From an uncultured Thermococci archaeon (GTDB lineage Archaea > CAYQAE01 > CAYVLA01), in contig CAZJVP010000011.1 of NCBI GenBank assembly GCA_964549615.1, positions 32,001-96,000 of the forward strand: DNA of 64,000 nucleotides, given 5' to 3'. Positions within the stretch are counted from its first letter, which is position 1. Every line of letters starts with the position of its first letter. The notes beneath the pieces are model-generated. The model ran no database searches. It was not told the origin of the DNA and worked only from the letters and a program-made list of their open reading frames with translations. Of the stretch, positions 1 through 64,000 are shown piece by piece. The position numbers and the translations under genes are program-made.

Positions 1-129
1 GCGGCCGTGGGCTGGGGAACGGAGATCCTGAAGAAGTACGAATCTTACGAATCGAATGGCGGGCCAGATTATCGGCCCGTCCATGGAAGCGTGGGGGCTG
101 CTGCAGTCCCCTACGACAAGCCACGAAGG

Positions 130-1413
130 TCATAGGCCAAGCCGCGTTGTGGCTACCTCGCGGTAGAGCCTGCGGCTCACCATCAAGGCCCAGATCACAA
201 GGCCGCACGTGAGAAGCGTGCCGCTGACGGCCAGCCATTCCGTCACGTAGATCCAGAAGAGCGCCCTGTCCTTCAGTCTCATGGCGTCGTCCTTCAGGCT
301 TGCTAACGCCGACATCGCCGATTCCATGATCTCTGCTGCATCTGCAAATTCGTAGGCCCGGTACCTCCCATACGATTCCAACCTGAGCTTGTCCGTCTCC
401 TGCATCCGCAGGTATACGCCCTGCGTGTTGGCCCCGAAACTATCGGCGAAGTCAAGCAGGCTGATGAGCAGCCATCTCTCCACGTTGTAGAAGGAATAGA
501 GCATGCGCAGGTTGTGTAGCTCGAACGCGTTCTCGGGCAACGGGGCACCCGCCGAGTGAAGGAGGATGTTGATGAAAAGATCGCCCGCGTACTCGTTCTC
601 AAACTCGCTTCGCAAGAAGATCGGTGACCACCAGGAGGAATCGAGGTCGTCGGCGACGACCCAGAAGATCCCGCCAGCCGGCCCCACCCTCCATGAAACG
701 AGCCAGTCGCTCTCCTTGCCAAGGCCTAGCGTGATGCCCTTCGATGGAAGTCCCACCACCCTCAATTTGGCCCACACGGTCGCCCCGATCCGCGTCGTGA
801 GGTAGGTAAAGGCGGTGGATCCCTTAACCCTCTCTATGCCGAGGGGGACGAACATCGATAGCACCGGAGGGTCGTGGTTGACGACCCTTATGCTGAAGAC
901 TGATCTGTCCTGCTTCATTCCGGCGTTGAGCTCGACGGGCAGTATCTCCCTGAGAGCCGAGTTTGCCCAACCGGGGTAGGCCGACCCGGAGGAGCTCGAT
1001 AGGTCGCCTCCCATCGTCACAAGACCTCCCAGACCGCTCTCCAAAGCATACCTCATGTCGGATATCTGGGATGGGGTGAACGGGTCGAGGTTTCCGTCGG
1101 GGAAAACGAAGAAGTCGATCTCCTTGACCAAGGACTCCCTGGTCCTGGGAAAGTATATCCGGACGTATCTCTGAGCATCCGTGATGCCGAACCTCCCCAC
1201 GCTATCTGCGTCCGTTGGGATGAGCACGAAGTCCGTGAGGGGGTCGGCGCCAAGCCACAGGGGTATGGGCGACTCTCCCGGCAGGACCTGTCCTATGGCC
1301 AGGACGCGAAGCCGTCCCTCACCGAGGGCGGATGGCGAGGCAAGAGAGATCGTTACCAGCGCCAGACATATGCGTTGCCAAGTCTGCCTATGCAGGATCA
1401 AACGCGGGAGCAA
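130..1413 (-). CDS. Stalked membrane-anchored surface protein, FGAN/EW-RRRLY family paralog 1
   Basis: N-terminal hydrophobic signal, RIYFPRT motif, GATase-like GGLVTMGG segment, DFADSFGANT, C-terminal WIYVTEW...WALMVSRRLYREVATTR; BRE/TATA-like CGAAAGATATTAC just upstream on minus strand. Confidence 0.85.
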   Translation of the reverse strand: MLPRLILHRQTWQRICLALVTISLASPSALGEGRLRVLAIGQVLPGESPIPLWLGADPLTDFVLIPTDADSVGRFGITDAQRYVRIYFPRTRESLVKEIDFFVFPDGNLDPFTPSQISDMRYALESGLGGLVTMGGDLSSSSGSAYPGWANSALREILPVELNAGMKQDRSVFSIRVVNHDPPVLSMFVPLGIERVKGSTAFTYLTTRIGATVWAKLRVVGLPSKGITLGLGKESDWLVSWRVGPAGGIFWVVADDLDSSWWSPIFLRSEFENEYAGDLFINILLHSAGAPLPENAFELHNLRMLYSFYNVERWLLISLLDFADSFGANTQGVYLRMQETDKLRLESYGRYRAYEFADAAEIMESAMSALASLKDDAMRLKDRALFWIYVTEWLAVSGTLLTCGLVIWALMVSRRLYREVATTRLGL

Positions 1414-1802
1414 TCTTCCTAGCGCTCATGATAGGCCTGTAATATCTTTCGCATCATACATCGGGGGCAGGCCTTGACTCATTCGCTGGCGGGGCAATCA
1501 TGGCAGGGTGACGGACGGCATCTCACGATCGGTCGCGCCCCCGCCGAGATCTGGGCGGCTCTGCGCCGCGCGCTAGTCTGAACCGTGACCGAAGCGGGCG
1601 CATGGTTGGGCCCCCAGAAGCTGAGGGTAGGATGTGCTGCTTCCTTGCATGCGCCGGGTCTTACGCTTCTCGTCCAGACGGCATGGCTGTTGAAACTTGG
1701 AGAATCCACCCCTGGCGCATATCTCGCCTCGGCCTTCTGCGGCGGGGGTGGTTCAGTCGCTTGAGCTCGCGGACCACAGGCTCCTGTACAACCTCGTTTC
1801 AT

Positions 1803-2387
1803 CTATTGGCTTTCGGCCGACGAGCCGCGGGCACGGATCGCCCGAAGAAGGGCTCTGCCGGCATTCCTTGCCTTCTCAAGCTCCGAGGGCTTCTTGAGGA
1901 TATCTCCCTTGTTTCGTGCGAGCACTCTCTCCCTGGCTACCGGCCTTGCGCCGTAGTACTCGAGCCAGCTCAGCATGATATCCTCGTGGGGCTCAAAGCC
2001 GGAGGATGCGGCGACGCTGATGAGCGCGAAGTCTAGGCTTGATAGAAGACTTCCCGCTTTGGACGCGTAGTAGCCGTGGCTTCGATCTATGAAGTCCTTC
2101 ATCCTGCCGGGAGGCCCATCCCAGTACACAGGCGCCCCTATGATTGCGCCCTTGGACTGGGCCAGTAGCTTGAGCAGTTGTTCCACGTCGTCATCCTGTA
2201 TGGCGCACCTGCCAAGCCTCATGCACTCCCGGCAGCCCCGACAGCTCTCGATCCTGTGTTCGTATATGCGGAGAAACCGGGTCTTCACTCCGGATTTCTG
2301 GACTTCGTCCAGCGCCGCGCGTACGGCTAGGTCTGTGTTGCCATCGACCCTGGGACTCCCGGAGACCCCGAGAACGAATTCCTCCAT
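1803..2387 (-). CDS. Flavodoxin-family / iron-sulfur flavoprotein (NADPH-dependent FMN reductase-like)
   Basis: GSPRxxGNT FMN motif, CxxCxxCxxxxxC cluster motif (CRGCRECMRLGRC), GAPVYW; abuts upstream isomerase gene. Confidence 0.88.
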   Translation of the reverse strand: MEEFVLGVSGSPRVDGNTDLAVRAALDEVQKSGVKTRFLRIYEHRIESCRGCRECMRLGRCAIQDDDVEQLLKLLAQSKGAIIGAPVYWDGPPGRMKDFIDRSHGYYASKAGSLLSSLDFALISVAASSGFEPHEDIMLSWLEYYGARPVARERVLARNKGDILKKPSELEKARNAGRALLRAIRARGSSAESQ

Positions 2388-3214
2388 CAGACAGCCCCTG
2401 CCTTGGCCATGACCGAGTCAAGCGCCTTCTTGGCCGCCTCTGCCACTAGGTCGGGATCCTTGGACCAGAGATCCTTGTTGAAGAGCTCCACCGAAAGGTC
2501 GCCGTCGTAGCCCATCTCATCGAGCGTCCTAATGAATTCGACGACGTCCATGCTACCCTGCCCCGGCAGCACCCTCTTTGAGTCTTCGAGCTCGGCTACC
2601 GGCAGCCCCGGTGCATCATCCATGTGGATCAGGAATATCCTGTCGACCGGTATGCGCCTGAGGTCGCGGGTCTTGCAGCCCCCCGTGAAGAAGTGGAAAA
2701 GGTCTATCGTGAGCCCCAGGTTGGGCGAGCCAACCTTCCTTATCAGGGGTAGGACGCTTGACGGCGTGTTGAAGAAGTCGCACTTACCTATGGGCTCGAG
2801 CCCGATTCTGATGCCGTAGTCGGCTGCCATGTCCGCCGTCTCGCCCGCCCTCTGGACGGCCATCTCGGTTGCCTGAGCGGGGGTGAGCTTGCCCTTGGAC
2901 GGTATGAAGAGCAGGGCATCGGTTGCCCCGATCTCTTGGGCGAATGCCATCGCCTCTCTGCGCTGCCGTTCCTTGGCCGAGAACTCGGCGGAAGGCTCGT
3001 AAAGGAAGCCGCCCAGGAGGAACCCCGCTACGTCCAGCGACGACGATTCCAGGATCCTTTTCAGGTCCTCCATCGACTTCTCCTTCGCATACGCTTGGGC
3101 CTTGTCCATGTGGAAGATCTCCACCGATTCGAAGCCGGCCTTCGATGCGGCCGTCAGGCAGCGCTCGAAGGGCACCCCGGAACCCAGGGTAATCGTGTTA
3201 AGGCATTTCCTCAC
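2387..3214 (-). CDS. Sugar phosphate isomerase/epimerase (xylose isomerase-like TIM barrel, IolI-like)
   Basis: GLEP, DLFH, HMDD, RVLPGQG, SVELF metal-binding motifs; GTG start at 3214 after GGAGG. Confidence 0.88.
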   Translation of the reverse strand: MRKCLNTITLGSGVPFERCLTAASKAGFESVEIFHMDKAQAYAKEKSMEDLKRILESSSLDVAGFLLGGFLYEPSAEFSAKERQRREAMAFAQEIGATDALLFIPSKGKLTPAQATEMAVQRAGETADMAADYGIRIGLEPIGKCDFFNTPSSVLPLIRKVGSPNLGLTIDLFHFFTGGCKTRDLRRIPVDRIFLIHMDDAPGLPVAELEDSKRVLPGQGSMDVVEFIRTLDEMGYDGDLSVELFNKDLWSKDPDLVAEAAKKALDSVMAKAGAV

Positions 3215-3230
3215 ATGATTCCTCCGGTCT

Positions 3231-3260
3231 GCGTGAGCGGAGCCAGGCATTTATGTTTGA
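3231..3260 (-). promoter_or_regulatory. Promoter (BRE+TATA) with downstream motif shared with 41961-41990
   Basis: TCAAACATAAATGCCTGGCTCCGCTCACGC; 22/30 ungapped identity to the promoter of the GH gene starting at 41920. Confidence 0.55.
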
Positions 3261-3511
3261 GTGCAGGGCTAAGGATGGCCCGTCCTTTCCGAACGAACCG
3301 AGGCTCATTCTGTGGTCTGGAACTTCGCCCAAGAGGCCGTCGCGTTTTGGGTCTCGCAACGGCTCCACACAAGTGCCGCGCTGGCCAAGTCTGACCCGGT
3401 TCTCCGGACACAAAGCCTAGGCCCGCCCAGAGCTTGACTGTGATCATGTACATTCATCCCGGGGAGAGGGGGTGTTTGCGCGCCCATTGGGATGTATAGG
3501 CCCATTGAGAT

Positions 3512-4261
3512 TCATAGGCCTCTTGAGAGCAGATCGGATCCGATCTGGATGAGGATGAAGTCCAAGAGGAAGATCCCCCCGGACAACGCGAGGAGCAGCA
3601 TTGGCCCCATGATGAGTGTGCCCGTGACCCCTCCGATCACGAAGATCAGCATGGGGAGAATTATGAGGGATCCCATCTGCATGGCGTAGTATGTCCGGTC
3701 AACCCTCGTGGAGATCATCAGCTCGACCAAGATGCCCAGCAGGGAAAAGGCCGGGACGGCTAGAAATACTAGCACGATCCAGCTTGCGTTCAGCACCGAC
3801 ACGGATCCGCCTGGGAAGGAGAGACTCACGACCGCCGATATGACCGCGAAGGCGGCAAGGGACGCGCCGAAGCCATAGGCCAAGGGCAGCAGACACTTGC
3901 CGAAGAACAGATCCATGTTGCTCAAGGGAAGGGCTAGGAGGGCCTCCAGCGTCTTCCTCTCCCGCTCGCCCGCGAAGGCGTCGGCCGCGATGGTCACGGG
4001 GAGCATCGTCGCCAACATCAGGAAGAAGGGCGGGGCCATGAAGTTGACGGCAAAGTAGATGGATTTCTGCATATCGGTCAGGCCAGGGGGAAACACCGAG
4101 TCGGGGAGATTCGGCAACTCGGTCGCCGCGTCCTCGGACGCTGAGGCCAAGATCATCATGGAGACGATGAAGATCAGCACTGCGGGAACAAGCACGATGC
4201 TGAACTTGAAGTACCCAGGCAGCTCCCTGAAATCCTTTCGCGCGATTGCCAGAGCCCTCAA
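3512..4261 (-). CDS. ABC-2 type exporter permease
   Basis: Six hydrophobic helices, AGERERKTLEALLALP motif; overlaps stop of ATPase gene. Confidence 0.9.
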   Translation of the reverse strand: MRALAIARKDFRELPGYFKFSIVLVPAVLIFIVSMMILASASEDAATELPNLPDSVFPPGLTDMQKSIYFAVNFMAPPFFLMLATMLPVTIAADAFAGERERKTLEALLALPLSNMDLFFGKCLLPLAYGFGASLAAFAVISAVVSLSFPGGSVSVLNASWIVLVFLAVPAFSLLGILVELMISTRVDRTYYAMQMGSLIILPMLIFVIGGVTGTLIMGPMLLLALSGGIFLLDFILIQIGSDLLSRGL

Positions 4262-5196
4262 GACCTGACCGCCTCCAGATATATGTCCTCCAAGGTCCTT
4301 GCTTCCCGGCGGAACTCCATGATCCTCCCGCCGAACCTTAGGATCGCCTCCACAAGCTTGTGGGCATTGTCGAACGGCGACGCGATGCGGACCCGAACCG
4401 ATCCATCACTTGGCTCCGCGGCTTGCACGTAATCCAGGCTGCGGAGCGCCTCTACCAACGACGCTTCAACTTCCTTGAGAACCACGACGTAGGTGCCCGC
4501 CTCCGTGGCTTCGCCCCGAAGATCCTTTGTCGAACCGATCATGATTATTCTACCGGATTTGATGATGGCGACCCGGGAACAGAGCGATTCTGCCTCAACG
4601 AGGTTGTGGGTGCAGAGGAAGATGGTCTTCCCAGCATCTCGGCTCATCTGCGCGATCTTGTCGCGCACCATCTTGGCCGATTCGGGGTCAAGGCCCGCAG
4701 TCGGTTCGTCCAGGAAGATCACGGGAGGGTCATGTACCAAGGTCCGAGCCAGAGCCAGTTTCTGCTTCATCCCCTTGGAGAATGTCCTGACCTTTGAAGT
4801 GCGGCGGGTCTGAAGCCCGAAGGCGCTCAGGAGCTCGTCTATCCTCCGCGCCCACTCCGCTCTAGGGACCTGGTACATCTCGCAGTAGAACCTGAGGTTC
4901 TCCTCGGCCGAGAGGCTCTCGTAGACCGACGGCGTCTCCGGGAGGAGGCCTATGCTGCTCTTGACTGTGACGGGTTCCTTGACGACATCCCTTCCCAGAA
5001 CGGTGGCTGTTCCGGACGTGGGTGGGATGAGGCCGCACATCATCCGAATCGTCGTTGTCTTGCCCGCCCCGTTGGGACCAAGAAGGCCGAAGACCTCACC
5101 CTCCCTGACCTGGAAGGATATTCCGTCCACGGCCGTGAGCCACCGGAATCTCTTGGTGAGGTTGTGCGCTGCAACCACCGGTTCCGACTCAGACAT
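4258..5196 (-). CDS. ABC exporter ATP-binding protein
   Basis: Walker A GPNGAGKT, signature FSKGMKQ, Walker B IFLDEP; likely ATG at 5196. Confidence 0.93.
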   Translation of the reverse strand: MSESEPVVAAHNLTKRFRWLTAVDGISFQVREGEVFGLLGPNGAGKTTTIRMMCGLIPPTSGTATVLGRDVVKEPVTVKSSIGLLPETPSVYESLSAEENLRFYCEMYQVPRAEWARRIDELLSAFGLQTRRTSKVRTFSKGMKQKLALARTLVHDPPVIFLDEPTAGLDPESAKMVRDKIAQMSRDAGKTIFLCTHNLVEAESLCSRVAIIKSGRIIMIGSTKDLRGEATEAGTYVVVLKEVEASLVEALRSLDYVQAAEPSDGSVRVRIASPFDNAHKLVEAILRFGGRIMEFRREARTLEDIYLEAVRS

Positions 5197-5611
5197 GGAA
5201 CTCGCCCTGCTCCATAAGCCTCTCCCAACTCTTCCTCGTCCTCCCGGCGATGCCAACGCTGTAGGCCCTGACCTTTAGGCCGAAGTCCCAAGGCTTGACG
5301 GGCGCCCTGTCGACGAACTTTTTCAGGACCAGAGCGATCTTGGCTTGCACCGACTTATCGATCGGGGAGATCATGATGTCGCTGATGTCCTCGGGCTTGA
5401 GCCAGCCTGGAAAGCCGAGCCCGGCTCTCATCCTGTACCTGTCGTGGTAGACCCTGATCGTATAGACGCCCCCTTCTATATCGAAGTCATCTCCGTTCTC
5501 CACCTGGGAGTGAACGAAGGGTAGGCCTATCTCTCCGAGGATCTGCTCTAGGATTTTGGCCGCCTCCCGGTAGTGGAAGGGGTAGCTTGAGCGCCACGTG
5601 TCCTTTGCCAT
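5189..5611 (-). CDS. Hypothetical protein, co-operonic with ABC exporter
   Basis: ATG 5611 with GGTGAGGAG RBS; stop overlaps ATPase start; normal globular composition. Confidence 0.7.
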   Translation of the reverse strand: MAKDTWRSSYPFHYREAAKILEQILGEIGLPFVHSQVENGDDFDIEGGVYTIRVYHDRYRMRAGLGFPGWLKPEDISDIMISPIDKSVQAKIALVLKKFVDRAPVKPWDFGLKVRAYSVGIAGRTRKSWERLMEQGEFHV

Positions 5612-5619
5612 GCTGCTCC

Positions 5620-5799
5620 TCACCCCGGTCTGGGTGACGTGGGCACCGCCTCGAAAGCCGGATCACGGGCGGCCAAGGAAGGCATGCTCAGGGGCCCTTT
5701 GCTCGGCTTCGGCTTGTATCTCTTCGTAGGTTTCGCCTTTCTCTTGACGGCCTGCTCGTTCGGATTGCCTTGGCCCGCGGTTCTGGCGCCTGGCCCCAA
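5620..5799 (-). CDS. Small basic Lys/Pro-rich peptide (59 aa), probable first gene of ABC operon
   Basis: TTG start after GAGGGAG, below ORF-track cutoff; MGPGARTAGQGNPNEQAVKRKAKPTKRYKPKPSKGP...; stop overlaps next RBS; TATA-like TTTTTAAA near 5850. Confidence 0.4.
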   Translation of the reverse strand: MGPGARTAGQGNPNEQAVKRKAKPTKRYKPKPSKGPLSMPSLAARDPAFEAVPTSPRPG

Positions 5800-6153
5800 G
5801 CCATCTCCCTCGTGGTGCGCCTAGTATCCGAGCTTGTCAGTTCAATGTCTTTAAAAATTTCAAGGCGGGCCACTTTCCGATGGGCCTGGGATACTTCTAG
5901 CGCGCGTGCGACCACGCATCGCTCGGGGTGTGGGAGGCTTCCTTGACCTTGCAGACCGTATCGGGGGCGTAGTTGCCCGCCCCGGATGACGGGTTCGACC
6001 GCCGCCTCGGGTTGAGGAGGATGCACATTGCAGGCGAGCGCGGTGATCGCGCAGGTGGAAGCTAGGGATGATCTTGTGGCTGCAGGCATCGTAGTGGGTG
6101 ACGGAGACGATGGAGTTGACCGAGCTCGGGACCAGGAAGGCGCATGGGGGGTT

Positions 6154-6320
6154 TCATCTTCCTTTGGACGGAGGCACTCTCTCAAGGTCGGGGACACGGC
6201 CATAGGCCGCATCGTGAGAGACTGCGGTGCGACCAAGAACCGACGACGAGGCCGCCATGAGGCTGTCAAAGTAACTCAGCCCATGCCGGATCCCCGCCGC
6301 TTCTTGGCCTTTCCTCGTCT
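6154..6320 (-). pseudogene. vapC: C-terminal fragment of PIN-domain (VapC) toxin
   Basis: HGLSYFDSLMAASS...VSHDAAYGRVPDLERV matches the PIN C-terminal GLxxxDxxxAA / SxDxxY motif; no N-terminal half. Confidence 0.65.
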
Positions 6321-6378
6321 TGCGCGAATCGCCCGGACATGCACCCACATTTATCTTTACGCTGCTGTCGGCCGTGGC

Positions 6379-7611
6379 GTGGCGCGGGCCCGCCTGGCCT
6401 TGATGGCCATAGTGGTGCTTTCGTCGTGCTACCCCGGTTGCGGGGCGAAAAGGATCAAGGTGCTTCTCACCGGCCAGATCGACAACGCGATAGAGCCGCT
6501 GCAGATGTGGTTTGCCTCCGAGCCCCTGGTTGACTATCTGCCGGTTCCATCGCGGGACCTTGCGGGCAACCTGGGTGGGGACGAGGCAATGAAGAGGTTC
6601 ATCCGTCTCTACTTCCCCCGCACCCTGAGGGACATCAAGGCCTTCGACTTCATCCTGCTCAACTCGCCCGTCGTGTACCTCTTCACCTCCGAGCAGCTGG
6701 CTTGGATGTACGAAGCGATCGTCGATGGAACCGGCGGGCTGAACACGGCAAGCGTCATGAGCCAGGACGCAAGCATCCACGGGGCGTGGGCCGCCTCGAT
6801 CCTGCAGACGGCATTCCCCAACGATGCGCCCGCCGTGGTCGCGAGATACAAGGGAGCAACGAGCCCGATAGGCGCGTTCCGCATCCGGGTCAACCGCGAG
6901 TTCCCGCAGCCGGTGCTTACGCCCTTCATCCCGCTTGGGGTGGAGACCTTCAATGGCTATGACTCGCGGATCATCATAGCTCGCGAGGGCTCGTCGACGC
7001 TGGCATGGCAGGTCGGAAACTTCCCTGCCCTTGGCGAGGTGCCGTACATCGTGGTCTGGGACTACCAGCTCGGAAGGACGATCACGACGGGCGATGCATT
7101 CGGCCACACGTTCTGGAGCTCCTACCGCGGAGGAAGGATCACCGACAACATCTACGCCCTGGACATGCTCATGAACATGATATTCTACTGCACCCGGCGG
7201 GAACTTCCGGCCGACGTCCTGGCCTTCCACAACATGAGGACCACCTTTGTGGACTTCCGCACGAGGATGGGGCTGCTCGCCGCCTTGATGGAGTTCATCG
7301 ACAGGTTCGGCGCCAACCCGGATCCCATCCAGCGCAAGGCTGCGGAGCTTGAGAAGCTGGCGGGAGCCGCGAGGGAGAGCTACCTGTCACAGGACTTTGA
7401 GACCTGCAGTAGGCTGATGGAGTCGGCCATCGCCGGGTTCTCTGAGGCGGAGGATGTGGCGATTGAGCTAAGGAGAAGGGCCCTGCTGTGGGTTTACGCC
7501 ATAGAGTGGATGGCGACGACGGGGGCGATCATGATCTCAAGCTCCGTCCTCTGGGCGTTGATGGTTAGGCGGAGGCTGTACAAGACAGTGGCCACCACGA
7601 GGGCTGGTTGA
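6379..7611 (+). CDS. Stalked membrane-anchored surface protein, family paralog 2
   Basis: GTG start ~25 nt after TTTATCTT; signal peptide; RLYFPRT; EFIDRFGANP; WVYAIEW...WALMVRRRLYKTVATTR. Confidence 0.85.
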   Translation: MARARLALMAIVVLSSCYPGCGAKRIKVLLTGQIDNAIEPLQMWFASEPLVDYLPVPSRDLAGNLGGDEAMKRFIRLYFPRTLRDIKAFDFILLNSPVVYLFTSEQLAWMYEAIVDGTGGLNTASVMSQDASIHGAWAASILQTAFPNDAPAVVARYKGATSPIGAFRIRVNREFPQPVLTPFIPLGVETFNGYDSRIIIAREGSSTLAWQVGNFPALGEVPYIVVWDYQLGRTITTGDAFGHTFWSSYRGGRITDNIYALDMLMNMIFYCTRRELPADVLAFHNMRTTFVDFRTRMGLLAALMEFIDRFGANPDPIQRKAAELEKLAGAARESYLSQDFETCSRLMESAIAGFSEAEDVAIELRRRALLWVYAIEWMATTGAIMISSSVLWALMVRRRLYKTVATTRAG

Positions 7612-7679
7612 GGATCTCCGCAAGTTGGGCCGGGCCGGGGAAGCCTTTACAAGCCGCCGCGGGCGCCCAGTGGGGTGGG

Positions 7680-8021
7680 ATGACGATGCGCAAGCTTTCC
7701 ATCTACGGTTTGCCTCAGGGCAAGGCCAATATCTTGGATGCGCTCCTGCCTATCGGGACCGTCTTCGTGGGCGGGCTGCACTTCTACAAGCCGGGAGAGA
7801 GGGCGCATGCCAGCGAGGCGAGGCACGTGCATGCGGATCACTACGAGATCTTCGTGAACGTGCAGGGCAAGGGGGTCGTCGAGGTCGAGGGCGTAGATTA
7901 CGAGTTTCGGACAGGTGATGTCATCCTGATAGAGCCCGGCGAGTCCCATCACGTGAGGTCGGACGAGGTAGATCCTCTGGTCAATCTGTGGATGGGAGCC
8001 AAAGCATCGGGTCCGCCATGA
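7680..8021 (+). CDS. Cupin domain protein
   Basis: HVH-x3-E and PGESHH cupin motifs. Confidence 0.85.
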   Translation: MTMRKLSIYGLPQGKANILDALLPIGTVFVGGLHFYKPGERAHASEARHVHADHYEIFVNVQGKGVVEVEGVDYEFRTGDVILIEPGESHHVRSDEVDPLVNLWMGAKASGPP

Positions 8022-8117
8022 AAGGCGCTGGTCTGCCAGGCAAGCCGCCGTCCGCCGCCGGATATGTTGCGCCCGGTTGTGCGAGATCACCGACGCCCAA
8101 GGGGGAGGGTGGGAGCA

Positions 8118-8783
8118 TCAGGGAGGGGCCATGAGCTCGTAGAGCGCAAAGCGGTTTCTGCTGCCCACCTTCGCTGCGGAGCCGGAGACGCGCAGGGTGT
8201 AGGCCACCTTATCCGCCAGGTTCCTTCCGATCCCCGCCTTCTCCGCAATATCGGCCGTCGTGAAGGGAGACGGAAGGTCGTGGGGAAGCAACGCGGCAAG
8301 GTCCGCAGGGCCTCTGATGACCCATCGCCCAAGAACCGCGACCAGCCTGGTGTTGCGGGCCCTATTCCTCCTAGACATCTCTCCCCTCTCGTGGAGCCTA
8401 AGTATCTCGATGCTGACCCTGCCGTGCGGTATGAGCGGTGCGATGTATACAAGCTCATCAAATGCCCTGATGGGCGAAAACCTTCTTCTTAGCTTCCTAG
8501 TCCTTCCCAGCGGAAGCCTCACCTCAAGGATTGCCTGCATGGGGTAGACCACGCACACCGAGTATCCGCCTTCAAGCAGGCCTTGGATCTTGGGCCTTAT
8601 CCTGTAGAAAGCCTTCGTCTGGATCTCGTATGCCTGCGTGCCGGCGAGCACGTCGACCTTGTATCCGCAGGCCTCTTGCTCGATGAGACCGCCGCGGCAG
8701 TAAGCGTAGTATGACTTGAGGTCCCTGTGAAGGCTTGACTCCCGCAGCCCCATCATGTCCGAGACGTAGCTCGTCTTAGGCAT
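8118..8783 (-). CDS. Hypothetical protein, PD-(D/E)xK-like nuclease fold plus C-terminal HTH
   Basis: ESSLHxxLK, VDV...EIQT restriction-endonuclease-like motif; FTTADIAEKAGI HTH-like end. Confidence 0.65.
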   Translation of the reverse strand: MPKTSYVSDMMGLRESSLHRDLKSYYAYCRGGLIEQEACGYKVDVLAGTQAYEIQTKAFYRIRPKIQGLLEGGYSVCVVYPMQAILEVRLPLGRTRKLRRRFSPIRAFDELVYIAPLIPHGRVSIEILRLHERGEMSRRNRARNTRLVAVLGRWVIRGPADLAALLPHDLPSPFTTADIAEKAGIGRNLADKVAYTLRVSGSAAKVGSRNRFALYELMAPP

Positions 8784-9037
8784 CCTTGGCCCCCTTTTTG
8801 GTGTTGTGAGGTAAGCTGGCTGCACGACGAGAAATCGATAGTTCGGATCCCCCTATCGGAAGGATCGGGGGCCTGTCCGAGGAGGGCGGTCACGAAGGCC
8901 GGGCGCGCTGCAGGGTTATTAAATCGGACGTGGTGCACCCCGGACCCCCAGTTGGGTCCCGGCAACCGGGACCGAGAAAGCCCCCAGAAAAGAGTTAAGA
9001 AACCCAGCTCAGACCTGAGTCAAACTGAGGGCTGTTA

Positions 9038-9574
9038 GTGTCATCCAGCTTCAAGTACATCGTCCGCATGTTCGGCACCGATGTCGACGGCAATAAGCCC
9101 ATCATGCTCGGGCTGACCAGCATAAAGGGCATTGGGTTCCACATGGCCTTCTCCATCGCTAGGTCCCTTGGGCTGGACTTGAGTAGGAAGATGGGAGATC
9201 TCTCCGACGAGGAGGTATCGAGGCTCACCAAGGCTCTGGAGGACCCGGTGTCCTTCGGCGTGCCGCACTGGATGGTGAACAGGCAGAAGGACTTTGAAAC
9301 CGGGAAGGATCTACACCTGAATACCTCAGATCTCATCATGGCCGTGCGCGACGACATCACGCGGATGAAGAAGATCCGCTGCTACAAGGGCGTCAGGCAC
9401 GAGCGCGGGCTGAAGGTTCGAGGGCAGCGGACCCGTTCCACGGGCCGCAAGGGCCTGGTCGTCGGCGTCAAGAAGAAGAAGGGCGGCGGATTGCTGAGGG
9501 AGGCGCCCGCCGAGAAGGGCCAGAAGGCCAAGGAGGCCCCGTCCGAAAAGGGCAAGGAGAAGGCCAGCGAGTAG
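9038..9574 (+). CDS. rps13: 30S ribosomal protein S13 (uS13)
   Basis: [30 protein letters not shown]; first gene of archaeal S13-S4-S11-RpoD operon. Confidence 0.97.
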
Positions 9575-9582
9575 GTGGTGGC

Positions 9583-10122
9583 TTGGGCGGCCCGAGGAAG
9601 CTTCACAAGAAGTACGAGAAGCCCAGACATCCCTGGGACAGCGCTAACCTGGAGAGGGAAGCCGCCATCCGGAAGAAGTACGGCCTCAAGACCAAGAGGG
9701 AGATCTGGAGGGCGGAGACCATCCTGCGAGGCTTTAGGCGCCAGGCCCGGCAGCTTCAGGCGCTGAAAGGCCCAGCCGCGGAGAAGCAGAAGGCCGAGCT
9801 GATCAGGAGGCTCATGTCCCTGAACCTGGTCAAGGAGGGCGGGACCCTGGATGACGTGCTGAGGCTCAGCTTGGAGGATGTGCTGAACCGCAGGCTTGAT
9901 GCAGTGGTCTATTCCAAGGGGCTTGCGTCCACTCCTAGGCAGGCTAGACAGTTCATAAGGCACGGCCACATCGTGATCAAGAACCGGGTGGTCACGGTTC
10001 CAAGCTACATGGTCCTTGCGAACGAGGAGGGCTTCATTGGCCACCGGAAGGGCTCGACGGTTCAGCAGATAGTTGTGGCGCGGTCCCCGGAGCCGGGCGG
10101 GCCGGAGAAGAAGGAGGGCTAG
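9583..10122 (+). CDS. rps4: 30S ribosomal protein S4 (uS4)
   Basis: [26 protein letters not shown]...[12 protein letters not shown]4 domain. Confidence 0.97.
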
Positions 10123-10125
10123 TCG

Positions 10126-10515
10126 ATGGCTAAGGACAAAGAGGGCGTGGCGCACATCTACTCCAGCTACAACAACACGATCATCCACATAACCGACCTC
10201 ACCGGGGCCGAGACGATCAGCTTCTGGTCCGGCGGGAGGGTGGTGAAGCAGGACAGGATGGAGGCGACGCCGTACGCAGCGATGAAGGCTGCCATGGGGG
10301 CAGCCGAGGAAGCCAAGGAAAAGGGGATAACGAGGATACACATCAAGGTCCGGGCCCAGGGCGGCTCGAAGGCCAAGACTCCCGGCCCGGGGGCGCAGGC
10401 CGCCATAAGGGCGCTCGCACGGGCCGGCCTCATCCCGGGCAGGATAGAGGACGTGACGCCCATTCCACATGATGGGACGAAGGGCAAAGGCGGCAAGCGG
10501 GGAAGAAGGGTCTAG
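10126..10515 (+). CDS. rps11: 30S ribosomal protein S11 (uS11)
   Basis: [34 protein letters not shown]...GGKRGRRV. Confidence 0.98.
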
Positions 10516-10521
10516 GGCCCG

Positions 10522-11295
10522 GTGCTTTGCTTGAAGTTCCAGATCCTGAGCCGCAGCGAGATGGAGATCGAGATGCTGGTGGAGGGGATCTCCCCTGCCC
10601 TGGCTAACGCCTTGAGGCGGGCGATGATGACCGAGGTCCCCACCATGTGCATCGACGACATAGAGGTCTTCGAGAACTCCTCCTCGCTGTATGACGAGAT
10701 TCTGGCCCACAGGCTGGGGCTGATACCGCTAAAGACCGACCTTGAGAACTACGTCCTGCCCGAGGAGTGCAGGTGCGAGGGCAGGGGCTGCAGCTCGTGT
10801 TCGCTGACCTTCATACTGGACCGCGAGGGCCCCGGCACCGTTCACAGCGGGGACCTCCAGTCCGAGGACCCGAGGATATTCCCGGTCAGCGACGACATCC
10901 CGATCGTCAAGCTGGCCGAGGGCGAGCGTATAAGGATGCAGTGCACGGCCGTTCTGGGCAAGGGGCTAGTGCACGCCAAGTGGCAGCCCGGCGTTGTGTC
11001 CTACAAGATGGTCCACCAAGTCGAGGTGCCGGACGGCTGTGATGCCGCGGTTGTCGAGAAGTGCACGAGGGGCGTGTTCGGACTCGAGGATGGCCGGGTG
11101 GCCGTGAAGGACACGACCCGCTGCAACCTGTGCGGCATCTGCCGCAAGCTCTGCCCCGACATCAAGATCTCAACCCGAAGCGACAGGTTCGTCTTCAGGA
11201 TAGAGTCCAACGGGAGCCTGCCTGCCGACGCAATATTCTTCAAAGCAGTCGAAGCATTAAAATCCAAGGCCGAGGAGTTCTCGGAGAAGATTTGA
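10522..11295 (+). CDS. rpoD: DNA-directed RNA polymerase subunit D (Rpo3) with ferredoxin-like Fe-S domain
   Basis: ANALRR, DEILAHRLGLIPL, HAKWQP, CNLCGIC cluster motif. Confidence 0.96.
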   Translation: MLCLKFQILSRSEMEIEMLVEGISPALANALRRAMMTEVPTMCIDDIEVFENSSSLYDEILAHRLGLIPLKTDLENYVLPEECRCEGRGCSSCSLTFILDREGPGTVHSGDLQSEDPRIFPVSDDIPIVKLAEGERIRMQCTAVLGKGLVHAKWQPGVVSYKMVHQVEVPDGCDAAVVEKCTRGVFGLEDGRVAVKDTTRCNLCGICRKLCPDIKISTRSDRFVFRIESNGSLPADAIFFKAVEALKSKAEEFSEKI

Positions 11296-11302
11296 GCCAG
11301 GC

Positions 11303-11390
11303 GCGGGGGTGGCCGAGCTTGGACAAAGGCGCAGGCTTGAGGAGCCTGTGACGTAGGTCTGCGCGGGTTCGAACCCCGTCCCCCGCACCA
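11303..11390 (+). tRNA. tRNA-Leu (anticodon GAG)
   Basis: GCGGGGG/CCCCCGC acceptor stem, CAGGC-TT-GAG-GA-GCCTG anticodon arm, long variable arm, GGTTCGAACCC T-arm, encoded CCA. Confidence 0.96.
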
Positions 11391-11723
11391 TACCTCGATA
11401 GTTCTTGCCGGAGTCCGGGAGGCCTATGGAAGACATAGCGACCTCGGCCTCACTATCTTGCCAGCTAGATGCGCGAGGCCCTGACTGACGGGGCTAGGGG
11501 CGAGAGGCAGGTCCATCGCTGTCGAGCTTCTAGAATCAAGCTCGTCCACCGGGTACTGGAGCATCAGGGGGACTATCCTGTCGTACTCGAAGCCAGCCGG
11601 ACGATGTGTACGGCGGGCTGCCTCATCTGCGGCTGACTACATATGCGGCCCCTTCTACTAGGCAGAGGTCCCGCCGGTGAACTACAGCCGGGCCGTCACC
11701 TAGGCGGGGCAGCTGTGCCCATG

Positions 11724-12971
11724 TTAGGTTACTCTCTCGCTAGTGCCCAAGCGGGTCGCCCCTGCTTTGCCATACAATTCCCGCCTGACCATCAGTATCC
11801 AGATCAGGGCCCCGGACAGAACCGAGACGCCGGCCACGGCCATCCATTCCACTGTGTACACCCAGGCCAGCGCCTCATCCTTGAGCCGGATTGACTTGTC
11901 CGTCAGCCTGTTCAATTCCTCCATCAACTCATTCATCAGGGCGTAGGCCTCGTCGAATCGTCCTTCTAGGTACATGGAGTCCGCCGTGGACTTGCGGTCC
12001 TCCAACTCGGCCAGCTCCACGCTCAAGCCTCGGGTGTTTGCCCCGAACATCTCGGCGAATTCGAAAACCGAGATGACTAGGGATCTGTCACGACGGAATG
12101 CCCACAGCATGTCTCTCAGCACATGGACCTTGATGGGGTCCTCGGGAAGCTCCCGGTGAGATCCGTGCCAGATGATGTTAAGTACGACATCGACCGAGAA
12201 CGGGTTCACATTCACATCCAAGAACGGATCGCTTCTTGTGAACCCCATGAATGTGAAGGTGGTTGCAGCCTCATATTCCCACTCGAAGATGTGGGCCACA
12301 TCCCCGGGCAACGGATAGGCATACTCGAGGCGGTCGGTCTTGATCCAGCTGAGTATCTTGCTACCTGGCTTCGGAATGGTGAGAAGCCCGCTGTAGGTCT
12401 GGATCGCCGTCTCGATCTCCTTCTTGAAAGGCCTCACCACGGGGGGGATAGTAGGATCATCGTTCACCACGAGCCTCCCCTGCAACCCAGACGCGTATCC
12501 CGGGTCCCTGATCGCCGCCATCGCATCGTTGGGAAAGGCCTCCGAAAGCGTGCTGGTGGCCCAGCGCTCGGCCAAGTGTAGGTGCACGCTGATGGAACTC
12601 CGGGTGTTTGCCGCCCCCAGCCCGTGAACCGTAATGGCTTCGTACATCCACTGAACCTGCTGTGGCAAAAAGAACGCCATGTCCACCCCCTGGTAAAGCA
12701 TGAAATCATACGAGACTAGATCCTCGAACTTCCTCGGGAAGTAGATCCGCATCATCCTCTCGATGAACCCCACCTCGATTCCACCGGTTGTGGGCTCTCT
12801 GAGGGGGACGATCGTCCCTCGGATGGCAGGATCGGCCAGCATCCATCCACCTACGACCTCGGTGAACTCAGGGTTCACCATGGCGAGAAGACCAATTGTT
12901 GAAGCAGTAGCCGGAAGGCAGGTTGGCAGGAGGAGACAGGTCGCCAGGAGGGCGTCCAGCACCCTCGGCAT
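11724..12971 (-). CDS. Stalked membrane-anchored surface protein, family paralog 3
   Basis: Likely ATG 12971 (MPRVLDALLATCLLL signal); RIYFPRK; EFAEMFGANT; WVYTVEW...WILMVRRELYGKAGATR. Confidence 0.85.
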   Translation of the reverse strand: MPRVLDALLATCLLLPTCLPATASTIGLLAMVNPEFTEVVGGWMLADPAIRGTIVPLREPTTGGIEVGFIERMMRIYFPRKFEDLVSYDFMLYQGVDMAFFLPQQVQWMYEAITVHGLGAANTRSSISVHLHLAERWATSTLSEAFPNDAMAAIRDPGYASGLQGRLVVNDDPTIPPVVRPFKKEIETAIQTYSGLLTIPKPGSKILSWIKTDRLEYAYPLPGDVAHIFEWEYEAATTFTFMGFTRSDPFLDVNVNPFSVDVVLNIIWHGSHRELPEDPIKVHVLRDMLWAFRRDRSLVISVFEFAEMFGANTRGLSVELAELEDRKSTADSMYLEGRFDEAYALMNELMEELNRLTDKSIRLKDEALAWVYTVEWMAVAGVSVLSGALIWILMVRRELYGKAGATRLGTSERVT

Positions 12972-13009
12972 GCGGTGGCCTCTAGGCCAAGTCCCGTCGT
13001 GATCCTGGC

Positions 13010-13097
13010 TTACCTGACCTAGTCGCATTCCCCTGAAGCCGTTTCCTTCGAGTAGCTTGATGACATCCCGAGGGCGCATGGGCCGGATACTGGGCAA
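13010..13097 (-). pseudogene. hicA: HicA toxin N-terminal remnant
   Basis: MPSIRPMRPRDVIKLLEGNGF resembles HicA N-terminus; GSH motif and rest missing; directly follows hicB remnant. Confidence 0.65.
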
Positions 13098-13099
13098 GG

Positions 13100-13316
13100 G
13101 TTTTCACTCTCCGTATCCCAAGGACTCCGTTTCGCAGATGTTTCCTCAATTCCCTCTTCACTCATGGTCTCCAAGTATATGGCTCTAGGCTTCTTTCGCG
13201 TTGTCCATAAGCACTTGCAGCGTATCTCCCTGCGTGTGACATCCAAGGAAGGCTGGAGCGAGTGACACGTAGCCTCCACTGTCATCTCCAAGAATTACCA
13301 TGTCGAGCTCAAGCAT
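13100..13316 (-). pseudogene. hicB: HicB antitoxin pseudogene
   Basis: VILGDDSGGYVSLAPAFLGCHTQGDTLQVLMDNAKEA* then frameshifted AIYLETMSEEG, a typical HicB sequence. Confidence 0.8.
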
Positions 13317-13506
13317 GTGGTCCTGCGTCCTTCTCGATCACAACCGTCATCCTATGGACAGGCATGGACGTGCCCCAGGTTCCCTTGGCGACGTGCGTTG
13401 TGTGTCTGTGCCTTATTATGGGTTTTCCTGTATCCTGCATCCCGTATGCCCGTATGTACGAATACCACAAGGCCGTTGGCGATTCGCTTAGAATGCCGGC
13501 AATAGG

Positions 13507-13851
13507 ATGTTCGACGTCGTCGTGGAAGCGGTCGGGGATCAGGAGACGGTCAACCTCGCGCCAATGCTGGCGCGCGAGAAGGGCATGGTCCTGTTTTTCG
13601 GCATCCCCGATTTCGGGACGACCCTGGCGCCGCGATCATTCTTCGGGAAGCAGCTCCACTTGACCACCAGCGAATATCCTGAGCGTCCCGACTTTCTCCG
13701 GGCCCTCCGAATGATGAGCAATGGCGATATCGACATGGAGAGGATGATAACCCACCGCCTTTCTTTCTCCGAGGTGCAGAGGGGATATGAGCTTGCCGAC
13801 ACCCGAGCTGGCGGAGTCCTTAGGGTTGTTCTGAACATGGAGGACTTCTAG
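13507..13851 (+). pseudogene. C-terminal fragment of Zn-dependent alcohol dehydrogenase
   Basis: FDVVVEAVG...MITHRLSFSEVQRGYELA...LRVVL; N-terminal two thirds absent. Confidence 0.75.
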
Positions 13852-14143
13852 TCCGAGCGATAAGCCGCTCCTCGGCCCTGCCGATGGCAATGTGAACCCG
13901 TGCGTTGCCCTTCCGCTCCCCCTTCCCCAGCCTCTCCTCCTGACTCACAGCTGGCTAGATACGTACCTTGTCGATTTTGGGGAGCCACAACCCTAGAGTA
14001 GGGATGAACTTCTTACGCAAGGCCTAGCGGATGCTGCTCTTTCCGTGAGCTGTCTTAGGGACCAAGGTTGCAGTGCATCTGAGTGCGAATCGTTCTCCTG
14101 CATGATGCGATCAACTGATCTCCAGCCGATTCGATCAGAGGCT

Positions 14144-15403
14144 TCACCGGGGCGCAAGCCTCGTGTATCGGACCTGCCTGTAGAGCCTTCGTCGGACCAT
14201 TAGTGACCAGAGCAACAGCCCACACACGAGCGCCGTTCCGGTAACGGCCAACCAGTCGATCACGTAGACCCAGACGAGAGCCCTGTGCTTGAGCCTCATC
14301 GCCTCGCCCTCGAGGTTCTCCATCATCTGGCCCGCGGTCCGGTAGCTCTCAAGCGCATCCTCGAAGCGCAGGTTGAGGTACTGGGGAAGAGCACCGGCAA
14401 CCACCCGGTCGATCTCGGTCAGCCTGTCCACGATCCTTTGGGTGTTTGCCCCGAACGACTCGCAGAACTCCAGCAAGGCTAGGAGCATGGACCGCCTTGT
14501 CGCGACCTCAAATATCTTCGACCTCGTGGCCTCCACCAGCGCCAAATCCTGGGGTACAGTCCTATCATCAAGGTAGATGAGGAGGTTGGCGCAGAAGTCA
14601 TAGACATACTTCCATCTCACGGAATAGAGGTACCATCCGCCCTCGCTGGCAATCGAGAACGTCCTCGGCCCGCCCTCAAGCCTCCATGTTACCATCAGGG
14701 GAGCATCGCATCCGGGCGAGACGACCCGTGCAAGCTCCTCGGCCCCGGGCCTAACGGTCAGGTAGTTGTGGTCCCATGGACCACCGCGCAGGGCAGGGTC
14801 ATCTGGGTCCCAGGGGATGCTTCTCATGAGCTCGTGTTCGGGCTTCAGTACGACTATTCGATGCTGTGGGGAGTCGTGCCAACCGCCGGGGACGTCCTCG
14901 GTCGGAAGCAGCGGCCCGATCGGTGTCTCACCCCACGCGGGATAGCCAGCGTAGCCGCCGAACGACTGCCAACCGCCGGTCATGACCATGCCCAGCCCGC
15001 CTTCGGAGACGGCGCGGGCCAGCTTGTCTATGTGCTGCCCGACCGCATGGACGTTGGCCTCGAAGAAGACGATCACATCGTAGTTCGAAACCACGTCTTG
15101 GAGGGTCCTGGGCATGTAAAGCCTGACGAGCCTGTTCAGGTCCTCAATTGTCGGGGCGGGCATCGGTCCGAAGAGCATGAAGTCCCGGATCGTGGCCTGG
15201 ACGAAGGTGGGCCGGAAGAGGGGATCGGACCTCATCAACCAGTACGGCATGGACCGCGCGACGCACCCCACGTAGAGCACGCCGATCCTGCCATCCTCTA
15301 GGCACCATGTCGCCGGAATAGCCACGAGGAGCAGGCAGAGCAGGAGGCCACCGGAGACCTGCGCCTTGCTGTAGGCACGGGCAGATTTCAATGGTTTCGT
15401 CAT
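14144..15403 (-). CDS. Stalked membrane-anchored surface protein, family paralog 4 (LEDGRIGVLYVGC subfamily)
   Basis: ATG 15403 ~25 nt after CTTAAGTA; RLYMPRT; GGWQSFGG; EFCESFGANT; WVYVIDW...WSLMVRRRLYRQVRYTR. Confidence 0.87.
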   Translation of the reverse strand: MTKPLKSARAYSKAQVSGGLLLCLLLVAIPATWCLEDGRIGVLYVGCVARSMPYWLMRSDPLFRPTFVQATIRDFMLFGPMPAPTIEDLNRLVRLYMPRTLQDVVSNYDVIVFFEANVHAVGQHIDKLARAVSEGGLGMVMTGGWQSFGGYAGYPAWGETPIGPLLPTEDVPGGWHDSPQHRIVVLKPEHELMRSIPWDPDDPALRGGPWDHNYLTVRPGAEELARVVSPGCDAPLMVTWRLEGGPRTFSIASEGGWYLYSVRWKYVYDFCANLLIYLDDRTVPQDLALVEATRSKIFEVATRRSMLLALLEFCESFGANTQRIVDRLTEIDRVVAGALPQYLNLRFEDALESYRTAGQMMENLEGEAMRLKHRALVWVYVIDWLAVTGTALVCGLLLWSLMVRRRLYRQVRYTRLAPR

Positions 15404-15487
15404 GCCTAGAGATTTAGTTCGTACCATACTTAAGGTTGACGATGGCCAATCGGTTCTCGGCACTGGTGGGGCACAGTGCCCGTCTCG

Positions 15488-15630
15488 TCAAATGCTGGAG
15501 CTGGTGATCAAGGTCTCCGAGGGAAGAAATGTGTCTCTGGTCTCTTTGAGTCTTTCTCCCAAGGCCCTCTCCAGCTTGCGCTGCGTCTTGGCGCATAAGG
15601 GATGGGCGGGGAAATTGTCCATCTCGGCTA
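15488..15630 (-). pseudogene. Probable sulfatase C-terminal fragment
   Basis: EMDNFPAHPLCAKTQRKLERALGERLKETRDTFLP resembles sulfatase C-termini (DPxExxNL...); same strand as the fragment at 17262-17530. Confidence 0.45.
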
Positions 15631-15783
15631 CTGAGCGTTACTTGGACCGCGACGAAGCGGCCTTTGAACACTAGGGATCCGCGTCGGTTCGCCTTGCCCG
15701 CGAGTGATCGCGTCTTCAGGCCCGCAAGGGGACGGTGCTTTACCAGGTAAAGTTAATAGCAGCTCGCGGCACAGCAGGGGTGG

Positions 15784-16429
15784 ATGGACGACAAGAAAAG
15801 GGCCCCAATGAAACTGGTCTCCTTGACGCCGCAGGAAAGCATCCTGCTGACTCTGGAGCACGGTATGCACACCTACACTGAGCTTAGGCGGGAGACCGGA
15901 CTCAGCGATAGGTGGCTTACGGCCAAGCTGCGGCAGATGCAGCGCGCGGGCTTTCTAGACAAGAGAGGGGCCTACTACGGGCTGAAGGGCGGGCCCAATC
16001 CCTCGGCCTACGAGCAGAGCCTTTTCATGGCAGGCCAGGCGGGTTGCGGACGAGCTGGCCAGGTTCCCCGCCGTCCTCAGCGTGGTGCTTTTTGGGAGCG
16101 TGGCCAGAAATGAGGCCGAGGAGTACAGTGATCTGGATCTGATCATCGTAATCAGCGACGGGGAGGCGAGGGAGGCTATCCTGGCCGATGTCGCAAGGTT
16201 GGAGATCTTGTACCATATGGCGATCGAGCCTGTGATCCTTTCGGGGGCGGATCTCTTGGATAACCTCCGCTCGTCGGGGGCGGGCATTGCGTACGGGTTG
16301 GCGGAAGGGTTCCAGGTCCTCGTGGACAAGACCGGTGGGCTTGGCAGAGTCCTCCTGGAAAGGACCCGCGAGATCAGGCGAAGCCATGTCTTCTTGGAGG
16401 AGGAGAGGCTGTGGGTGAGGGCAGAGTAG
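15784..16429 (+). pseudogene. wHTH-fused minimal nucleotidyltransferase (MNT) antitoxin, frameshifted near 16040
   Basis: wHTH (YTELRRETGLSDRWLT) then shifted frame RVADELARFPAVLSVVLFGSVAR...SDLDL (GS-x-DxD MNT motif). Confidence 0.8.
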
Positions 16430-16848
16430 ATGTGTTGCTTGAGGTTGCCGAGGCCAACCTGCTTAGGGCCGAGAAACGCCTGCGTGACGGGGAGTACGAT
16501 GCTGCGGTGTTCCACGCATCGATGGCTGCCGAGAGCGCGGCACACGCCATGATCCTGCAACTTGGGGGAACGGAGGCGAAGAACCACAAGGCGATAAGCG
16601 CGCTCGCCGTGGTGATGAGACGGGCTAGGCCGGAACTTCTCAAAGAGGAGAGGTACAGACAGCTCATCGCGAGAGGTAGGAAGATCGAGAGGGAGGTGGT
16701 ATTCTCCCGCTACCCCCTCAAGATCGCGGGCCAGTGGATCTCGCCCATGAAGTACTTCACGCTGGAGAAGGCGGGGGGTTCGGTTGAGATGCCAGGTTCG
16801 TCGTGAGCGTGATAAGGGCTCATCTGGGTAAGTCGCAGACTGGCTAGC
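16411..16848 (+). pseudogene. HEPN domain protein (MNT-HEPN module), C-terminal frameshift near 16790
   Basis: YDAAVFHASMAAE, NH motif, SRYP; final helix DARFVVSVIRAHL lies in another frame. Confidence 0.75.
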
Positions 16849-16980
16849 GGACGAGCATAGGCCCGGATGCGCATCCGTTCCTGGCATGCATTGCGCGGTC
16901 ATCATTCTATGGGCTCCGTCGTCGGCTCTGGCCTCATCCGCTCTTGATGTGAGAAAGGGCTCTCCACGGGCCCGGCCAAT

Positions 16981-17223
16981 GTGCTGTGTTTGAGGTTCCG
17001 GACGGAGATGACCAAGCCGGCCCTTCGCTCCGACGGATCACCGTCCCTTACCAGCAATGTGGCCATCAAGCGCCTCCGTAAGGACATCGTCGGGCTTCGG
17101 AGAGAAGTGGAGTTGATCAGACACATGCTGGAAGAGGACTACGATGTGGAGGAGAAAACAAGGAGAACACCGGAGCAAGAGAGGACGCCTGAGTCGGAGC
17201 ACGTGGATCTCGATGAGCCATAG
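16981..17223 (+). CDS. Archaeal RelB-like antitoxin (possibly degenerate)
   Basis: IKRLRKDIVGLRREVELIRHMLEEDY...RTPESEHVDLDE; overlaps start of a RelE-like stub. Confidence 0.55.
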   Translation: MLCLRFRTEMTKPALRSDGSPSLTSNVAIKRLRKDIVGLRREVELIRHMLEEDYDVEEKTRRTPEQERTPESEHVDLDEP

Positions 17224-17262
17224 GGTGAGACTGCACCCCAACGCCGTCAAGTCGATCCTTTC
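17213..17262 (+). pseudogene. RelE/ParE toxin N-terminal stub
   Basis: MSHRVRLHPNAVKSIL resembles RelE N-terminus, truncated by an opposite-strand sulfatase fragment. Confidence 0.5.
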
Positions 17263-17530
17263 CACCACCCAGTGTCTGCTTGCGCCAGAAACCGTGCGGC
17301 CCCAGCATGTCACCGTGGTCTGAGGTGAAGACAAGTATGGTGTCCCTTTCGAGGCCGTTCTGCTTGAGTGCCTGATCAAGCATGCCGATGCAGCCGACCA
17401 TAGCGGTGCAGCCGACCATAGCGGTTATGTGGGCGTAGTGGCCGGCGAGACGCCGCTTAGCAAGATCCTCGCAATCGTCGGGAACGTTGGGCCTCAGGAC
17501 GAGGGAATCGGGCCTGTATGTAGGCGGTAT
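17262..17530 (-). pseudogene. Sulfatase internal fragment
   Basis: HYAHITAM...DTILVFTSDHGDMLGPHGFWRKQ, the sulfatase TSDHG motif. Confidence 0.8.
17389..17424. repeat. Perfect 18-bp tandem duplication
   Basis: TGCAGCCGACCATAGCGG x2, giving TAMVGC TAMVGC in the sulfatase fragment. Confidence 0.9.
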
Positions 17531-18101
17531 CAGAGCCGGCTCCGGCAAAGGCATAAGCGATGGAGACTGCGTCGTGGTTGAGGTGAAGGTCGTTCATGAA
17601 GACCCCCTGTGTCAGGGGTACCTGCTGGTAACCATGCAGGCCCTAGCCGGCTGTAGACCGGGCAACCTATGGCCGCGTTCGTGAAGGAGATGTTTCAGCT
17701 GGCCAGCGCATCGAGGTTGGGCGTCTTGACGTTCGGGTCACCTGCCTAGCCAGCTCCCCGGAGCCTCCACTGGTCGACAAAACACGGACAGGACGTTGGG
17801 CATTTCGTTTCCCGTGATGCCAGTCCTCTTCATATCGACCGTTCCCGCCGGGTCGAGCCTTCTTGCCCCGGATGGTCCGGGTTGGGTTGCCCGCACTCTC
17901 TTAGGCGGACTAGCCGATGGCTTTCTTTGGGTCGGGTCAATAGATTTGGCTACGCCCGCCGGCAGGAAAGGACGAAATCCTCCCGTGTAGGGATGATGGG
18001 CAACGGCCACGGACTGACCAGAAAGTCTATAAGTTTTCCACGACCTATGATGGGCAGTCTCGAATGAGAGCCGCAAGCGCCTGGCGGGCGGAGGGCGTGC
18101 C

Positions 18102-19394
18102 ATGAGGGTGGGATGCCTGCGCAATGCTGAGTCGGGCAAGAGAAGTGCACATCAGAGGCACCGCGCCATCTGCGTCGCAACCGTTGCATCAGTCCTGCTC
18201 GTCCTCGCGGAGATCGGCCATGGCTTGGAGGACGGCCGAATAGGGGTGCTGTACGTCGGCTGCATAGCCCGATCGCGGCCCTTCTGGCTCATGAGGTCGG
18301 ATCCCCTGTTCCGCATGGGCTTCGTGCAGGCGACGCTTCGGGACTGGGCGGCCGTCGGCCCCATGCCTGCGATGAGCGAGGCCCAGGTTCACAGGATGGT
18401 GAGGATGCAGATGCCCCGCACGTATGACGATCTGGTGGAGCGGTACGACGTCGTGGCTCTTCACAACGCCAACGTTCTCGCCGTCTCGCCCCACATCCAG
18501 AAGATGGCCCGCGGGGTCTCAGAGGGGGGACTCGGTCTGCTGATGTCGGGCGGGTGGGAGTCCTTCGGGGGGACGGGGTCGTCGTATCCGCCCTGGGGCG
18601 GGACGGCCGTCGGCGAGCTTCTCCCAACGGAGGATGTGGTCGGCACCTGGGTTCCCTCTGGGCGCCTAGGGATCGACGAGCCGCGCCACGAGCTGATCAG
18701 CAGTCTCCCCTGGGATCTGACCGACCTTGACCTGACAAACGAGGTGAAGTGGGACCACAATCTCGTGACCCTTAAGCCGGGCGCCGAGCAGCTCGCGCAT
18801 GCAACGTACATGGGCCGGGACGATCCTCTCATGGTCGTCTGGACCTTGGACAACGGCGCCAGGGTCTTCGCCCTGACGAGCGAGATCCATCGCTTCTTCT
18901 GGCAGGGCGGGGAGTACCGCAACGTGTGGAGGTACGCTTACGACTACGGTTGTAACCTCATGATCTACCTGGACAACCGCCCCGTGCCGCAGGACGTCGG
19001 GCTCGTGCACGCCGCCAGGGCCAAGATGTTCGAGGTTGAGACCAGGAGATCGCTGCTCGTCGCGCTCCTGGAGTTCTGCGAGTCATTTGGAGCGAGCACC
19101 CGTAGCATCTCATCCAGCTTCGAGGAGATAGATTCGGTGATCGCCGAGGCCCTGCCGCAGTACCTTCAGCTCCAGTTCGAGGAGATGCTGGAGAGCTACC
19201 GCGTTGCGGGCGAGATGCTGGCCAGGGCGGAGGAGGAGGCGGTGAGGCTAAAGAACCGCACCCTGCTCTGGGTCTACGTGATAGAGTGGTTGACCGTGAC
19301 CGGCACGGCGATGGTCTGCGGCTTCCTGCTGTGGTCCCTGATGGTCCGCCGAAAGCTATACCGCGAGGTCCGGATCACGAGGTTCGCGATGTAG
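18102..19394 (+). CDS. Stalked membrane-anchored surface protein, family paralog 5 (LEDGRIGVLYVGC subfamily)
   Basis: Promoter CAGAAAGTCTATAAG upstream; RMQMPRTY; GGWESFGG; EFCESFGAST; WVYVIEW...WSLMVRRKLYREVRITR. Confidence 0.87.
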   Translation: MRVGCLRNAESGKRSAHQRHRAICVATVASVLLVLAEIGHGLEDGRIGVLYVGCIARSRPFWLMRSDPLFRMGFVQATLRDWAAVGPMPAMSEAQVHRMVRMQMPRTYDDLVERYDVVALHNANVLAVSPHIQKMARGVSEGGLGLLMSGGWESFGGTGSSYPPWGGTAVGELLPTEDVVGTWVPSGRLGIDEPRHELISSLPWDLTDLDLTNEVKWDHNLVTLKPGAEQLAHATYMGRDDPLMVVWTLDNGARVFALTSEIHRFFWQGGEYRNVWRYAYDYGCNLMIYLDNRPVPQDVGLVHAARAKMFEVETRRSLLVALLEFCESFGASTRSISSSFEEIDSVIAEALPQYLQLQFEEMLESYRVAGEMLARAEEEAVRLKNRTLLWVYVIEWLTVTGTAMVCGFLLWSLMVRRKLYREVRITRFAM

Positions 19395-19559
19395 GCTTCG
19401 GGTTCAAGCGAACCGTGGGCATATCTTTTCCCGCCTGACGGTTGGGGGCGGTCACGGAAAGCGCACCTGCTGGAGGCAGTGGAATTGGGGCAGGGGGATG
19501 AGATCCGTCCCGGTTGCGGGCTAGGTCTCCCTGGCTTCTTGCGGTCGAGGTCCAGCCAT

Positions 19560-20348
19560 TTACGGGAGCGAAGACGAGAGGCGGGGTTCGAGTTTCTGGG
19601 AGAAATCGTCCAGATTTCCCTCAAAGAAGATCAGCTCGCCGCGAACTCGAGCGCGCATGCCGGGCTCCATGGTGGGAAAGAAAGGGTCCGCGTGCATGCA
19701 GGGATGGTCGGGGTTATTGACGAGTGAGTAGGTGTCCTCAAACCACGTCATCGCCACAAGGCGGCTGCCATCCCGGGAGACCGTCGCGATCACCGGAAGA
19801 TCGGCCAGCGCGCGGCCGCCCCTCCAGCCCAGCCTGTACCTGCCCGCCTCCCGCTCTATCCTGCGCGCCTTCGGGAAGGGAACCCAGCCCATCTCCGGGA
19901 TGTGGACGAACTTGTTCTCGGCCGTGTAGTCGGAAAACTCCTTTATTGCCCGGAGGAAGACGCAGGTCTGCAGCTTGATGTCAGCCAACGTATTCTGGCT
20001 TCCGTTGAAGATGTACAGCTCAGTGCCCACGGCTTGGTCATTTTGCCTCACGAGCCTTCCCCCGAACGTTATGCCGTTGGGGAGTCTCCTCTCGAACGCG
20101 ATTCCATCCGAAAGCCGCTCCCACGGGACTTGCGGAAGGTCCGGGAAGAGGCAAGGAAACGCTGGATTCACGTGACTCAGGTACAGGAGCCCGAGGTTCG
20201 TGAAGATCGCCTCGGGGAAATCGAACCATAGATAGTCCTGGCTGGGCCATGGCGGGCTGATCCACGCGATCTGTTCGAACGGGTAGTGGGGGCGCCAACA
20301 GCCGGGCAGAATCCTTATGCCACTTATGCAGGTCTCGTAGGAGCTCAT
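19560..20348 (-). CDS. Hypothetical protein (Trp/Pro-rich, probable beta-sandwich)
   Basis: Clean 262 aa ORF with typical codon usage; WFDFPEAIF, HPCMHADP motifs. Confidence 0.7.
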   Translation of the reverse strand: MSSYETCISGIRILPGCWRPHYPFEQIAWISPPWPSQDYLWFDFPEAIFTNLGLLYLSHVNPAFPCLFPDLPQVPWERLSDGIAFERRLPNGITFGGRLVRQNDQAVGTELYIFNGSQNTLADIKLQTCVFLRAIKEFSDYTAENKFVHIPEMGWVPFPKARRIEREAGRYRLGWRGGRALADLPVIATVSRDGSRLVAMTWFEDTYSLVNNPDHPCMHADPFFPTMEPGMRARVRGELIFFEGNLDDFSQKLEPRLSSSLP

Positions 20349-20500
20349 GGAGAGCGCGAGTGGATCGGCGGCTCTTGAAGATTACCATCGTACACCGCCC
20401 CGGTCGCCGGACGTCTAACGTTTTCGGCATCTTCGGTGCTGCTACCTTGCCTGGACTATCCCTAGCGCGCTCAGATGCCAACCCTGGGCTTTCGCGCAAA

Positions 20501-21484
20501 CTAGATGCGCTTGGAGGGGGATTTGCGCACGAAGGTAAGCCAGTAGACCGCTATGGATCCAAGCGACCCGCCCACGATTGCGAATACGTTCCTGAGCAGG
20601 CAGGAAAGATTTGCCGCCCTCTCCCTGTCCTCGGCCGCCCTTCTCAACGAATCGATCGTCCGCGCCGTATGCTGGTAGAACTGCTCGGCCTTCGATACGC
20701 TATCCTGGAACTTCTGCTCGTTCGTCCAGACCCAGTACAGCGAGTTCGTGAAGAGTGTCCTGAATGCCGGTTCGTTGATGAAGAGGCCGAAGTAGCCTTG
20801 ACTCCTTTCGATGTCGTCCCCGCCGAAGGTTGCGAAGGTCACGGAGACGCCCTCGTCGCGGTACCTCACGAGAAGTGGCGCCCCGGTGCTCTGTTCCGTG
20901 AACAGCACCTTGTACTCGCCCGACTTGGGCCGTTTCTCCTCGAAGAGGCCCGATGAGAGGTTCCGGTGAAGGATGAACCTGTGATGGGCCGCACTGAAGC
21001 TCGAGATTCCCTCGGAGATCTCGTCCTCCTCGGCCTTGATGAAGCTGATGAAGGATTTCCTGGAGACGGGGTCGTAGGTGCCGGAACCATACGAGTTGCC
21101 GAATATGGGCAGGACGTCCTCCGAGGCGTTGCGGCTTGCCGACCACATGGTGGCGAAGCCCATTCCCACGATGCCACCCCCCTTGTTGAAGAACCACTCT
21201 AGGGTCGAGTTGAGATCTTGCCCGACGTCCCGCGCGAGGCTCACCACGATGGCTTTCACGTCCGGGAAGAACGCCGCGGCCCTGAACTCGTCCAACCGTT
21301 GACAGACCTGCACTCTCGCCTCGGCGAATCTGCCATCCTCCTCGATCACGGTTCGCAGGGCCTGGCCGTAAAGCGGTGCGGCGGGGCAGTAAATGAGTAT
21401 CACGGGCGCAACGGAGCTTTCGGCCCAGGCGACGAGGGATTGTGAGAGAACGAGCACCAACAGGAGGGCAATTCGCCTGGGCAT
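20501..21484 (-). CDS. Secreted GATase-like protein with helical stalk and C-terminal TM anchor (distant analogue of the paralog family)
   Basis: Signal peptide MPRRIALLLVLVL; FFNKGGGIVGMG; LFTNSLYW; coiled segment then TM and RKSPSKRI tail. Confidence 0.72.
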   Translation of the reverse strand: MPRRIALLLVLVLSQSLVAWAESSVAPVILIYCPAAPLYGQALRTVIEEDGRFAEARVQVCQRLDEFRAAAFFPDVKAIVVSLARDVGQDLNSTLEWFFNKGGGIVGMGFATMWSASRNASEDVLPIFGNSYGSGTYDPVSRKSFISFIKAEEDEISEGISSFSAAHHRFILHRNLSSGLFEEKRPKSGEYKVLFTEQSTGAPLLVRYRDEGVSVTFATFGGDDIERSQGYFGLFINEPAFRTLFTNSLYWVWTNEQKFQDSVSKAEQFYQHTARTIDSLRRAAEDRERAANLSCLLRNVFAIVGGSLGSIAVYWLTFVRKSPSKRI

Positions 21485-21591
21485 GCAGGCCCAGTCGTGC
21501 CTGGGTCCTGATAAGTCTTTCAACCCAACTCCGGCGGAGATCATCGGCCCCACCCGATTGCTCGAGGTGTAGAAGTAGTTATAAGAAAAGC

Positions 21592-22461
21592 ATGGGCAGC
21601 GGGAGGGGTCGGTTCTTGGTCGACACGAGACTCGTGGGCGTACTGGCAATCGCTGCGATAGTCTCGACCACCCTCTCCATCCTTGTCTTCAGCAGGGTGG
21701 ATGAAGAGAGGATAGAGGTTCTCAAAAACCACTGGGAAACTCCGACGGTGGGCGGGTGGTGGCACCTGCCTTTGGCCGAGGGTGCGGTTCCCTATACCCT
21801 CGGGGTCGTCGCGCGGAAGCCGTTGGGCCGGGTCTCGATAAGGTTCGGCGTGCTGAGAAACCAGTCCTTCAGCCTCAACTACACCGGCCTGCAGGGGCTA
21901 TCGGCTAGGGAGATCGCCTCAAGGGTCACGGAACTTTCATTTCTGGACTCTCGGGCCAGGGATTTAGCCCTTCACATGGATGTGAAGCCAATCGAGCACG
22001 AGGTCGATGCCACATTCGGCGGTGCTCGGCGGAGGGTGCTTGTGATCGATTACTATCCTTGCCTTGAGGCCCTGGTGGATCCGGGCTGGCCGCTGGAGGC
22101 ACCCTATCTCTTTGCCCTCGTCTTCGACGGATCAGGGAACCTTTCGCAGCTCTACTCCGGCTTCTGGGATTTCTTCGAGGCCTGCGCGGCGAGCGTGCCG
22201 GAGATCGCCATCCAGCTTAACGAGAAGATCACGAGGTACGCCAATGAGCAGAACATGGCCGAGGGCCGCCTGCCGATCAGCATGACCCGCGAGATGGTGG
22301 GAAAGGTCTCCTTCGACGACCTTAGGAGGGACGACCGCATATTCGTAAGCTTCAGGGTGAACGGCGCGGCCGTGCCCGGAGATGCGGCCTTCATGCAGAT
22401 CATACGCCTCGAAGTTGATGGGGAGTACCTAGACCCCCTGATCAACGTCCTGAGAAGGTGA
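21592..22461 (+). CDS. N-terminally membrane-anchored hypothetical protein
   Basis: Single TM LVGVLAIAAIVSTTLSILVF then soluble domain; divergent from 21484 gene across GTTATAAG. Confidence 0.68.
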   Translation: MGSGRGRFLVDTRLVGVLAIAAIVSTTLSILVFSRVDEERIEVLKNHWETPTVGGWWHLPLAEGAVPYTLGVVARKPLGRVSIRFGVLRNQSFSLNYTGLQGLSAREIASRVTELSFLDSRARDLALHMDVKPIEHEVDATFGGARRRVLVIDYYPCLEALVDPGWPLEAPYLFALVFDGSGNLSQLYSGFWDFFEACAASVPEIAIQLNEKITRYANEQNMAEGRLPISMTREMVGKVSFDDLRRDDRIFVSFRVNGAAVPGDAAFMQIIRLEVDGEYLDPLINVLRR

Positions 22462-22516
22462 GGCTCGGCTAGGATTTGGCGCTCCTTCGGGCTCCTCCTT
22501 GTGACTGGATGTGCCG

Positions 22517-23704
22517 CTACCTCTCGCCGAGACGCGTGACCGCGACCTCCCGATATAGCCTCCTTCGGATCATCACGGTCCAGAGGATGAATCCGCAGAC
22601 CATGCCCGTTGCCGTCACCGATAGCCACTCGATGACGAAGACCCAGAGCAGCGCCCTGTTCTTGGCCCTCATCATGTCATTGCTCAGCTGCCGCATGTCG
22701 TCGTTGGCGTCGGCCAGTATCTCGGTCGCCTTTGCCATGTCGCCGTCGACGAAGGCCTCTTCGGCGAGCAATCGCCTCCCCCTCGTCTCGCCAAGCTTGA
22801 CTTCGAATGGTCGAAGGTTGGCGCCGAAGCGGTCGACGAACTCTATGACGCTGATCGCCACCCTCACCTGTTCGTCCAACGCGGCGAAAAGCGCGCGCGC
22901 CTCATGGACAAGCTCCAGGTCATCCGGGAAGGGGAGGCCTGTGGCAAAGCAGAGATGGTTGAACACGTAGTCGGGAAGGTACCTCCAGAACCTCTTGACC
23001 TCGTCCGGCATGGTGTCCCAACCGTGGTCGTAGTGCAAGACCATACCATTCCCATAGGCCCGCGTGACGAAGGCGGGCGTCTTCCTCCCGCTCCAGACAG
23101 CCCATATCGTTGTGCCCTCCTTTGGGATCAGGTCACCGTGATGGCCCCAGTTGATGATGATCTTCTCCATGTCGGGGAAGTCCACCAAGGGTCCATGTGT
23201 GACTATCTCGTAGCGCTGCCTTCCCTTAATGGCTTCGATGCAGTTGGGATAAAGCTCCGCCGGGAACGCATCGTATAGGGTGGTCTCCTGCCAGTACTCC
23301 ATCCCGCACATCGAGACGCGTTGGGCGAACTCGACCAGTAGCAGCCCGATGCCCTCGTACACCCCCTTTCTGAACCATTCCAGGTAAGTGTCCGTGAGCA
23401 CCTTGGGCGAGAAGTCGTGGAAGATCATGACGTCTGTGCCCGAGACGAGGTCGCTGTACCTCCTAGGGAGGTAGGCCCTGGCGAACCTCACCGCCTCGTC
23501 GTATCCCAGAACCAAGATGGTGCAGGGGACCGTCCCGACGAGCTGGAACCTTGGGTCCGTCCCCAGCATGTCGATGAACATGTGGTTGTTCGCGACGACC
23601 TCGCCGACCCACAGGACCTTTTTCTTGCCATCGGTCCCTCCAAGCCCGCCGATGCACGGAATTGAGAGCAGCAAGAGAAGGACGGGCAGATGCTTTCTCG
23701 GCAC
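22517..23704 (-). CDS. Stalked membrane-anchored surface protein, family paralog 6
   Basis: TATA TTTATGTA ~25 nt upstream; signal peptide; RAYLPRRY; EFVDRFGANL; WVFVIEW...WTVMIRRRLYREVAVTR. Confidence 0.87.
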   Translation of the reverse strand: MPRKHLPVLLLLLSIPCIGGLGGTDGKKKVLWVGEVVANNHMFIDMLGTDPRFQLVGTVPCTILVLGYDEAVRFARAYLPRRYSDLVSGTDVMIFHDFSPKVLTDTYLEWFRKGVYEGIGLLLVEFAQRVSMCGMEYWQETTLYDAFPAELYPNCIEAIKGRQRYEIVTHGPLVDFPDMEKIIINWGHHGDLIPKEGTTIWAVWSGRKTPAFVTRAYGNGMVLHYDHGWDTMPDEVKRFWRYLPDYVFNHLCFATGLPFPDDLELVHEARALFAALDEQVRVAISVIEFVDRFGANLRPFEVKLGETRGRRLLAEEAFVDGDMAKATEILADANDDMRQLSNDMMRAKNRALLWVFVIEWLSVTATGMVCGFILWTVMIRRRLYREVAVTRLGER

Positions 23705-23854
23705 GGGGTGTCCCGAAAGCAGCCTAGTACATAAATCGCATCCCAGGCACCGTCCGAAGCCTTGACTCCCGAGGATGGATTCGGACCGGGTGGGTTCGAG
23801 CCTGCTAACTGCTTCCCAGCATCAAACCTGTTCGTGCTCAGCGCTTCCTCCCCG

Positions 23855-24802
23855 TCATAGACCCTCTCGGTCCACTGTGAGGAGGGCGGCCAGAATCGAC
23901 TGTGTGGCCATCGCGACGTTCGGGATATCGACCGATTCCGGCACATCGGTCTCAAGGTGGTAGTTCGGATCGGCGTAGGGATGGGACCCGACATTGGCGA
24001 TGGCAGCTGGGAAGCCCGCATTCACGAAGGAGCCGTCGTCGTCCCCGGGCTGCAGTCGCTTGTGGATTGACTGTTCCAGCCCGATGCCGTACTCCTCGTT
24101 CACCTCGCTCATCAGCTCGGCCAGTGGCCGCCCCTCGGGCATCGTGTAGAGCGTGGCATTCGTCTTTCGCCCGGCATCAACGTCGGCCTGTGGCTTCCCA
24201 CCCAAGGAGTCCGTGTTGAAGACCGCGATGATGTTGTCTCCTCGCGCCCCGGCAGCCTGTGCGGCCGTCACGCTGGTCCACGGAGTGTGCTCCTCGTTGC
24301 AGAAGAGGAACACGACCGAACGACGGGTCGCCTCGTGGGATAGGATGCGGGCCATCTCTATGAGCGCGACCGTCCCCACCGCGTTGTCGTATGCGCCCGG
24401 CGAGTCCAGCCAGCTTTGTGAGTCCTTGTGGGCACAGATTACGATGATTTCCTCCGGCCGCTCCGTGCCGGCCTTCCTTGCATACAGGTTGTGGGCCGTG
24501 TACCAGGGGTCCTTTGGATCGGGCTTGCCGTACTGGTGGGCCTTCGGTTTGGAAGGGTCACGGCGGTATGCCTGGACGCGCACGCCCTCCCTTTCGACCG
24601 CGTAGCCCCATCCCTCCAACTGCGCCTGAATGTAGTCATCAGCCTCGTCGAGGGTGCTCTCCTTGTGCCCGGGAAGGGTGCAATTAAGCTTGCGAAATGG
24701 TAGCGGGTGTTTGGAGAGGTAAAACAGGTCAGCGGAGAGGCGGGAGGCATCGATACCATCAATGAGTCGAGCGATCTTGTTGTCAGGCATGCCATGTGGC
24801 AC
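23855..24802 (-). CDS. M28 family metallopeptidase
   Basis: CAHKDS, GAYDNAVG, CNEE, NTD, YH Zn-ligand pattern. Confidence 0.85.
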   Translation of the reverse strand: MPHGMPDNKIARLIDGIDASRLSADLFYLSKHPLPFRKLNCTLPGHKESTLDEADDYIQAQLEGWGYAVEREGVRVQAYRRDPSKPKAHQYGKPDPKDPWYTAHNLYARKAGTERPEEIIVICAHKDSQSWLDSPGAYDNAVGTVALIEMARILSHEATRRSVVFLFCNEEHTPWTSVTAAQAAGARGDNIIAVFNTDSLGGKPQADVDAGRKTNATLYTMPEGRPLAELMSEVNEEYGIGLEQSIHKRLQPGDDDGSFVNAGFPAAIANVGSHPYADPNYHLETDVPESVDIPNVAMATQSILAALLTVDREGL

Positions 24803-24928
24803 CTCGGTGTTGATGCTCAGACATGCGCACCCAACTTCCTCGTCGCGGTCCCGTGTGTGCCCCGCTTTGTCGCTTGGGTCGGCGTCCAGGGGCCGGGACA
24901 GGCAACGGGTTGAGCGTCTTCGAGGGTC

Positions 24929-26167
24929 TCATGCCCGTCTTGTCACCCCCGCCTCCCTATACAACCGCCTCCTGACCATCAACGTCCAGGAGAGGAACGC
25001 TACGGCGCAAATTGTCCCGGTGACTGCCGACCACTCCACCGCGTAGACCCAGAACATGGCGCGTGCCTTGAGGATGATGGCCCTCTGCTCGACCCTATTG
25101 GTGAGGTCGAAGGCCTCCCGCAGAAGGGCTTGGGACGACTCGAAGTCCTGTGAAAGATATTCCTCCCCGGCACGCTCGACGAGCACGTCGGCCTCCGTTA
25201 TCTGCTCCTGCAGGCTCCGACTGCTGGCGCCGAACTTCTCGACGAAGTCCAGCAGGGAGTACAGGACCCCAGTCCTGAGAACGTAGTCCTTGAACCTACC
25301 TCTGAGGATGTGGACCAACATGGGGTCCGATGGCAGTTCCCTGCGGAGCGAGTACCAGACGATGTTGGTGAATATGTCCAGAGCATACCTCTCCTTGCCA
25401 TCTCCTCCCCACCAGTATCCCCACATGGGGCTGACGAACTGGTCGCCGGTAGCCCAGATCCTAGAAGCCCTGTCGCCGAACTCCCATGAAAGAAGGAGCG
25501 GACAGCTGGTCTTGCCGAGCTTGAAGGGTATGTCCTTTGCCCTGGCCCACTCCGTGGTACCTTCCTTGGGGAACAGCAGCCGGGTGTAGCCGAAGGGCTT
25601 GACGCTCTCGATGCCAAGGGCCTTGTACGGCCTGATCACCGGCGGGAGGGACGGATCGTCCACGATCTCCAGGTTGTAGGCCTCTATGTTGTCGAACGCC
25701 GTGGCGATGAACTTCTCCTGGTCGTGCGGAAAGGCCTTGGGCAGGTCGGAGCTCATCCAGGGGACGTACATCTCGGGATACGCGCTCTGTGTGAAGCCGA
25801 GTGCTCCAGTTCCCTCCTTCTCCAAAGCTCTGTACATCCACTCGATCTGCGCGGGGTCATGGTGTTGCAGATACGGCTGGTCGTAGACGAAGAAGTCGTA
25901 CGAGAGCAAGGCTTCGTACGATCGGGGCATATAGATCCGGATGAATCTGCGTAGCTCCTCGGTGGTGTAGATACCGGCATGGATGGACCTTGAGACCACG
26001 AGCGTGCCCTCCAGGGAGGGCTCGGCCCTGAGGAAGTCGGATATCGGGCTATAGCTGGGGTCGACCTGCCCCATGGCAAGTATGTTGATGACCCGCCTTC
26101 CACATGCGACAGAGGATCCCGAGAGGAGGACGGTGAGGGCTGCTAAGGCAGTCCAACGGGACTCCAC
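24929..26167 (-). CDS. Stalked membrane-anchored surface protein, family paralog 7
   Basis: GTG 26167 after CGAAATACATAAG; RIYMPRSY; DFVEKFGASS; WVYAVEW...WTLMVRRRLYREAGVTR. Confidence 0.87.
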   Translation of the reverse strand: MESRWTALAALTVLLSGSSVACGRRVINILAMGQVDPSYSPISDFLRAEPSLEGTLVVSRSIHAGIYTTEELRRFIRIYMPRSYEALLSYDFFVYDQPYLQHHDPAQIEWMYRALEKEGTGALGFTQSAYPEMYVPWMSSDLPKAFPHDQEKFIATAFDNIEAYNLEIVDDPSLPPVIRPYKALGIESVKPFGYTRLLFPKEGTTEWARAKDIPFKLGKTSCPLLLSWEFGDRASRIWATGDQFVSPMWGYWWGGDGKERYALDIFTNIVWYSLRRELPSDPMLVHILRGRFKDYVLRTGVLYSLLDFVEKFGASSRSLQEQITEADVLVERAGEEYLSQDFESSQALLREAFDLTNRVEQRAIILKARAMFWVYAVEWSAVTGTICAVAFLSWTLMVRRRLYREAGVTRRA

Positions 26168-26494
26168 GCGGGCCGCTGATGGGGTCTTGCCCTTATGTAT
26201 TTCGGGGGTGGCGTCCAACGGGAGCACTTGGTCAGCCTCGCGGTTCAGGCGGAGCGTAGGGGGACACGATCGCCGTCGACGCCCGGCAGATTGGTGCCTA
26301 GAAACGAGGACTCCAAGAGACGCCGCGTCTTGCTCGTCGTGGATGGGGAGACGGCTCTCCGCTGCACAAACCCCGCTTGCATCGTGAAACCTATATAGGA
26401 CCGCGAATCCGGACAAGCGGCGAGCTGGGTTCCACCAAGACGAGTGGAACTCCCTCTCGACAAAACTGGGAAGAGGGTTGAGACATTGGCGGAG

Positions 26495-26761
26495 ATGCCG
26501 ACGAGGATTGAGGCGCAGCGCAGCAAGGGCGCGACGAGGGTGCGTAAGCTGCTTGGAAAGGAAGTGGTGGGTTCCGACGGGAACAACGTTGGACGGCTTC
26601 ACGATCTCGCGCTGGATCCGGGTAGTTGGCAGGTCAGCGAGCTCGTGATTCGGAAAAGGAGAATCAAGCTCGGCAGGAAGATCGCGATCGGTGTTGGCGA
26701 CGTTGCTTCCGTCGGGGACAAAGTCTTGCTGAAGAATACGGCAGAATCATACTGGAAGTGA
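26495..26761 (+). CDS. PRC-barrel domain protein
   Basis: LLGKEVVGSDGNNVGRLHDLALD...VGDKVLL; palindromic TATA CCTATATAGG upstream. Confidence 0.85.
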   Translation: MPTRIEAQRSKGATRVRKLLGKEVVGSDGNNVGRLHDLALDPGSWQVSELVIRKRRIKLGRKIAIGVGDVASVGDKVLLKNTAESYWK

Positions 26762-26846
26762 TGCTCCCGGGCGATGAATCGCGCCACCAGCCTACCCCGG
26801 GGTCTGCGCCGGCGATCGCGTCCGCGGAAAGGGAAGCCGACGGACT

Positions 26847-27836
26847 ATGGATGCTCAAGGGCGCAAAGGGCCTGGGGGCGCGCTCTCTGCAGATCGCATC
26901 GTATTTGGGACCCTCGCGTTCTTGGCGATAACTCTTGCCGATGGCGTTTGCCCGGCAGATTCGCAGACTGTGAAGGATCGGGAAAGCAAGAGCTTTATCT
27001 GCGCCCCAAGACGTCGGCGGCCGACGCTGAAGATGAACGTCCGTTCCTGCCTTTATTGCGCAGACGTTCGGTGGAAAGCCCCGACGGCTGTTTGGATTTT
27101 CTTGCTAGTCCCCATCTGCGCCGATGCGGCGGAAACCTGCGGCAGCGTGGCCCCCGAGTCCATTTCCTTTGGGAAGCCGACGTGGCAGGTGCGGACGAAT
27201 GGGTGGATTTCCTGACCTCTAGGGGATTCTCGGTGGAGAAGTACTAGGCCCATGATGCGGACCTCATAGCGTCCCATGAACCGGACCTCATAATCGTGGG
27301 CAACGACACCGCCTCTGCATGGAGGGATGTCATCGACGTCAGGTCGGTCAGGGATCCAGGCAGGCCCGTCCTCGCCATAGGGAAGGGGAGCAGCTATTTC
27401 CACTGGGGAGCCAATCTGTCAATCGGCTGGCTCGCCTCGGGCGTCAATTTTGATCTCAGCCAGGTTTACGTGCCGGATCCCACCAGCCTGCTTTACGCCT
27501 CTCCCAATGCCATCGCTATCCCCCTGATGCCGTCGTCACGGTCCACCTTTCGGGCGTGCCTGCTGTGGTTCCTTGGATTCCATGCCTTCCCGGAAACGTC
27601 AGCATCCTTGCCAAGGACCCCGCCCATACTGAATATGCCACCATCTGCATGGAAGCCTCCCGGTACACGCAGCGAAGAAGCTGTTCGAGAACCTGATCTG
27701 GTACTGTCTGAGGGAGTATCCCGTGCCTGAGTTCAGCTCGCTTCTGCTTGTGTTCATCGGTGCCGCCGGGGTGCCTGCTGCTGGCGGCGTTCGTGTCTGC
27801 GCCGGGAAAGCCAGCCGGAAGAGCAGTATCGGGTAG
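26847..27836 (+). pseudogene. Disrupted secreted protein with PEF-CTERM-like sorting signal
   Basis: Signal-like IVFGTLAFLAITLA, in-frame TAG at 27245 and frameshifts; ends LFENLIWYCLREYPVPEFSSLLLVFIG (VPEF at 27723-27734). Confidence 0.6.
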
Positions 27837-28049
27837 CGCTCCGATGCGAAAGGGCTCATGGCAGTCGGGATCCCGTTCACGGTCGGGTCGTGGTCATGGC
27901 CTCGTTGGTAGGATCGTCAGCTCGGCTCGTTGGCAGGAATACCGGCCTTCGTTTCCGGACGACTAGCCAGGTAAGCGCAGGATGCTTGCAAAGGGATGGA
28001 CTGGGCGAAAGAAGAAGGGTCGGACTGGGAGGAAGTGGGGCCAAGAGGA

Positions 28050-29126
28050 TCAGTCGCTGGCCAGCCTTAGGATTTCCTGACCCTGCCTCCTTGACTTGGC
28101 CTCCATCGAGATCATGAAACGTTTGAGACCCTCGCCGAACTCCTCCTTCAATGCCTTCAGGTTCTCCACGGTATCGCAGGCGATGTATACGGCCTTGCCT
28201 GCATCGATGGTCTTGTGATAGATCGGCCACCATCTGGGGTGGCTCGGTGGCTCCCTGCCCCATCCGGGGGTCCACTGAAGGACTTTGAGCCTGGGTATGG
28301 AAAGGATGTGGTCGTGGTGCGGAAGAGCTCCCGGACCGTCCCAGTGGTACATGCAGTACGAGACGCGCTCGCACATCTCTTCAAGAACGGGGACCATGAA
28401 CTCAGCGAACATCGCGGGCGAGATCATGGCGGAGAAATCGCACTGGAACTTGGCCATTCGGCCCGGGGCCCAGGCCCAGAAGTGCGAGCCCCCGACCTCG
28501 TCCCGGAGCATATCGTAGAGAACATCGTAGTAGCGAAAGTAGCGATCGGTGATCTGGCGAAGGCAGCCCTTCACCCAATCCGGCCGTTGCCTCATATCCA
28601 GCAGCAGGTTCTTCGTGCCGCGCAGTGCGGCCAGCGTGTCCAGCCCCTCGATGAGGTCGGGGAAAGCGACCAAGAACTTGCCCTTGGCCAAGGCCAGTTG
28701 TGCGTTGGCCAGCCTCAGCGTGAAGTTCCAGTAGAAATTCTCAGGGTCGAAGTCAAACCTGGCGTCCTCGGGTCGATCGATGACGGGCTCGCACCAGACG
28801 GTGCCGGGGCCTTCCACTCCGCGGCACCCCAGGTAGAGCGCGAGGCAGTTCGGGGCCAGGTCTGGCGCAACCGTTGGGACGGCTTCCCCCATGAAGAGGG
28901 TGTTAACAAGTGCCCGCGCGGAGAGGTTGACGCGGTACTCGAAGTTGGTGGTGGAGTAGTTCGTGACCCATCCATCGGGTTCGCGCATCGCCTTGATGTT
29001 CTCAAGCGGCCTGCGGCGAGGAGCACGCAGCAGCATGACGGGGCGGCCGATGTCTCCACCTCTCCACCAGACGGTCAGCCTTTCGCGGACCTCATCCATA
29101 TCTTCACGGTAAAGGAGTCCGGCCAC
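28050..29126 (-). CDS. Uroporphyrinogen decarboxylase / MtaA-CmuA superfamily TIM-barrel protein
   Basis: DTLAALRG, QCDFSAMISP, YHWDGPGA, QWTPG motifs. Confidence 0.8.
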   Translation of the reverse strand: MAGLLYREDMDEVRERLTVWWRGGDIGRPVMLLRAPRRRPLENIKAMREPDGWVTNYSTTNFEYRVNLSARALVNTLFMGEAVPTVAPDLAPNCLALYLGCRGVEGPGTVWCEPVIDRPEDARFDFDPENFYWNFTLRLANAQLALAKGKFLVAFPDLIEGLDTLAALRGTKNLLLDMRQRPDWVKGCLRQITDRYFRYYDVLYDMLRDEVGGSHFWAWAPGRMAKFQCDFSAMISPAMFAEFMVPVLEEMCERVSYCMYHWDGPGALPHHDHILSIPRLKVLQWTPGWGREPPSHPRWWPIYHKTIDAGKAVYIACDTVENLKALKEEFGEGLKRFMISMEAKSRRQGQEILRLASD

Positions 29127-29439
29127 GATACTTCCCTCCAAGCTCTGGTTCGGGCCATGCCGCGGATTGGCGGGGCTCTCTTAACAGACATCAACCGTCT
29201 CAGGGTGCTCCCGTCAATCAACCGGGCCCTGAAAAAGGCAACGATCCTCCGAATGGGCACCGACACCCGGGCGTGCATCTTACTGTGGGTCTAGGCTGAT
29301 GTGTCATCACCTTTGCTAAACGGTTGGGTCTCTGTGCCGAATCACCCGCCGCGATTGCAGCCCATGTCCATTATAAGCCGCTTTGGTAAGGAGCGATCCC
29401 GGGCGAAATTGGCTTCTCGAAATGAACGGAGATGTTCCC

Positions 29440-31085
29440 ATGGGTACCAAGAGCCTGCAGGGTGCGCCGGCATCCCCTGGCGAAAACAGGGCCTCCGAAC
29501 AGCCTTTTGTCGGCGATGGACCGGGCGACGTAGTCCGCATCCCCCTGCCGTCGCCAATTGGGACCGCTCTGAGCCTCCCTGACGGGAGGATCATGCTTTG
29601 GCACACTGCGAGAAGAGGGGATGCGCAGTATGCCCTTGCTAGGTTCTCTCGTGATGACGACAACACATGGAGCGAGCCGCGCGTGCTGTTCGTCTTTCCC
29701 CAGAACGGAGGTCGGTTCGGCGGAGGCGCATCCCTCGTATCGCAGGGGGGACAATTCACCTCTTTGGCCTCGACTACTACAACTTCGATTTCCACAACAG
29801 GCGTGAATCCAAGAGCCTCCTGTGGCATGCCAGGTCCCTTGACGGGGCGCAGAGCTGGGAGCCGCTTCGGTACGTGGACTTCCGGCTGGCATATACCGGG
29901 GCGAGCAATTGTGCCTTCCAACTCAGGTCAGGGCGCATAATCGTGCCCGTCAGTGGGCTGTCGGACCGAAGGGTCGGGGCGTTCGTGAGCCTGGCGCCCT
30001 TCTCGGACGACGACGGCAAGACATGGAACCGGCCCGCCGAGCAGATAACGATAGCCACGGGGGCTCCTGACTGGTACGAATCCGGGGCCGTCGAGCCGGC
30101 CGGCATCGAGCTTACTGACGGCAGGGTATGGCTGCTGCTTCGATGGCAGGACGGCTACCAGTGGGAGACATTCTCCGAAGACGGCGGGATTCACTGGAGT
30201 CCTCCGAGGCACACGCGCTTCGTCAGCAATCAGTCGCCGATGGCCATCCTGCGGCTCAAGGACGGTCGTCTCATGCTTGTATGGAACAACTGCGGGGCGG
30301 AGGGGATGGGGAAGGTGCACTGGGGAAACGCTGAGCGGGCCGTCATGGCTGCCGCTTTGAGCCAAGATGAGGGCAGGACATGGAGAGGTTACCGCGAGGT
30401 GGCCAGGGTCACGGACAACGGTCAGGTCTCCTACCCCTAACTCACCGAAACCCGAAGCGGGCACATACTCCTTTCCGCGGTCCAGTCCTTCATGCGGATA
30501 GACCCCGACTTTTTGCTGAACACGAGCCTAGTTGAGGACTTCTCCCATGGCCTCGGCCGGTGGTCCACTCTGGGCACGAAAGGTGCCAAGGTCGTGGCAG
30601 ATCCTGAAGGAAGCGGAGGTGCGGCCCTATGGATGGCCAAGCCCGACGCGTCGATGCCGTCGGGAGCCTGTCTGAACTTCCCGTTTGGACGATCAGGGCA
30701 GCTTTCTGCTAGGCTTCGGATCGAGCAGGGCCTCGAGGCGGTGCACTTCACGCTGACCGATCACTACGATCTTCCAGGGCTTCCACGGGACGGAAGTTTT
30801 CCATTCAGGGTCCTCAAGTCGGGTCGAATACAGATCGTCGGAAGCGGGAGCAGCTGGCTTGCCACCCCGGGAGATCTCACGCCCGGTCGGTTTCACGACA
30901 TACGTCTGGAATGGAGCTGCGCCTCCGCTGAGGCGATCCTTTTCCGAGATGGCGGCGAGGTAGCCCGTCTGCATCAGTACGTTTGCGCCGAAGGGATGTG
31001 CTATCTCAGACTCCGGTGCCTGGCCAAGGACGTGGACGAGAAAGGCGTTTATCTGAAGAACTTGCGCGTGGAAGTAGTGCCCTGA
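29440..31085 (+). pseudogene. Sialidase-like (BNR/Asp-box) glycosidase, disrupted
   Basis: Asp boxes SRDDDNTW, SLDGAQSW, SDDDGKTW, SEDGGIHW, SQDEGRTW; frameshift near G6 run 29745-29750 and in-frame TAA at 30438 within SYP*L. Confidence 0.82.
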
Positions 31086-31279
31086 GCATCCGGGCGTTGC
31101 TGGCCCCAAATCCCAAACGCATCGGGGATTGAGAGCAACCATGGATGCCTAGTCTCTTGAAGCTCAGGGATTCCGATCAGCCGCACTCATCTCAAAGCCA
31201 AGACGTCCGAGGTGCACTCCCGCCCCTGCAGACCGTCCCAAGCCCAGGCCGACCTCACCGCCGTTCAGCGTCGCGGTCC

Positions 31280-31552
31280 CTACCGCTGCTCCTGCCTGCT
31301 CTCCTTCCTCTTGCCTTCGGACTTGAGGACCTTGCCTAGGATATCGAAGACAAGCCAGACGATGAATCCGTAGACGACGCCGTTGAAGACGGCCACGACC
31401 AACGTGGTAGCTGGAATGCCGAGAACCGGTTCCTCGATTTCCGGTACGCCCAAAAGCCCATAGATCGCCCTTCCGGGCGGCAGCTCGCGGTAAGCGAGAG
31501 TCACGAAAAGGAACAAGAGGAATGCCAAGACAAATATCACTGCGCCTCTCAT
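31280..31552 (-). CDS. Small membrane protein (2 TM)
   Basis: MRGAVIFVLAFLLFLFVTLAY...AVFNGVVYGFIVWLVF; TATA TTTTTAAA upstream. Confidence 0.75.
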   Translation of the reverse strand: MRGAVIFVLAFLLFLFVTLAYRELPPGRAIYGLLGVPEIEEPVLGIPATTLVVAVFNGVVYGFIVWLVFDILGKVLKSEGKRKESRQEQR

Positions 31553-31940
31553 CGCTAAGACCATTCCTTGGCCGCAAGACTCGATCGCGGCCCGCCCGAA
31601 TTGAGTTCGGGGTTTAAAAAGATGCCGGTGCTGCATTGCACGGCTGCGCTTGCCATCGGCCCGCTTGTTGGCTTGGATGGATGCAGCCGCCTCGATGCCA
31701 GCAGGCCGCTGAAAAGGCGGAGGCCCTTGCACGAGCGCACACCTCCACACCCTCAACAACAAGCATTTCGTGCCGTTGAGGTCGCTTGGTTTGAAGCTTC
31801 TTGAAAGGTGAGAATCTCGGCCGGCAGAGAAGCCCAGACCCGGCCGATTCCTGCGGGACGGCGATCTTGCACTCAAGCCATTCACCAAAGCAAACCTCAG
31901 GGTCCAAAGATATTAGAGCAGTCGCACCGCGCGTTGGTCC

Positions 31941-32930
31941 ATGCAGAGCCGCAGACTTGGTAAGACCGGCATGCGCGTATCTCGCCTTTCCTTCGGAGGG
32001 CTTTTCGTCTCGAGGGTCGGGGGGAACTACGATCAAGCCCGTGCCGCCCTGAGAAGGGGCCTAGAGCTTGGGGTCAACTATTTCGACACCGCGCCAAACT
32101 ACGCGGACAGCGAAGAGGTCATAGGAAGGGCCATGGAGGGGGTAGAGTCTCACTATTACCTGTCAACGAAGCTTGGCGGCCGCCCGAGCCCTTTTGATCC
32201 GCGTAACAAGGACCACCTGAGAGCAAGCCTGCTGAAGAGCTTGGAGCTTCTCAAACGTGACAGCGTCGACATCCTCATGATACATGAGCCGGACCGGCCC
32301 GGCCAGTATGACTGGTTCGAGAGCTGGAACCCGGTGGCGGGACCCGTATGCGAGTTCCTTAAGGAGTGCAAGGAGGAAGGCACCATCCACTACACCGGCC
32401 TTGGCGGCACGACCGTCCACGAGATGGCGTACCTCGTCAAGCACGGGGAGTTCGACGTCCTGCTGACTGCATTCAACTACAGCCTGCTGTGGAGGGAGGC
32501 GGCGGAGGGCCCAATCCCGGCTGCGGAAAGGAAAAGGATGGGCATCATAGCAGGGTCGCCGCTGCAGCAAGGATGGCTCTCGCGGCGCTACGACGATGTT
32601 CTGCGACATCCCCCGCCTTGGCTTTCCCCCGTCAGAAAACGGCAGCTGCTGCGGCTTTACGACCTCTGCGACGAACTGGATATGCCGATTGCCGAACTGG
32701 CCCTCAGGTTCGTCCTTTCCAATCCCCTCATCGACACCGTGTTGATGGGGGCTCGGTCCGTGGAGGAGGTGGATATGAACGTGCAGGCAGCGGAGCGGGG
32801 TCCGCTCCCCAAGAGTGTGCTAAGGGAGCTCGACAGGATATACCAAATGGCTCCTTACCGACCCTGCGAGGAGCCCATGTCCTGCGCCCTGGCCAATCCG
32901 TCGTACCGCGGCCCGGGATGGCTACGCTGA
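31941..32930 (+). CDS. Aldo/keto reductase
   Basis: LGKTG, FDTAPNY, STK, DILMIH AKR motifs. Confidence 0.92.
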   Translation: MQSRRLGKTGMRVSRLSFGGLFVSRVGGNYDQARAALRRGLELGVNYFDTAPNYADSEEVIGRAMEGVESHYYLSTKLGGRPSPFDPRNKDHLRASLLKSLELLKRDSVDILMIHEPDRPGQYDWFESWNPVAGPVCEFLKECKEEGTIHYTGLGGTTVHEMAYLVKHGEFDVLLTAFNYSLLWREAAEGPIPAAERKRMGIIAGSPLQQGWLSRRYDDVLRHPPPWLSPVRKRQLLRLYDLCDELDMPIAELALRFVLSNPLIDTVLMGARSVEEVDMNVQAAERGPLPKSVLRELDRIYQMAPYRPCEEPMSCALANPSYRGPGWLR

Positions 32931-32952
32931 TCGGCGGAGGGAGCTGGTCCGA

Positions 32953-33975
32953 ATGAAGGCTGCCGTTGTCACGAAAGATCGAAAGCTGCAAGTCATGAAC
33001 ATCTCCGACCCGCAGCCGGGCCCGTACCAGTGCCTGGTCAAGATTGATGCCTGCGCGATCTGCACCGGGACTGACTCGAACATAATCAGCGGGAACTTCC
33101 CATGGCTGGTTGAGACCCCGTTCGTGCTGGGCCATGAATCCACGGGGCTGGTGGTCAAGGTCGGCGAAAAGGTACGCAACTTTAGGGTCGGAGACCGCGT
33201 CACCCGCCCCGCCGGAATCCTCCCCGGCGAGAGGCGCGACGGCATCGGAAGCAACTGGGGAGGGTTTGCAGAGTGGGGCCTGGTCGTGGACACGGACGCG
33301 GCGAAGGCGGCCGGGCTTACCTGCTCGGGAATGATCGAGAGCAGCCGACGGTCGCTTCCCAGCGACGTGGACCCAGTATCAGCTGCCTTGTCTGTCAATC
33401 AAAGGGAGATACTGTCCGTTGTGGAGAAGCTCAGGGTCGGCCCGCAATCGCGAGTCGTCGTCCTTGGATCGGGCTATAACGGTTTGCTGTTCTCGCTCTT
33501 TCTCAAGACGGCTGGAGCAGGCTGCGTGCTGTTGACGGGGAGTGCGGGACGCGAGAGCTTGGCCCGCAAGACGTTCGAGGCGGACCTCTTTTTGGACTAC
33601 AAACAGGAGCACTCCGCGAGGGATATCGAACGATTGCTGGGAGGCAAGCCCGACTACGTCATAGATGCCGTGGGGACCCAGCGGTCAATGGGGCTTGCCC
33701 AGAGGGTTTTGGGACCCCAAAGCGTCTTCGGGCGATACGGGCTGCACGAGTTCGATCGGATAGGCCCATTGGCCGATCAGATCAGGAGCCGCCACAAGGT
33801 CTTGGAGCTATCGGCCGACGAAGTGTCGGCGACCGAGAAGTGGATTTGCCTGTGGAGGAAGGGATTCTTCGACAGGCCAGGGATGTGCGATGGGACCGTT
33901 CCTCTGGACGAGATCGGATCCGCCTTCGAGAGGTTGGCCCGTCGCGAGGCTTTGAAGTTGGTCGTCACCATGTAG
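32953..33975 (+). CDS. Zn-dependent alcohol dehydrogenase (MDR family)
   Basis: CAICTGTD, GHE, GDRV, GSG Rossmann. Confidence 0.9.
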   Translation: MKAAVVTKDRKLQVMNISDPQPGPYQCLVKIDACAICTGTDSNIISGNFPWLVETPFVLGHESTGLVVKVGEKVRNFRVGDRVTRPAGILPGERRDGIGSNWGGFAEWGLVVDTDAAKAAGLTCSGMIESSRRSLPSDVDPVSAALSVNQREILSVVEKLRVGPQSRVVVLGSGYNGLLFSLFLKTAGAGCVLLTGSAGRESLARKTFEADLFLDYKQEHSARDIERLLGGKPDYVIDAVGTQRSMGLAQRVLGPQSVFGRYGLHEFDRIGPLADQIRSRHKVLELSADEVSATEKWICLWRKGFFDRPGMCDGTVPLDEIGSAFERLARREALKLVVTM

Positions 33976-34252
33976 GTAAGCTTGCTTGGTGAACGCCTAG
34001 AACGTTCCGTCGTCCGGAGTGGTCGTCGCGCCCGCGCGGGGGCCAGCAGGGGATTCGAGCCGAGGGAGCAGGCGGTGCCCGTCATGTACAGGGCTGTGCG
34101 CCGTTGTCTTTTCCGGATCCTCATTCCGATCCTTCCTCCTGGCCGTGCTTTCCCTCGGGCAACTTATTTCGAACGTCTTGTGGGCCTCACCGCAAGCGGG
34201 CGACATATTCTGGCCCCGCCCAACTTCGCGCATTGGCAGATGGTCTCGGAGC

Positions 34253-35110
34253 TCAAGTCGGGGATGCGCCGGCTCGAGGCCCCCTGCGCGCATAGCCAAA
34301 GTAGATTAGCAACGTGCCTCCGGCTCCGAGCAGGCCTCCCATGGCCAACAATAACCTGGGCAACCAGGCGAGTATGGGGAATCTGGCTCCCAGTTGGAGT
34401 GTCGCATCCACTCCTCTTGACCCATCGGCGTTCATGATGACGATCGAGTAGTCTCCCGATCGGGGGATCCAGCTCATGGCGGCGGTCGGGGCTCCGAGGC
34501 CGGAGGCGAGCCAGAAAGTGGGTACGGTGGGAAGCTGTGACGGTGCCGTTCCATGCTGGAGCACGGTGCCGTCGAGCTCCAGCCTCACGTTCCATGGGCT
34601 GACCCTCCAATGATAGTCCACGGCATAGTCGTGCTGGATGTTGCCTAGGTAGGCCTTCGCGTCACCGTCCTTGGCGATGCCGACGAAGAGCTCCTTGGCC
34701 GGCGAGGTTCCATTGGCCTTGAGTCTGATCTCCACCAGTTTCCCCATGCCGAATCCTCTGAGGAACGGCGGGACATAGTCGTTCATGTCAAGGGGAACGA
34801 GGTCCACGAGCACCGCGTAACTCTCCGCGGACATCCTGCTCGTCTTGCTGACGAGGTAGCCGTCGGAGTCGCGTGGGTTGCCGCCCTGCCACATCAAGAA
34901 GATTCCCCCGGCGATCAAGAGGACAGACACGACTAGGAGTACTATGCCCAAGACCAATGCTGCCACTCTGAATCTTCCACCATGGGCGCCCAACCCCTTG
35001 CCGCAAGAAGGGCAGGTGGCGGGATCACCTTCCAATTCGGCTCTGCATCCTGGGCATCTCACGTCGGCGCAACCTGAACGGGGGTTTGCCTTCGGTGAAT
35101 CGCGAGGCAT
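34253..35110 (-). CDS. Membrane protein with N-terminal zinc ribbon and two TM helices
   Basis: CPGC...CPSCG, TM1, extracellular RDSDGY...VIMNADGS domain, TM2. Confidence 0.75.
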   Translation of the reverse strand: MPRDSPKANPRSGCADVRCPGCRAELEGDPATCPSCGKGLGAHGGRFRVAALVLGIVLLVVSVLLIAGGIFLMWQGGNPRDSDGYLVSKTSRMSAESYAVLVDLVPLDMNDYVPPFLRGFGMGKLVEIRLKANGTSPAKELFVGIAKDGDAKAYLGNIQHDYAVDYHWRVSPWNVRLELDGTVLQHGTAPSQLPTVPTFWLASGLGAPTAAMSWIPRSGDYSIVIMNADGSRGVDATLQLGARFPILAWLPRLLLAMGGLLGAGGTLLIYFGYARRGPRAGASPT

Positions 35111-35219
35111 TTAAATGAACTCCTGGCAGTCTTCGCGATCGCTTGACAATAGGGCATCCGACGGCGGGGCCCTTACTGGGACGCTCTTCGGAGCCCCGCG
35201 TGCGCGAGGCAGCCGAGGA

Positions 35220-35534
35220 TCAAAGCTTCTTTCCGCAGCCGCGGCAAAATCGAGCGCCTGGCGAACTAGCCTCGCCACATGCTTGGCAGACGACCATCCT
35301 CTTTGAGGTGGCTCTGCCGATCTCCTTCTTGGCAATCTCCAAGCCCTTCTCGATCTCCTTGAACGCGGCAGATACAGCCCTGTCGATCTCCTCCCTGACG
35401 TCCGCAAGTACGTCTTCCCAGGGAGGCCTGACGTTCTCCTTCCTGCCCTTGGGAGTTCGGACCCCGCACTTGGGACAGAACAGGGCGTCTTCGGGCAGCT
35501 GCGTTCCGCATTTCTCGCAGGAAGCCGTGTTCAT
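35220..35534 (-). CDS. Double zinc-ribbon protein
   Basis: CEKCG...FCPKCG and CQACG...FCRGCG flanking a helix; promoter GCGAAAGTTATAT upstream. Confidence 0.85.
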   Translation of the reverse strand: MNTASCEKCGTQLPEDALFCPKCGVRTPKGRKENVRPPWEDVLADVREEIDRAVSAAFKEIEKGLEIAKKEIGRATSKRMVVCQACGEASSPGARFCRGCGKKL

Positions 35535-35733
35535 CCCTCCCCTGCAGGGAGGACAGCCGCGGATATAACTTTCGCCCCGGGCCGGGCTCCAGGAACGTCT
35601 CGGACTTTCCCCCGCCGCAAAGGCTCGGGGAGGACCTCCGCAAGGTCAGGGAGACTTGGCAGGTATTGGCTGGCAAAGGCAGAGGACCCCCGTCAAAAGG
35701 CCGTTTTTCAGATGGTGCGAGCAATGGCCTCGC

Positions 35734-36468
35734 ATGGCGGTTCGGGATGATGACCTTGCTGAGTTTCGGCGGTCGGCCATTTGCCCGTCCAGGCTCCGCC
35801 TCTTCTGCTATTGCGAGTTGGCGGCCATGCTGGAAAGGCAGGCAGTTGGGATCGACCTCTGGCCTACCCGCGCGGCATTCCGAGGGTGCGTGAGCCACGA
35901 GGTCCATGCGAAAGAACAGATCCAGATCTCTGGTCAGCCTGAGCCTGTCGTGGTCTGGACAGTGGGTGAGGCAATGGACTTGCTAAGAATCACGATCCAC
36001 GAAGCGCTTCGAAAGCGAATCATATTGGCGAACTCGGCGGACATACGCACCTTCTGCACGATCGTGCCCCAGCTCGTGCCCGGAAGGGGATGCTATGGCT
36101 ATCCCGATGCACTCGACTGCCGGAACGGGACCATCCCGGTAATTGTCGAGGCCAAGTATGTTTCGTCTCGCTTGCCCGCCCGAACGCGGGCGGCCGACGA
36201 GATCCAGGCGGCTGCCTACCTAGCAGGAGTCATCGAGCTCGGCTTCGCGGACGCCTATGCTGAGATCATCTACAGGGATCGTTCCGGCAGGCAGACGCAG
36301 GTCGGGATGCCATATACAGCGGAACTCGAGCGCAGGCTCAAGGCAATTGCGAGGCGCTTTGATTCCGTGGAGAAAGGACTGGAGGATCCCATCCCTCGCG
36401 ACCTTGGCGCATGCCGTTTCTGCAGGTTCAGGTACGCGTGCGTGTATGGCAGTCGGTCCCTGGGCTAG
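35734..36468 (+). CDS. Stand-alone Cas4-like PD-(D/E)xK nuclease with Fe-S cysteines
   Basis: N-terminal FCYC, GxxxH, GYPD, VEAK, QAAAY, C-terminal CRFCRFRYAC. Confidence 0.8.
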   Translation: MAVRDDDLAEFRRSAICPSRLRLFCYCELAAMLERQAVGIDLWPTRAAFRGCVSHEVHAKEQIQISGQPEPVVVWTVGEAMDLLRITIHEALRKRIILANSADIRTFCTIVPQLVPGRGCYGYPDALDCRNGTIPVIVEAKYVSSRLPARTRAADEIQAAAYLAGVIELGFADAYAEIIYRDRSGRQTQVGMPYTAELERRLKAIARRFDSVEKGLEDPIPRDLGACRFCRFRYACVYGSRSLG

Positions 36469-36587
36469 CATTGTTGGTCGACTCCAGACCAGGATGCCTG
36501 ACAGCGGTGAACAAATCACAGGTCAGGTGCAAGGTCTGCGCATGCGATCGGAACCCTCGGACGAGCTAAATACCGATACCGAGCCGA

Positions 36588-36610
36588 CGGCAAATTTATG
36601 AGGTTTGCCG
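36588..36610. promoter_or_regulatory. Inverted repeat enclosing a TATA-like element
   Basis: CGGCAAA-TTTATGAGG-TTTGCCG. Confidence 0.5.
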
Positions 36611-36701
36611 AGCCCTCTAGATCGGGAGTCGGGTGGCCGCGGGGCAAAGGCTTCAGCCGCGATCCAAGCACAGTGTCCGTTGCGGGAAGCGCCTCGGAGG
36701 C

Positions 36702-36836
36702 ATGGGGTCCATGTTTTGGAAGGTCATCACCCCCATCTTGGTCACAGCCTTCGTTGTGGCCATGACGCTGTTCATGGCGATCGTCGAGGGCGCGACCGCA
36801 TCCGGATCCCGGGAATTGGGGCCGCGGGATCCCTGA
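36702..36836 (+). CDS. Small single-TM peptide (44 aa)
   Basis: GGAGG RBS; MGSMFWKVITPILVTAFVVAMTLFMAIVEG... Confidence 0.5.
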   Translation: MGSMFWKVITPILVTAFVVAMTLFMAIVEGATASGSRELGPRDP

Positions 36837-36859
36837 TGCCCTTGGATCAAGGTGGATGC

Positions 36860-37669
36860 CTAGGGCAGGTTCATCTCTCGGATCTCATCATCCGTGTAGT
36901 ACGGCGGCGGACGAAGGCTGAACCCGCCGTCCACGACGAGCTCGGCTCCCGTGGTGTAGCCGCTTAGCTTATCGGACAGCAAGAAGACGGCCGCGGGGCC
37001 GATGTCGGTCTCCAGGCGACCGGGACGTCTCAGCGGAATCGTATCCAGGACCGTTTTCTCCTTCTCCCTGTCCCGGGCAAGATGGGCGGACAGCCTGGTT
37101 GGGAAGTACCCCGGGGTCAGCATGTTGACCCGGATGCCGAAGGGGGCAAGCTCAACCGCCAGCACCTCCATGTAGGCTTTCAGGCCGGCCTTCGAGGCCC
37201 GATAGGCAGCCTCCCTGTACAGCGGTGCATGCGTGCAGGTGGAGCCCACGATGAGTATGCTGCCCCGGCCCTGGGAGATGAAATGCTTGGACGCCTCGCG
37301 GCATGCCCAGACGCAGGCGGAGAGGTTGGTGTGCATGGTGTTCACCCATGCCTCGGTCGTGACCTTGGAGACGGGCTGGTCCCAGTGGGCGCCGGCGTTG
37401 TTGACGTACATGTCCAAACCCCCGAGCCCCCTGATCGTCTCCTTGACCATGGATGTTACTTGTTCCTCTTTGCTCACGTCCGTACACAGCCGCAGGGCAC
37501 GGACCCCAGCGGATTCAATCTCGCGCAGCGTCTTTGGGTCCGGGTTCCGGCTAGCCACCGCTATGTGGACCCCCTCCGCGGCCAGGGCAAGTGCTATCGC
37601 GCGCCCGATGCCGCTCCCGCCCCCAGTGACCAAGGCTATCTTTCCGCCAAGTCCCGTGTCCATATTCAT
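36860..37669 (-). CDS. Short-chain dehydrogenase/reductase
   Basis: TGGGSGIG, NNAG, YRASK. Confidence 0.93.
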   Translation of the reverse strand: MNMDTGLGGKIALVTGGGSGIGRAIALALAAEGVHIAVASRNPDPKTLREIESAGVRALRLCTDVSKEEQVTSMVKETIRGLGGLDMYVNNAGAHWDQPVSKVTTEAWVNTMHTNLSACVWACREASKHFISQGRGSILIVGSTCTHAPLYREAAYRASKAGLKAYMEVLAVELAPFGIRVNMLTPGYFPTRLSAHLARDREKEKTVLDTIPLRRPGRLETDIGPAAVFLLSDKLSGYTTGAELVVDGGFSLRPPPYYTDDEIREMNLP

Positions 37670-38030
37670 CCTTCCAGCATCTTGACGATCGACGCCGCCT
37701 TTAGGTCGGAGCACGGGCGGTGCAAGGGCTATTCAGTCTTTCCGTCGCTTTGATATGCCGGCCGGTTAGGATGCTCTTGGCAGGCCAAACTCGGATCTTC
37801 CATCGATCCCGCATTAACGAAGCCTTGTGGCTAGGACCCCGGCAGGCCTCCCCCAACCATCAGCCTCCAGGGGACGATCACAAAGCGGGTTGTCGGCCCG
37901 AGTTTCTACACCGAAGGCCGATTGGAAGCAATCTAGCGATCGGCCAGTGGGACGCAACAGCTTCAAGCGCCATGTCAGTTTCCTGGCTGAAGATGCATGT
38001 AGCCCCAATCCGTATGGTCGAGGTGAGCAT

Positions 38031-40457
38031 ATGTCTAGAGGAGTTCCAAAGCGCAAGGGCGAAGCGGCGCCGGTATGGGCCGTAACTGTGCCGAAGCCGT
38101 CGCTGCGGGACGAGGCAGTGAGGGTCTGCCTTGCAGATCTGAAGATGGTTGGCAAGCGTTGTGGGCTGACGATCAAGGTCACAACCGATCTTGAGCTGCC
38201 CTCGTCAAACGCGATCATCGTAGGGGATCATTCCAGGAATCAAGTCACCAGGCAATTGCATGAGCGGGGAGTCTTGAGGTTACATGGGGCGGTCGGTGAG
38301 GAAGGATACGAGATCGTCACTCTCAGACGGGGTGGCAGAAAGACGATCGTGGTGGCGGGAGGATCGATCATCGGCGACGTGTACGGCCTCTATAGGATCT
38401 GGGACGCGATGCGCATCTTTGGCTGTCTCCCGACATTGAACCTGAGAGAGCAGCCCGAGCTTGCCATTCGCTACACCCGCATCCCGGTGAGGAACGAGGA
38501 CGACATCAGGAGGGCGCTTCGCTACAGGTTGAACCTCGTCTTCGGGGAAAATCCACTCAACCTCGTGCCATGGGATTCGCACCCTGAGGCCGAGGAGAAC
38601 GCAAGACACCGCGAGGAGACGAGGAAGCTGGCCAGGTATGCGCATTCGCTGCACATGAGGTACCTTGCGTTTGGCACCGAGTTTACCTACCACCCGTCCC
38701 TGTTGCGGGAGTTCGGTGCAAGCCTTTCGGTTGAAGACCCCAAGCTTTGGGATGCCGTGCGGGCCAAGTTCAGGAGGCTCTTGGAGGCCGTTCCCGAGCT
38801 CGACGGCGTAGAGACATTCCTTGGCGAGGAGCAGGCCTACTGGGGCGCTTACCGGACGTTCGACCCCATCCACGGAGACGAGGCGTGTGACTGGTCTCTA
38901 GAAAAGCGCTACCGCACCTTCGTGAAGGCCGTGTGGGATGTGGTCGTCGGCGAGTTCGGCAAGATCCTCTTCCAACGAACTTGGGTCACGAACGCCTACG
39001 AGCAGCACTCCCAACCCGATGTCTACCGCCGCATCTTTACCGAGGAGGTGCCTACCAGGAACCTTTACCTGGTTCCGAGCTTCACCCAGAACGACCGGTG
39101 GTGGTTCCAGCCCTTCAACCCCACCATCAACCAAACCCCACACGACATGCTCGTCGTGTGCGAGACGATGGACTACCACGATGGCGCCAGCTTCTTTCCA
39201 ACTTTCCCCGGGCTCTACTTCGCGGCGGGCTTTGAGCACATGCTGGGAAGAGGCCGGAGCAATCTGAAGGGCGCAAGCCTGGACATGCCAGCTGAGGAAG
39301 GCTGGGATACACGGAGCCTGACGGCCTACACCGTTTCCCGGCTGATGTGGAATCACAAGGAGGATCCTCGCGATATAGCGCGGGACTTCTGCGCCATCCA
39401 GTTCGGCAGGAGACCGGCCAACAGGATGGCCCACATCTTGCTGCTTTCCCCCGTGGCCTACAAGTACGGCCTGTACATCGAACCCGTTGCGTACGGCGCG
39501 TTCAGCTCCCTTCCGCACATACGGACGGGAAGCTTCGTGGCCGAGGGCTATCCGAGCATCGACAAGGGCCGGGCACACATCGAGTTCCTGAAGTCGATCT
39601 ATCTGCGATGTAAGCCGTGGATCCGCGAGACCATCATGTACCTTGACCACGGCCTCCTGACCGCAAGAGCTATGGAGCGGGCATTCTCCCCCGCCAGACG
39701 GACGTTCCGGGACCACACCCTTGCCGCCAGAGTCGGGAATTCCCTGAGGTTGATGCGCCTTCTCATCCAGACTAACAACTTCTACGTCAAGACCTCGTTT
39801 GCGTATTTCCGGTACAGGGAGTCGCCCACCGAAGCCAATCGCAAGCTATTGCGTACGCTGCATCGCAAACTGAAGGCCTCGATGGAGCAGTTTTGCGACA
39901 CGCCCGGGTGCATCTTCGAGCTCTTCGGTCCAAAACAGCTTGCGATCAACGTGTCAGAGATCCTGAAGGATCGTCGCCGCGCGGAACAGGCGCTGGCTAG
40001 CGCGCCTACGACGGAGGAGATCGAGAGAGAGGTGGCGGAGCAACAACGGCGCTACAGGGAGATCCTGGACAAGCACAGAGACAGGGCACAGAGGATTCTC
40101 TACTGGGAGGGAAGGGTCGACGGACAGGACATCATCTCCGTGAGGGGAAGCGATCTAGAGATCGAGCACTTGCGGTGGGACCCCATCTACATGCACAGCC
40201 ACAGCTTCGTGCAGCCCCTGCCGTCAAAGGTCGGCTCGGTCGTCATCGAGGATATCGAGTCGGAGCCCATGCATCCGTTCGTCCTGCAGCAGCCCAGAAA
40301 GGAGAACGGCTATACCGCAAAGGTCTACCTTAACGACGTTCCCGGGGGAGCGCACTGGGTAAGGTTCTACCTCTACTTCATCGAGGAGACGCCGGATGCC
40401 CTGGGGCTTCGCGTGCCTTGGGACCGGCCCGAACTTGAAGGGCGCGTGGAAAGCTGA
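38031..40457 (+). CDS. Putative glycoside hydrolase with GH67/GH115/GH20-type N-terminal domain
   Basis: EEGYEI...IVVAGGSIIGDVYGLY N-domain, TIM-barrel-like core, extra C-terminal WEGRVDG domain; ATG after GAGGTGA. Confidence 0.65.
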   Translation: MSRGVPKRKGEAAPVWAVTVPKPSLRDEAVRVCLADLKMVGKRCGLTIKVTTDLELPSSNAIIVGDHSRNQVTRQLHERGVLRLHGAVGEEGYEIVTLRRGGRKTIVVAGGSIIGDVYGLYRIWDAMRIFGCLPTLNLREQPELAIRYTRIPVRNEDDIRRALRYRLNLVFGENPLNLVPWDSHPEAEENARHREETRKLARYAHSLHMRYLAFGTEFTYHPSLLREFGASLSVEDPKLWDAVRAKFRRLLEAVPELDGVETFLGEEQAYWGAYRTFDPIHGDEACDWSLEKRYRTFVKAVWDVVVGEFGKILFQRTWVTNAYEQHSQPDVYRRIFTEEVPTRNLYLVPSFTQNDRWWFQPFNPTINQTPHDMLVVCETMDYHDGASFFPTFPGLYFAAGFEHMLGRGRSNLKGASLDMPAEEGWDTRSLTAYTVSRLMWNHKEDPRDIARDFCAIQFGRRPANRMAHILLLSPVAYKYGLYIEPVAYGAFSSLPHIRTGSFVAEGYPSIDKGRAHIEFLKSIYLRCKPWIRETIMYLDHGLLTARAMERAFSPARRTFRDHTLAARVGNSLRLMRLLIQTNNFYVKTSFAYFRYRESPTEANRKLLRTLHRKLKASMEQFCDTPGCIFELFGPKQLAINVSEILKDRRRAEQALASAPTTEEIEREVAEQQRRYREILDKHRDRAQRILYWEGRVDGQDIISVRGSDLEIEHLRWDPIYMHSHSFVQPLPSKVGSVVIEDIESEPMHPFVLQQPRKENGYTAKVYLNDVPGGAHWVRFYLYFIEETPDALGLRVPWDRPELEGRVES

Positions 40458-40531
40458 AGGCCCGCTGTGGGCAAGGAGGGCAAATGCCTCATCCAAGCTC
40501 CCCAGATAGCCTTCAGTTCGACTGCGCTCCG

Positions 40532-41920
40532 TCATACAACCCTGTAGGAGTAGAGCCTTGCATTGTAGAGGTAGAACTTCAGCTTGACGGGCGCCTCCCG
40601 GACCTCGGCCAGCGAATGCCTTCGCCAAGTTACCCTAGCGCGGCACGAGTCGGTCTGGATTGGGCGGCAGTCGTCTCTTCCGAAGCCTTTGACCGGCTTG
40701 TCGCCTTCGTCCAGGAGCTCGACGAGGATCCTGCCGTAGTCGGACTTCACATTGAGAACAAGCTGGTTCCCCGCAAGCCTGTACGGCCGCGTCGTAAGGG
40801 TCCCCCCGTCGTAGCTTGCGTTCACCGAGGCAAAGCCGTCCAGTCTGAGGGTTGCAAGGCCTATCGACATCGTCCGCGGGTCTTGGTCAGGCACGATCGA
40901 TGGGTCGTACTCCTTCGGCACCTTGGCGTGTCTACGCGAGGTGCCCCTGTAGTAGACGTAAAGCCTATCGCCCACCCTTACAGGCGGCGCGCCGGTGAGC
41001 AGTATCTGGAACCTGTCCCACTCGCCGACATCGCTAAGGGGAATGAGCGGTTCCCCCGGAACGCGCGCCCAGTTCTCGCCGTCCCGGCTGGTGATCAGCC
41101 TGAGGGTCTGCGTCTGCTGCTTGGGGCGTTTGTCGAAGTGGGTGAGGAAGCCGAGATACTGTTCGCTGTACACGAACCCCGTGTTGTTGTAAAGGCTCTC
41201 CTCCTCGTTCAATGCCCTCAAGAAAGGCTTGGGTGGCGTCCAGTGTACGAAATCCTTGCTGAAGCTGATCAGCCTGTCAACTCCTCCCCTCAAGAAGGCC
41301 ACGTAGCGCCCCTTGAGAGTATCGACCATCATGGACTGCGCATCTCCCACTGGGCCAAGGTCACGCCTTCCGGGGCGCGGGTGGTGGTGGAAGACCGGCT
41401 CGGCGGTGTGAGTCCAGTTCAGTCCGTCCGGCGAGGTGGCGGTGTAGATGCCCGACATCGGTCCGTCCCAGTCGTAGCTTGACCATCCGATTGCCTTGTA
41501 CCTTCTCTGCGGGTCCGGATCCATGGGGTCCTTGAGCATGGTCTCCCAGTGGTCCTTGCCCGCGTGATGGCTGGCTGGGATCACGATGTTGTTATCCCTT
41601 GACCCCAGCGCCTCGTGCAGCCCGAGCGCCGGTCGCTCCCAGTGCACTCCATCTCTGGAGATCGCATAGCATTGAACGTGCTCCTCTCCTGGAGCGTAGA
41701 AGCCGGCAAGGTACCAGGCCTTGAAGATCCGTTCCTCATCGTCGTAGATGATGGAGGCGGTCATGCCTGGATGTCTTTCCCAAGGCATCTCCTGCTTCAA
41801 GACGGGGCGGGTTCCATGTCTTGACGCCTGATGGAAAACCCTGGTAACATTCTGCATGAGCTCGACGTCCTCGTAGTCGACGAACAGCCTTGGCCGGTTG
41901 GAAAGCGCGGGCGGGTTCAC
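40532..41920 (-). CDS. Five-bladed beta-propeller glycoside hydrolase-like protein (GH32/43/130-like)
   Basis: SRDGVHW, SPDGLNW, SKDFVHW, SRDGENW repeats, GEWD, LATLRLDGF. Confidence 0.78.
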   Translation of the reverse strand: MNPPALSNRPRLFVDYEDVELMQNVTRVFHQASRHGTRPVLKQEMPWERHPGMTASIIYDDEERIFKAWYLAGFYAPGEEHVQCYAISRDGVHWERPALGLHEALGSRDNNIVIPASHHAGKDHWETMLKDPMDPDPQRRYKAIGWSSYDWDGPMSGIYTATSPDGLNWTHTAEPVFHHHPRPGRRDLGPVGDAQSMMVDTLKGRYVAFLRGGVDRLISFSKDFVHWTPPKPFLRALNEEESLYNNTGFVYSEQYLGFLTHFDKRPKQQTQTLRLITSRDGENWARVPGEPLIPLSDVGEWDRFQILLTGAPPVRVGDRLYVYYRGTSRRHAKVPKEYDPSIVPDQDPRTMSIGLATLRLDGFASVNASYDGGTLTTRPYRLAGNQLVLNVKSDYGRILVELLDEGDKPVKGFGRDDCRPIQTDSCRARVTWRRHSLAEVREAPVKLKFYLYNARLYSYRVV

Positions 41921-41950
41921 AAACGCACCTCCCCCGGGAAGCCCCGGGTG

Positions 41951-41990
41951 TGACGGCAACCCGTCAGCGGCCATATGCCTTTATGTTTGA
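41951..41990 (-). promoter_or_regulatory. Promoter plus palindromic operator candidate
   Basis: TCAAACATAAA BRE/TATA followed by TGACGG-N4-CCGTCA palindrome (41951-41966). Confidence 0.55.
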
Positions 41991-42104
41991 CGGAGAGTGC
42001 TGGTCGCCGGCAAAAAGGAAAGCTCTTAGAAGGAGGCGCCGGAGGCACCGGGCATGAAGCCCTCGAATCACGGCATCGACATCAACGATGAATCCGGAAG
42101 GGAG

Positions 42105-45056
42105 ATGGCCCGCTCCACCGAGGAGATCAGGAGGGGCTTCGCGGACCCGCCGGTCTCATGTCGGCCCCACACGCGATGGTGGTGGATGGGCAATGCGATC
42201 ACGAAGGAGGACCTCACATGGCAGCTTGAACAGATGCACGAGAAGGGCATAGGCGGGGTCGAACAGGTGACCATAGAGCCGGTCTACGAAAAGGGCAATG
42301 TACCCTACCTTTCCGACGAGCATCTGGACCTCCTGGTCCATGCGATACGCGAGGCCAAGAGGCTGTGCATGGAGTTTTCGCTGAATTTTGGCGGCCCCGG
42401 TTGGGTTATCGGCGGCGCTTGGGTGAAGCCCTCCGACCGCAGCAAGAACATGGTGCCGACCGCCATGCGCCTTTCGGGTGGGCGGCTTTTCTCGGGCAAG
42501 CTGCCGACCAAGGTGGGGGAGGTGCCGAGGACCGGCGATCGGGCTGCTAGGGACGTGGGGCCTAGGGATAGGCTTGTGGCGGTCGTGGCTGGCAGGGTGG
42601 TTGATGGGCGTCTGGAGGAATCGTCCCTCGTGGATCTGACCTCCAAGGTCAGGGGTCGTTCCATCCGATGGCGTGTCCCTGAGGGCGAATGGAAGCTGAT
42701 GGCGTTCTGGTTGATGTACACCGGGCAAGGGCATGCTGTCGATCACTTCAACAAGCAGGCGATGGAGCGGTACTGCGAGTTCCTTGGCGGCAAGTTCAGG
42801 AAGGCCTTCGGAGAGGAGTTCGGGAGGACCGTGGAATCCTTCTTCATCGACAGCTTCGAGGTCGACCTTCTGCACAACGGCATATACTGGAGCGACGGCC
42901 TGCTGGCCGGATTCAAGGAGTTCAAGGGCTATGACTTGACCCGGTACCTGCCCGCCATCTGGTGGGACGTTGGGGCGATCACGCCCAAGATTCGCTACGA
43001 CGTGAACGAGTATCTGCACCATGTTGGGCTGGATGCCTTCTTCAAGACGTTCTTGGGCTGGTGCGAGAGAAACGGCGTGAAGGGGAGGATACAGCCCTAC
43101 GGCTTCGCGACCGACATACTACAGGGTGCCGGCATGGCGCATATCCCGGAGATGGAGGTCACTGCGGGCGAGAAGGATGCCGTTCCCTGGTTTGACACCA
43201 GGATTGGCCCCAAGAAGTACGTCGCCTCGGGCGCGCACCTGTACGGTCGCAACATCGTGAGCGTGGAGGCCTACACCTACATCCACTGGGAGACCTACCG
43301 GGCAACCCTCGAGGAGCTAAAGATCGCGAGCGACGACTTCCTCCGCAACGGCGCCAACAAGTTCTACAACCACGGCTACACGTGCTCGCCCGAGCGGGAC
43401 ATCGCGCCGTCGCGGCGCTTCGAGGCCGAGGTCCTCATCAACCATCAGAATATCTGGTGGAGGTACTACCCGCTTCTTAGCGACTACGTCGCGCGATGCT
43501 GCTACCTTTTACGGCAAGGCCGCACGGTGGCCGACGTGGCCGTGTACCTGCCGCTGGCCAACCAGTGGACCCTGGATGTCCGCAACCCGCGCAAGTGGAC
43601 GCGGGGATTCGACTGGGGCAGTCTTGGAAAGCTGCTCTGGGCCAACGGGTATGACTTCGACCTTGTGAACGATGACGTTCTTCTGAACCACGCAAGGATC
43701 GAGGATGGCGTGATACGGGTCCGCGACTTGGAGTACCGGGTTCTGCTCCTGCCGAACATCCAGGCCATGCCCTTGGAGAGCTTGGAGCGCATCCGGGACT
43801 GGGTCAAAGGAGGTGGAGTGGTGGTGGCGCTGGAGCGCGTCCCTGACTCGTCGGTTGGCTTGGAGGATTACGAACGCAAGGATGCGGCAGTTCGTGCCAT
43901 CGTCCGTGAGATGTTCGACACCCCTTCTTGGCGCGTCAACGAGACCGCGCCGAGGGATTATGGCAGGGGCAGGACATACCACATCCGCAACGTCATCGAC
44001 CGCTATGACGTTTTGGAATGGCACGCCAGCGCGCTCGATCCGTTCCTCAACGTTCTGCGGCGCCACATCCAGCCCGACATGGGAATAGACTTCGTGAGGG
44101 AGGGGATCCGGGAGAACGAGGGCCTCTGTTTCATCCACAGGCGCCTGCCGGGCAAGGAGATCTACTTCGTGGCAAACATCCAGGACCGGGCCATCGAGAT
44201 GCGCGTGTCATTCCGCGTAAGGGGGAAGGCCCCAACGGAGTGGAATCCCCACACCGGAGAAGTGAGGCGCGTCCTTGAGTACGAGGAGAAGGATGGCCTG
44301 ACTTGGATTCCCCTGCGCATGAAGCCGTACGATTCCACCTTCATCGTCTTTGACGAAGAGGTTGAGCCATACCGCCACGCGGTGGATATAAGTTTCAGCA
44401 GGGTTTTGGACGTCGATGAGGAGGGGGTCGAAGTTCTGGCCACCCGCAACGGCTTACAGATGGTGAGGCTCGACGATGGGACTTTGCTCCGCAAATTCGT
44501 GGAGGGAATCCCGGCGCCCCTTGCGGTGGATGGGGAGTGGCATCTCGAACTGGAAGGAACGGGCTCCCCACGCCTCTCGCTGAGCTTGCCCAGGCTCACC
44601 TCCTGGACAGAGGATCCGCGAACCAGGCATTTCAGCGGCACCGGAAGGTATCGGATCGAGTTCGACATTCCCCAGGTCTACCTGGAGGAAGGGCTACAGC
44701 TTGAGCTGGATCTGGGGGTGGTGGGCAACATCGCCGAGGTGGAGCTGAACGGGCGCCATATTGGCGTGGTCTGGATGCGGGGAAGGACCCTGGATATCAC
44801 GGGCATGGTGGCTGTCGGGCGAAACGTGCTCGTCATCGATGTGACCAACACCCTGATCAACCGGGTGTCCGGGCTAAAGGAGCTGCCGCCGGTACCCGAG
44901 CATCTGAGGGCTCGCTACGGAGGGGATCCCAGGGCAAGGACCTCAAGCTCGCGCATGCTCATCGGATACGAGCCCCTGCCGGTCTCCGGCCTCCTCGGCC
45001 CTGTGTTGATAAGGGCCTCAAGACGGGTGTTCATCCCCCTGACGCGGAGCCCCTGA
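42105..45056 (+). CDS. GH106-like alpha-L-rhamnosidase family glycoside hydrolase
   Basis: RPHTRWWWMG, GIGGVE, FIDSFE, SGAHLYG, FSGTGRY, SGLLGPV. Confidence 0.85.
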   Translation: MARSTEEIRRGFADPPVSCRPHTRWWWMGNAITKEDLTWQLEQMHEKGIGGVEQVTIEPVYEKGNVPYLSDEHLDLLVHAIREAKRLCMEFSLNFGGPGWVIGGAWVKPSDRSKNMVPTAMRLSGGRLFSGKLPTKVGEVPRTGDRAARDVGPRDRLVAVVAGRVVDGRLEESSLVDLTSKVRGRSIRWRVPEGEWKLMAFWLMYTGQGHAVDHFNKQAMERYCEFLGGKFRKAFGEEFGRTVESFFIDSFEVDLLHNGIYWSDGLLAGFKEFKGYDLTRYLPAIWWDVGAITPKIRYDVNEYLHHVGLDAFFKTFLGWCERNGVKGRIQPYGFATDILQGAGMAHIPEMEVTAGEKDAVPWFDTRIGPKKYVASGAHLYGRNIVSVEAYTYIHWETYRATLEELKIASDDFLRNGANKFYNHGYTCSPERDIAPSRRFEAEVLINHQNIWWRYYPLLSDYVARCCYLLRQGRTVADVAVYLPLANQWTLDVRNPRKWTRGFDWGSLGKLLWANGYDFDLVNDDVLLNHARIEDGVIRVRDLEYRVLLLPNIQAMPLESLERIRDWVKGGGVVVALERVPDSSVGLEDYERKDAAVRAIVREMFDTPSWRVNETAPRDYGRGRTYHIRNVIDRYDVLEWHASALDPFLNVLRRHIQPDMGIDFVREGIRENEGLCFIHRRLPGKEIYFVANIQDRAIEMRVSFRVRGKAPTEWNPHTGEVRRVLEYEEKDGLTWIPLRMKPYDSTFIVFDEEVEPYRHAVDISFSRVLDVDEEGVEVLATRNGLQMVRLDDGTLLRKFVEGIPAPLAVDGEWHLELEGTGSPRLSLSLPRLTSWTEDPRTRHFSGTGRYRIEFDIPQVYLEEGLQLELDLGVVGNIAEVELNGRHIGVVWMRGRTLDITGMVAVGRNVLVIDVTNTLINRVSGLKELPPVPEHLRARYGGDPRARTSSSRMLIGYEPLPVSGLLGPVLIRASRRVFIPLTRSP

Positions 45057-45160
45057 GGGATGGGCCCACCCCCGTTCCTGGGTTTCATCCTCTTTTGTCA
45101 ACCGACGGCGGACCCTGGGCCGACGCCCGGTTGCGAGGGCTTCTCCAACCAGCCGACATC

Positions 45161-46266
45161 CTATAGGAGCTTTGCCATCGTGCCCAACACGCCCGCCGTA
45201 ACTACTACCACCGACATGTTGACCTTCGGTTTCAAGGTGGCCAGAAAAGCTGCTGCCCCGATCGCGACTGTCAGAAGGTCGGGGAAGGCCGTCTGGGCCA
45301 TCGATGCCCCGGTGCCAAGAATGATCGCGACGGCCCCGACCTTGACGCCCTTCAGGAAGCCCTTCAGCCAAGGATCACTCCGCATGCGTCTGAAGAAGGG
45401 CGCAAGAAGGATGATTGTGAGGAACGGTGGAAAGAATACCGCCCAGAATGCAGCTGTCGCGCCCGGTATCCCTGCAACCTTGTAGCCGACAAAACCTGCC
45501 GTTTTCATCACAGGCCCAGGGCTTATCTGGCCCAGAGTGACACCATCGAAGAACTCCTTGTAACTCATCCAGCCGAAAAATTCCACGACGTCAGGGCCGG
45601 TCAAAGGAATGATCACAAGCCCCGTTCCGAACATCAGGCAGCTTGCTTTCAGGAACTCTAGGAACAGCTGCAGAATGAGAGGGAGCTTCCGGATGGTAAT
45701 GACCATCGTTGTAACCACCAGGGGCGTGAAAAAGAACGCGTTTGAGGTTTTCTTCGGGGAGGGGGCGTAGAGGAAGATCCCCGCCAATCCGGAGGAAACC
45801 AGTATGAGAGCAGTGTGATCAAGAACAGACACGCGAGCTTGGAATCAGTTATGGTCGACCTGCCCAGCCTGAGAACTGTGAGGAGTATGATTGCGACCAC
45901 GACGGGGTTGACGCCGTAGAAGAATCCGTCCACGCCCGGCATTTTCCCGTATCGAAAGTAGAACCAGCTTAGGCCTAGGATCATGATGAAGGACGGGATT
46001 ATGAAACCCAAGCCGGCCAGGATTCCTCCGAGCTTTCCAGCCTTGGCATGCCCTATGTGGATTGCCATCTCCGTCGCATTGGGGCCCGGGAGCATGTTCG
46101 TGACTCCAAGCATCTCGGCAAACTCCTCCTTGCTCAGCCACTTCCTCCTTTCGACGCAGTCGTCCTCCATCATCGAAATGTATGCTAGCGGGCCGCCGAA
46201 AGCTGCCCAAGAAAGTCTGAAGAAGTAAAGGAAGATGCTCGCGAGAGATGGGTGCCGCTGGTCCAT
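45161..46266 (-). pseudogene. chrA: Chromate transporter ChrA, frameshifted near 45810
   Basis: AFGGP, LPGPNATE in first half; FGTG, QISPGPV in second half in a different frame. Confidence 0.85.
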
Positions 46267-46760
46267 TTCTATGTCCGGTCCAGCCACTCTTATTGGGCCC
46301 GCCGCATGCGTGCTGGGCCAGGAACGCCGTTTCATGGATCCCGCATCTTCCCAGCGAGCTTCCTCCAAGAGGAATGTTAGCTCTTGCGGCCCTGATCACT
46401 CCATTCCTTTACGCGCTGTTTCCTGCTCTGCAGCGGATCAGGGGAGTTACCCGCCTAGGCCGTCACCCGCCATACGCGGCTTGGCAATAAGCCGAATCGC
46501 CGCCAACAGGACATCCCTTCCATTTTATTGGTGACAAAAATATTGTGCATACGCTTTGGCCTCGCAAATCGGTTATCGGCTTGTGCCTGCTCTTCGACTT
46601 TCTGGCCATGATAGGACAACCTCGCTGAGGACCCTGCCGCATCCGATGCCCTGCGACGTTTTTGCTCTTGACCAGGATGGCTGCTCCTGCACCTTGATCA
46701 TCGATCGTCGATCGTAAGAGTGTTAAGGGCTGGACGATTCGCGATCGTGGGTGACTGCCC

Positions 46761-48047
46761 TTGCGCGAAGCCCGTCATGCCCAGCTCAACGCCCTCGGTT
46801 TCCTACTGGGAATTGCCCTTGTTGGATTCCAGCTTGCCAACGTGCAGGGCTTGGACGACGGAAGGATCGGTGTGCTCTATGTTGGTTGCCTTGCGCGTTC
46901 CACCCCGTTCTGGTGGATGAGGTCCGATCCCCTCTTCTCCATGTACTTCGTTCAAGCGACCCTGCGAGACTGGGCGAATTGGGGTCCAACCCAGCAGGCG
47001 ATCTCGGAGCTGCAGGTCTTCAGGATGATCAGGCTGTACATGCCCCGTTCCTACCACGACCTGACATCGCGTTTCGATGTCCTGATCATGGCCAACGCCA
47101 ACAGGGAGGCGGTGACCCCGCACAACACGGAGATGCTTGCCCGGGGAGTTCGAGAGGGGGGTATGGGGTTCGTCATGTGCGGCGGGTGGGAGAGCTTCGG
47201 CGGCGCGTTCTCCCGTCCCTCGTGGGGAGACACATCCATAGGGGCACTCTTGCCCACAAACGATGTGCCCGGAACCTACGTGCTGCAGCCCGCCGGCGAC
47301 CTGCGTCTCATCATAGACAAGCCCGACAACGAGTTCATCAAGAGCATTCCCTGGGACCCAACCCAACCCTTCATGACGAACTTCGAACACAACATCGTGA
47401 CGGCAAAGGAGGGGGCAAACGTCCTGGCACATGTGGAGAGCACCTTCTTCAAGGATCACCCGGGCATGGTTACGTGGGAGATCGAGGGCGGGGTAAGGAC
47501 CTTCGCCATAACGGGTGAGATCATCGGTCCAGGATCCGAGCCAGGCCAGGTCCACACCATGTGTTACCGCGGAGGGCCCTGGAAGTACGCCATCGACTTC
47601 GGATGCAATCTCATGATCTACCTAGATCGTCGCCCTGTGCCCCAGGATGTGGAGCTCGTGCATGCGGTGAGGTCAATCATGTTCGATACGAGCACGAGGA
47701 GGACGCTTCTGGTCGGGCTCCTGGAGTTCTGCGACTCATTTGGCGCGAACACAGACAGGATCGTATCGAAGATGGACGAGGCGCAGGATCTGATATCGGC
47801 GGCAATCCCGAGCTACCTTGAGCTTCGCTTCGAGGAGGTCTTGGAAGCCTACGAGAAGGTTGGGGCGATGCTTTTGCAGATCGAAGAGGAGGCCGTCCGG
47901 CTGAAGAACCGAACCTTGACCTGGGTCTACGCGATTGAGTGGATGGCCGTGACCGGCACATCCCTGGTCTGCGGCGTCGTCCTGTGGTCGCTCATGATAC
48001 GCCGGAGGTTTTACAGGGAAGTCCAAACTACGAAGCTTCTCATCTAG
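46761..48047 (+). CDS. Stalked membrane-anchored surface protein, family paralog 8 (LDDGRIGVLYVGC subfamily)
   Basis: Signal peptide; RLYMPRSY; GGWESFGG; EFCDSFGANT; WVYAIEW...WSLMIRRRFYREVQTTK. Confidence 0.87.
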   Translation: MREARHAQLNALGFLLGIALVGFQLANVQGLDDGRIGVLYVGCLARSTPFWWMRSDPLFSMYFVQATLRDWANWGPTQQAISELQVFRMIRLYMPRSYHDLTSRFDVLIMANANREAVTPHNTEMLARGVREGGMGFVMCGGWESFGGAFSRPSWGDTSIGALLPTNDVPGTYVLQPAGDLRLIIDKPDNEFIKSIPWDPTQPFMTNFEHNIVTAKEGANVLAHVESTFFKDHPGMVTWEIEGGVRTFAITGEIIGPGSEPGQVHTMCYRGGPWKYAIDFGCNLMIYLDRRPVPQDVELVHAVRSIMFDTSTRRTLLVGLLEFCDSFGANTDRIVSKMDEAQDLISAAIPSYLELRFEEVLEAYEKVGAMLLQIEEEAVRLKNRTLTWVYAIEWMAVTGTSLVCGVVLWSLMIRRRFYREVQTTKLLI

Positions 48048-48140
48048 CGTGCGAATCGATCGTCGTGCCCCGGGGGCCAAGGGGGAAACCCATAAGAGCA
48101 GGCGGCGGGAGCTCGCCTGAAGCATTTCTTCGAGGGAGGC

Positions 48141-49133
48141 TTGTTGTTCTCCTCGACCCCAATGGATATGGTGACGGTCGCCGTCGAACTCGTGTCTATC
48201 CTCCTAGTAGCTACCATCGTCCTTCTGCTCCTGACGAGGCTGCTGCGAAGATCCCTAGCGCGCGTGGGCTTGGGTGACGAATGGGTCCGCGCGGGCAACT
48301 GGGCGCTTACCATCGCAGTGTACATCGTGGCCCTGGACGTGATACTGGAGCTCTTTCATTTCGATCTGAAGGCTTTCCTATTCTCCTCGCCGTATTCCTC
48401 TCCCGCCCAGGCGGGCTTGGTCGTCCTGGGGGCAACGATCCTCGCCAAGGTGCTCACGACGGCCTTGGAGAAATCGGCCAGCCGACTCGGCGTCGAGCTT
48501 ACCGTCCGCCGGACCGCGAACAGGGTTCTGACGACGGTCATCTACCTCGTCGCACTGGTGATAGTCTTCGCGATCTTCAAAATCAACCTGGGCGGATTGG
48601 TGACCGCCGGCGGGCTCGTCACCGCGGCCATAGTCTTCGCCACCGGACAGATAATAAACAACCTCGTCTCAGGCATCTTCATAGTCACAGGAAAGACCTT
48701 CGAGACCGGGGACGTCATACAGGTCGGCGCAGACAGGGGTCGCGTTGAGAAGGTGAGCATCAGGACTACCACGATAGTGACCGAGGACGGCAAGAACATG
48801 ATCATACCCAACCTACAGTTCGTCACAAGCCCGGTGATCAACTACACGAAGGCCAAGAAAGCGAACGTAAGGGTAGCCGTGAACTTCAACGTGAAAAGGG
48901 GGGCGAAGGATCTTCCGGAGGTGAAGAAGATCCTCAAGGACACGCTCGTGAAGTACTTCACTTACAGGGGAGTCAACAATCCTAGCCTCTTCCTGCGCGG
49001 GATCACGGCCGGGTTCTACTCCTTCACGGCTTATGTCTGGGTCAGTGAGCCTTCCAAGATCGACCGGATAACCGACGAGGTCCTTGAAAGGCTCAAGGCC
49101 GCCATGGACGCGGAGGGCCTGGAGTTCATCTAG
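48141..49133 (+). CDS. mscS: Small-conductance mechanosensitive channel family protein
   Basis: NLVSGIFI, FETGDVI, GRVEKVSIRTT, IIPN, VINYT. Confidence 0.9.
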   Translation: MLFSSTPMDMVTVAVELVSILLVATIVLLLLTRLLRRSLARVGLGDEWVRAGNWALTIAVYIVALDVILELFHFDLKAFLFSSPYSSPAQAGLVVLGATILAKVLTTALEKSASRLGVELTVRRTANRVLTTVIYLVALVIVFAIFKINLGGLVTAGGLVTAAIVFATGQIINNLVSGIFIVTGKTFETGDVIQVGADRGRVEKVSIRTTTIVTEDGKNMIIPNLQFVTSPVINYTKAKKANVRVAVNFNVKRGAKDLPEVKKILKDTLVKYFTYRGVNNPSLFLRGITAGFYSFTAYVWVSEPSKIDRITDEVLERLKAAMDAEGLEFI

Positions 49134-49231
49134 GCACTGTGCGCGATTTCCGGGGTTGGGTGTGTCGTCGTCGCAACAGGGAGGCAGATGTCGACGGATT
49201 TTTTGGAAAGGTCGTGGGCTGGCGGAAGGGC

Positions 49232-50404
49232 ATGGAAGCAAAAGCGATTGTGAAAAGGATTCTGGAAGAGTTCTGGAGGATACCCCTTTTCGACGTGCAC
49301 AGCCACTTTTGCTCGGAGTCCGGCCCAGTGGAAAGCGTCGACTCCTACATCGCAAACTGGACCCAGCCGGAGACCCGGCCACCGGAGGTCGAGGATCGGG
49401 GAATGGGAGCATGGCGGATGGAGCGGTGGCCCATGAAGAGATCGCTCTGGATGAGCCGTGCATTCCGAGCCGCGCTTGGTGAGCTCTACGGCACTGAAAA
49501 CGCGTTTGAGATCTGCAGGGCGATGAACGGGGTCAGGAATGGCGGCCTCCTGGCCGCTATCGACTGGATGCGACGCAAGGCCAACGTCGAGGTCATCGTC
49601 GTGGACTCCAACCCACAGCTTGCCTCGAGGGACAACCGCATCATCTCGACCTACCATCTCAACGCGAGGGTGATCCTTCACCGGGCATGCGACCTTGCCT
49701 CGGTGGTTGATGGACTTGAGGCCGAGATCGAGAGGGGCCGCAATGCGGGGTCGATGGGCTGCCTGAAGGTCGCAATGGCCTATGATCGGTCGCTGTGCAT
49801 CGAAGAGGCGGGTTACGAGGAGGCAGCGAGCGCGGCGCTCAAGGATCCCGCACATAGATCGCCGGATGAACAGAAGCTGGCCGAGGACTACCTCTATCGC
49901 CATTTCTTCAGCAAGGCTGCGGACTGGTCCATGCCGGTCGAAATCCATACGGGCTTCGGCTGGGCAATTCACGACCGGCCTCTCAGGCTGTCCGAGGCCG
50001 ATCCGGAGAACCTGCTGCCGATCTTGGAGGACGCAGGCTACCGAAAGACCAAGTTCGTGCTCTTCCACGGCGGCTACCCCTTCCTGAGCAAGATGGGCTA
50101 CATCGCCGGGACCTTCTCGAACGTGTATCTCGACTTCACATGTCTGTGTCCGGAGTCCTGGACGGTTCTCAAGCACGCGCTTCACGAGTGGATCGACATC
50201 GTGCCCATGGACAAGATCGTCACGGGCAGCGATGGAAGCTACGAGTGGCTGTACTTTGCCGCGAAGTACAATAGGGAGTGCCTTGCAGAGGTGCTCGGCG
50301 AGAAGGTCTGCTCCGAGCACATGGACCTGGACCTGGCCTTGGACGTTGGAAGGCATGTCCTCCGCGAGAATGCCCGCAGGGTGTTTGGGGCTGAAAGCTC
50401 GTAG
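49232..50404 (+). CDS. Amidohydrolase family protein
   Basis: DVHSH, EIHTG, LFHGGYP, GSDG. Confidence 0.85.
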   Translation: MEAKAIVKRILEEFWRIPLFDVHSHFCSESGPVESVDSYIANWTQPETRPPEVEDRGMGAWRMERWPMKRSLWMSRAFRAALGELYGTENAFEICRAMNGVRNGGLLAAIDWMRRKANVEVIVVDSNPQLASRDNRIISTYHLNARVILHRACDLASVVDGLEAEIERGRNAGSMGCLKVAMAYDRSLCIEEAGYEEAASAALKDPAHRSPDEQKLAEDYLYRHFFSKAADWSMPVEIHTGFGWAIHDRPLRLSEADPENLLPILEDAGYRKTKFVLFHGGYPFLSKMGYIAGTFSNVYLDFTCLCPESWTVLKHALHEWIDIVPMDKIVTGSDGSYEWLYFAAKYNRECLAEVLGEKVCSEHMDLDLALDVGRHVLRENARRVFGAESS

Positions 50405-50470
50405 GGGCATGCGGGAGCGCGATGGCGCGGCCCTGCAAGGTCGCCCCCATAGGAGGGTTTCATGAGTAGG

Positions 50471-50683
50471 CTATCGCCGCGTCTCCTTGTCGGCGTTCAT
50501 CTGATCAACGTTGCCGGAGCGGCGTTGCGACCTCGAATACATGCATCCAAGCCTCTGGTGATAGGTCGGACATAGGTCTGGGTGATGGTCGGACACGTGA
50601 CCGCAGCTGCACCTGTAGTTGTTTTCTGAGGGGTCGTACTTCATCTGTATCTCGCCGCAGACCGGGCATCGCGCCTTCTTCAC
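50471..50683 (-). CDS. Small Cys/His-rich zinc-finger protein
   Basis: CPVC...CSCGH...CPTYH...C; start overlaps stop of KaiC-like gene. Confidence 0.65.
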   Translation of the reverse strand: MKKARCPVCGEIQMKYDPSENNYRCSCGHVSDHHPDLCPTYHQRLGCMYSRSQRRSGNVDQMNADKETRR

Positions 50684-52119
50684 TACAACACCTCGCCCGC
50701 GATCCTAATGGATATGCCCATTCTCGATGACTGGTCGATGATTAAGAAGCTTTCCCCCGGCGCCTCCGCCTTCGGGGTCAACCTTGCTCCCAGCTTCTCG
50801 AAGTCTAGGACCACCTGCTCGTTCCGCTCCTTCCTCATCTTGAGGACGCAGTCGAAGAGCTCCTCAAAGATGAGCGGGCCCGTCTGGCCCTCGGATTCCG
50901 GAGGGTTGAATACGAAAAGCGAGGTGCAATCTCGGCTCCTCAGAAGGTGTATCATCTCGAGCATGAAGGGGTATATCTTCTCCGTTGGGGACGACGCGGT
51001 GTAGGCGGAGAGGACGTCCACCAGCGCCCTTTTCCTTTCGGTCCCCATCGAGTCCAACGCCCTGGAGATCGCCACGTTTACGACCGACGGATCCACGGGG
51101 GAAATGATCGTGTCTCCGCGCGTCTCCAGGGCCGGGATCTCCTTGAACCGGGCCGTGTAGCAGTCCACAAGCTTGAGTTCACCCGGCATTCCCTTCACCT
51201 TAAGATCCGTCGCTATCTGGTCCGGGGAGCGGGTTGCCGAGACGACCAGGCATCCATCGCCGTTCCGCATGCCAGCCCTTATGAAGGCTAGGGCCATGCG
51301 CTCACGTTCGCCGATCGGACTGCCGAGGACAAGGACCGCTACCCCGTTAGGCAGCCCTCCTCCCAGGGCCTTGTCCAAGCTCACCAATCCGGTTGAAGTT
51401 CTATCGGTGAGTAGCCCTCCGGCCAGTCGGAAGAAGAGGCCCTCGTCTATGAGGAAGTCCCTGTACCTGTTGACGGTACCTCCGCACCTTGCCCTAAGTG
51501 CAGTTGCGAGGTCCTTGCGGTGCTGCACGTTTCCTGCAGAGGCGAAGTGCTCGACCAAGCCATCCAGAAAACGAACCAGCGGCTCTGGGTCCAACCTAGA
51601 CCCGCCTATTCTCAGGATCGTTTCCATGTCAAGTTTAAGCTCTCCGCGTTTTGTGAAGTGGGCGCGGGCTAGGACGGGGTTCGTGAGCGAGACGCGATCG
51701 AGCACGCTGTTGAGCTTCTGTTCTCCCTCGATGGCGACGATGGGCTTGGCCAGATCCTCGTATATCTGACCGAAGAAGCTTATCATGATGTGATTCTCGG
51801 AGGGCAGCGGGAACCCGGGATCGAAATCTCCTGTGGTGGCGATCTCCTCCATCCTCCTCCGGTTTTTTTCTCCCCAGTAGAGGAAGAATGGGAATCCGAA
51901 TGACTGTATGAGGAGGAAGGAAGCCGCTCTTCCGGGGTCTCCGTCAGGGTAGCCGGAGAAGAGGATGAGAGATGAGCCGAGAACTAGGACGACCGGTGGC
52001 AGCATGGCGAGGTGGCAGGGGTACCTCGTCCTGGCGTAGGATTGGAGGAACCCGGCTACCCCTATGGCCAGCACAGTTATCGCTAAGACCTCACCCGACG
52101 CTGCTAGGGGGCTCAGCAA
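50683..52119 (-). CDS. Membrane-anchored KaiC/RAD55-like RecA-fold protein with degenerate Walker A
   Basis: TTG after GGAGGTGGAGG; 3 TM, helical linker, STGLVSLDKALGGGLP, GSPIGERE in place of GxxGxGK[ST], VDCYT, VDVLS. Confidence 0.8.
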   Translation of the reverse strand: MLSPLAASGEVLAITVLAIGVAGFLQSYARTRYPCHLAMLPPVVLVLGSSLILFSGYPDGDPGRAASFLLIQSFGFPFFLYWGEKNRRRMEEIATTGDFDPGFPLPSENHIMISFFGQIYEDLAKPIVAIEGEQKLNSVLDRVSLTNPVLARAHFTKRGELKLDMETILRIGGSRLDPEPLVRFLDGLVEHFASAGNVQHRKDLATALRARCGGTVNRYRDFLIDEGLFFRLAGGLLTDRTSTGLVSLDKALGGGLPNGVAVLVLGSPIGERERMALAFIRAGMRNGDGCLVVSATRSPDQIATDLKVKGMPGELKLVDCYTARFKEIPALETRGDTIISPVDPSVVNVAISRALDSMGTERKRALVDVLSAYTASSPTEKIYPFMLEMIHLLRSRDCTSLFVFNPPESEGQTGPLIFEELFDCVLKMRKERNEQVVLDFEKLGARLTPKAEAPGESFLIIDQSSRMGISIRIAGEVL

Positions 52120-52510
52120 GCCTCCACCTCCTGCCGTAGATGAAGTGGTCAAGCAGCAAGGCATTAGATCCTTGGGCGAACAGGATGCCTAGCACTATCA
52201 GGAAGGCGCCCAACAGACCCACACCGTTTGCCTTGACGAGGAATGATATCGCAACGCATGCGTATCCAGGGAGGAGGAGGGCGAAGGCGAACGTGTACAA
52301 GATCGAGGCCTCCGGCATCCCCCCCATCAGCCTGTCAATTCTTCGGTACTGCCATATGAGGTTGTAGAAGAAGACGCCGATCGAGAGGACGCTCAGCACG
52401 ACGACTGCTAGGCCTAGGGTAGTGGTCCGTGATGCCAGCGCAATCGAGATGGCCAGGACAAGCAGAGTTATCAATATGCTTGGATATATTCTCGGCCGCG
52501 TTTTGCCCAC
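52091..52510 (-). CDS. Four-TM membrane protein, co-operonic with KaiC-like gene
   Basis: Four hydrophobic helices; GTG start; TATA TTTATAAC upstream on minus strand; overlaps next gene. Confidence 0.7.
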   Translation of the reverse strand: MGKTRPRIYPSILITLLVLAISIALASRTTTLGLAVVVLSVLSIGVFFYNLIWQYRRIDRLMGGMPEASILYTFAFALLLPGYACVAISFLVKANGVGLLGAFLIVLGILFAQGSNALLLDHFIYGRRWRLAEPPSSVG

Positions 52511-52754
52511 CTCACAACACGGCGCCCAATCTAATTTGGTGGTTGCAAAGTTATAAATGCTGCTGCAAAAAGCTCGAGAAAAATGGAAAAATGCAGAAAC
52601 TAGGCGCGCTTGTGCGCGGTGGGGAATGTTCCCCTCCCGTAGTACGGGCGGCGGGTTGTCGAAACTTGCTGGGCGTTGGCGGAGCGCTTCACTTCTGGAG
52701 CGGGTTGGGGTTACGGGCAGCATACTTTTCAGCGCCCGAGCACCCAGCGGTGCG

Positions 52755-53651
52755 ATGGGTAACCGGACCGAAGGGCAGGGGTCATTGTCAGCGAGTCGGT
52801 TACTCGCCTGGGTCAGGATGTTGAGGCTCCCGACCGGCCTTGTCTCGCCCTCGATGGCCCTTGCGGGGTCGCTCCTCTCGCCTGCCCCTCCGGGAGGGCT
52901 TTGGGGAACTCTTGTTCCCGTCGGCGCGATGACGGCGCTCTCGTTCTCTGCCTACATGTTCAACGATCTCTTCGACCTCGAGGTCGATAGGATAAGCAAT
53001 CCTGCCCGCCCGCTGCCTTCGGGCAGGCTCTCATCGCGCGAAGTCGTTTGCGTTGCATCGATGCTCTTGGTTGCCGGCTTCATGATCGTCTTGGTGTGGG
53101 GATCGCTCGCATCGCTTTCGATGGCGCTGGCCCTCTGCGCATTCGTGTTCGTTTACTCTGCGCCTCCCATCCGCCTGAGGAGGTTCTTCTTGGCACCCTA
53201 CTTCACCATAGCGACCTCGGCCTCGCTGTCCTTCTTGGTGGCCCACCTGTTCTGGGGCGGTGATCCGAGCGGCGCCTCGATAACGGGCGCCATCCTCGTC
53301 TTCGGGTATGGATCTGGATCATGCATGGTGAAGGAGTTCAAGGACATCGAGGGAGACTCCCGGATGGGCGTGCGATCCCTTCCCGTTGCGCTGGGCCTTC
53401 AGAAGGCCGTGCGGGTGACGATACCCGCTTACCTTGGGTCGTGCCTGCTTCTACTTCCCTTCTACTGGCTCTTCGATCTAAGTCCGCTCTTCTTGCCCAT
53501 CTTCGGGGCCGTATTCCTTGCGAAATGCAAGACATCCTACGACCTGGCCAGGAACCCGTTTGACATCGGTAGAAGGATCCGCATACTGACCGTCGAGGTG
53601 GTCTCGACGGTCCTGCTCTTCCTCGGCATCGCGGCAGGCGCCCTTGTTTGA
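52755..53651 (+). CDS. UbiA-family prenyltransferase (DGGGP synthase-like)
   Basis: NDLFDLEVD, RPLPSG, YSAPP, KEFKDIEGD; multiple TMs. Confidence 0.9.
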   Translation: MGNRTEGQGSLSASRLLAWVRMLRLPTGLVSPSMALAGSLLSPAPPGGLWGTLVPVGAMTALSFSAYMFNDLFDLEVDRISNPARPLPSGRLSSREVVCVASMLLVAGFMIVLVWGSLASLSMALALCAFVFVYSAPPIRLRRFFLAPYFTIATSASLSFLVAHLFWGGDPSGASITGAILVFGYGSGSCMVKEFKDIEGDSRMGVRSLPVALGLQKAVRVTIPAYLGSCLLLLPFYWLFDLSPLFLPIFGAVFLAKCKTSYDLARNPFDIGRRIRILTVEVVSTVLLFLGIAAGALV

Positions 53652-53863
53652 CGAGAGAAAGGAAATCGTGACGGACGGCCCGGGAAAGCACGGAAGAAGG
53701 TTCGTTCATCCATTGGCAAGCCCTAGGGAACTGCATGCGCCGATGGTCGGGAGCGTCTTGTTCTACTGCCTCGTGATCGCCTTTTCCGGCGACTTGGGTC
53801 CTCTCAAAGCGGTAGTCTCTGGCCCTTTGCGGTCGTCACGGCGGGCGTACGAGGAGTTTCATA

Positions 53864-55042
53864 TCATTGGCAGTTAGCGGACTCTTTTGCCGCTTTCAGG
53901 AAGGTCTGGATGTGTGTCTCGGGCACTGCAGCGTCAATGACCCCGCTGCTCAAGGTCCATCCTCCCTCACGCCCCATGGCATCGATGACCCTGCTGACCT
54001 CCGCTCTAATGGTTGCCTCGCTGACCAGCCTGCCGGGGGCAATGAAGACGGAGAACCTCACCCGCTTGGGGCCGAAGACCGACTTGAACCTCGAGAGGTT
54101 GGACGAGCTAACCAAGCTACTGAAATGGCCCACCGGGATCCTCTGGAAGAGGTCGATGAATTCATCCATCACGTCCTGGGTCTCGAAGCTCCACCTCGTC
54201 CATCCGCATTTTCGTGCGTAGGCCTGGTAGCAGGGCAGGACGTACCGCTCCACCAACGCGGGGGAGAAGTAGGCAAGCGGATTGTCGTAGAAGTGTCCTT
54301 GAGAACTGTCGCCCTCGTATTCGATGCCCCACATCTGGCGGTAGTAGCGCCTGATCGCGTCGTAGACGTCCAGCATCTTGTTCATGAGTTTGTGGACGAT
54401 CGGGGGGTCGGTGTACATGTCCCTGATGAGTTGCCTTATGCCCCGGGCGTAGGCCGCCATCTGAAGTGGCCCGCCATCGCCACCCTGGATCCTCACGCTG
54501 ATCAGATCGCCGACCAGCTTCTCGATCACCTCCATCATCTGCAGGGTCTGTGGCATGAGGCCTGCCTTGGGTATGTCGGGGGTGACGAAGTCGTCTATCT
54601 TCTCCTTGGAATCAAGAACCCTGTGGCTCAAGTCGAGCCAGGCGAAATCATCCTCGGGGAAGACGCACCTACAGCCCACTATCGAGGGGTGCAGCACCAC
54701 GCCTCCCAGCGGGCCGACCTCGCCCGAGGTCACCCACGGACGGTCGTCATCGAACTCCCTGAAGGAGTCGATTTGGGTCCTGAGCTGGTACTCGACGAGA
54801 AGCCGGGGATCCTTCCAGTACCTGCCGATCGCTATGTGGTACCTCCTCCTGAAGTACCAGTTCGACCAGACGGGGCTGAGGTCGACTGTGACGGGGATCC
54901 TATCGGGCTTCTCGAAATTGCGGGATGCATCAAGTCGAATCCTTGCGGATTCCAATCTCTCTTTGCTTTCCTTCTCAAGCTTGGTGGCCTCGCGCAGAAG
55001 GCGTTCCACGTTCTTCCTGAACGCTGCGTCCGAACTCAACAT
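53864..55042 (-). CDS. Uroporphyrinogen decarboxylase / MtaA-CmuA superfamily protein
   Basis: PDRIPV, GPLQMAAYARG, DMYTDP, FSPALVERY, GGWTLSSG. Confidence 0.8.
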   Translation of the reverse strand: MLSSDAAFRKNVERLLREATKLEKESKERLESARIRLDASRNFEKPDRIPVTVDLSPVWSNWYFRRRYHIAIGRYWKDPRLLVEYQLRTQIDSFREFDDDRPWVTSGEVGPLGGVVLHPSIVGCRCVFPEDDFAWLDLSHRVLDSKEKIDDFVTPDIPKAGLMPQTLQMMEVIEKLVGDLISVRIQGGDGGPLQMAAYARGIRQLIRDMYTDPPIVHKLMNKMLDVYDAIRRYYRQMWGIEYEGDSSQGHFYDNPLAYFSPALVERYVLPCYQAYARKCGWTRWSFETQDVMDEFIDLFQRIPVGHFSSLVSSSNLSRFKSVFGPKRVRFSVFIAPGRLVSEATIRAEVSRVIDAMGREGGWTLSSGVIDAAVPETHIQTFLKAAKESANCQ

Positions 55043-55403
55043 TTTTTCGCCTCGCTCGTGCTGGACTGGGTGATCGGCGCTGTATCGCGCTGCCTGGTTG
55101 TCCGCCCGTCAAGCTAATGAATGTGACAACGAGACCCCAATGCGGCTTGCACGAAACGAGAAGTAGCAGATCATATGGACAATCCGTCCATCCCACATTG
55201 CGCCCAAGCTAATTGGGAACATCGGAACCACCACATAGGAGTCTCCGGCAGCAGGACCTAAAGATGGGCCGGAATAAGGCCCCACGATCGTATGCGCTCA
55301 GTTGGTCTGGTGGTTGAGATTTATTAGAGCCGTTGCGGAGAGGATCAAAGGTTTCTGGGAAGAGTTGCACGGAATTCTCTTTGCAGTCAAGTGCCACGGA
55401 ATT

Positions 55404-57455
55404 GTGGGGCGTTCCCTGATTATAGCGAGCCTCGTACTGTTAGTCGTAAATGGTGCCCATTGCGCCCTGGGAGAGGACCAAGTTGGTTGCAGGGTCTCCT
55501 TTGTGAATCAAACCTTGATGGTTGACGGAAAACCATTCTTCATGCTGGCAACAATCTGGGGCAACCAGAGCCTAGAGCCAATCGCTGAACGCCATCTCAA
55601 CACGGTTTTCTTCTGGACGTCAAGCTACCTGCGGAGCGCAATAGATCAGGCGAAGGCGCTAGGGCTAATGCTAGTTCCCTACATACACTCCCCACACCTC
55701 TACAGCGGCAAACTCACCATGGAGGACGTGGCGCGGTTCGTCTTGGAGCTTGAGAACGAGACCCAGATCCTTGCGTGGAACATCGGCGACGACTTCGGCA
55801 CGGCCGATGTCCCTCTCGCCAAGGAGGTCTATGAGCTCGTCAAGTCCATCGATCCCCAGAGGCCAGTGATGCTCGATGGGCCGATGGAGGGCAACTGGAG
55901 CTTTGTCGATATGTACTGCACGTACAACTACCCGCTTCTCAAGGGGAACTATACCCCGGGAATGCCGGGGCTAAGAGGCAACGAGGACAACCTAGAGGTG
56001 TACGGAGACTATCTAGACAGGGCCAGATCTTCCCAGGGGCAGGGCCGGTACTTCTGGACCTGGCTTCAGGCACACACGCAGTATTGGTACACCCACAACC
56101 TCTTGGGCGGACCGCCGGCGGCGCACAGGCCCAGCAGGTTTCCCGATCCCTCCCATATCAGAATCCTGACCTACACGGCCATATCGCATGGCGTCAGGGG
56201 CATAATCTATTACACCTATAAGTTCTTCTGGGACGACTGGTACGGACGCGACAGGTTCGCGGAGGTCGGCGTGATAGGTGCTGAGATCGAGATCGTCGGA
56301 CCATACCTGGCAGCCGGCCGCCTGTCGACAAACCTTCCCACGGATTCTAAAGACCTACAGGTCTCATCGTTCGAATACGACGGTGACGTGTTGCTCGTCC
56401 TTGCGATGATGAGGCCTTACTACTCCTACAGCATAGACGAGGGGCTGGTGGAGAACGTGTCCATATACCTTCCGTTCTCGGCGGAAGGGATATCCGCGTA
56501 TTCGATAAGCTTTCCAAGAGTGACCCCTCTCAAGCTCATTCCTGAAACGGCGGCTTCCTCCATCCTTATCATCCCGCGGGTGGAGCTAACGGACTTGGTA
56601 CTTCTGACCTCTTCACCCGACAAGATCCTGAGAATCGAGAACCAGCTTCTCTGCCTGCTTCCTGATGCAGCACGCTTCGCGGTAGAGGCCCTGGATGCCC
56701 AGATCGAGAAGGTGGGCCAGATCTGGTCCGAGCTTAGGCGGCTTGGCATAAATCCCCCCGGCTTGGACGACCTTTTCAGGCATGCCGAGGAAATGCATGC
56801 CCAGAGCGGCGAGCTCATTTCCCGTCAAAGGTACGCAGAGGCCTATGAAGCCGCCAGGGCAGGCCAGAGGCTTCTAAGGTCACTGACAGATTCCTGTTGG
56901 AAGCTGTTCAGGCCGATGTACCATGACCCCCAGACACCAGCCCAGTTCAGGAAATACCTGATCGACTACTACGTGCTGCCCCTCTTCTACACAACCGCCT
57001 TGGAAGGCCTAAAGGAAGAAATCCAAGAACAGAACCAACTGCTGGACGAGCTGGTCAGTTTCGGTGTGGATGTGTCCGAGGAAAGGCGCCACCTAGCAAA
57101 GTTGAACAGGACATGGCTGGAAGACAGCAACACAAACCTCTCGTCGCTGGTGCACGAGGTGTGGGGGCTGAGATACTCCTTGGAAAGGCTTAAGGCCGAG
57201 ACCTATGTACGCGCCGCGGAACAGGCCATCGAATCTGCGAAAACGCTTGGGATCGACACATCCCGATATGAAATCTTCCTCTCTAGGGCCAAGATCTCCC
57301 TGCAGGAAGGGTTGTTCGAATCCGCAGTCACCTTGGCCTCCTATCCTCTTCAGCTATCGCAACAGATCCGCGAGCCGTTTATGGCCGCTGCACTGGTCCA
57401 GATCCTCGTTTTTCTCATGCTCCCACTGGCGCGAGCGGAACCGGATCACCCTTGA
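55404..57455 (+). CDS. Secreted glycoside-hydrolase-like protein with helical stalk repeats and C-terminal IxE-TM anchor
   Basis: Signal peptide, VDGKPFF, LAWNIGDD, AISHGVRGIIYY (GH2/42-like barrel), G[IV][DN] helical repeats, QQIREPF + TM. Confidence 0.68.
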   Translation: MGRSLIIASLVLLVVNGAHCALGEDQVGCRVSFVNQTLMVDGKPFFMLATIWGNQSLEPIAERHLNTVFFWTSSYLRSAIDQAKALGLMLVPYIHSPHLYSGKLTMEDVARFVLELENETQILAWNIGDDFGTADVPLAKEVYELVKSIDPQRPVMLDGPMEGNWSFVDMYCTYNYPLLKGNYTPGMPGLRGNEDNLEVYGDYLDRARSSQGQGRYFWTWLQAHTQYWYTHNLLGGPPAAHRPSRFPDPSHIRILTYTAISHGVRGIIYYTYKFFWDDWYGRDRFAEVGVIGAEIEIVGPYLAAGRLSTNLPTDSKDLQVSSFEYDGDVLLVLAMMRPYYSYSIDEGLVENVSIYLPFSAEGISAYSISFPRVTPLKLIPETAASSILIIPRVELTDLVLLTSSPDKILRIENQLLCLLPDAARFAVEALDAQIEKVGQIWSELRRLGINPPGLDDLFRHAEEMHAQSGELISRQRYAEAYEAARAGQRLLRSLTDSCWKLFRPMYHDPQTPAQFRKYLIDYYVLPLFYTTALEGLKEEIQEQNQLLDELVSFGVDVSEERRHLAKLNRTWLEDSNTNLSSLVHEVWGLRYSLERLKAETYVRAAEQAIESAKTLGIDTSRYEIFLSRAKISLQEGLFESAVTLASYPLQLSQQIREPFMAAALVQILVFLMLPLARAEPDHP

Positions 57456-57519
57456 CTACCTCACACTAGAGCCGCACGGCTGATGACACGCCGGCCACCG
57501 TCTCTTCCCAAGGAGGCTC

Positions 57520-57880
57520 CGCGCGACGGCGCGGAAGCGAACCTTGGCCAGATACCTCTGCCAGTTGCGTAACAGCCTGTAGACCGCGCGATGATTGCAG
57601 ACCGATGCATGGCCGGCCGCCTGTGGGCTCTTTTGGAAATGGCACACATCTCCCGCAGGCAAATGACGGAAAGCCAGATGGCGGCACACAAGGACGTTGT
57701 ACACCCTTGAGGAACTCTACTGGATGTGTGAACAGGCAAGAAAGCATCTTGGCAAGGAAAGCATACTGTTGGCCGGGTCATTGCAAGGCCCTTCGTCGGC
57801 GAGCCTATCCATTTCAGGAGAACAGGCGAAAGGAGGGACTACTCGCTTCCACCTCCATGTATAACTCCTGGACAGCGCAC
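57520..57880 (+). pseudogene. deoB: Phosphopentomutase fragment, multiply frameshifted
   Basis: [36 protein letters not shown]...RRDYSLPP across frames matches DeoB motifs. Confidence 0.78.
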
Positions 57881-58028
57881 GGGGGCGCGTCCATGCGTCC
57901 CCGGCGGCTATTTCCTTCCGAACTTCCGCGTGCTGTGGAAAGGCTTTCCTCCCCGGCAACCTAGGCTCATTTCGTCGGATCACATTCAAGAGCAGCGTGG
58001 GCATACGCCGGATCTCAGTCGTGTGGCC

Positions 58029-58787
58029 ATGTCGTTTGACCCCCTGGACCTGACCAAGAGCACGGAGGCAGTGGTCGTGAAGGGCGAGCTCAGGAAGTAC
58101 TACCGGGTCGCCAGGCCAGGACGATGGTACGGCGGCATAGCGAGCTCCGACTGCTGCGGGTGCAACCTGAGGTGCGTGTTCTGCTGGAGCGGCGTTCCCC
58201 GAGATTCGCCCGCCAACGTGGGAAGGTTCTACTCGCCTCAACAGATATTCGAGAGCCTCACGGGCTGCGCAAAAAGGTTCGGCTACGCGCAGCTGAGGGT
58301 GAGCGGGAATGAGCCGACCATAGGCAGGGATCACCTTCTTCGGCTGCTCGAGCTTCTGGATGGGACTAGGTACAGTTTCATCTTGGAGACCAACGGCATC
58401 CTGCTCGGCCATGATCGCAGCTATGCCAAGGAGCTGTCGAGGTTCGAGCGCGTGCATGCCAGGGTCTCGATCAAGGGCACCAACGCTCAGGAGTTCTCGA
58501 GACTGACGGGGGCATTGCCCGAGTCATTCGAGCTTCAACTCCAGGCGCTGCGGAATCTCTTGGACGCCGGAGTTCCCTGCCATCCGGCGGTCATGCTGTC
58601 GTTCAGCACGGAGGGTGGGCTCGAGGGACTGCGTGAGAGACTGAGGGAGATCCAGCCCACCTTGGTCGAGGAACTGGAGAAGGAGTTCGTGTTCCTGTAT
58701 CCGCACGTCGTCAGGCGCTTGAGGGCGGCTAAGGTACAGCCCCTAACGGCATACGAGCCGACCCGTGTGCCCCCGGAGTTGGTGTAG
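58029..58787 (+). CDS. Radical SAM protein (archaeal COG5014-like)
   Basis: [17 protein letters not shown] (CxxxCxxC), SGNEPT, ETNG. Confidence 0.88.
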
Positions 58788-58928
58788 CTTGCTCATTTCC
58801 CAGTGCCGAATGTGCCTTGACGCGCCGAAGGGAGCTCTGGAAAATGTTCGATGGCTTTATATCAGGCGAATTGCTGCGAGGGAAGCGATGGTTTTCACGT
58901 CGCACAGACGTGATCCTGAGGAATAACC

Positions 58929-60059
58929 GTGCCGAGAGAGACGATCGAGGACCGGACTACTCGCGACTGCGCGATGTATCTTCCGGCAGGGCAGCTCCCG
59001 GTAATCGAGGGTCTGCCAGAGATTCTCAGAATGAATGACGGCACGAGTGTGCGAAGTCGAAGGGACTGGGCTCGACGGCGCCGGGAGATCGAGGCGATGA
59101 TGCTTCATTATCAGTACGGACGGATGCCGCCGAGGCCCGTCAGCTTTATTGCACGCGAGACATCCTCTAGGCCTGCGTACGACGGCGCCGCAACCGAGAA
59201 GCACATCACGCTGCGCATGGGACCTGAGCGTGGCGTGTCGGTCCGGCTGCGCATGGTCATCCCGGCCGGCGAAGGTCCCTTCCCGGTCATCCTGAGGAAC
59301 GACCGGGACTTGGGAACGACGGCGATAGCGGAGGAGATCATCAGGCGTGGGTATATTCTCGCGGAGTACAACCGGCATGACGTTGACCCGGACGGCCCCG
59401 ACAGGAACGATGGTGTCCATCCCTTCTACCTTGGGTTCGACTGGGGCACCTTGGCGGCTTGGGCGTGGGGCGGCATGCGGGTGGTGGACTACCTGCTGAC
59501 GTTGGACGTCGTGGATGAGGGGAAGATCGCCTTCACTGGTCACTCGAGGGGAGGCAAGGCCGCGCTGCTCGCAGGTGCACTCGATGAGAGGATAGCCCTG
59601 GTTTCGCCGAACGGGTCGGGCACGGGGGGCGCGGGCTCGTACAGGATACAGGGCAAGGGGGCCGAGACGCTGAAGGACATCTTGAAAAACTTCCCGTACT
59701 GGTTCGTGCCCCGGCTCGCCGGCTTCGTGGGCCGAGAAAACAGGATGCCCTTCGATCAGCACTTCCTCAGGGCTCTGGTTGCTCCGCGGGCAGTCCTATC
59801 CACCGATGCCCTAGGCGACCAGTGGGCCAACCCGCTTGGCACCCAATACATGTTCGTCGCGGCCCAGCCCGTCTTCGACTGGCTGGGGGTTGGCGGCAAT
59901 AATGCTATCCACTTCCGCCAGGGAGGGCATGCCCAGGGGCCGGATGACTTAAGGGCGCTCTTGGACTTCGCGGACCGGGTGTTCTTCCGCAAGACGCCCG
60001 AGAGCGGTAGAAGGTTCGATCTGCTTCCCTTCCCGCAAGAGCGAGGGGAATCGGGGTGA
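58929..60059 (+). CDS. Glucuronoyl esterase-like carbohydrate esterase (CE15)
   Basis: AAWAWG, GHSRGGK nucleophile motif, SGTGG, PFDQH, LVAPR. Confidence 0.88.
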   Translation: MPRETIEDRTTRDCAMYLPAGQLPVIEGLPEILRMNDGTSVRSRRDWARRRREIEAMMLHYQYGRMPPRPVSFIARETSSRPAYDGAATEKHITLRMGPERGVSVRLRMVIPAGEGPFPVILRNDRDLGTTAIAEEIIRRGYILAEYNRHDVDPDGPDRNDGVHPFYLGFDWGTLAAWAWGGMRVVDYLLTLDVVDEGKIAFTGHSRGGKAALLAGALDERIALVSPNGSGTGGAGSYRIQGKGAETLKDILKNFPYWFVPRLAGFVGRENRMPFDQHFLRALVAPRAVLSTDALGDQWANPLGTQYMFVAAQPVFDWLGVGGNNAIHFRQGGHAQGPDDLRALLDFADRVFFRKTPESGRRFDLLPFPQERGESG

Positions 60060-60123
60060 GGCAAATGTGAGTGGGATGGATGACGGGAGCATTTGGGTGC
60101 CGACGCCGGGGCCCGTGGCCGAG

Positions 60124-61185
60124 TCACGCCAGCTGTTGGGTGAGCGCGTTGATCCAGCCTTTCGTCTTCTCCACGCGCGCAAGCAAGGCCATGTAAAGCC
60201 CGTCGGCCGTCTCCTTGAGCGTGCGCTGCGAGTTGGTGTAGATGTTTCTCTTTGTGGCTTCATCGACTTGGTGAATCCATTCAGGCCTGAGTGTCTCCGC
60301 ACCAGAGAGGGCGCCGGAGAGTCCGCCCGAGATCGCTGCGAGACAGTCCGTGTCGCGGCCGAAGTTCACCGACGCGATGATGGACTCCTGGGGGTCGCCC
60401 TTGGTGACCTTGAAGACGGCGAAGGCCTTGGACACAACTTCGTTTGCCCACGAATGGGCGTATGGGACTCCCTTTCCATTGTAGATGTCGTGGAAGGCGT
60501 CCCTCAGGGCAAAGGGTTCCGTGAAGCGATCGGCCATCTCCAGCGCCCGCGCAAGTTCTTGGCGGATTCGTTCATGGGCCGCGCCGAGGGCGGATGCGAT
60601 CACCGACTCAATGCTGGATCCGGGACAGAGTGCAGTGGATATGCCGGCGGCCACGACGGCTGCCCATTTCAGCCCATCGCCGACGGGCGTGTTATATAGT
60701 AGCCCAACGTCGTAGACATCCCTCACTGCCGATCGGGGGTCGCATGCATTGATGATGCCCAGTCCGTGGCAGGACCGGGACATGGTCACTAGGCCGTCCC
60801 ACGGGCAGTATCGCCCGATGTGCTGTGCAGGTATGCCCGCGCGGGCCATGGCCAGCAGGGTGCTCTCGAAGGGCTCGGATACCATGCCCTCGGATTCGGG
60901 CTTGATGTCCCTAAGCCATATCCTCACTACATCCTCGGCCGTGATGCGGTCCTGCTTCTCGATGATCGCCGTCAGCATGAGCTTCTGTCGCTCTATCCCG
61001 TCCTCGGTGGTGCCGGGCGGACGCATCCAACCGTTGCGGTAGTGTTCGTAAGGAAGGAGCCTGTCAAGCACGCCGTATTCCTTTTCTATCCGCTCTTTGT
61101 CCCAACCCTCCACGGGCGCACCCATCGCCGATCCTATGTGGGACGCGGCTATGCAGCCGAAGATCTTGTTGTGAAGAGTCGTCAT
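60124..61185 (-). CDS. ADP-ribosylglycohydrolase family protein
   Basis: GSAMGAPVE, GTTED, GRDTDC. Confidence 0.88.
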   Translation of the reverse strand: MTTLHNKIFGCIAASHIGSAMGAPVEGWDKERIEKEYGVLDRLLPYEHYRNGWMRPPGTTEDGIERQKLMLTAIIEKQDRITAEDVVRIWLRDIKPESEGMVSEPFESTLLAMARAGIPAQHIGRYCPWDGLVTMSRSCHGLGIINACDPRSAVRDVYDVGLLYNTPVGDGLKWAAVVAAGISTALCPGSSIESVIASALGAAHERIRQELARALEMADRFTEPFALRDAFHDIYNGKGVPYAHSWANEVVSKAFAVFKVTKGDPQESIIASVNFGRDTDCLAAISGGLSGALSGAETLRPEWIHQVDEATKRNIYTNSQRTLKETADGLYMALLARVEKTKGWINALTQQLA

Positions 61186-61199
61186 CGCTCCTCACCTCG

Positions 61200-61685
61200 T
61201 TAGTGCTGTCCTGAGAAGCGCAGCTGCGGCAGTTCGATGGCGTGGCCACGTTCGTCGTGTGCGACCGTGGTCATCTCCCTTCTCATCTCAGGCCCTCGAA
61301 GCTCCGCTATGCCGACCTCGCAGAGGATGTAGCAGGTGCACCCCTCTTCCAGGTGGCCGCCGAAGGCCCCATCCGGCGTGGATGCGGTGAAATGTACGTG
61401 TGGCTGGCCGTCGACGATCGAGCCGTTCATGCTCAGGATCTCGATGCCCCCTTCCCGCTCACCGAATTTGTTTTCAGGCGGGAAACGGTTGTGGGTAACC
61501 CAGTGCAGGCACGCCTTGGAGAGCGTGCCGTATCCCCAGACGACGGCGCCCTGCCGGATCCCCTTCTCCGCGATGAATCTCTTGAGCGACGCAAGGACAT
61601 CCTCTCCCGGGTCGATCCTTACGACCCAGGTAGCTGTGTTTTCGAATCTTCCTGCCTCCAACCTTTCTGCACCCAGTCGGCCCAA
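61200..61685 (-). CDS. PPC/DUF296 domain protein
   Basis: RIDPGED, EILSMNG, HVH, GGHL. Confidence 0.88.
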   Translation of the reverse strand: MGRLGAERLEAGRFENTATWVVRIDPGEDVLASLKRFIAEKGIRQGAVVWGYGTLSKACLHWVTHNRFPPENKFGEREGGIEILSMNGSIVDGQPHVHFTASTPDGAFGGHLEEGCTCYILCEVGIAELRGPEMRREMTTVAHDERGHAIELPQLRFSGQH

Positions 61686-61699
61686 GCGGCGCGAGCTGA

Positions 61700-63046
61700 T
61701 TAGGGTTGCGTGCCAAGCTCGTATCCCGTTCCCCTTTCTGGGACGATGGTCTGCGTTTCCAGGGTGCGGCAGAACCTGGCGAAGAGCTCGGGGTCCTCCG
61801 TGTGTATCGGGAAGACCTTCTTGGGCTCTATGGTCTCTATGGCGTTCCTAAGCTCAAGGGGCATGATGTGCCCCGAGACGTGGATGTGGTACTGGGGCAG
61901 CCCGTAGTGGCGAAGCCAGTTCAGGAGCTTCTCGAAGTCGATCTCCATCTCCTCGCTGAAGGGCTCGGATCCGGAAAGGATGTAGCAGCTCTCGCCGACG
62001 GGCTTTATCCTGACCATCTCCTCCATGTCGTAGAGGGAACAGGCCAACACCGTCTTGTCCTGCAGCTGCGATATCTGGGCGGAATCGACCACGTTGGGGT
62101 ACTCAAGGATCTCCTTCTCCCAGTTGTAGTAGGTCTTCTTGGTCCGTTTGAAGATCAGTATGCCCTCGTCATCCGGCCCCGGTATGCAGAGGTGGGGATC
62201 CCTGCATAGGCGGGCCAGGAGGTGTGCCTGTTTGAGGCTAATCCCCAACTTTCGCCCGTTAGCCCTGGATGCGTTGTAGAAGGACCTGATCCTGTCCACA
62301 TCGGCCCTGGCGAAGTCCGCGACGACCAGCCCCCTTGCCTGCCCCACGACCTCGGCGAGCTTCTGCTCGACCATGGGCTCGGAGAACGGGGTTGCCCCGG
62401 TTACGTTGGTGGCTTCGGTGATCATCGCGACCGGATGAGCGTCGCGGGCGGCTTGCACGAACTCATCGGTCATCTCGGGCTTGGTGCCATGGGCCCTGAA
62501 GTCCCCGGTATACACGATCGCCCCCTCGGTGGTGTGTACCACGAAGCCGTACGCACCCGGCACGCTGTGGTCCACGTGTATCGGCTCAACCTCGATCGAT
62601 CCGACCTTCACCTTGTCCCCGGTCCTGAAGGTGCTGAACCTGATGTCCTTCAAATCGAACTCGAAGGTCTTGGGGCTCATCTCGGCCAGGGACTCAAGGA
62701 TGGTCGCCGTGGTTTCGCCGCAGTGGATCGGCACGGATCTCTTCACGAAGGTTATGTAGGAGGCGTGGTCCATGTGGGAGTGGGACAGGAATATTGCATC
62801 CACCGAGGGCTCGGACTCGTCGAAGGCGTACAGCCCCTGGAGGTCCGGCACAAGCCCGAACTCGAAAAGCGCTTCGTGGCACCTGGGCGAAAGGAAGGGG
62901 TCGGCGTAGTATCTTCGCTTGGCCCCGAAGGGCATGCCGAAATCGAGGAAGATCCTTGTGTCATGGTCCTCCACGAGGATCTTGTTGCCGCCGATCTCTC
63001 CCACGCCGCCGTGAAAGGTGAGTTTGACCAAGGCTAGGGCCCGCAC
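61700..63046 (-). CDS. Metallo-beta-lactamase fold RNase J-like hydrolase
   Basis: GGVGEIGGN, HSHMDH, VDHS, YTGDFR, HVSGH, PIHT. Confidence 0.88.
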   Translation of the reverse strand: MRALALVKLTFHGGVGEIGGNKILVEDHDTRIFLDFGMPFGAKRRYYADPFLSPRCHEALFEFGLVPDLQGLYAFDESEPSVDAIFLSHSHMDHASYITFVKRSVPIHCGETTATILESLAEMSPKTFEFDLKDIRFSTFRTGDKVKVGSIEVEPIHVDHSVPGAYGFVVHTTEGAIVYTGDFRAHGTKPEMTDEFVQAARDAHPVAMITEATNVTGATPFSEPMVEQKLAEVVGQARGLVVADFARADVDRIRSFYNASRANGRKLGISLKQAHLLARLCRDPHLCIPGPDDEGILIFKRTKKTYYNWEKEILEYPNVVDSAQISQLQDKTVLACSLYDMEEMVRIKPVGESCYILSGSEPFSEEMEIDFEKLLNWLRHYGLPQYHIHVSGHIMPLELRNAIETIEPKKVFPIHTEDPELFARFCRTLETQTIVPERGTGYELGTQP

Positions 63047-63314
63047 CTCGTAGGCGGTTCGGGCTATTATCTGTTGCGCGGGTCAATGACGCTTGGATGC
63101 GTCATGGGGGTGTTGTGCGATCTTTGCAGCTGGTGCGGGTCGTGCTCGTCGTAGAGCGAGCTGATGCGGAAGTGCGGATTTCCGGAGAGAGCGGGCTTGC
63201 GCGGTCGACAAGACGACTTCCGGCCGGACTGGCTGGTGCTTGGTTGCTCGATCAAGGAGATAGGCCATGGGCTTCATAGTTCAACGGGGTCTGGGACCAA
63301 GACCAGGCTCAGGC

Positions 63315-63848
63315 TCAACAGGTCTTCCGTTCCGGCTTGGGAATCTCGAATGCAGGATCGAGGGGGTTGATCACTTTGATGAAGTCGAAATCCGCAAAGT
63401 CGCCCACGTTTTCGCTGAGGATCGTCCTGATGCCATTTGCCTTGGCGCTGAAGGCGAGGCGGCAGTCGTGTATCCAAGCTCCCCTATCTGGCTCCCGCTT
63501 GCCTGCCTCTATCCAGGCGAATACCTCTCTGAAGGACTCGTCCGTCTCAAGGATCATGCGAAGGGCGGATGATGTCGCCAGTGCTCGAGCTATCATTGCG
63601 GCCTGTGCCGTCTCGATGGGCCGCGCAACCTGGGAGGTGGCCACCGCGTAGAATTCGGCGATGTTCTGCGATGCCACGCAGGCCGACAACTCTCCCTTCA
63701 GTGCTGCGGACAGCAGACTCCTACATTTCTTCATCTTGGACGTGAGCTTACGGGCTTCCGCTGGGGTGCCTGCATCTTCTTGGGTGCACGCGTAGGCGTA
63801 CACGAGTATGTTGGTGTCCAGCAGGAAGGGTTCAGCCTCGCTTGGCAT
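63315..63848 (-). CDS. vapC: PIN-domain (VapC) toxin
   Basis: LLDTNILVY, QNIAEF, IHD, SENVGDF. Confidence 0.85.
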   Translation of the reverse strand: MPSEAEPFLLDTNILVYAYACTQEDAGTPAEARKLTSKMKKCRSLLSAALKGELSACVASQNIAEFYAVATSQVARPIETAQAAMIARALATSSALRMILETDESFREVFAWIEAGKREPDRGAWIHDCRLAFSAKANGIRTILSENVGDFADFDFIKVINPLDPAFEIPKPERKTC

Positions 63849-64000
63849 ATATGTCCCTCCTTCTCCATGGCGGTTTCACGGGGTTTGAGGGGCCTCGGGT
63901 TCTTGGCAGCGACTCCTGCAGCCACCGGAGGAGAAGTTCATCGGGGTTCTGGGTCTTGATGGGGCTTGCCACAATATTGCCGCCCCTTGCCGTCACTTCC

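Follow-up and report, generated by a model that had tools for sequence, protein, structure and literature searches.

The eight genes dispersed over the window, the whole 64,000-nt stretch of archaeal DNA analysed here, are members of a family of single-pass membrane proteins that is confined to one lineage and expanded long ago. The original prediction had described eight genes; the genome carries 126 full-length copies, spread over 47 contigs and amounting to 148,986 nt, or 4.6% of its 3.2 Mb. Because a free-living archaeon devotes nearly 5% of its DNA to one uncharacterised family, and because this repertoire is maintained by purifying selection across genera, the family is, to our knowledge, among the largest unexplained investments in an archaeal genome. 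What could such a repertoire be for? By analogy with related folds we favour, tentatively, a set of non-catalytic surface receptors that may bind glycans or other ligands, a reading we hold to be quite possible.

Results

Features of the window are listed in Table 1. All eight open reading frames translate without stops. Their full-length alignment has 28 invariant columns, and identity to the first gene is 26-33%. The family profile covers about 400 of its 417 positions in each copy (E 1e-136 to 1e-168), and a scan of the window with this profile returned neither a ninth copy nor a fragment. The genes lie on both strands (-,+,-,-,+,-,-,+ in coordinate order) and together measure 10,032 nt, 15.7% of the window, which bears out the earlier description of eight intact paralogs of one layout filling about 16% of it.

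Table 1. Coordinates of the family copies, the modelled domains of copy 4 and selected neighbouring genes in the window.
Feature	Position	Strand	Evidence or remark
Family copy 1 (P0001, 427 aa)	130..1413	-	intact ORF; full-length profile match 2.5e-162
Family copy 2 (P0002, 410 aa)	6379..7611	+	intact ORF; profile match 1.1e-158
Family copy 3 (P0003, 415 aa)	11724..12971	-	intact ORF; profile match 6.2e-149
Remnant, C-terminal third of a Zn-ADH-like gene	13498-13842		clear decayed neighbour
Family copy 4 (P0004, 419 aa), modelled representative	14144..15403	-	AlphaFold pLDDT 92.8, pTM 0.85
Copy 4, basic tail (RRRLYR.V..TR..), probably cytoplasmic	14147..14197	-	conservation 0.66
Copy 4, TM helix, residues 377-402	14198..14275	-	continuous with pedestal helix 3; conservation 0.61
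Copy 4, three-helix pedestal, residues 287-376, probably extracellular	14276..14545	-	EFxExFGAN is the helix-1/helix-2 turn
Copy 4, PF07090 GATase1-like head, residues 40-281	14561..15286	-	
Copy 4, predicted N-terminal signal/hydrophobic helix region, residues 1-36	15296..15403	-	modelled helix 8-28
Family copy 5 (P0005, 430 aa)	18102..19394	+	intact ORF; profile match 3.1e-168
Family 2 member (N-terminal TM helix and ~250 aa domain)	21592..22461	+	HMM match 1.3e-78
Family copy 6 (P0006, 395 aa), second modelled member	22517..23704	-	without Pfam hit
Family copy 7 (P0007, 412 aa)	24929..26167	-	intact ORF; profile match 4.9e-164
BNR_2 gene, probably truncated	29667-30440		
Family copy 8 (P0008, 428 aa)	46761..48047	+	sole window copy above the PF07090 gathering score (29.0 vs 27)

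Two further statements about these genes stood in part. Most were said to have their own BRE/TATA: an A/T-rich hexamer is found at -30 to -35 in five of the eight, not in all, and upstream of 123 copies in the genome the A+T fraction at -40..-21 climbs to 0.46-0.50, compared with about 0.40 in the background. The copies were also said to stay intact while their neighbours decay, and for the decay of neighbours we found little support, namely one clear remnant and one probable truncation; coding density is 0.87 in the window and 0.90 genome-wide, and about five broken loci of the family itself lie elsewhere in the genome. No PADLOC defence model matched any of the eight copies.

How far does the family extend? 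We compared four genomes of the f1 lineage (the present one and three related ones) with G001, a 98% complete genome of a sister lineage. The proposed count with a profile of the anchor module gave 138-139 matches in the present genome, about 94-96 and at least about 146-150 in related f1 genomes, and none in G001. Orthologs persist across genera, and some paralog lineages are older than the split of genera. Within the genome the nearest paralog has a median identity of 53%, and a paralog of at least 70% identity exists for only 11 of the 126.

The shared layout runs from a hydrophobic N-terminal signal through an alpha/beta head and a pedestal of three helices to a TM helix and a basic tail, and it is identical in two high-confidence models (copies 4 and 6: pLDDT 92.8 and 90.2; pTM 0.85). 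In the models the pedestal is antiparallel and its third helix runs on into the TM helix, which is followed by a tail of about 15 conserved residues. A hydrophobic run at the N-terminus of 121 of the 126 copies, together with the modelled N-terminal helix, suggests a signal peptide; given such a signal and the positive-inside rule, head and pedestal would be extracellular and the tail cytoplasmic. The R..R.[YQ].PR motif that had been pointed out is conserved at 0.94-0.98 over the 126 copies, and so, likewise, are the [ED]F.[ED].FGA[NS] motif, the TM helix and the basic tail (RRR-LY). The notion of a constant base under a variable head agrees with the comparison across paralogs, in which the frequency of the top residue averages 0.61-0.78 over FGAN loop, TM helix and tail and 0.14-0.45 over most head elements. 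This base is private to the family: all 74 genome occurrences of the tail motif and all 140 local matches to the anchor module fall inside family ORFs. Among 1.84 billion representatives the module gave 439 cluster hits, and the best 150 of these are all proteins of at most 468 aa with the module at the C-terminus and the same layout.

The head was predicted to be class I GATase-like/DUF1355 without a catalytic Cys, and this holds. Matched against solved PF07090 members, the family profile A2 scored E 1.5e-12 for 3RHT, 7.5e-7 for 2GK3 and 8.6e-7 for 3SOZ, and the head shares its three-dimensional fold with 2GK3 and 3RHT. The Pfam model itself (gathering score 27 bits) scores 29.0 for P0008, 26.6 for P0004 and 18.2 for P0005, without a hit in the other five window copies; at E<=1e-3 it matches 52 of 108 family members in the genome. 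The GGWxSFGG motif, taken earlier as a hallmark of the head, turned out to be a subfamily trait, present in three of the eight window genes and with its Trp in 19 of the 126 copies. Structurally, the next neighbours come from carbohydrate-active proteins, as the non-catalytic GATase1-like domains in GH42, GH164, GH29, GH112, OST48 and Agd3. No Cys, His or Ser column of the head reaches 50% in the 126 copies, no conserved Glu column was found, and the nucleophile-elbow column is mixed (T30 V19 A17 S16 I14, n=126). A catalytic class I glutamine amidotransferase or DJ-1/PfpI hydrolase was rejected on the grounds that the elbow Cys and the His (and Glu) are not conserved. The residues that are conserved in the head comprise D109 (0.84), D269 (0.91), N273 and the R..R.Y.PR motif; at an overall paralog identity of about 29%, conservation falls mainly on core strands and turns. 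The conserved Asp and Arg residues (D109, D269, R..R.Y.PR) could form an unrecognised catalytic site.

No member of PF07090 has been characterised and no activity is known for it, so that reading the heads as binding modules rests on analogy at the level of the fold. For STM3548, functional work was likewise missing according to the authors of PMC13432705. Sugar binding has been proposed for GIFT domains (PMC7226087). A search for full-length matches to characterised families returned none, and the literature yielded no paper describing this architecture, in line with the earlier statement that no such system is described.

Across 17 reciprocal-best pairs with a same-genus genome, dN/dS was lowest in the head (0.125), with 0.143 in the TM helix and tail and 0.196 in the pedestal; these values are approximate since dS, at about 1.06, is near saturation. 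The corresponding dN values (0.133, 0.150 and 0.217) mark the head as the most constrained part between species. Such strong purifying selection on the heads makes a rapidly varying coat unlikely, and it argues against the diversified coat of the antigenic-variation kind that had been entertained.

Genes of the GH/PL/CE/sulfatase classes make up 18 of 218 immediate neighbours and 3 of 150 controls (Fisher p 0.011), or 18 of 109 and 3 of 94 among Pfam-annotated genes (p 0.002), in a test that used crude ORF calls and controls from 8 clustered stretches. The CAZyme-rich context thus holds statistically. The enrichment is modest, at 8% of neighbours, and could mirror a common location in accessory regions. 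The family genes are mostly monocistronic and dispersed, with no operon-like PUL structure. ABC-2 and ABC ATPase genes are not enriched (4 of 218 neighbours, 4 of 150 controls), PrsW is a neighbour once in 218 and occurs in the family-less genome too, and STT3, although AglB/STT3 genes are present, adjoins a family gene only once, as a weak 25-bit match. A GldG/ABC_transp_aux auxiliary component was discarded as an identity for the family, as there is no Pfam hit of that kind at E<=1 and ABC-2 genes are not enriched nearby.

The single-copy shared membrane partner that had been expected was not found; the only family enriched beside the genes is itself multi-copy, an orphan with 29 full-length copies in the genome that we call family 2. 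Its member in the window, which had no match in Pfam, PDB or Atlas, is convergent with copy 6, the 3' ends lying ~55-70 nt apart. Of 26 clustered family 2 paralogs, 16 immediately adjoin family genes (expected ~2, p 2e-12), and 13 of the 29 full-length copies lie on the same strand, 6-47 nt downstream of a family gene. Seen from the main family, 19 of 126 copies (~15%) have a family 2 gene within 300 nt, 13 of them in tandem, and 107 (~85%) have none. The tandem arrangement recurs in 9 of 24 family 2 copies sampled in three other genomes, and the presence and absence of family 2 across five genomes is that of the main family. Paired genes have co-diversified (Mantel r 0.445; 0 of 2000 permutations as high). 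Weighing on the other side, the paired copies are scattered on the tree: the 13 genes take 11 changes, where shuffled labels gave a mean of 12.6 and a minimum of 10. Family 2 is the best candidate for a direct partner of a subset of copies, and where it adjoins a family gene it offers a concrete, testable one.

Discussion

If the family is a receptor repertoire, its heads would be non-catalytic recognition modules, each paralog keeping its own ligand specificity under purifying selection, and the ligands would most likely be glycans or glycoconjugates. The FGAN turn, TM helix and tail would form a permanent anchor that docks to something common, with the adjacent, co-diversifying family 2 protein as the possible direct partner of some copies. 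On the surface of this polysaccharide-degrading archaeon the receptors might jointly retain substrates or the enzymes that process them, and the net effect would resemble that of CBM-bearing or SusD-like surface binding proteins. We infer both the docking on a partner and the binding of glycans or solutes. If glycans are indeed the ligands, the family would reveal a way in which uncultured archaea of sediments and hot springs take hold of polysaccharides without systems of the bacterial type, and would provide a first role for the widespread PF07090/DUF1355 domain.

Could the heads instead be enzymes with a non-canonical active site, and the family a plain expansion of tethered exo-enzymes with differing substrates, for example hydrolases or isomerases of sugars, an activity suspected in ThuA-like proteins? 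The strong purifying selection that acts on the heads, the conservation of D109, D269, N273 and the Arg-rich motif, and the enrichment of glycan-degrading enzymes among the neighbours would suit this. We consider it unlikely, given a head without a conserved Cys, His, Ser or Glu column, a variable elbow position, a Pfam family without any member of known activity, and low overall identity between paralogs with conservation mostly in core strands and turns. A structural or protective coat, or a set of adhesins diversified for attachment to cells or particles or for evasion of viruses, with copies expressed at different times, would account for the large number of dispersed copies (some 126), which apparently each have an A/T-rich element upstream, and for variable heads on a constant anchor. 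Yet the heads are the slowest-evolving part between species, recent duplicates are few, orthologs are kept across genera, the window copies match no PADLOC model and no sign of cassettes or recombination came to notice, all of which leaves a coat decidedly unlikely.

The anchor raises two other readings. The proteins might serve as exchangeable accessory subunits or sensors of a single membrane machine, joining it by TM helix and tail, with the head selecting substrate or signal; the AglB oligosaccharyltransferase (compare Wbp1/OST48 in eukaryotes), a transporter and a signalling complex are candidates for such a machine. The FGAN turn, TM helix and tail are indeed the most conserved parts, the tail motif is private to the family and AglB/STT3 genes are present, but no single-copy shared partner emerged, ABC-2/ABC ATPase genes are not enriched beside the family, PrsW and STT3 each adjoin it just once, and the similarity to OST48 appears to be at the superfamily level only; we regard such a machine as improbable. 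Alternatively, the C-terminal module could be a sorting signal processed by archaeosortases of the lineage, as in PGF-CTERM or PEP-CTERM proteins. It consists of a TM helix followed by an RRR cluster, and PF09721 archaeosortase/exosortase occurs in two copies in each of the four f1 genomes and in none in G001, a co-occurrence drawn from five related genomes. Against this, the TM helix extends a folded pedestal helix, with no linker or Pro/Gly signature before it, and is followed by conserved residues; no NCBIfam C-terminal signal model reached its cut-off (best PVV_CTERM, E 0.018, 14.8 vs 27 bits, in one of eight copies); and the module sits on no other head, either in the local matches or in the best 150 of the 439 global ones. 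At least 10 other proteins, ending in [IVM]PE, a TM helix and RR(K), would be better substrates, and none of 93 candidates with a C-terminal TM helix and basic end is a family member. We see hardly any chance for a sorting signal.

Taking the receptor reading further, the two families might form an undescribed archaeal surface recognition system, in which upwards of 100 GATase1-like receptors, type I-anchored and differing in the glycan or surface ligand that each recognises, share a private membrane-docking module and in part form heterodimers with the co-evolving, N-terminally anchored family 2. It would be a counterpart, built from unrelated parts, of bacterial Sus-like or cellulosome-like capture. 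In this full form the proposal is speculative and we hold it to be doubtful.

Comparison with known systems

The solved members of PF07090 (formerly DUF1355), namely STM3548 (2GK3), STM1381 (3SOZ) and the Planctomyces limnophilus protein 3RHT, are stand-alone proteins of ~250 aa annotated as cytoplasmic. In the archaeal family the domain comes with a signal, a pedestal of three helices, a conserved TM helix and a tail; the family also has its own invariant R..R.Y.PR motif and ~126 copies per genome, and the Pfam PF07090 model picks up fewer than half of the members. Similarity to the GIFT proteins (OST48/Wbp1 of the eukaryotic oligosaccharyltransferase, the IFT52 N-terminal domain and GldG) appears to be at the superfamily level only. 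None of the eight window copies has a Pfam GIFT or ABC_transp_aux hit at E<=1, no GIFT-like neighbourhood link to STT3 or ABC-2 transporters is apparent, and GIFT proteins are single-copy subunits, whereas the archaeal family is a repertoire. Aspergillus fumigatus Agd3 (6NWZ) carries CBM87 as its N-terminal domain; there the module is joined to a deacetylase catalytic domain and secreted, not membrane-anchored, and we saw no evidence that it has binding residues in common with the archaeal heads.

Like the SusD-like and other surface glycan-binding proteins of Bacteroidota, to which it may be functionally analogous, the family has many paralogs, probably at the surface, with genes among those of glycan-degrading enzymes; unlike SusD, it has an unrelated fold, a TM helix in place of a lipid anchor and no SusC-like partner. 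With PGF-CTERM/ArtA and PEP-CTERM/exosortase systems it shares dozens of proteins per genome that end in a conserved TM helix and basic cluster. There, one removable tag is carried by unrelated heads, whereas the archaeal module combines a folded pedestal and a long conserved tail with a single type of head.

Results

Eight intact paralogs in the window

The original prediction named eight intact paralogous genes of one family of membrane-anchored surface proteins (family 1), and all eight ORFs are indeed open. An end-to-end alignment has 28 invariant columns and puts identity to the first copy at 26–33%; the profile derived from the eight matches every one over ~400 of 417 positions (E 1e-136 to 1e-168). 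A search of the window with this profile found no ninth copy or fragment; at 10,032 nt in total, the eight genes occupy 15.7% of it. The shared motifs are likewise real and valid far beyond this region: among the 126 copies in the genome, conservation is 0.94–0.98 for the residues of R..R.Y.PR and 0.87–0.97 for FGA, the most conserved stretch being the TM helix and tail. In window copy 4 the invariant residues are R91, R94, P98, R99, D109, D269 and N273. GGWxSFGG, present in three of the eight genes, turned out to mark one subfamily only (its Trp is found in only 19 of the 126). A Cys closes the N-terminal hydrophobic run in 36 of the 126 copies, e.g. window copies 2, 3, 4, 6 and 7, and has a lipobox-like context in some.

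Two further claims survive in part. Most genes were thought to have their own BRE/TATA; five of the eight have a recognisable A/T-rich hexamer at -30 to -35, and upstream A+T rises modestly at -40 to -21 (123 copies). Decay of neighbouring genes is weakly supported, by one clear remnant and by a BNR_2 (sialidase-like) gene that is probably truncated, because its paralogs elsewhere measure 367–404 aa. The coding density of 0.87 compares with 0.90 across the genome. About five family 1 loci are broken elsewhere in the genome.

Features in the window and elsewhere in the genome (G000)
Feature	Location	Strand	Remarks
ABC-2 permease and ABC ATPase pair	window 3512-5256	-	between copies 1 and 2
Gene remnant, Zn-dependent alcohol dehydrogenase-like paralog	window 13498-13842	+	lies between copies 3 and 4; encodes only residues 236-350 of 354, the C-terminal 115; 53% identity to G000:C44:5654-6715
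Family 2 member	window 21592-22461	+	convergent with copy 6
BNR_2 (sialidase-like) ORF	window 29667-30440	+	257 aa; profile positions 60-265 of 277
Glycan-degradation context	window 37827-45056 and 58929-60059		
876-aa ORF	window 37827-40457		no Pfam hit; paralog on contig C84 at 32% identity
GH106 alpha-L-rhamnosidase	window 42054-45056		
URO-D-like gene	window 53864-55042	-	uroporphyrinogen decarboxylase/MtaA-like
Glucuronyl esterase-like gene	window 58929-60059		
Family 2 members elsewhere (examples)	G000:C36:27084-28031, C48:47284-48108, C79:10910-11833		
Archaeosortase/exosortase-family genes	C88:53688-54371, C51:56558-57319		
Candidate [IVM]PE-TM-RR(K) substrates	C5_1045_2655, C16_9698_11257, C54_10599_14291, C88_6042_7559, C99_133976_135079		
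Family 1 copy	C61:334-1524		contig of 3.3 kb; ~800 nt upstream of the STT3-like ORF
ORF with weak STT3-like match	C61:2353-3120		25.4 bits, E 7.8e-6; single case of this arrangement

A large expansion with a narrow range

An HMM search over all stop-to-stop ORFs of the genome (3.21 Mb, 104 contigs, 99.5% complete, 2.8% contamination), in which the window occupies C11:32001-96000, yielded 126 single-ORF copies, each spanning ≥85% of the model, and 22 partial rows. The aligned parts amount to 148,986 nt, 4.6% of the genome, spread over 47 contigs. The Pfam model PF07090 recognises 52 of 108 tested members and has 55 matches genome-wide. None of the eight window copies matches a PADLOC defence model, nor does any NCBIfam model exceed its cut-off for them.

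The taxonomic range is narrow, in a reference set that represents the organism's phylum and class by five genomes only. Across the four related genomes of its family, a profile of the C-terminal anchor module (pedestal, TM helix and tail) gives 138–139 matches (own genome), ~94–96, and at least ~146–150; it gives none in the single genome of the sister lineage, which is 98% complete. That genome has four PF07090 matches, the three listed lying in ORFs of 573–964 aa. Public relatives of family 1, where labelled, are called 'hypothetical protein' or 'uncharacterized membrane protein', and the sole organism name attached to them is 'Theionarchaea archaeon'.

A GATase1-like head on a membrane pedestal

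AlphaFold models of window copies 4 and 6 (P0004 and P0006) display the same layout, with pLDDT of 92.8 and 90.2 and a pTM of 0.85 each: the chain opens with a helix, the alpha/beta head takes up ~240 residues, and a pedestal made of three long helices precedes a short tail. In both, the third pedestal helix runs for ~58 residues and extends into the membrane. The P0004 model was based on an alignment of 110 public relatives, that of P0006, a protein without a Pfam hit, on 108 paralogs from its own genome. By fold and by profile, family 1 belongs to PF07090. Its heads have no conserved nucleophile, in keeping with the earlier remark that a catalytic Cys was not obvious: nothing in them resembles the amidotransferase triad, the nucleophile-elbow column holds T/V/A/S/I, and no head column contains Cys, His or Ser at 50% or more of the 126 copies. 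Homodimer prediction with two copies of P0004 residues 36–419, run without controls, returned no verdict for or against a dimer (score 0.00, mark 0.42).

Old heads under purifying selection

Is the family a variable head on a constant base? Across paralogs it is, with a constant base and a head that is variable for the most part. The main indel hot spots are head loops 70–85 and 186–211 and segment 252–266; loop 47–59 varies in sequence and has no indels. Between species the description fails, since the head is there the slowest part. In 17 reciprocal-best pairs with a same-genus genome (70–88% identity), dN is 0.133 for the head, 0.217 for the pedestal and 0.150 for TM and tail. The order of these values is clear; the corresponding dN/dS ratios of 0.125, 0.196 and 0.143 are approximate because dS is ~1.06. 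The heads are thus under purifying selection. Baseline divergence from flanking ORFs in the same-genus comparison has a median of 55%, a figure that includes shadow and paralogous matches and is too noisy for use.

Within the genome, the closest paralog has a median identity of 53%, and only 11 of 126 copies have one at 70% or more. Some copies possess one-to-one counterparts in another genus (e.g. best match 61%, second best 38%). Low paralog identity, cross-genus counterparts and purifying selection together indicate that the repertoire is old and that each head is kept. Such a history matches a set of distinct specificities that are maintained, and is at odds with a fast-changing coat.

The anchor module is private to the family

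The C-terminal 130-residue module has 140 matches in the genome at E≤10, all inside family 1 ORFs, and all 74 genome occurrences of the tail motif lie within the family. In a set of 1.84 billion representative proteins, the module matched 439 clusters (threshold E≤1e-3), of which the best 150 are all at most 468 aa long and carry it at the C-terminal end.

Could the module be a sorting tag? Archaeosortase genes (PF09721) show a five-genome pattern identical to that of family 1. We reject this reading because the folded pedestal runs on into the TM helix, because ~15 conserved residues follow the membrane, and because the usual signal is found in other proteins: at least 10 non-family proteins in the genome end in [IVM]PE, a TM helix and RR(K), and the 93 candidates with such an end include no family 1 protein. 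Each genome of the lineage with family 1 has two archaeosortase/exosortase-family genes, which together with the [IVM]PE-TM-RR(K) proteins look like a PEP/PEF-CTERM-like sorting system. PrsW protease was also discarded as a processing partner, being a neighbour in 1 of 218 cases and present in all five genomes, including the family-free one.

Two enrichments in the neighbourhood

Glycan enzymes and a second orphan family are both enriched beside family 1 genes. We took the first non-family gene on each side of every copy, using gene calls seeded with family 1 (n=218), and compared Pfam hits with those of 150 control genes from eight random 20-kb stretches, each >10 kb from any copy. GH, PL, CE and sulfatase families account for 18/218 neighbours and 3/150 controls (odds ratio 4.4, p 0.011), or 18/109 and 3/94 among Pfam-annotated genes (p 0.002); for broader glycan-related families the counts are 26/218 and 3/150 (p 3e-4). 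The CAZyme-rich context originally noted is upheld, though as a moderate enrichment because controls were clustered and gene calls crude. The 218 neighbours show no enrichment for ABC-2 transporters, PrsW or peptidases, and a link to a GldG-like ABC-2 transporter was dropped accordingly. URO-D-like genes form a paralog cluster of 35 called genes genome-wide, five of which adjoin family 1 genes (not significant, p 0.12).

When 2,868 called genes were clustered all against all, one group stood out, family 2, with 16 of 26 paralogs adjoining family 1 genes where ~2 are expected (hypergeometric p 2e-12). Its HMM finds 29 full-length copies and two fragments. For 20 of the 29, a family 1 gene is at most 300 nt away; 13 follow one in same-strand tandem, 6–47 nt downstream, and four are convergent with one. 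The proteins, ~280 aa long, consist of an N-terminal TM helix and an orphan domain of ~250 residues. Pfam (E≤0.1), the PDB sequences and the Atlas yield no hit that rises above noise, the best E in the PDB being 1.2; the Atlas's own model is poor (pLDDT 0.49). Family 2 has no profile similarity to family 1 (hhalign probability 0.2).

Like family 1, it is present in four of the five genomes and absent from the sister genome (31, 41, 23, 17 and 0 matches). Each of the three other genomes with family 2 shows the tandem order as well, in 9 of 24 sampled copies overall, and one pair is orthologous between the genus's two species. Similarity among family 1 genes correlates with that among adjacent family 2 genes (Mantel r 0.445, 18 pairs, 0 of 2000 permutations as high), which means that duplication and divergence took place jointly in the pairs. 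The paired family 1 genes do not make up one subfamily or clade: a FastTree tree, its deep branches weakly resolved, requires 11 changes for 13 genes, within the shuffle range. No family 2 gene adjoins 107 of the 126 family 1 genes (~85%).

Discussion

What might so many anchored heads do? The layout suggests that the head lies outside the cell, and the missing nucleophile points to a binding rather than a catalytic role. The glycan enzymes nearby make glycans the likeliest candidate ligands, and the conserved base may serve for docking. In the literature that could be searched, we found no description of the pedestal-TM-tail module, the 126-copy expansion or the pairing with family 2; nor did the searchable literature on Theionarchaea and on DUF1355/PF07090/COG5426/STM3548/GATase1-like proteins describe family 1. 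The head itself is a member of a known domain family to which no function has been assigned.
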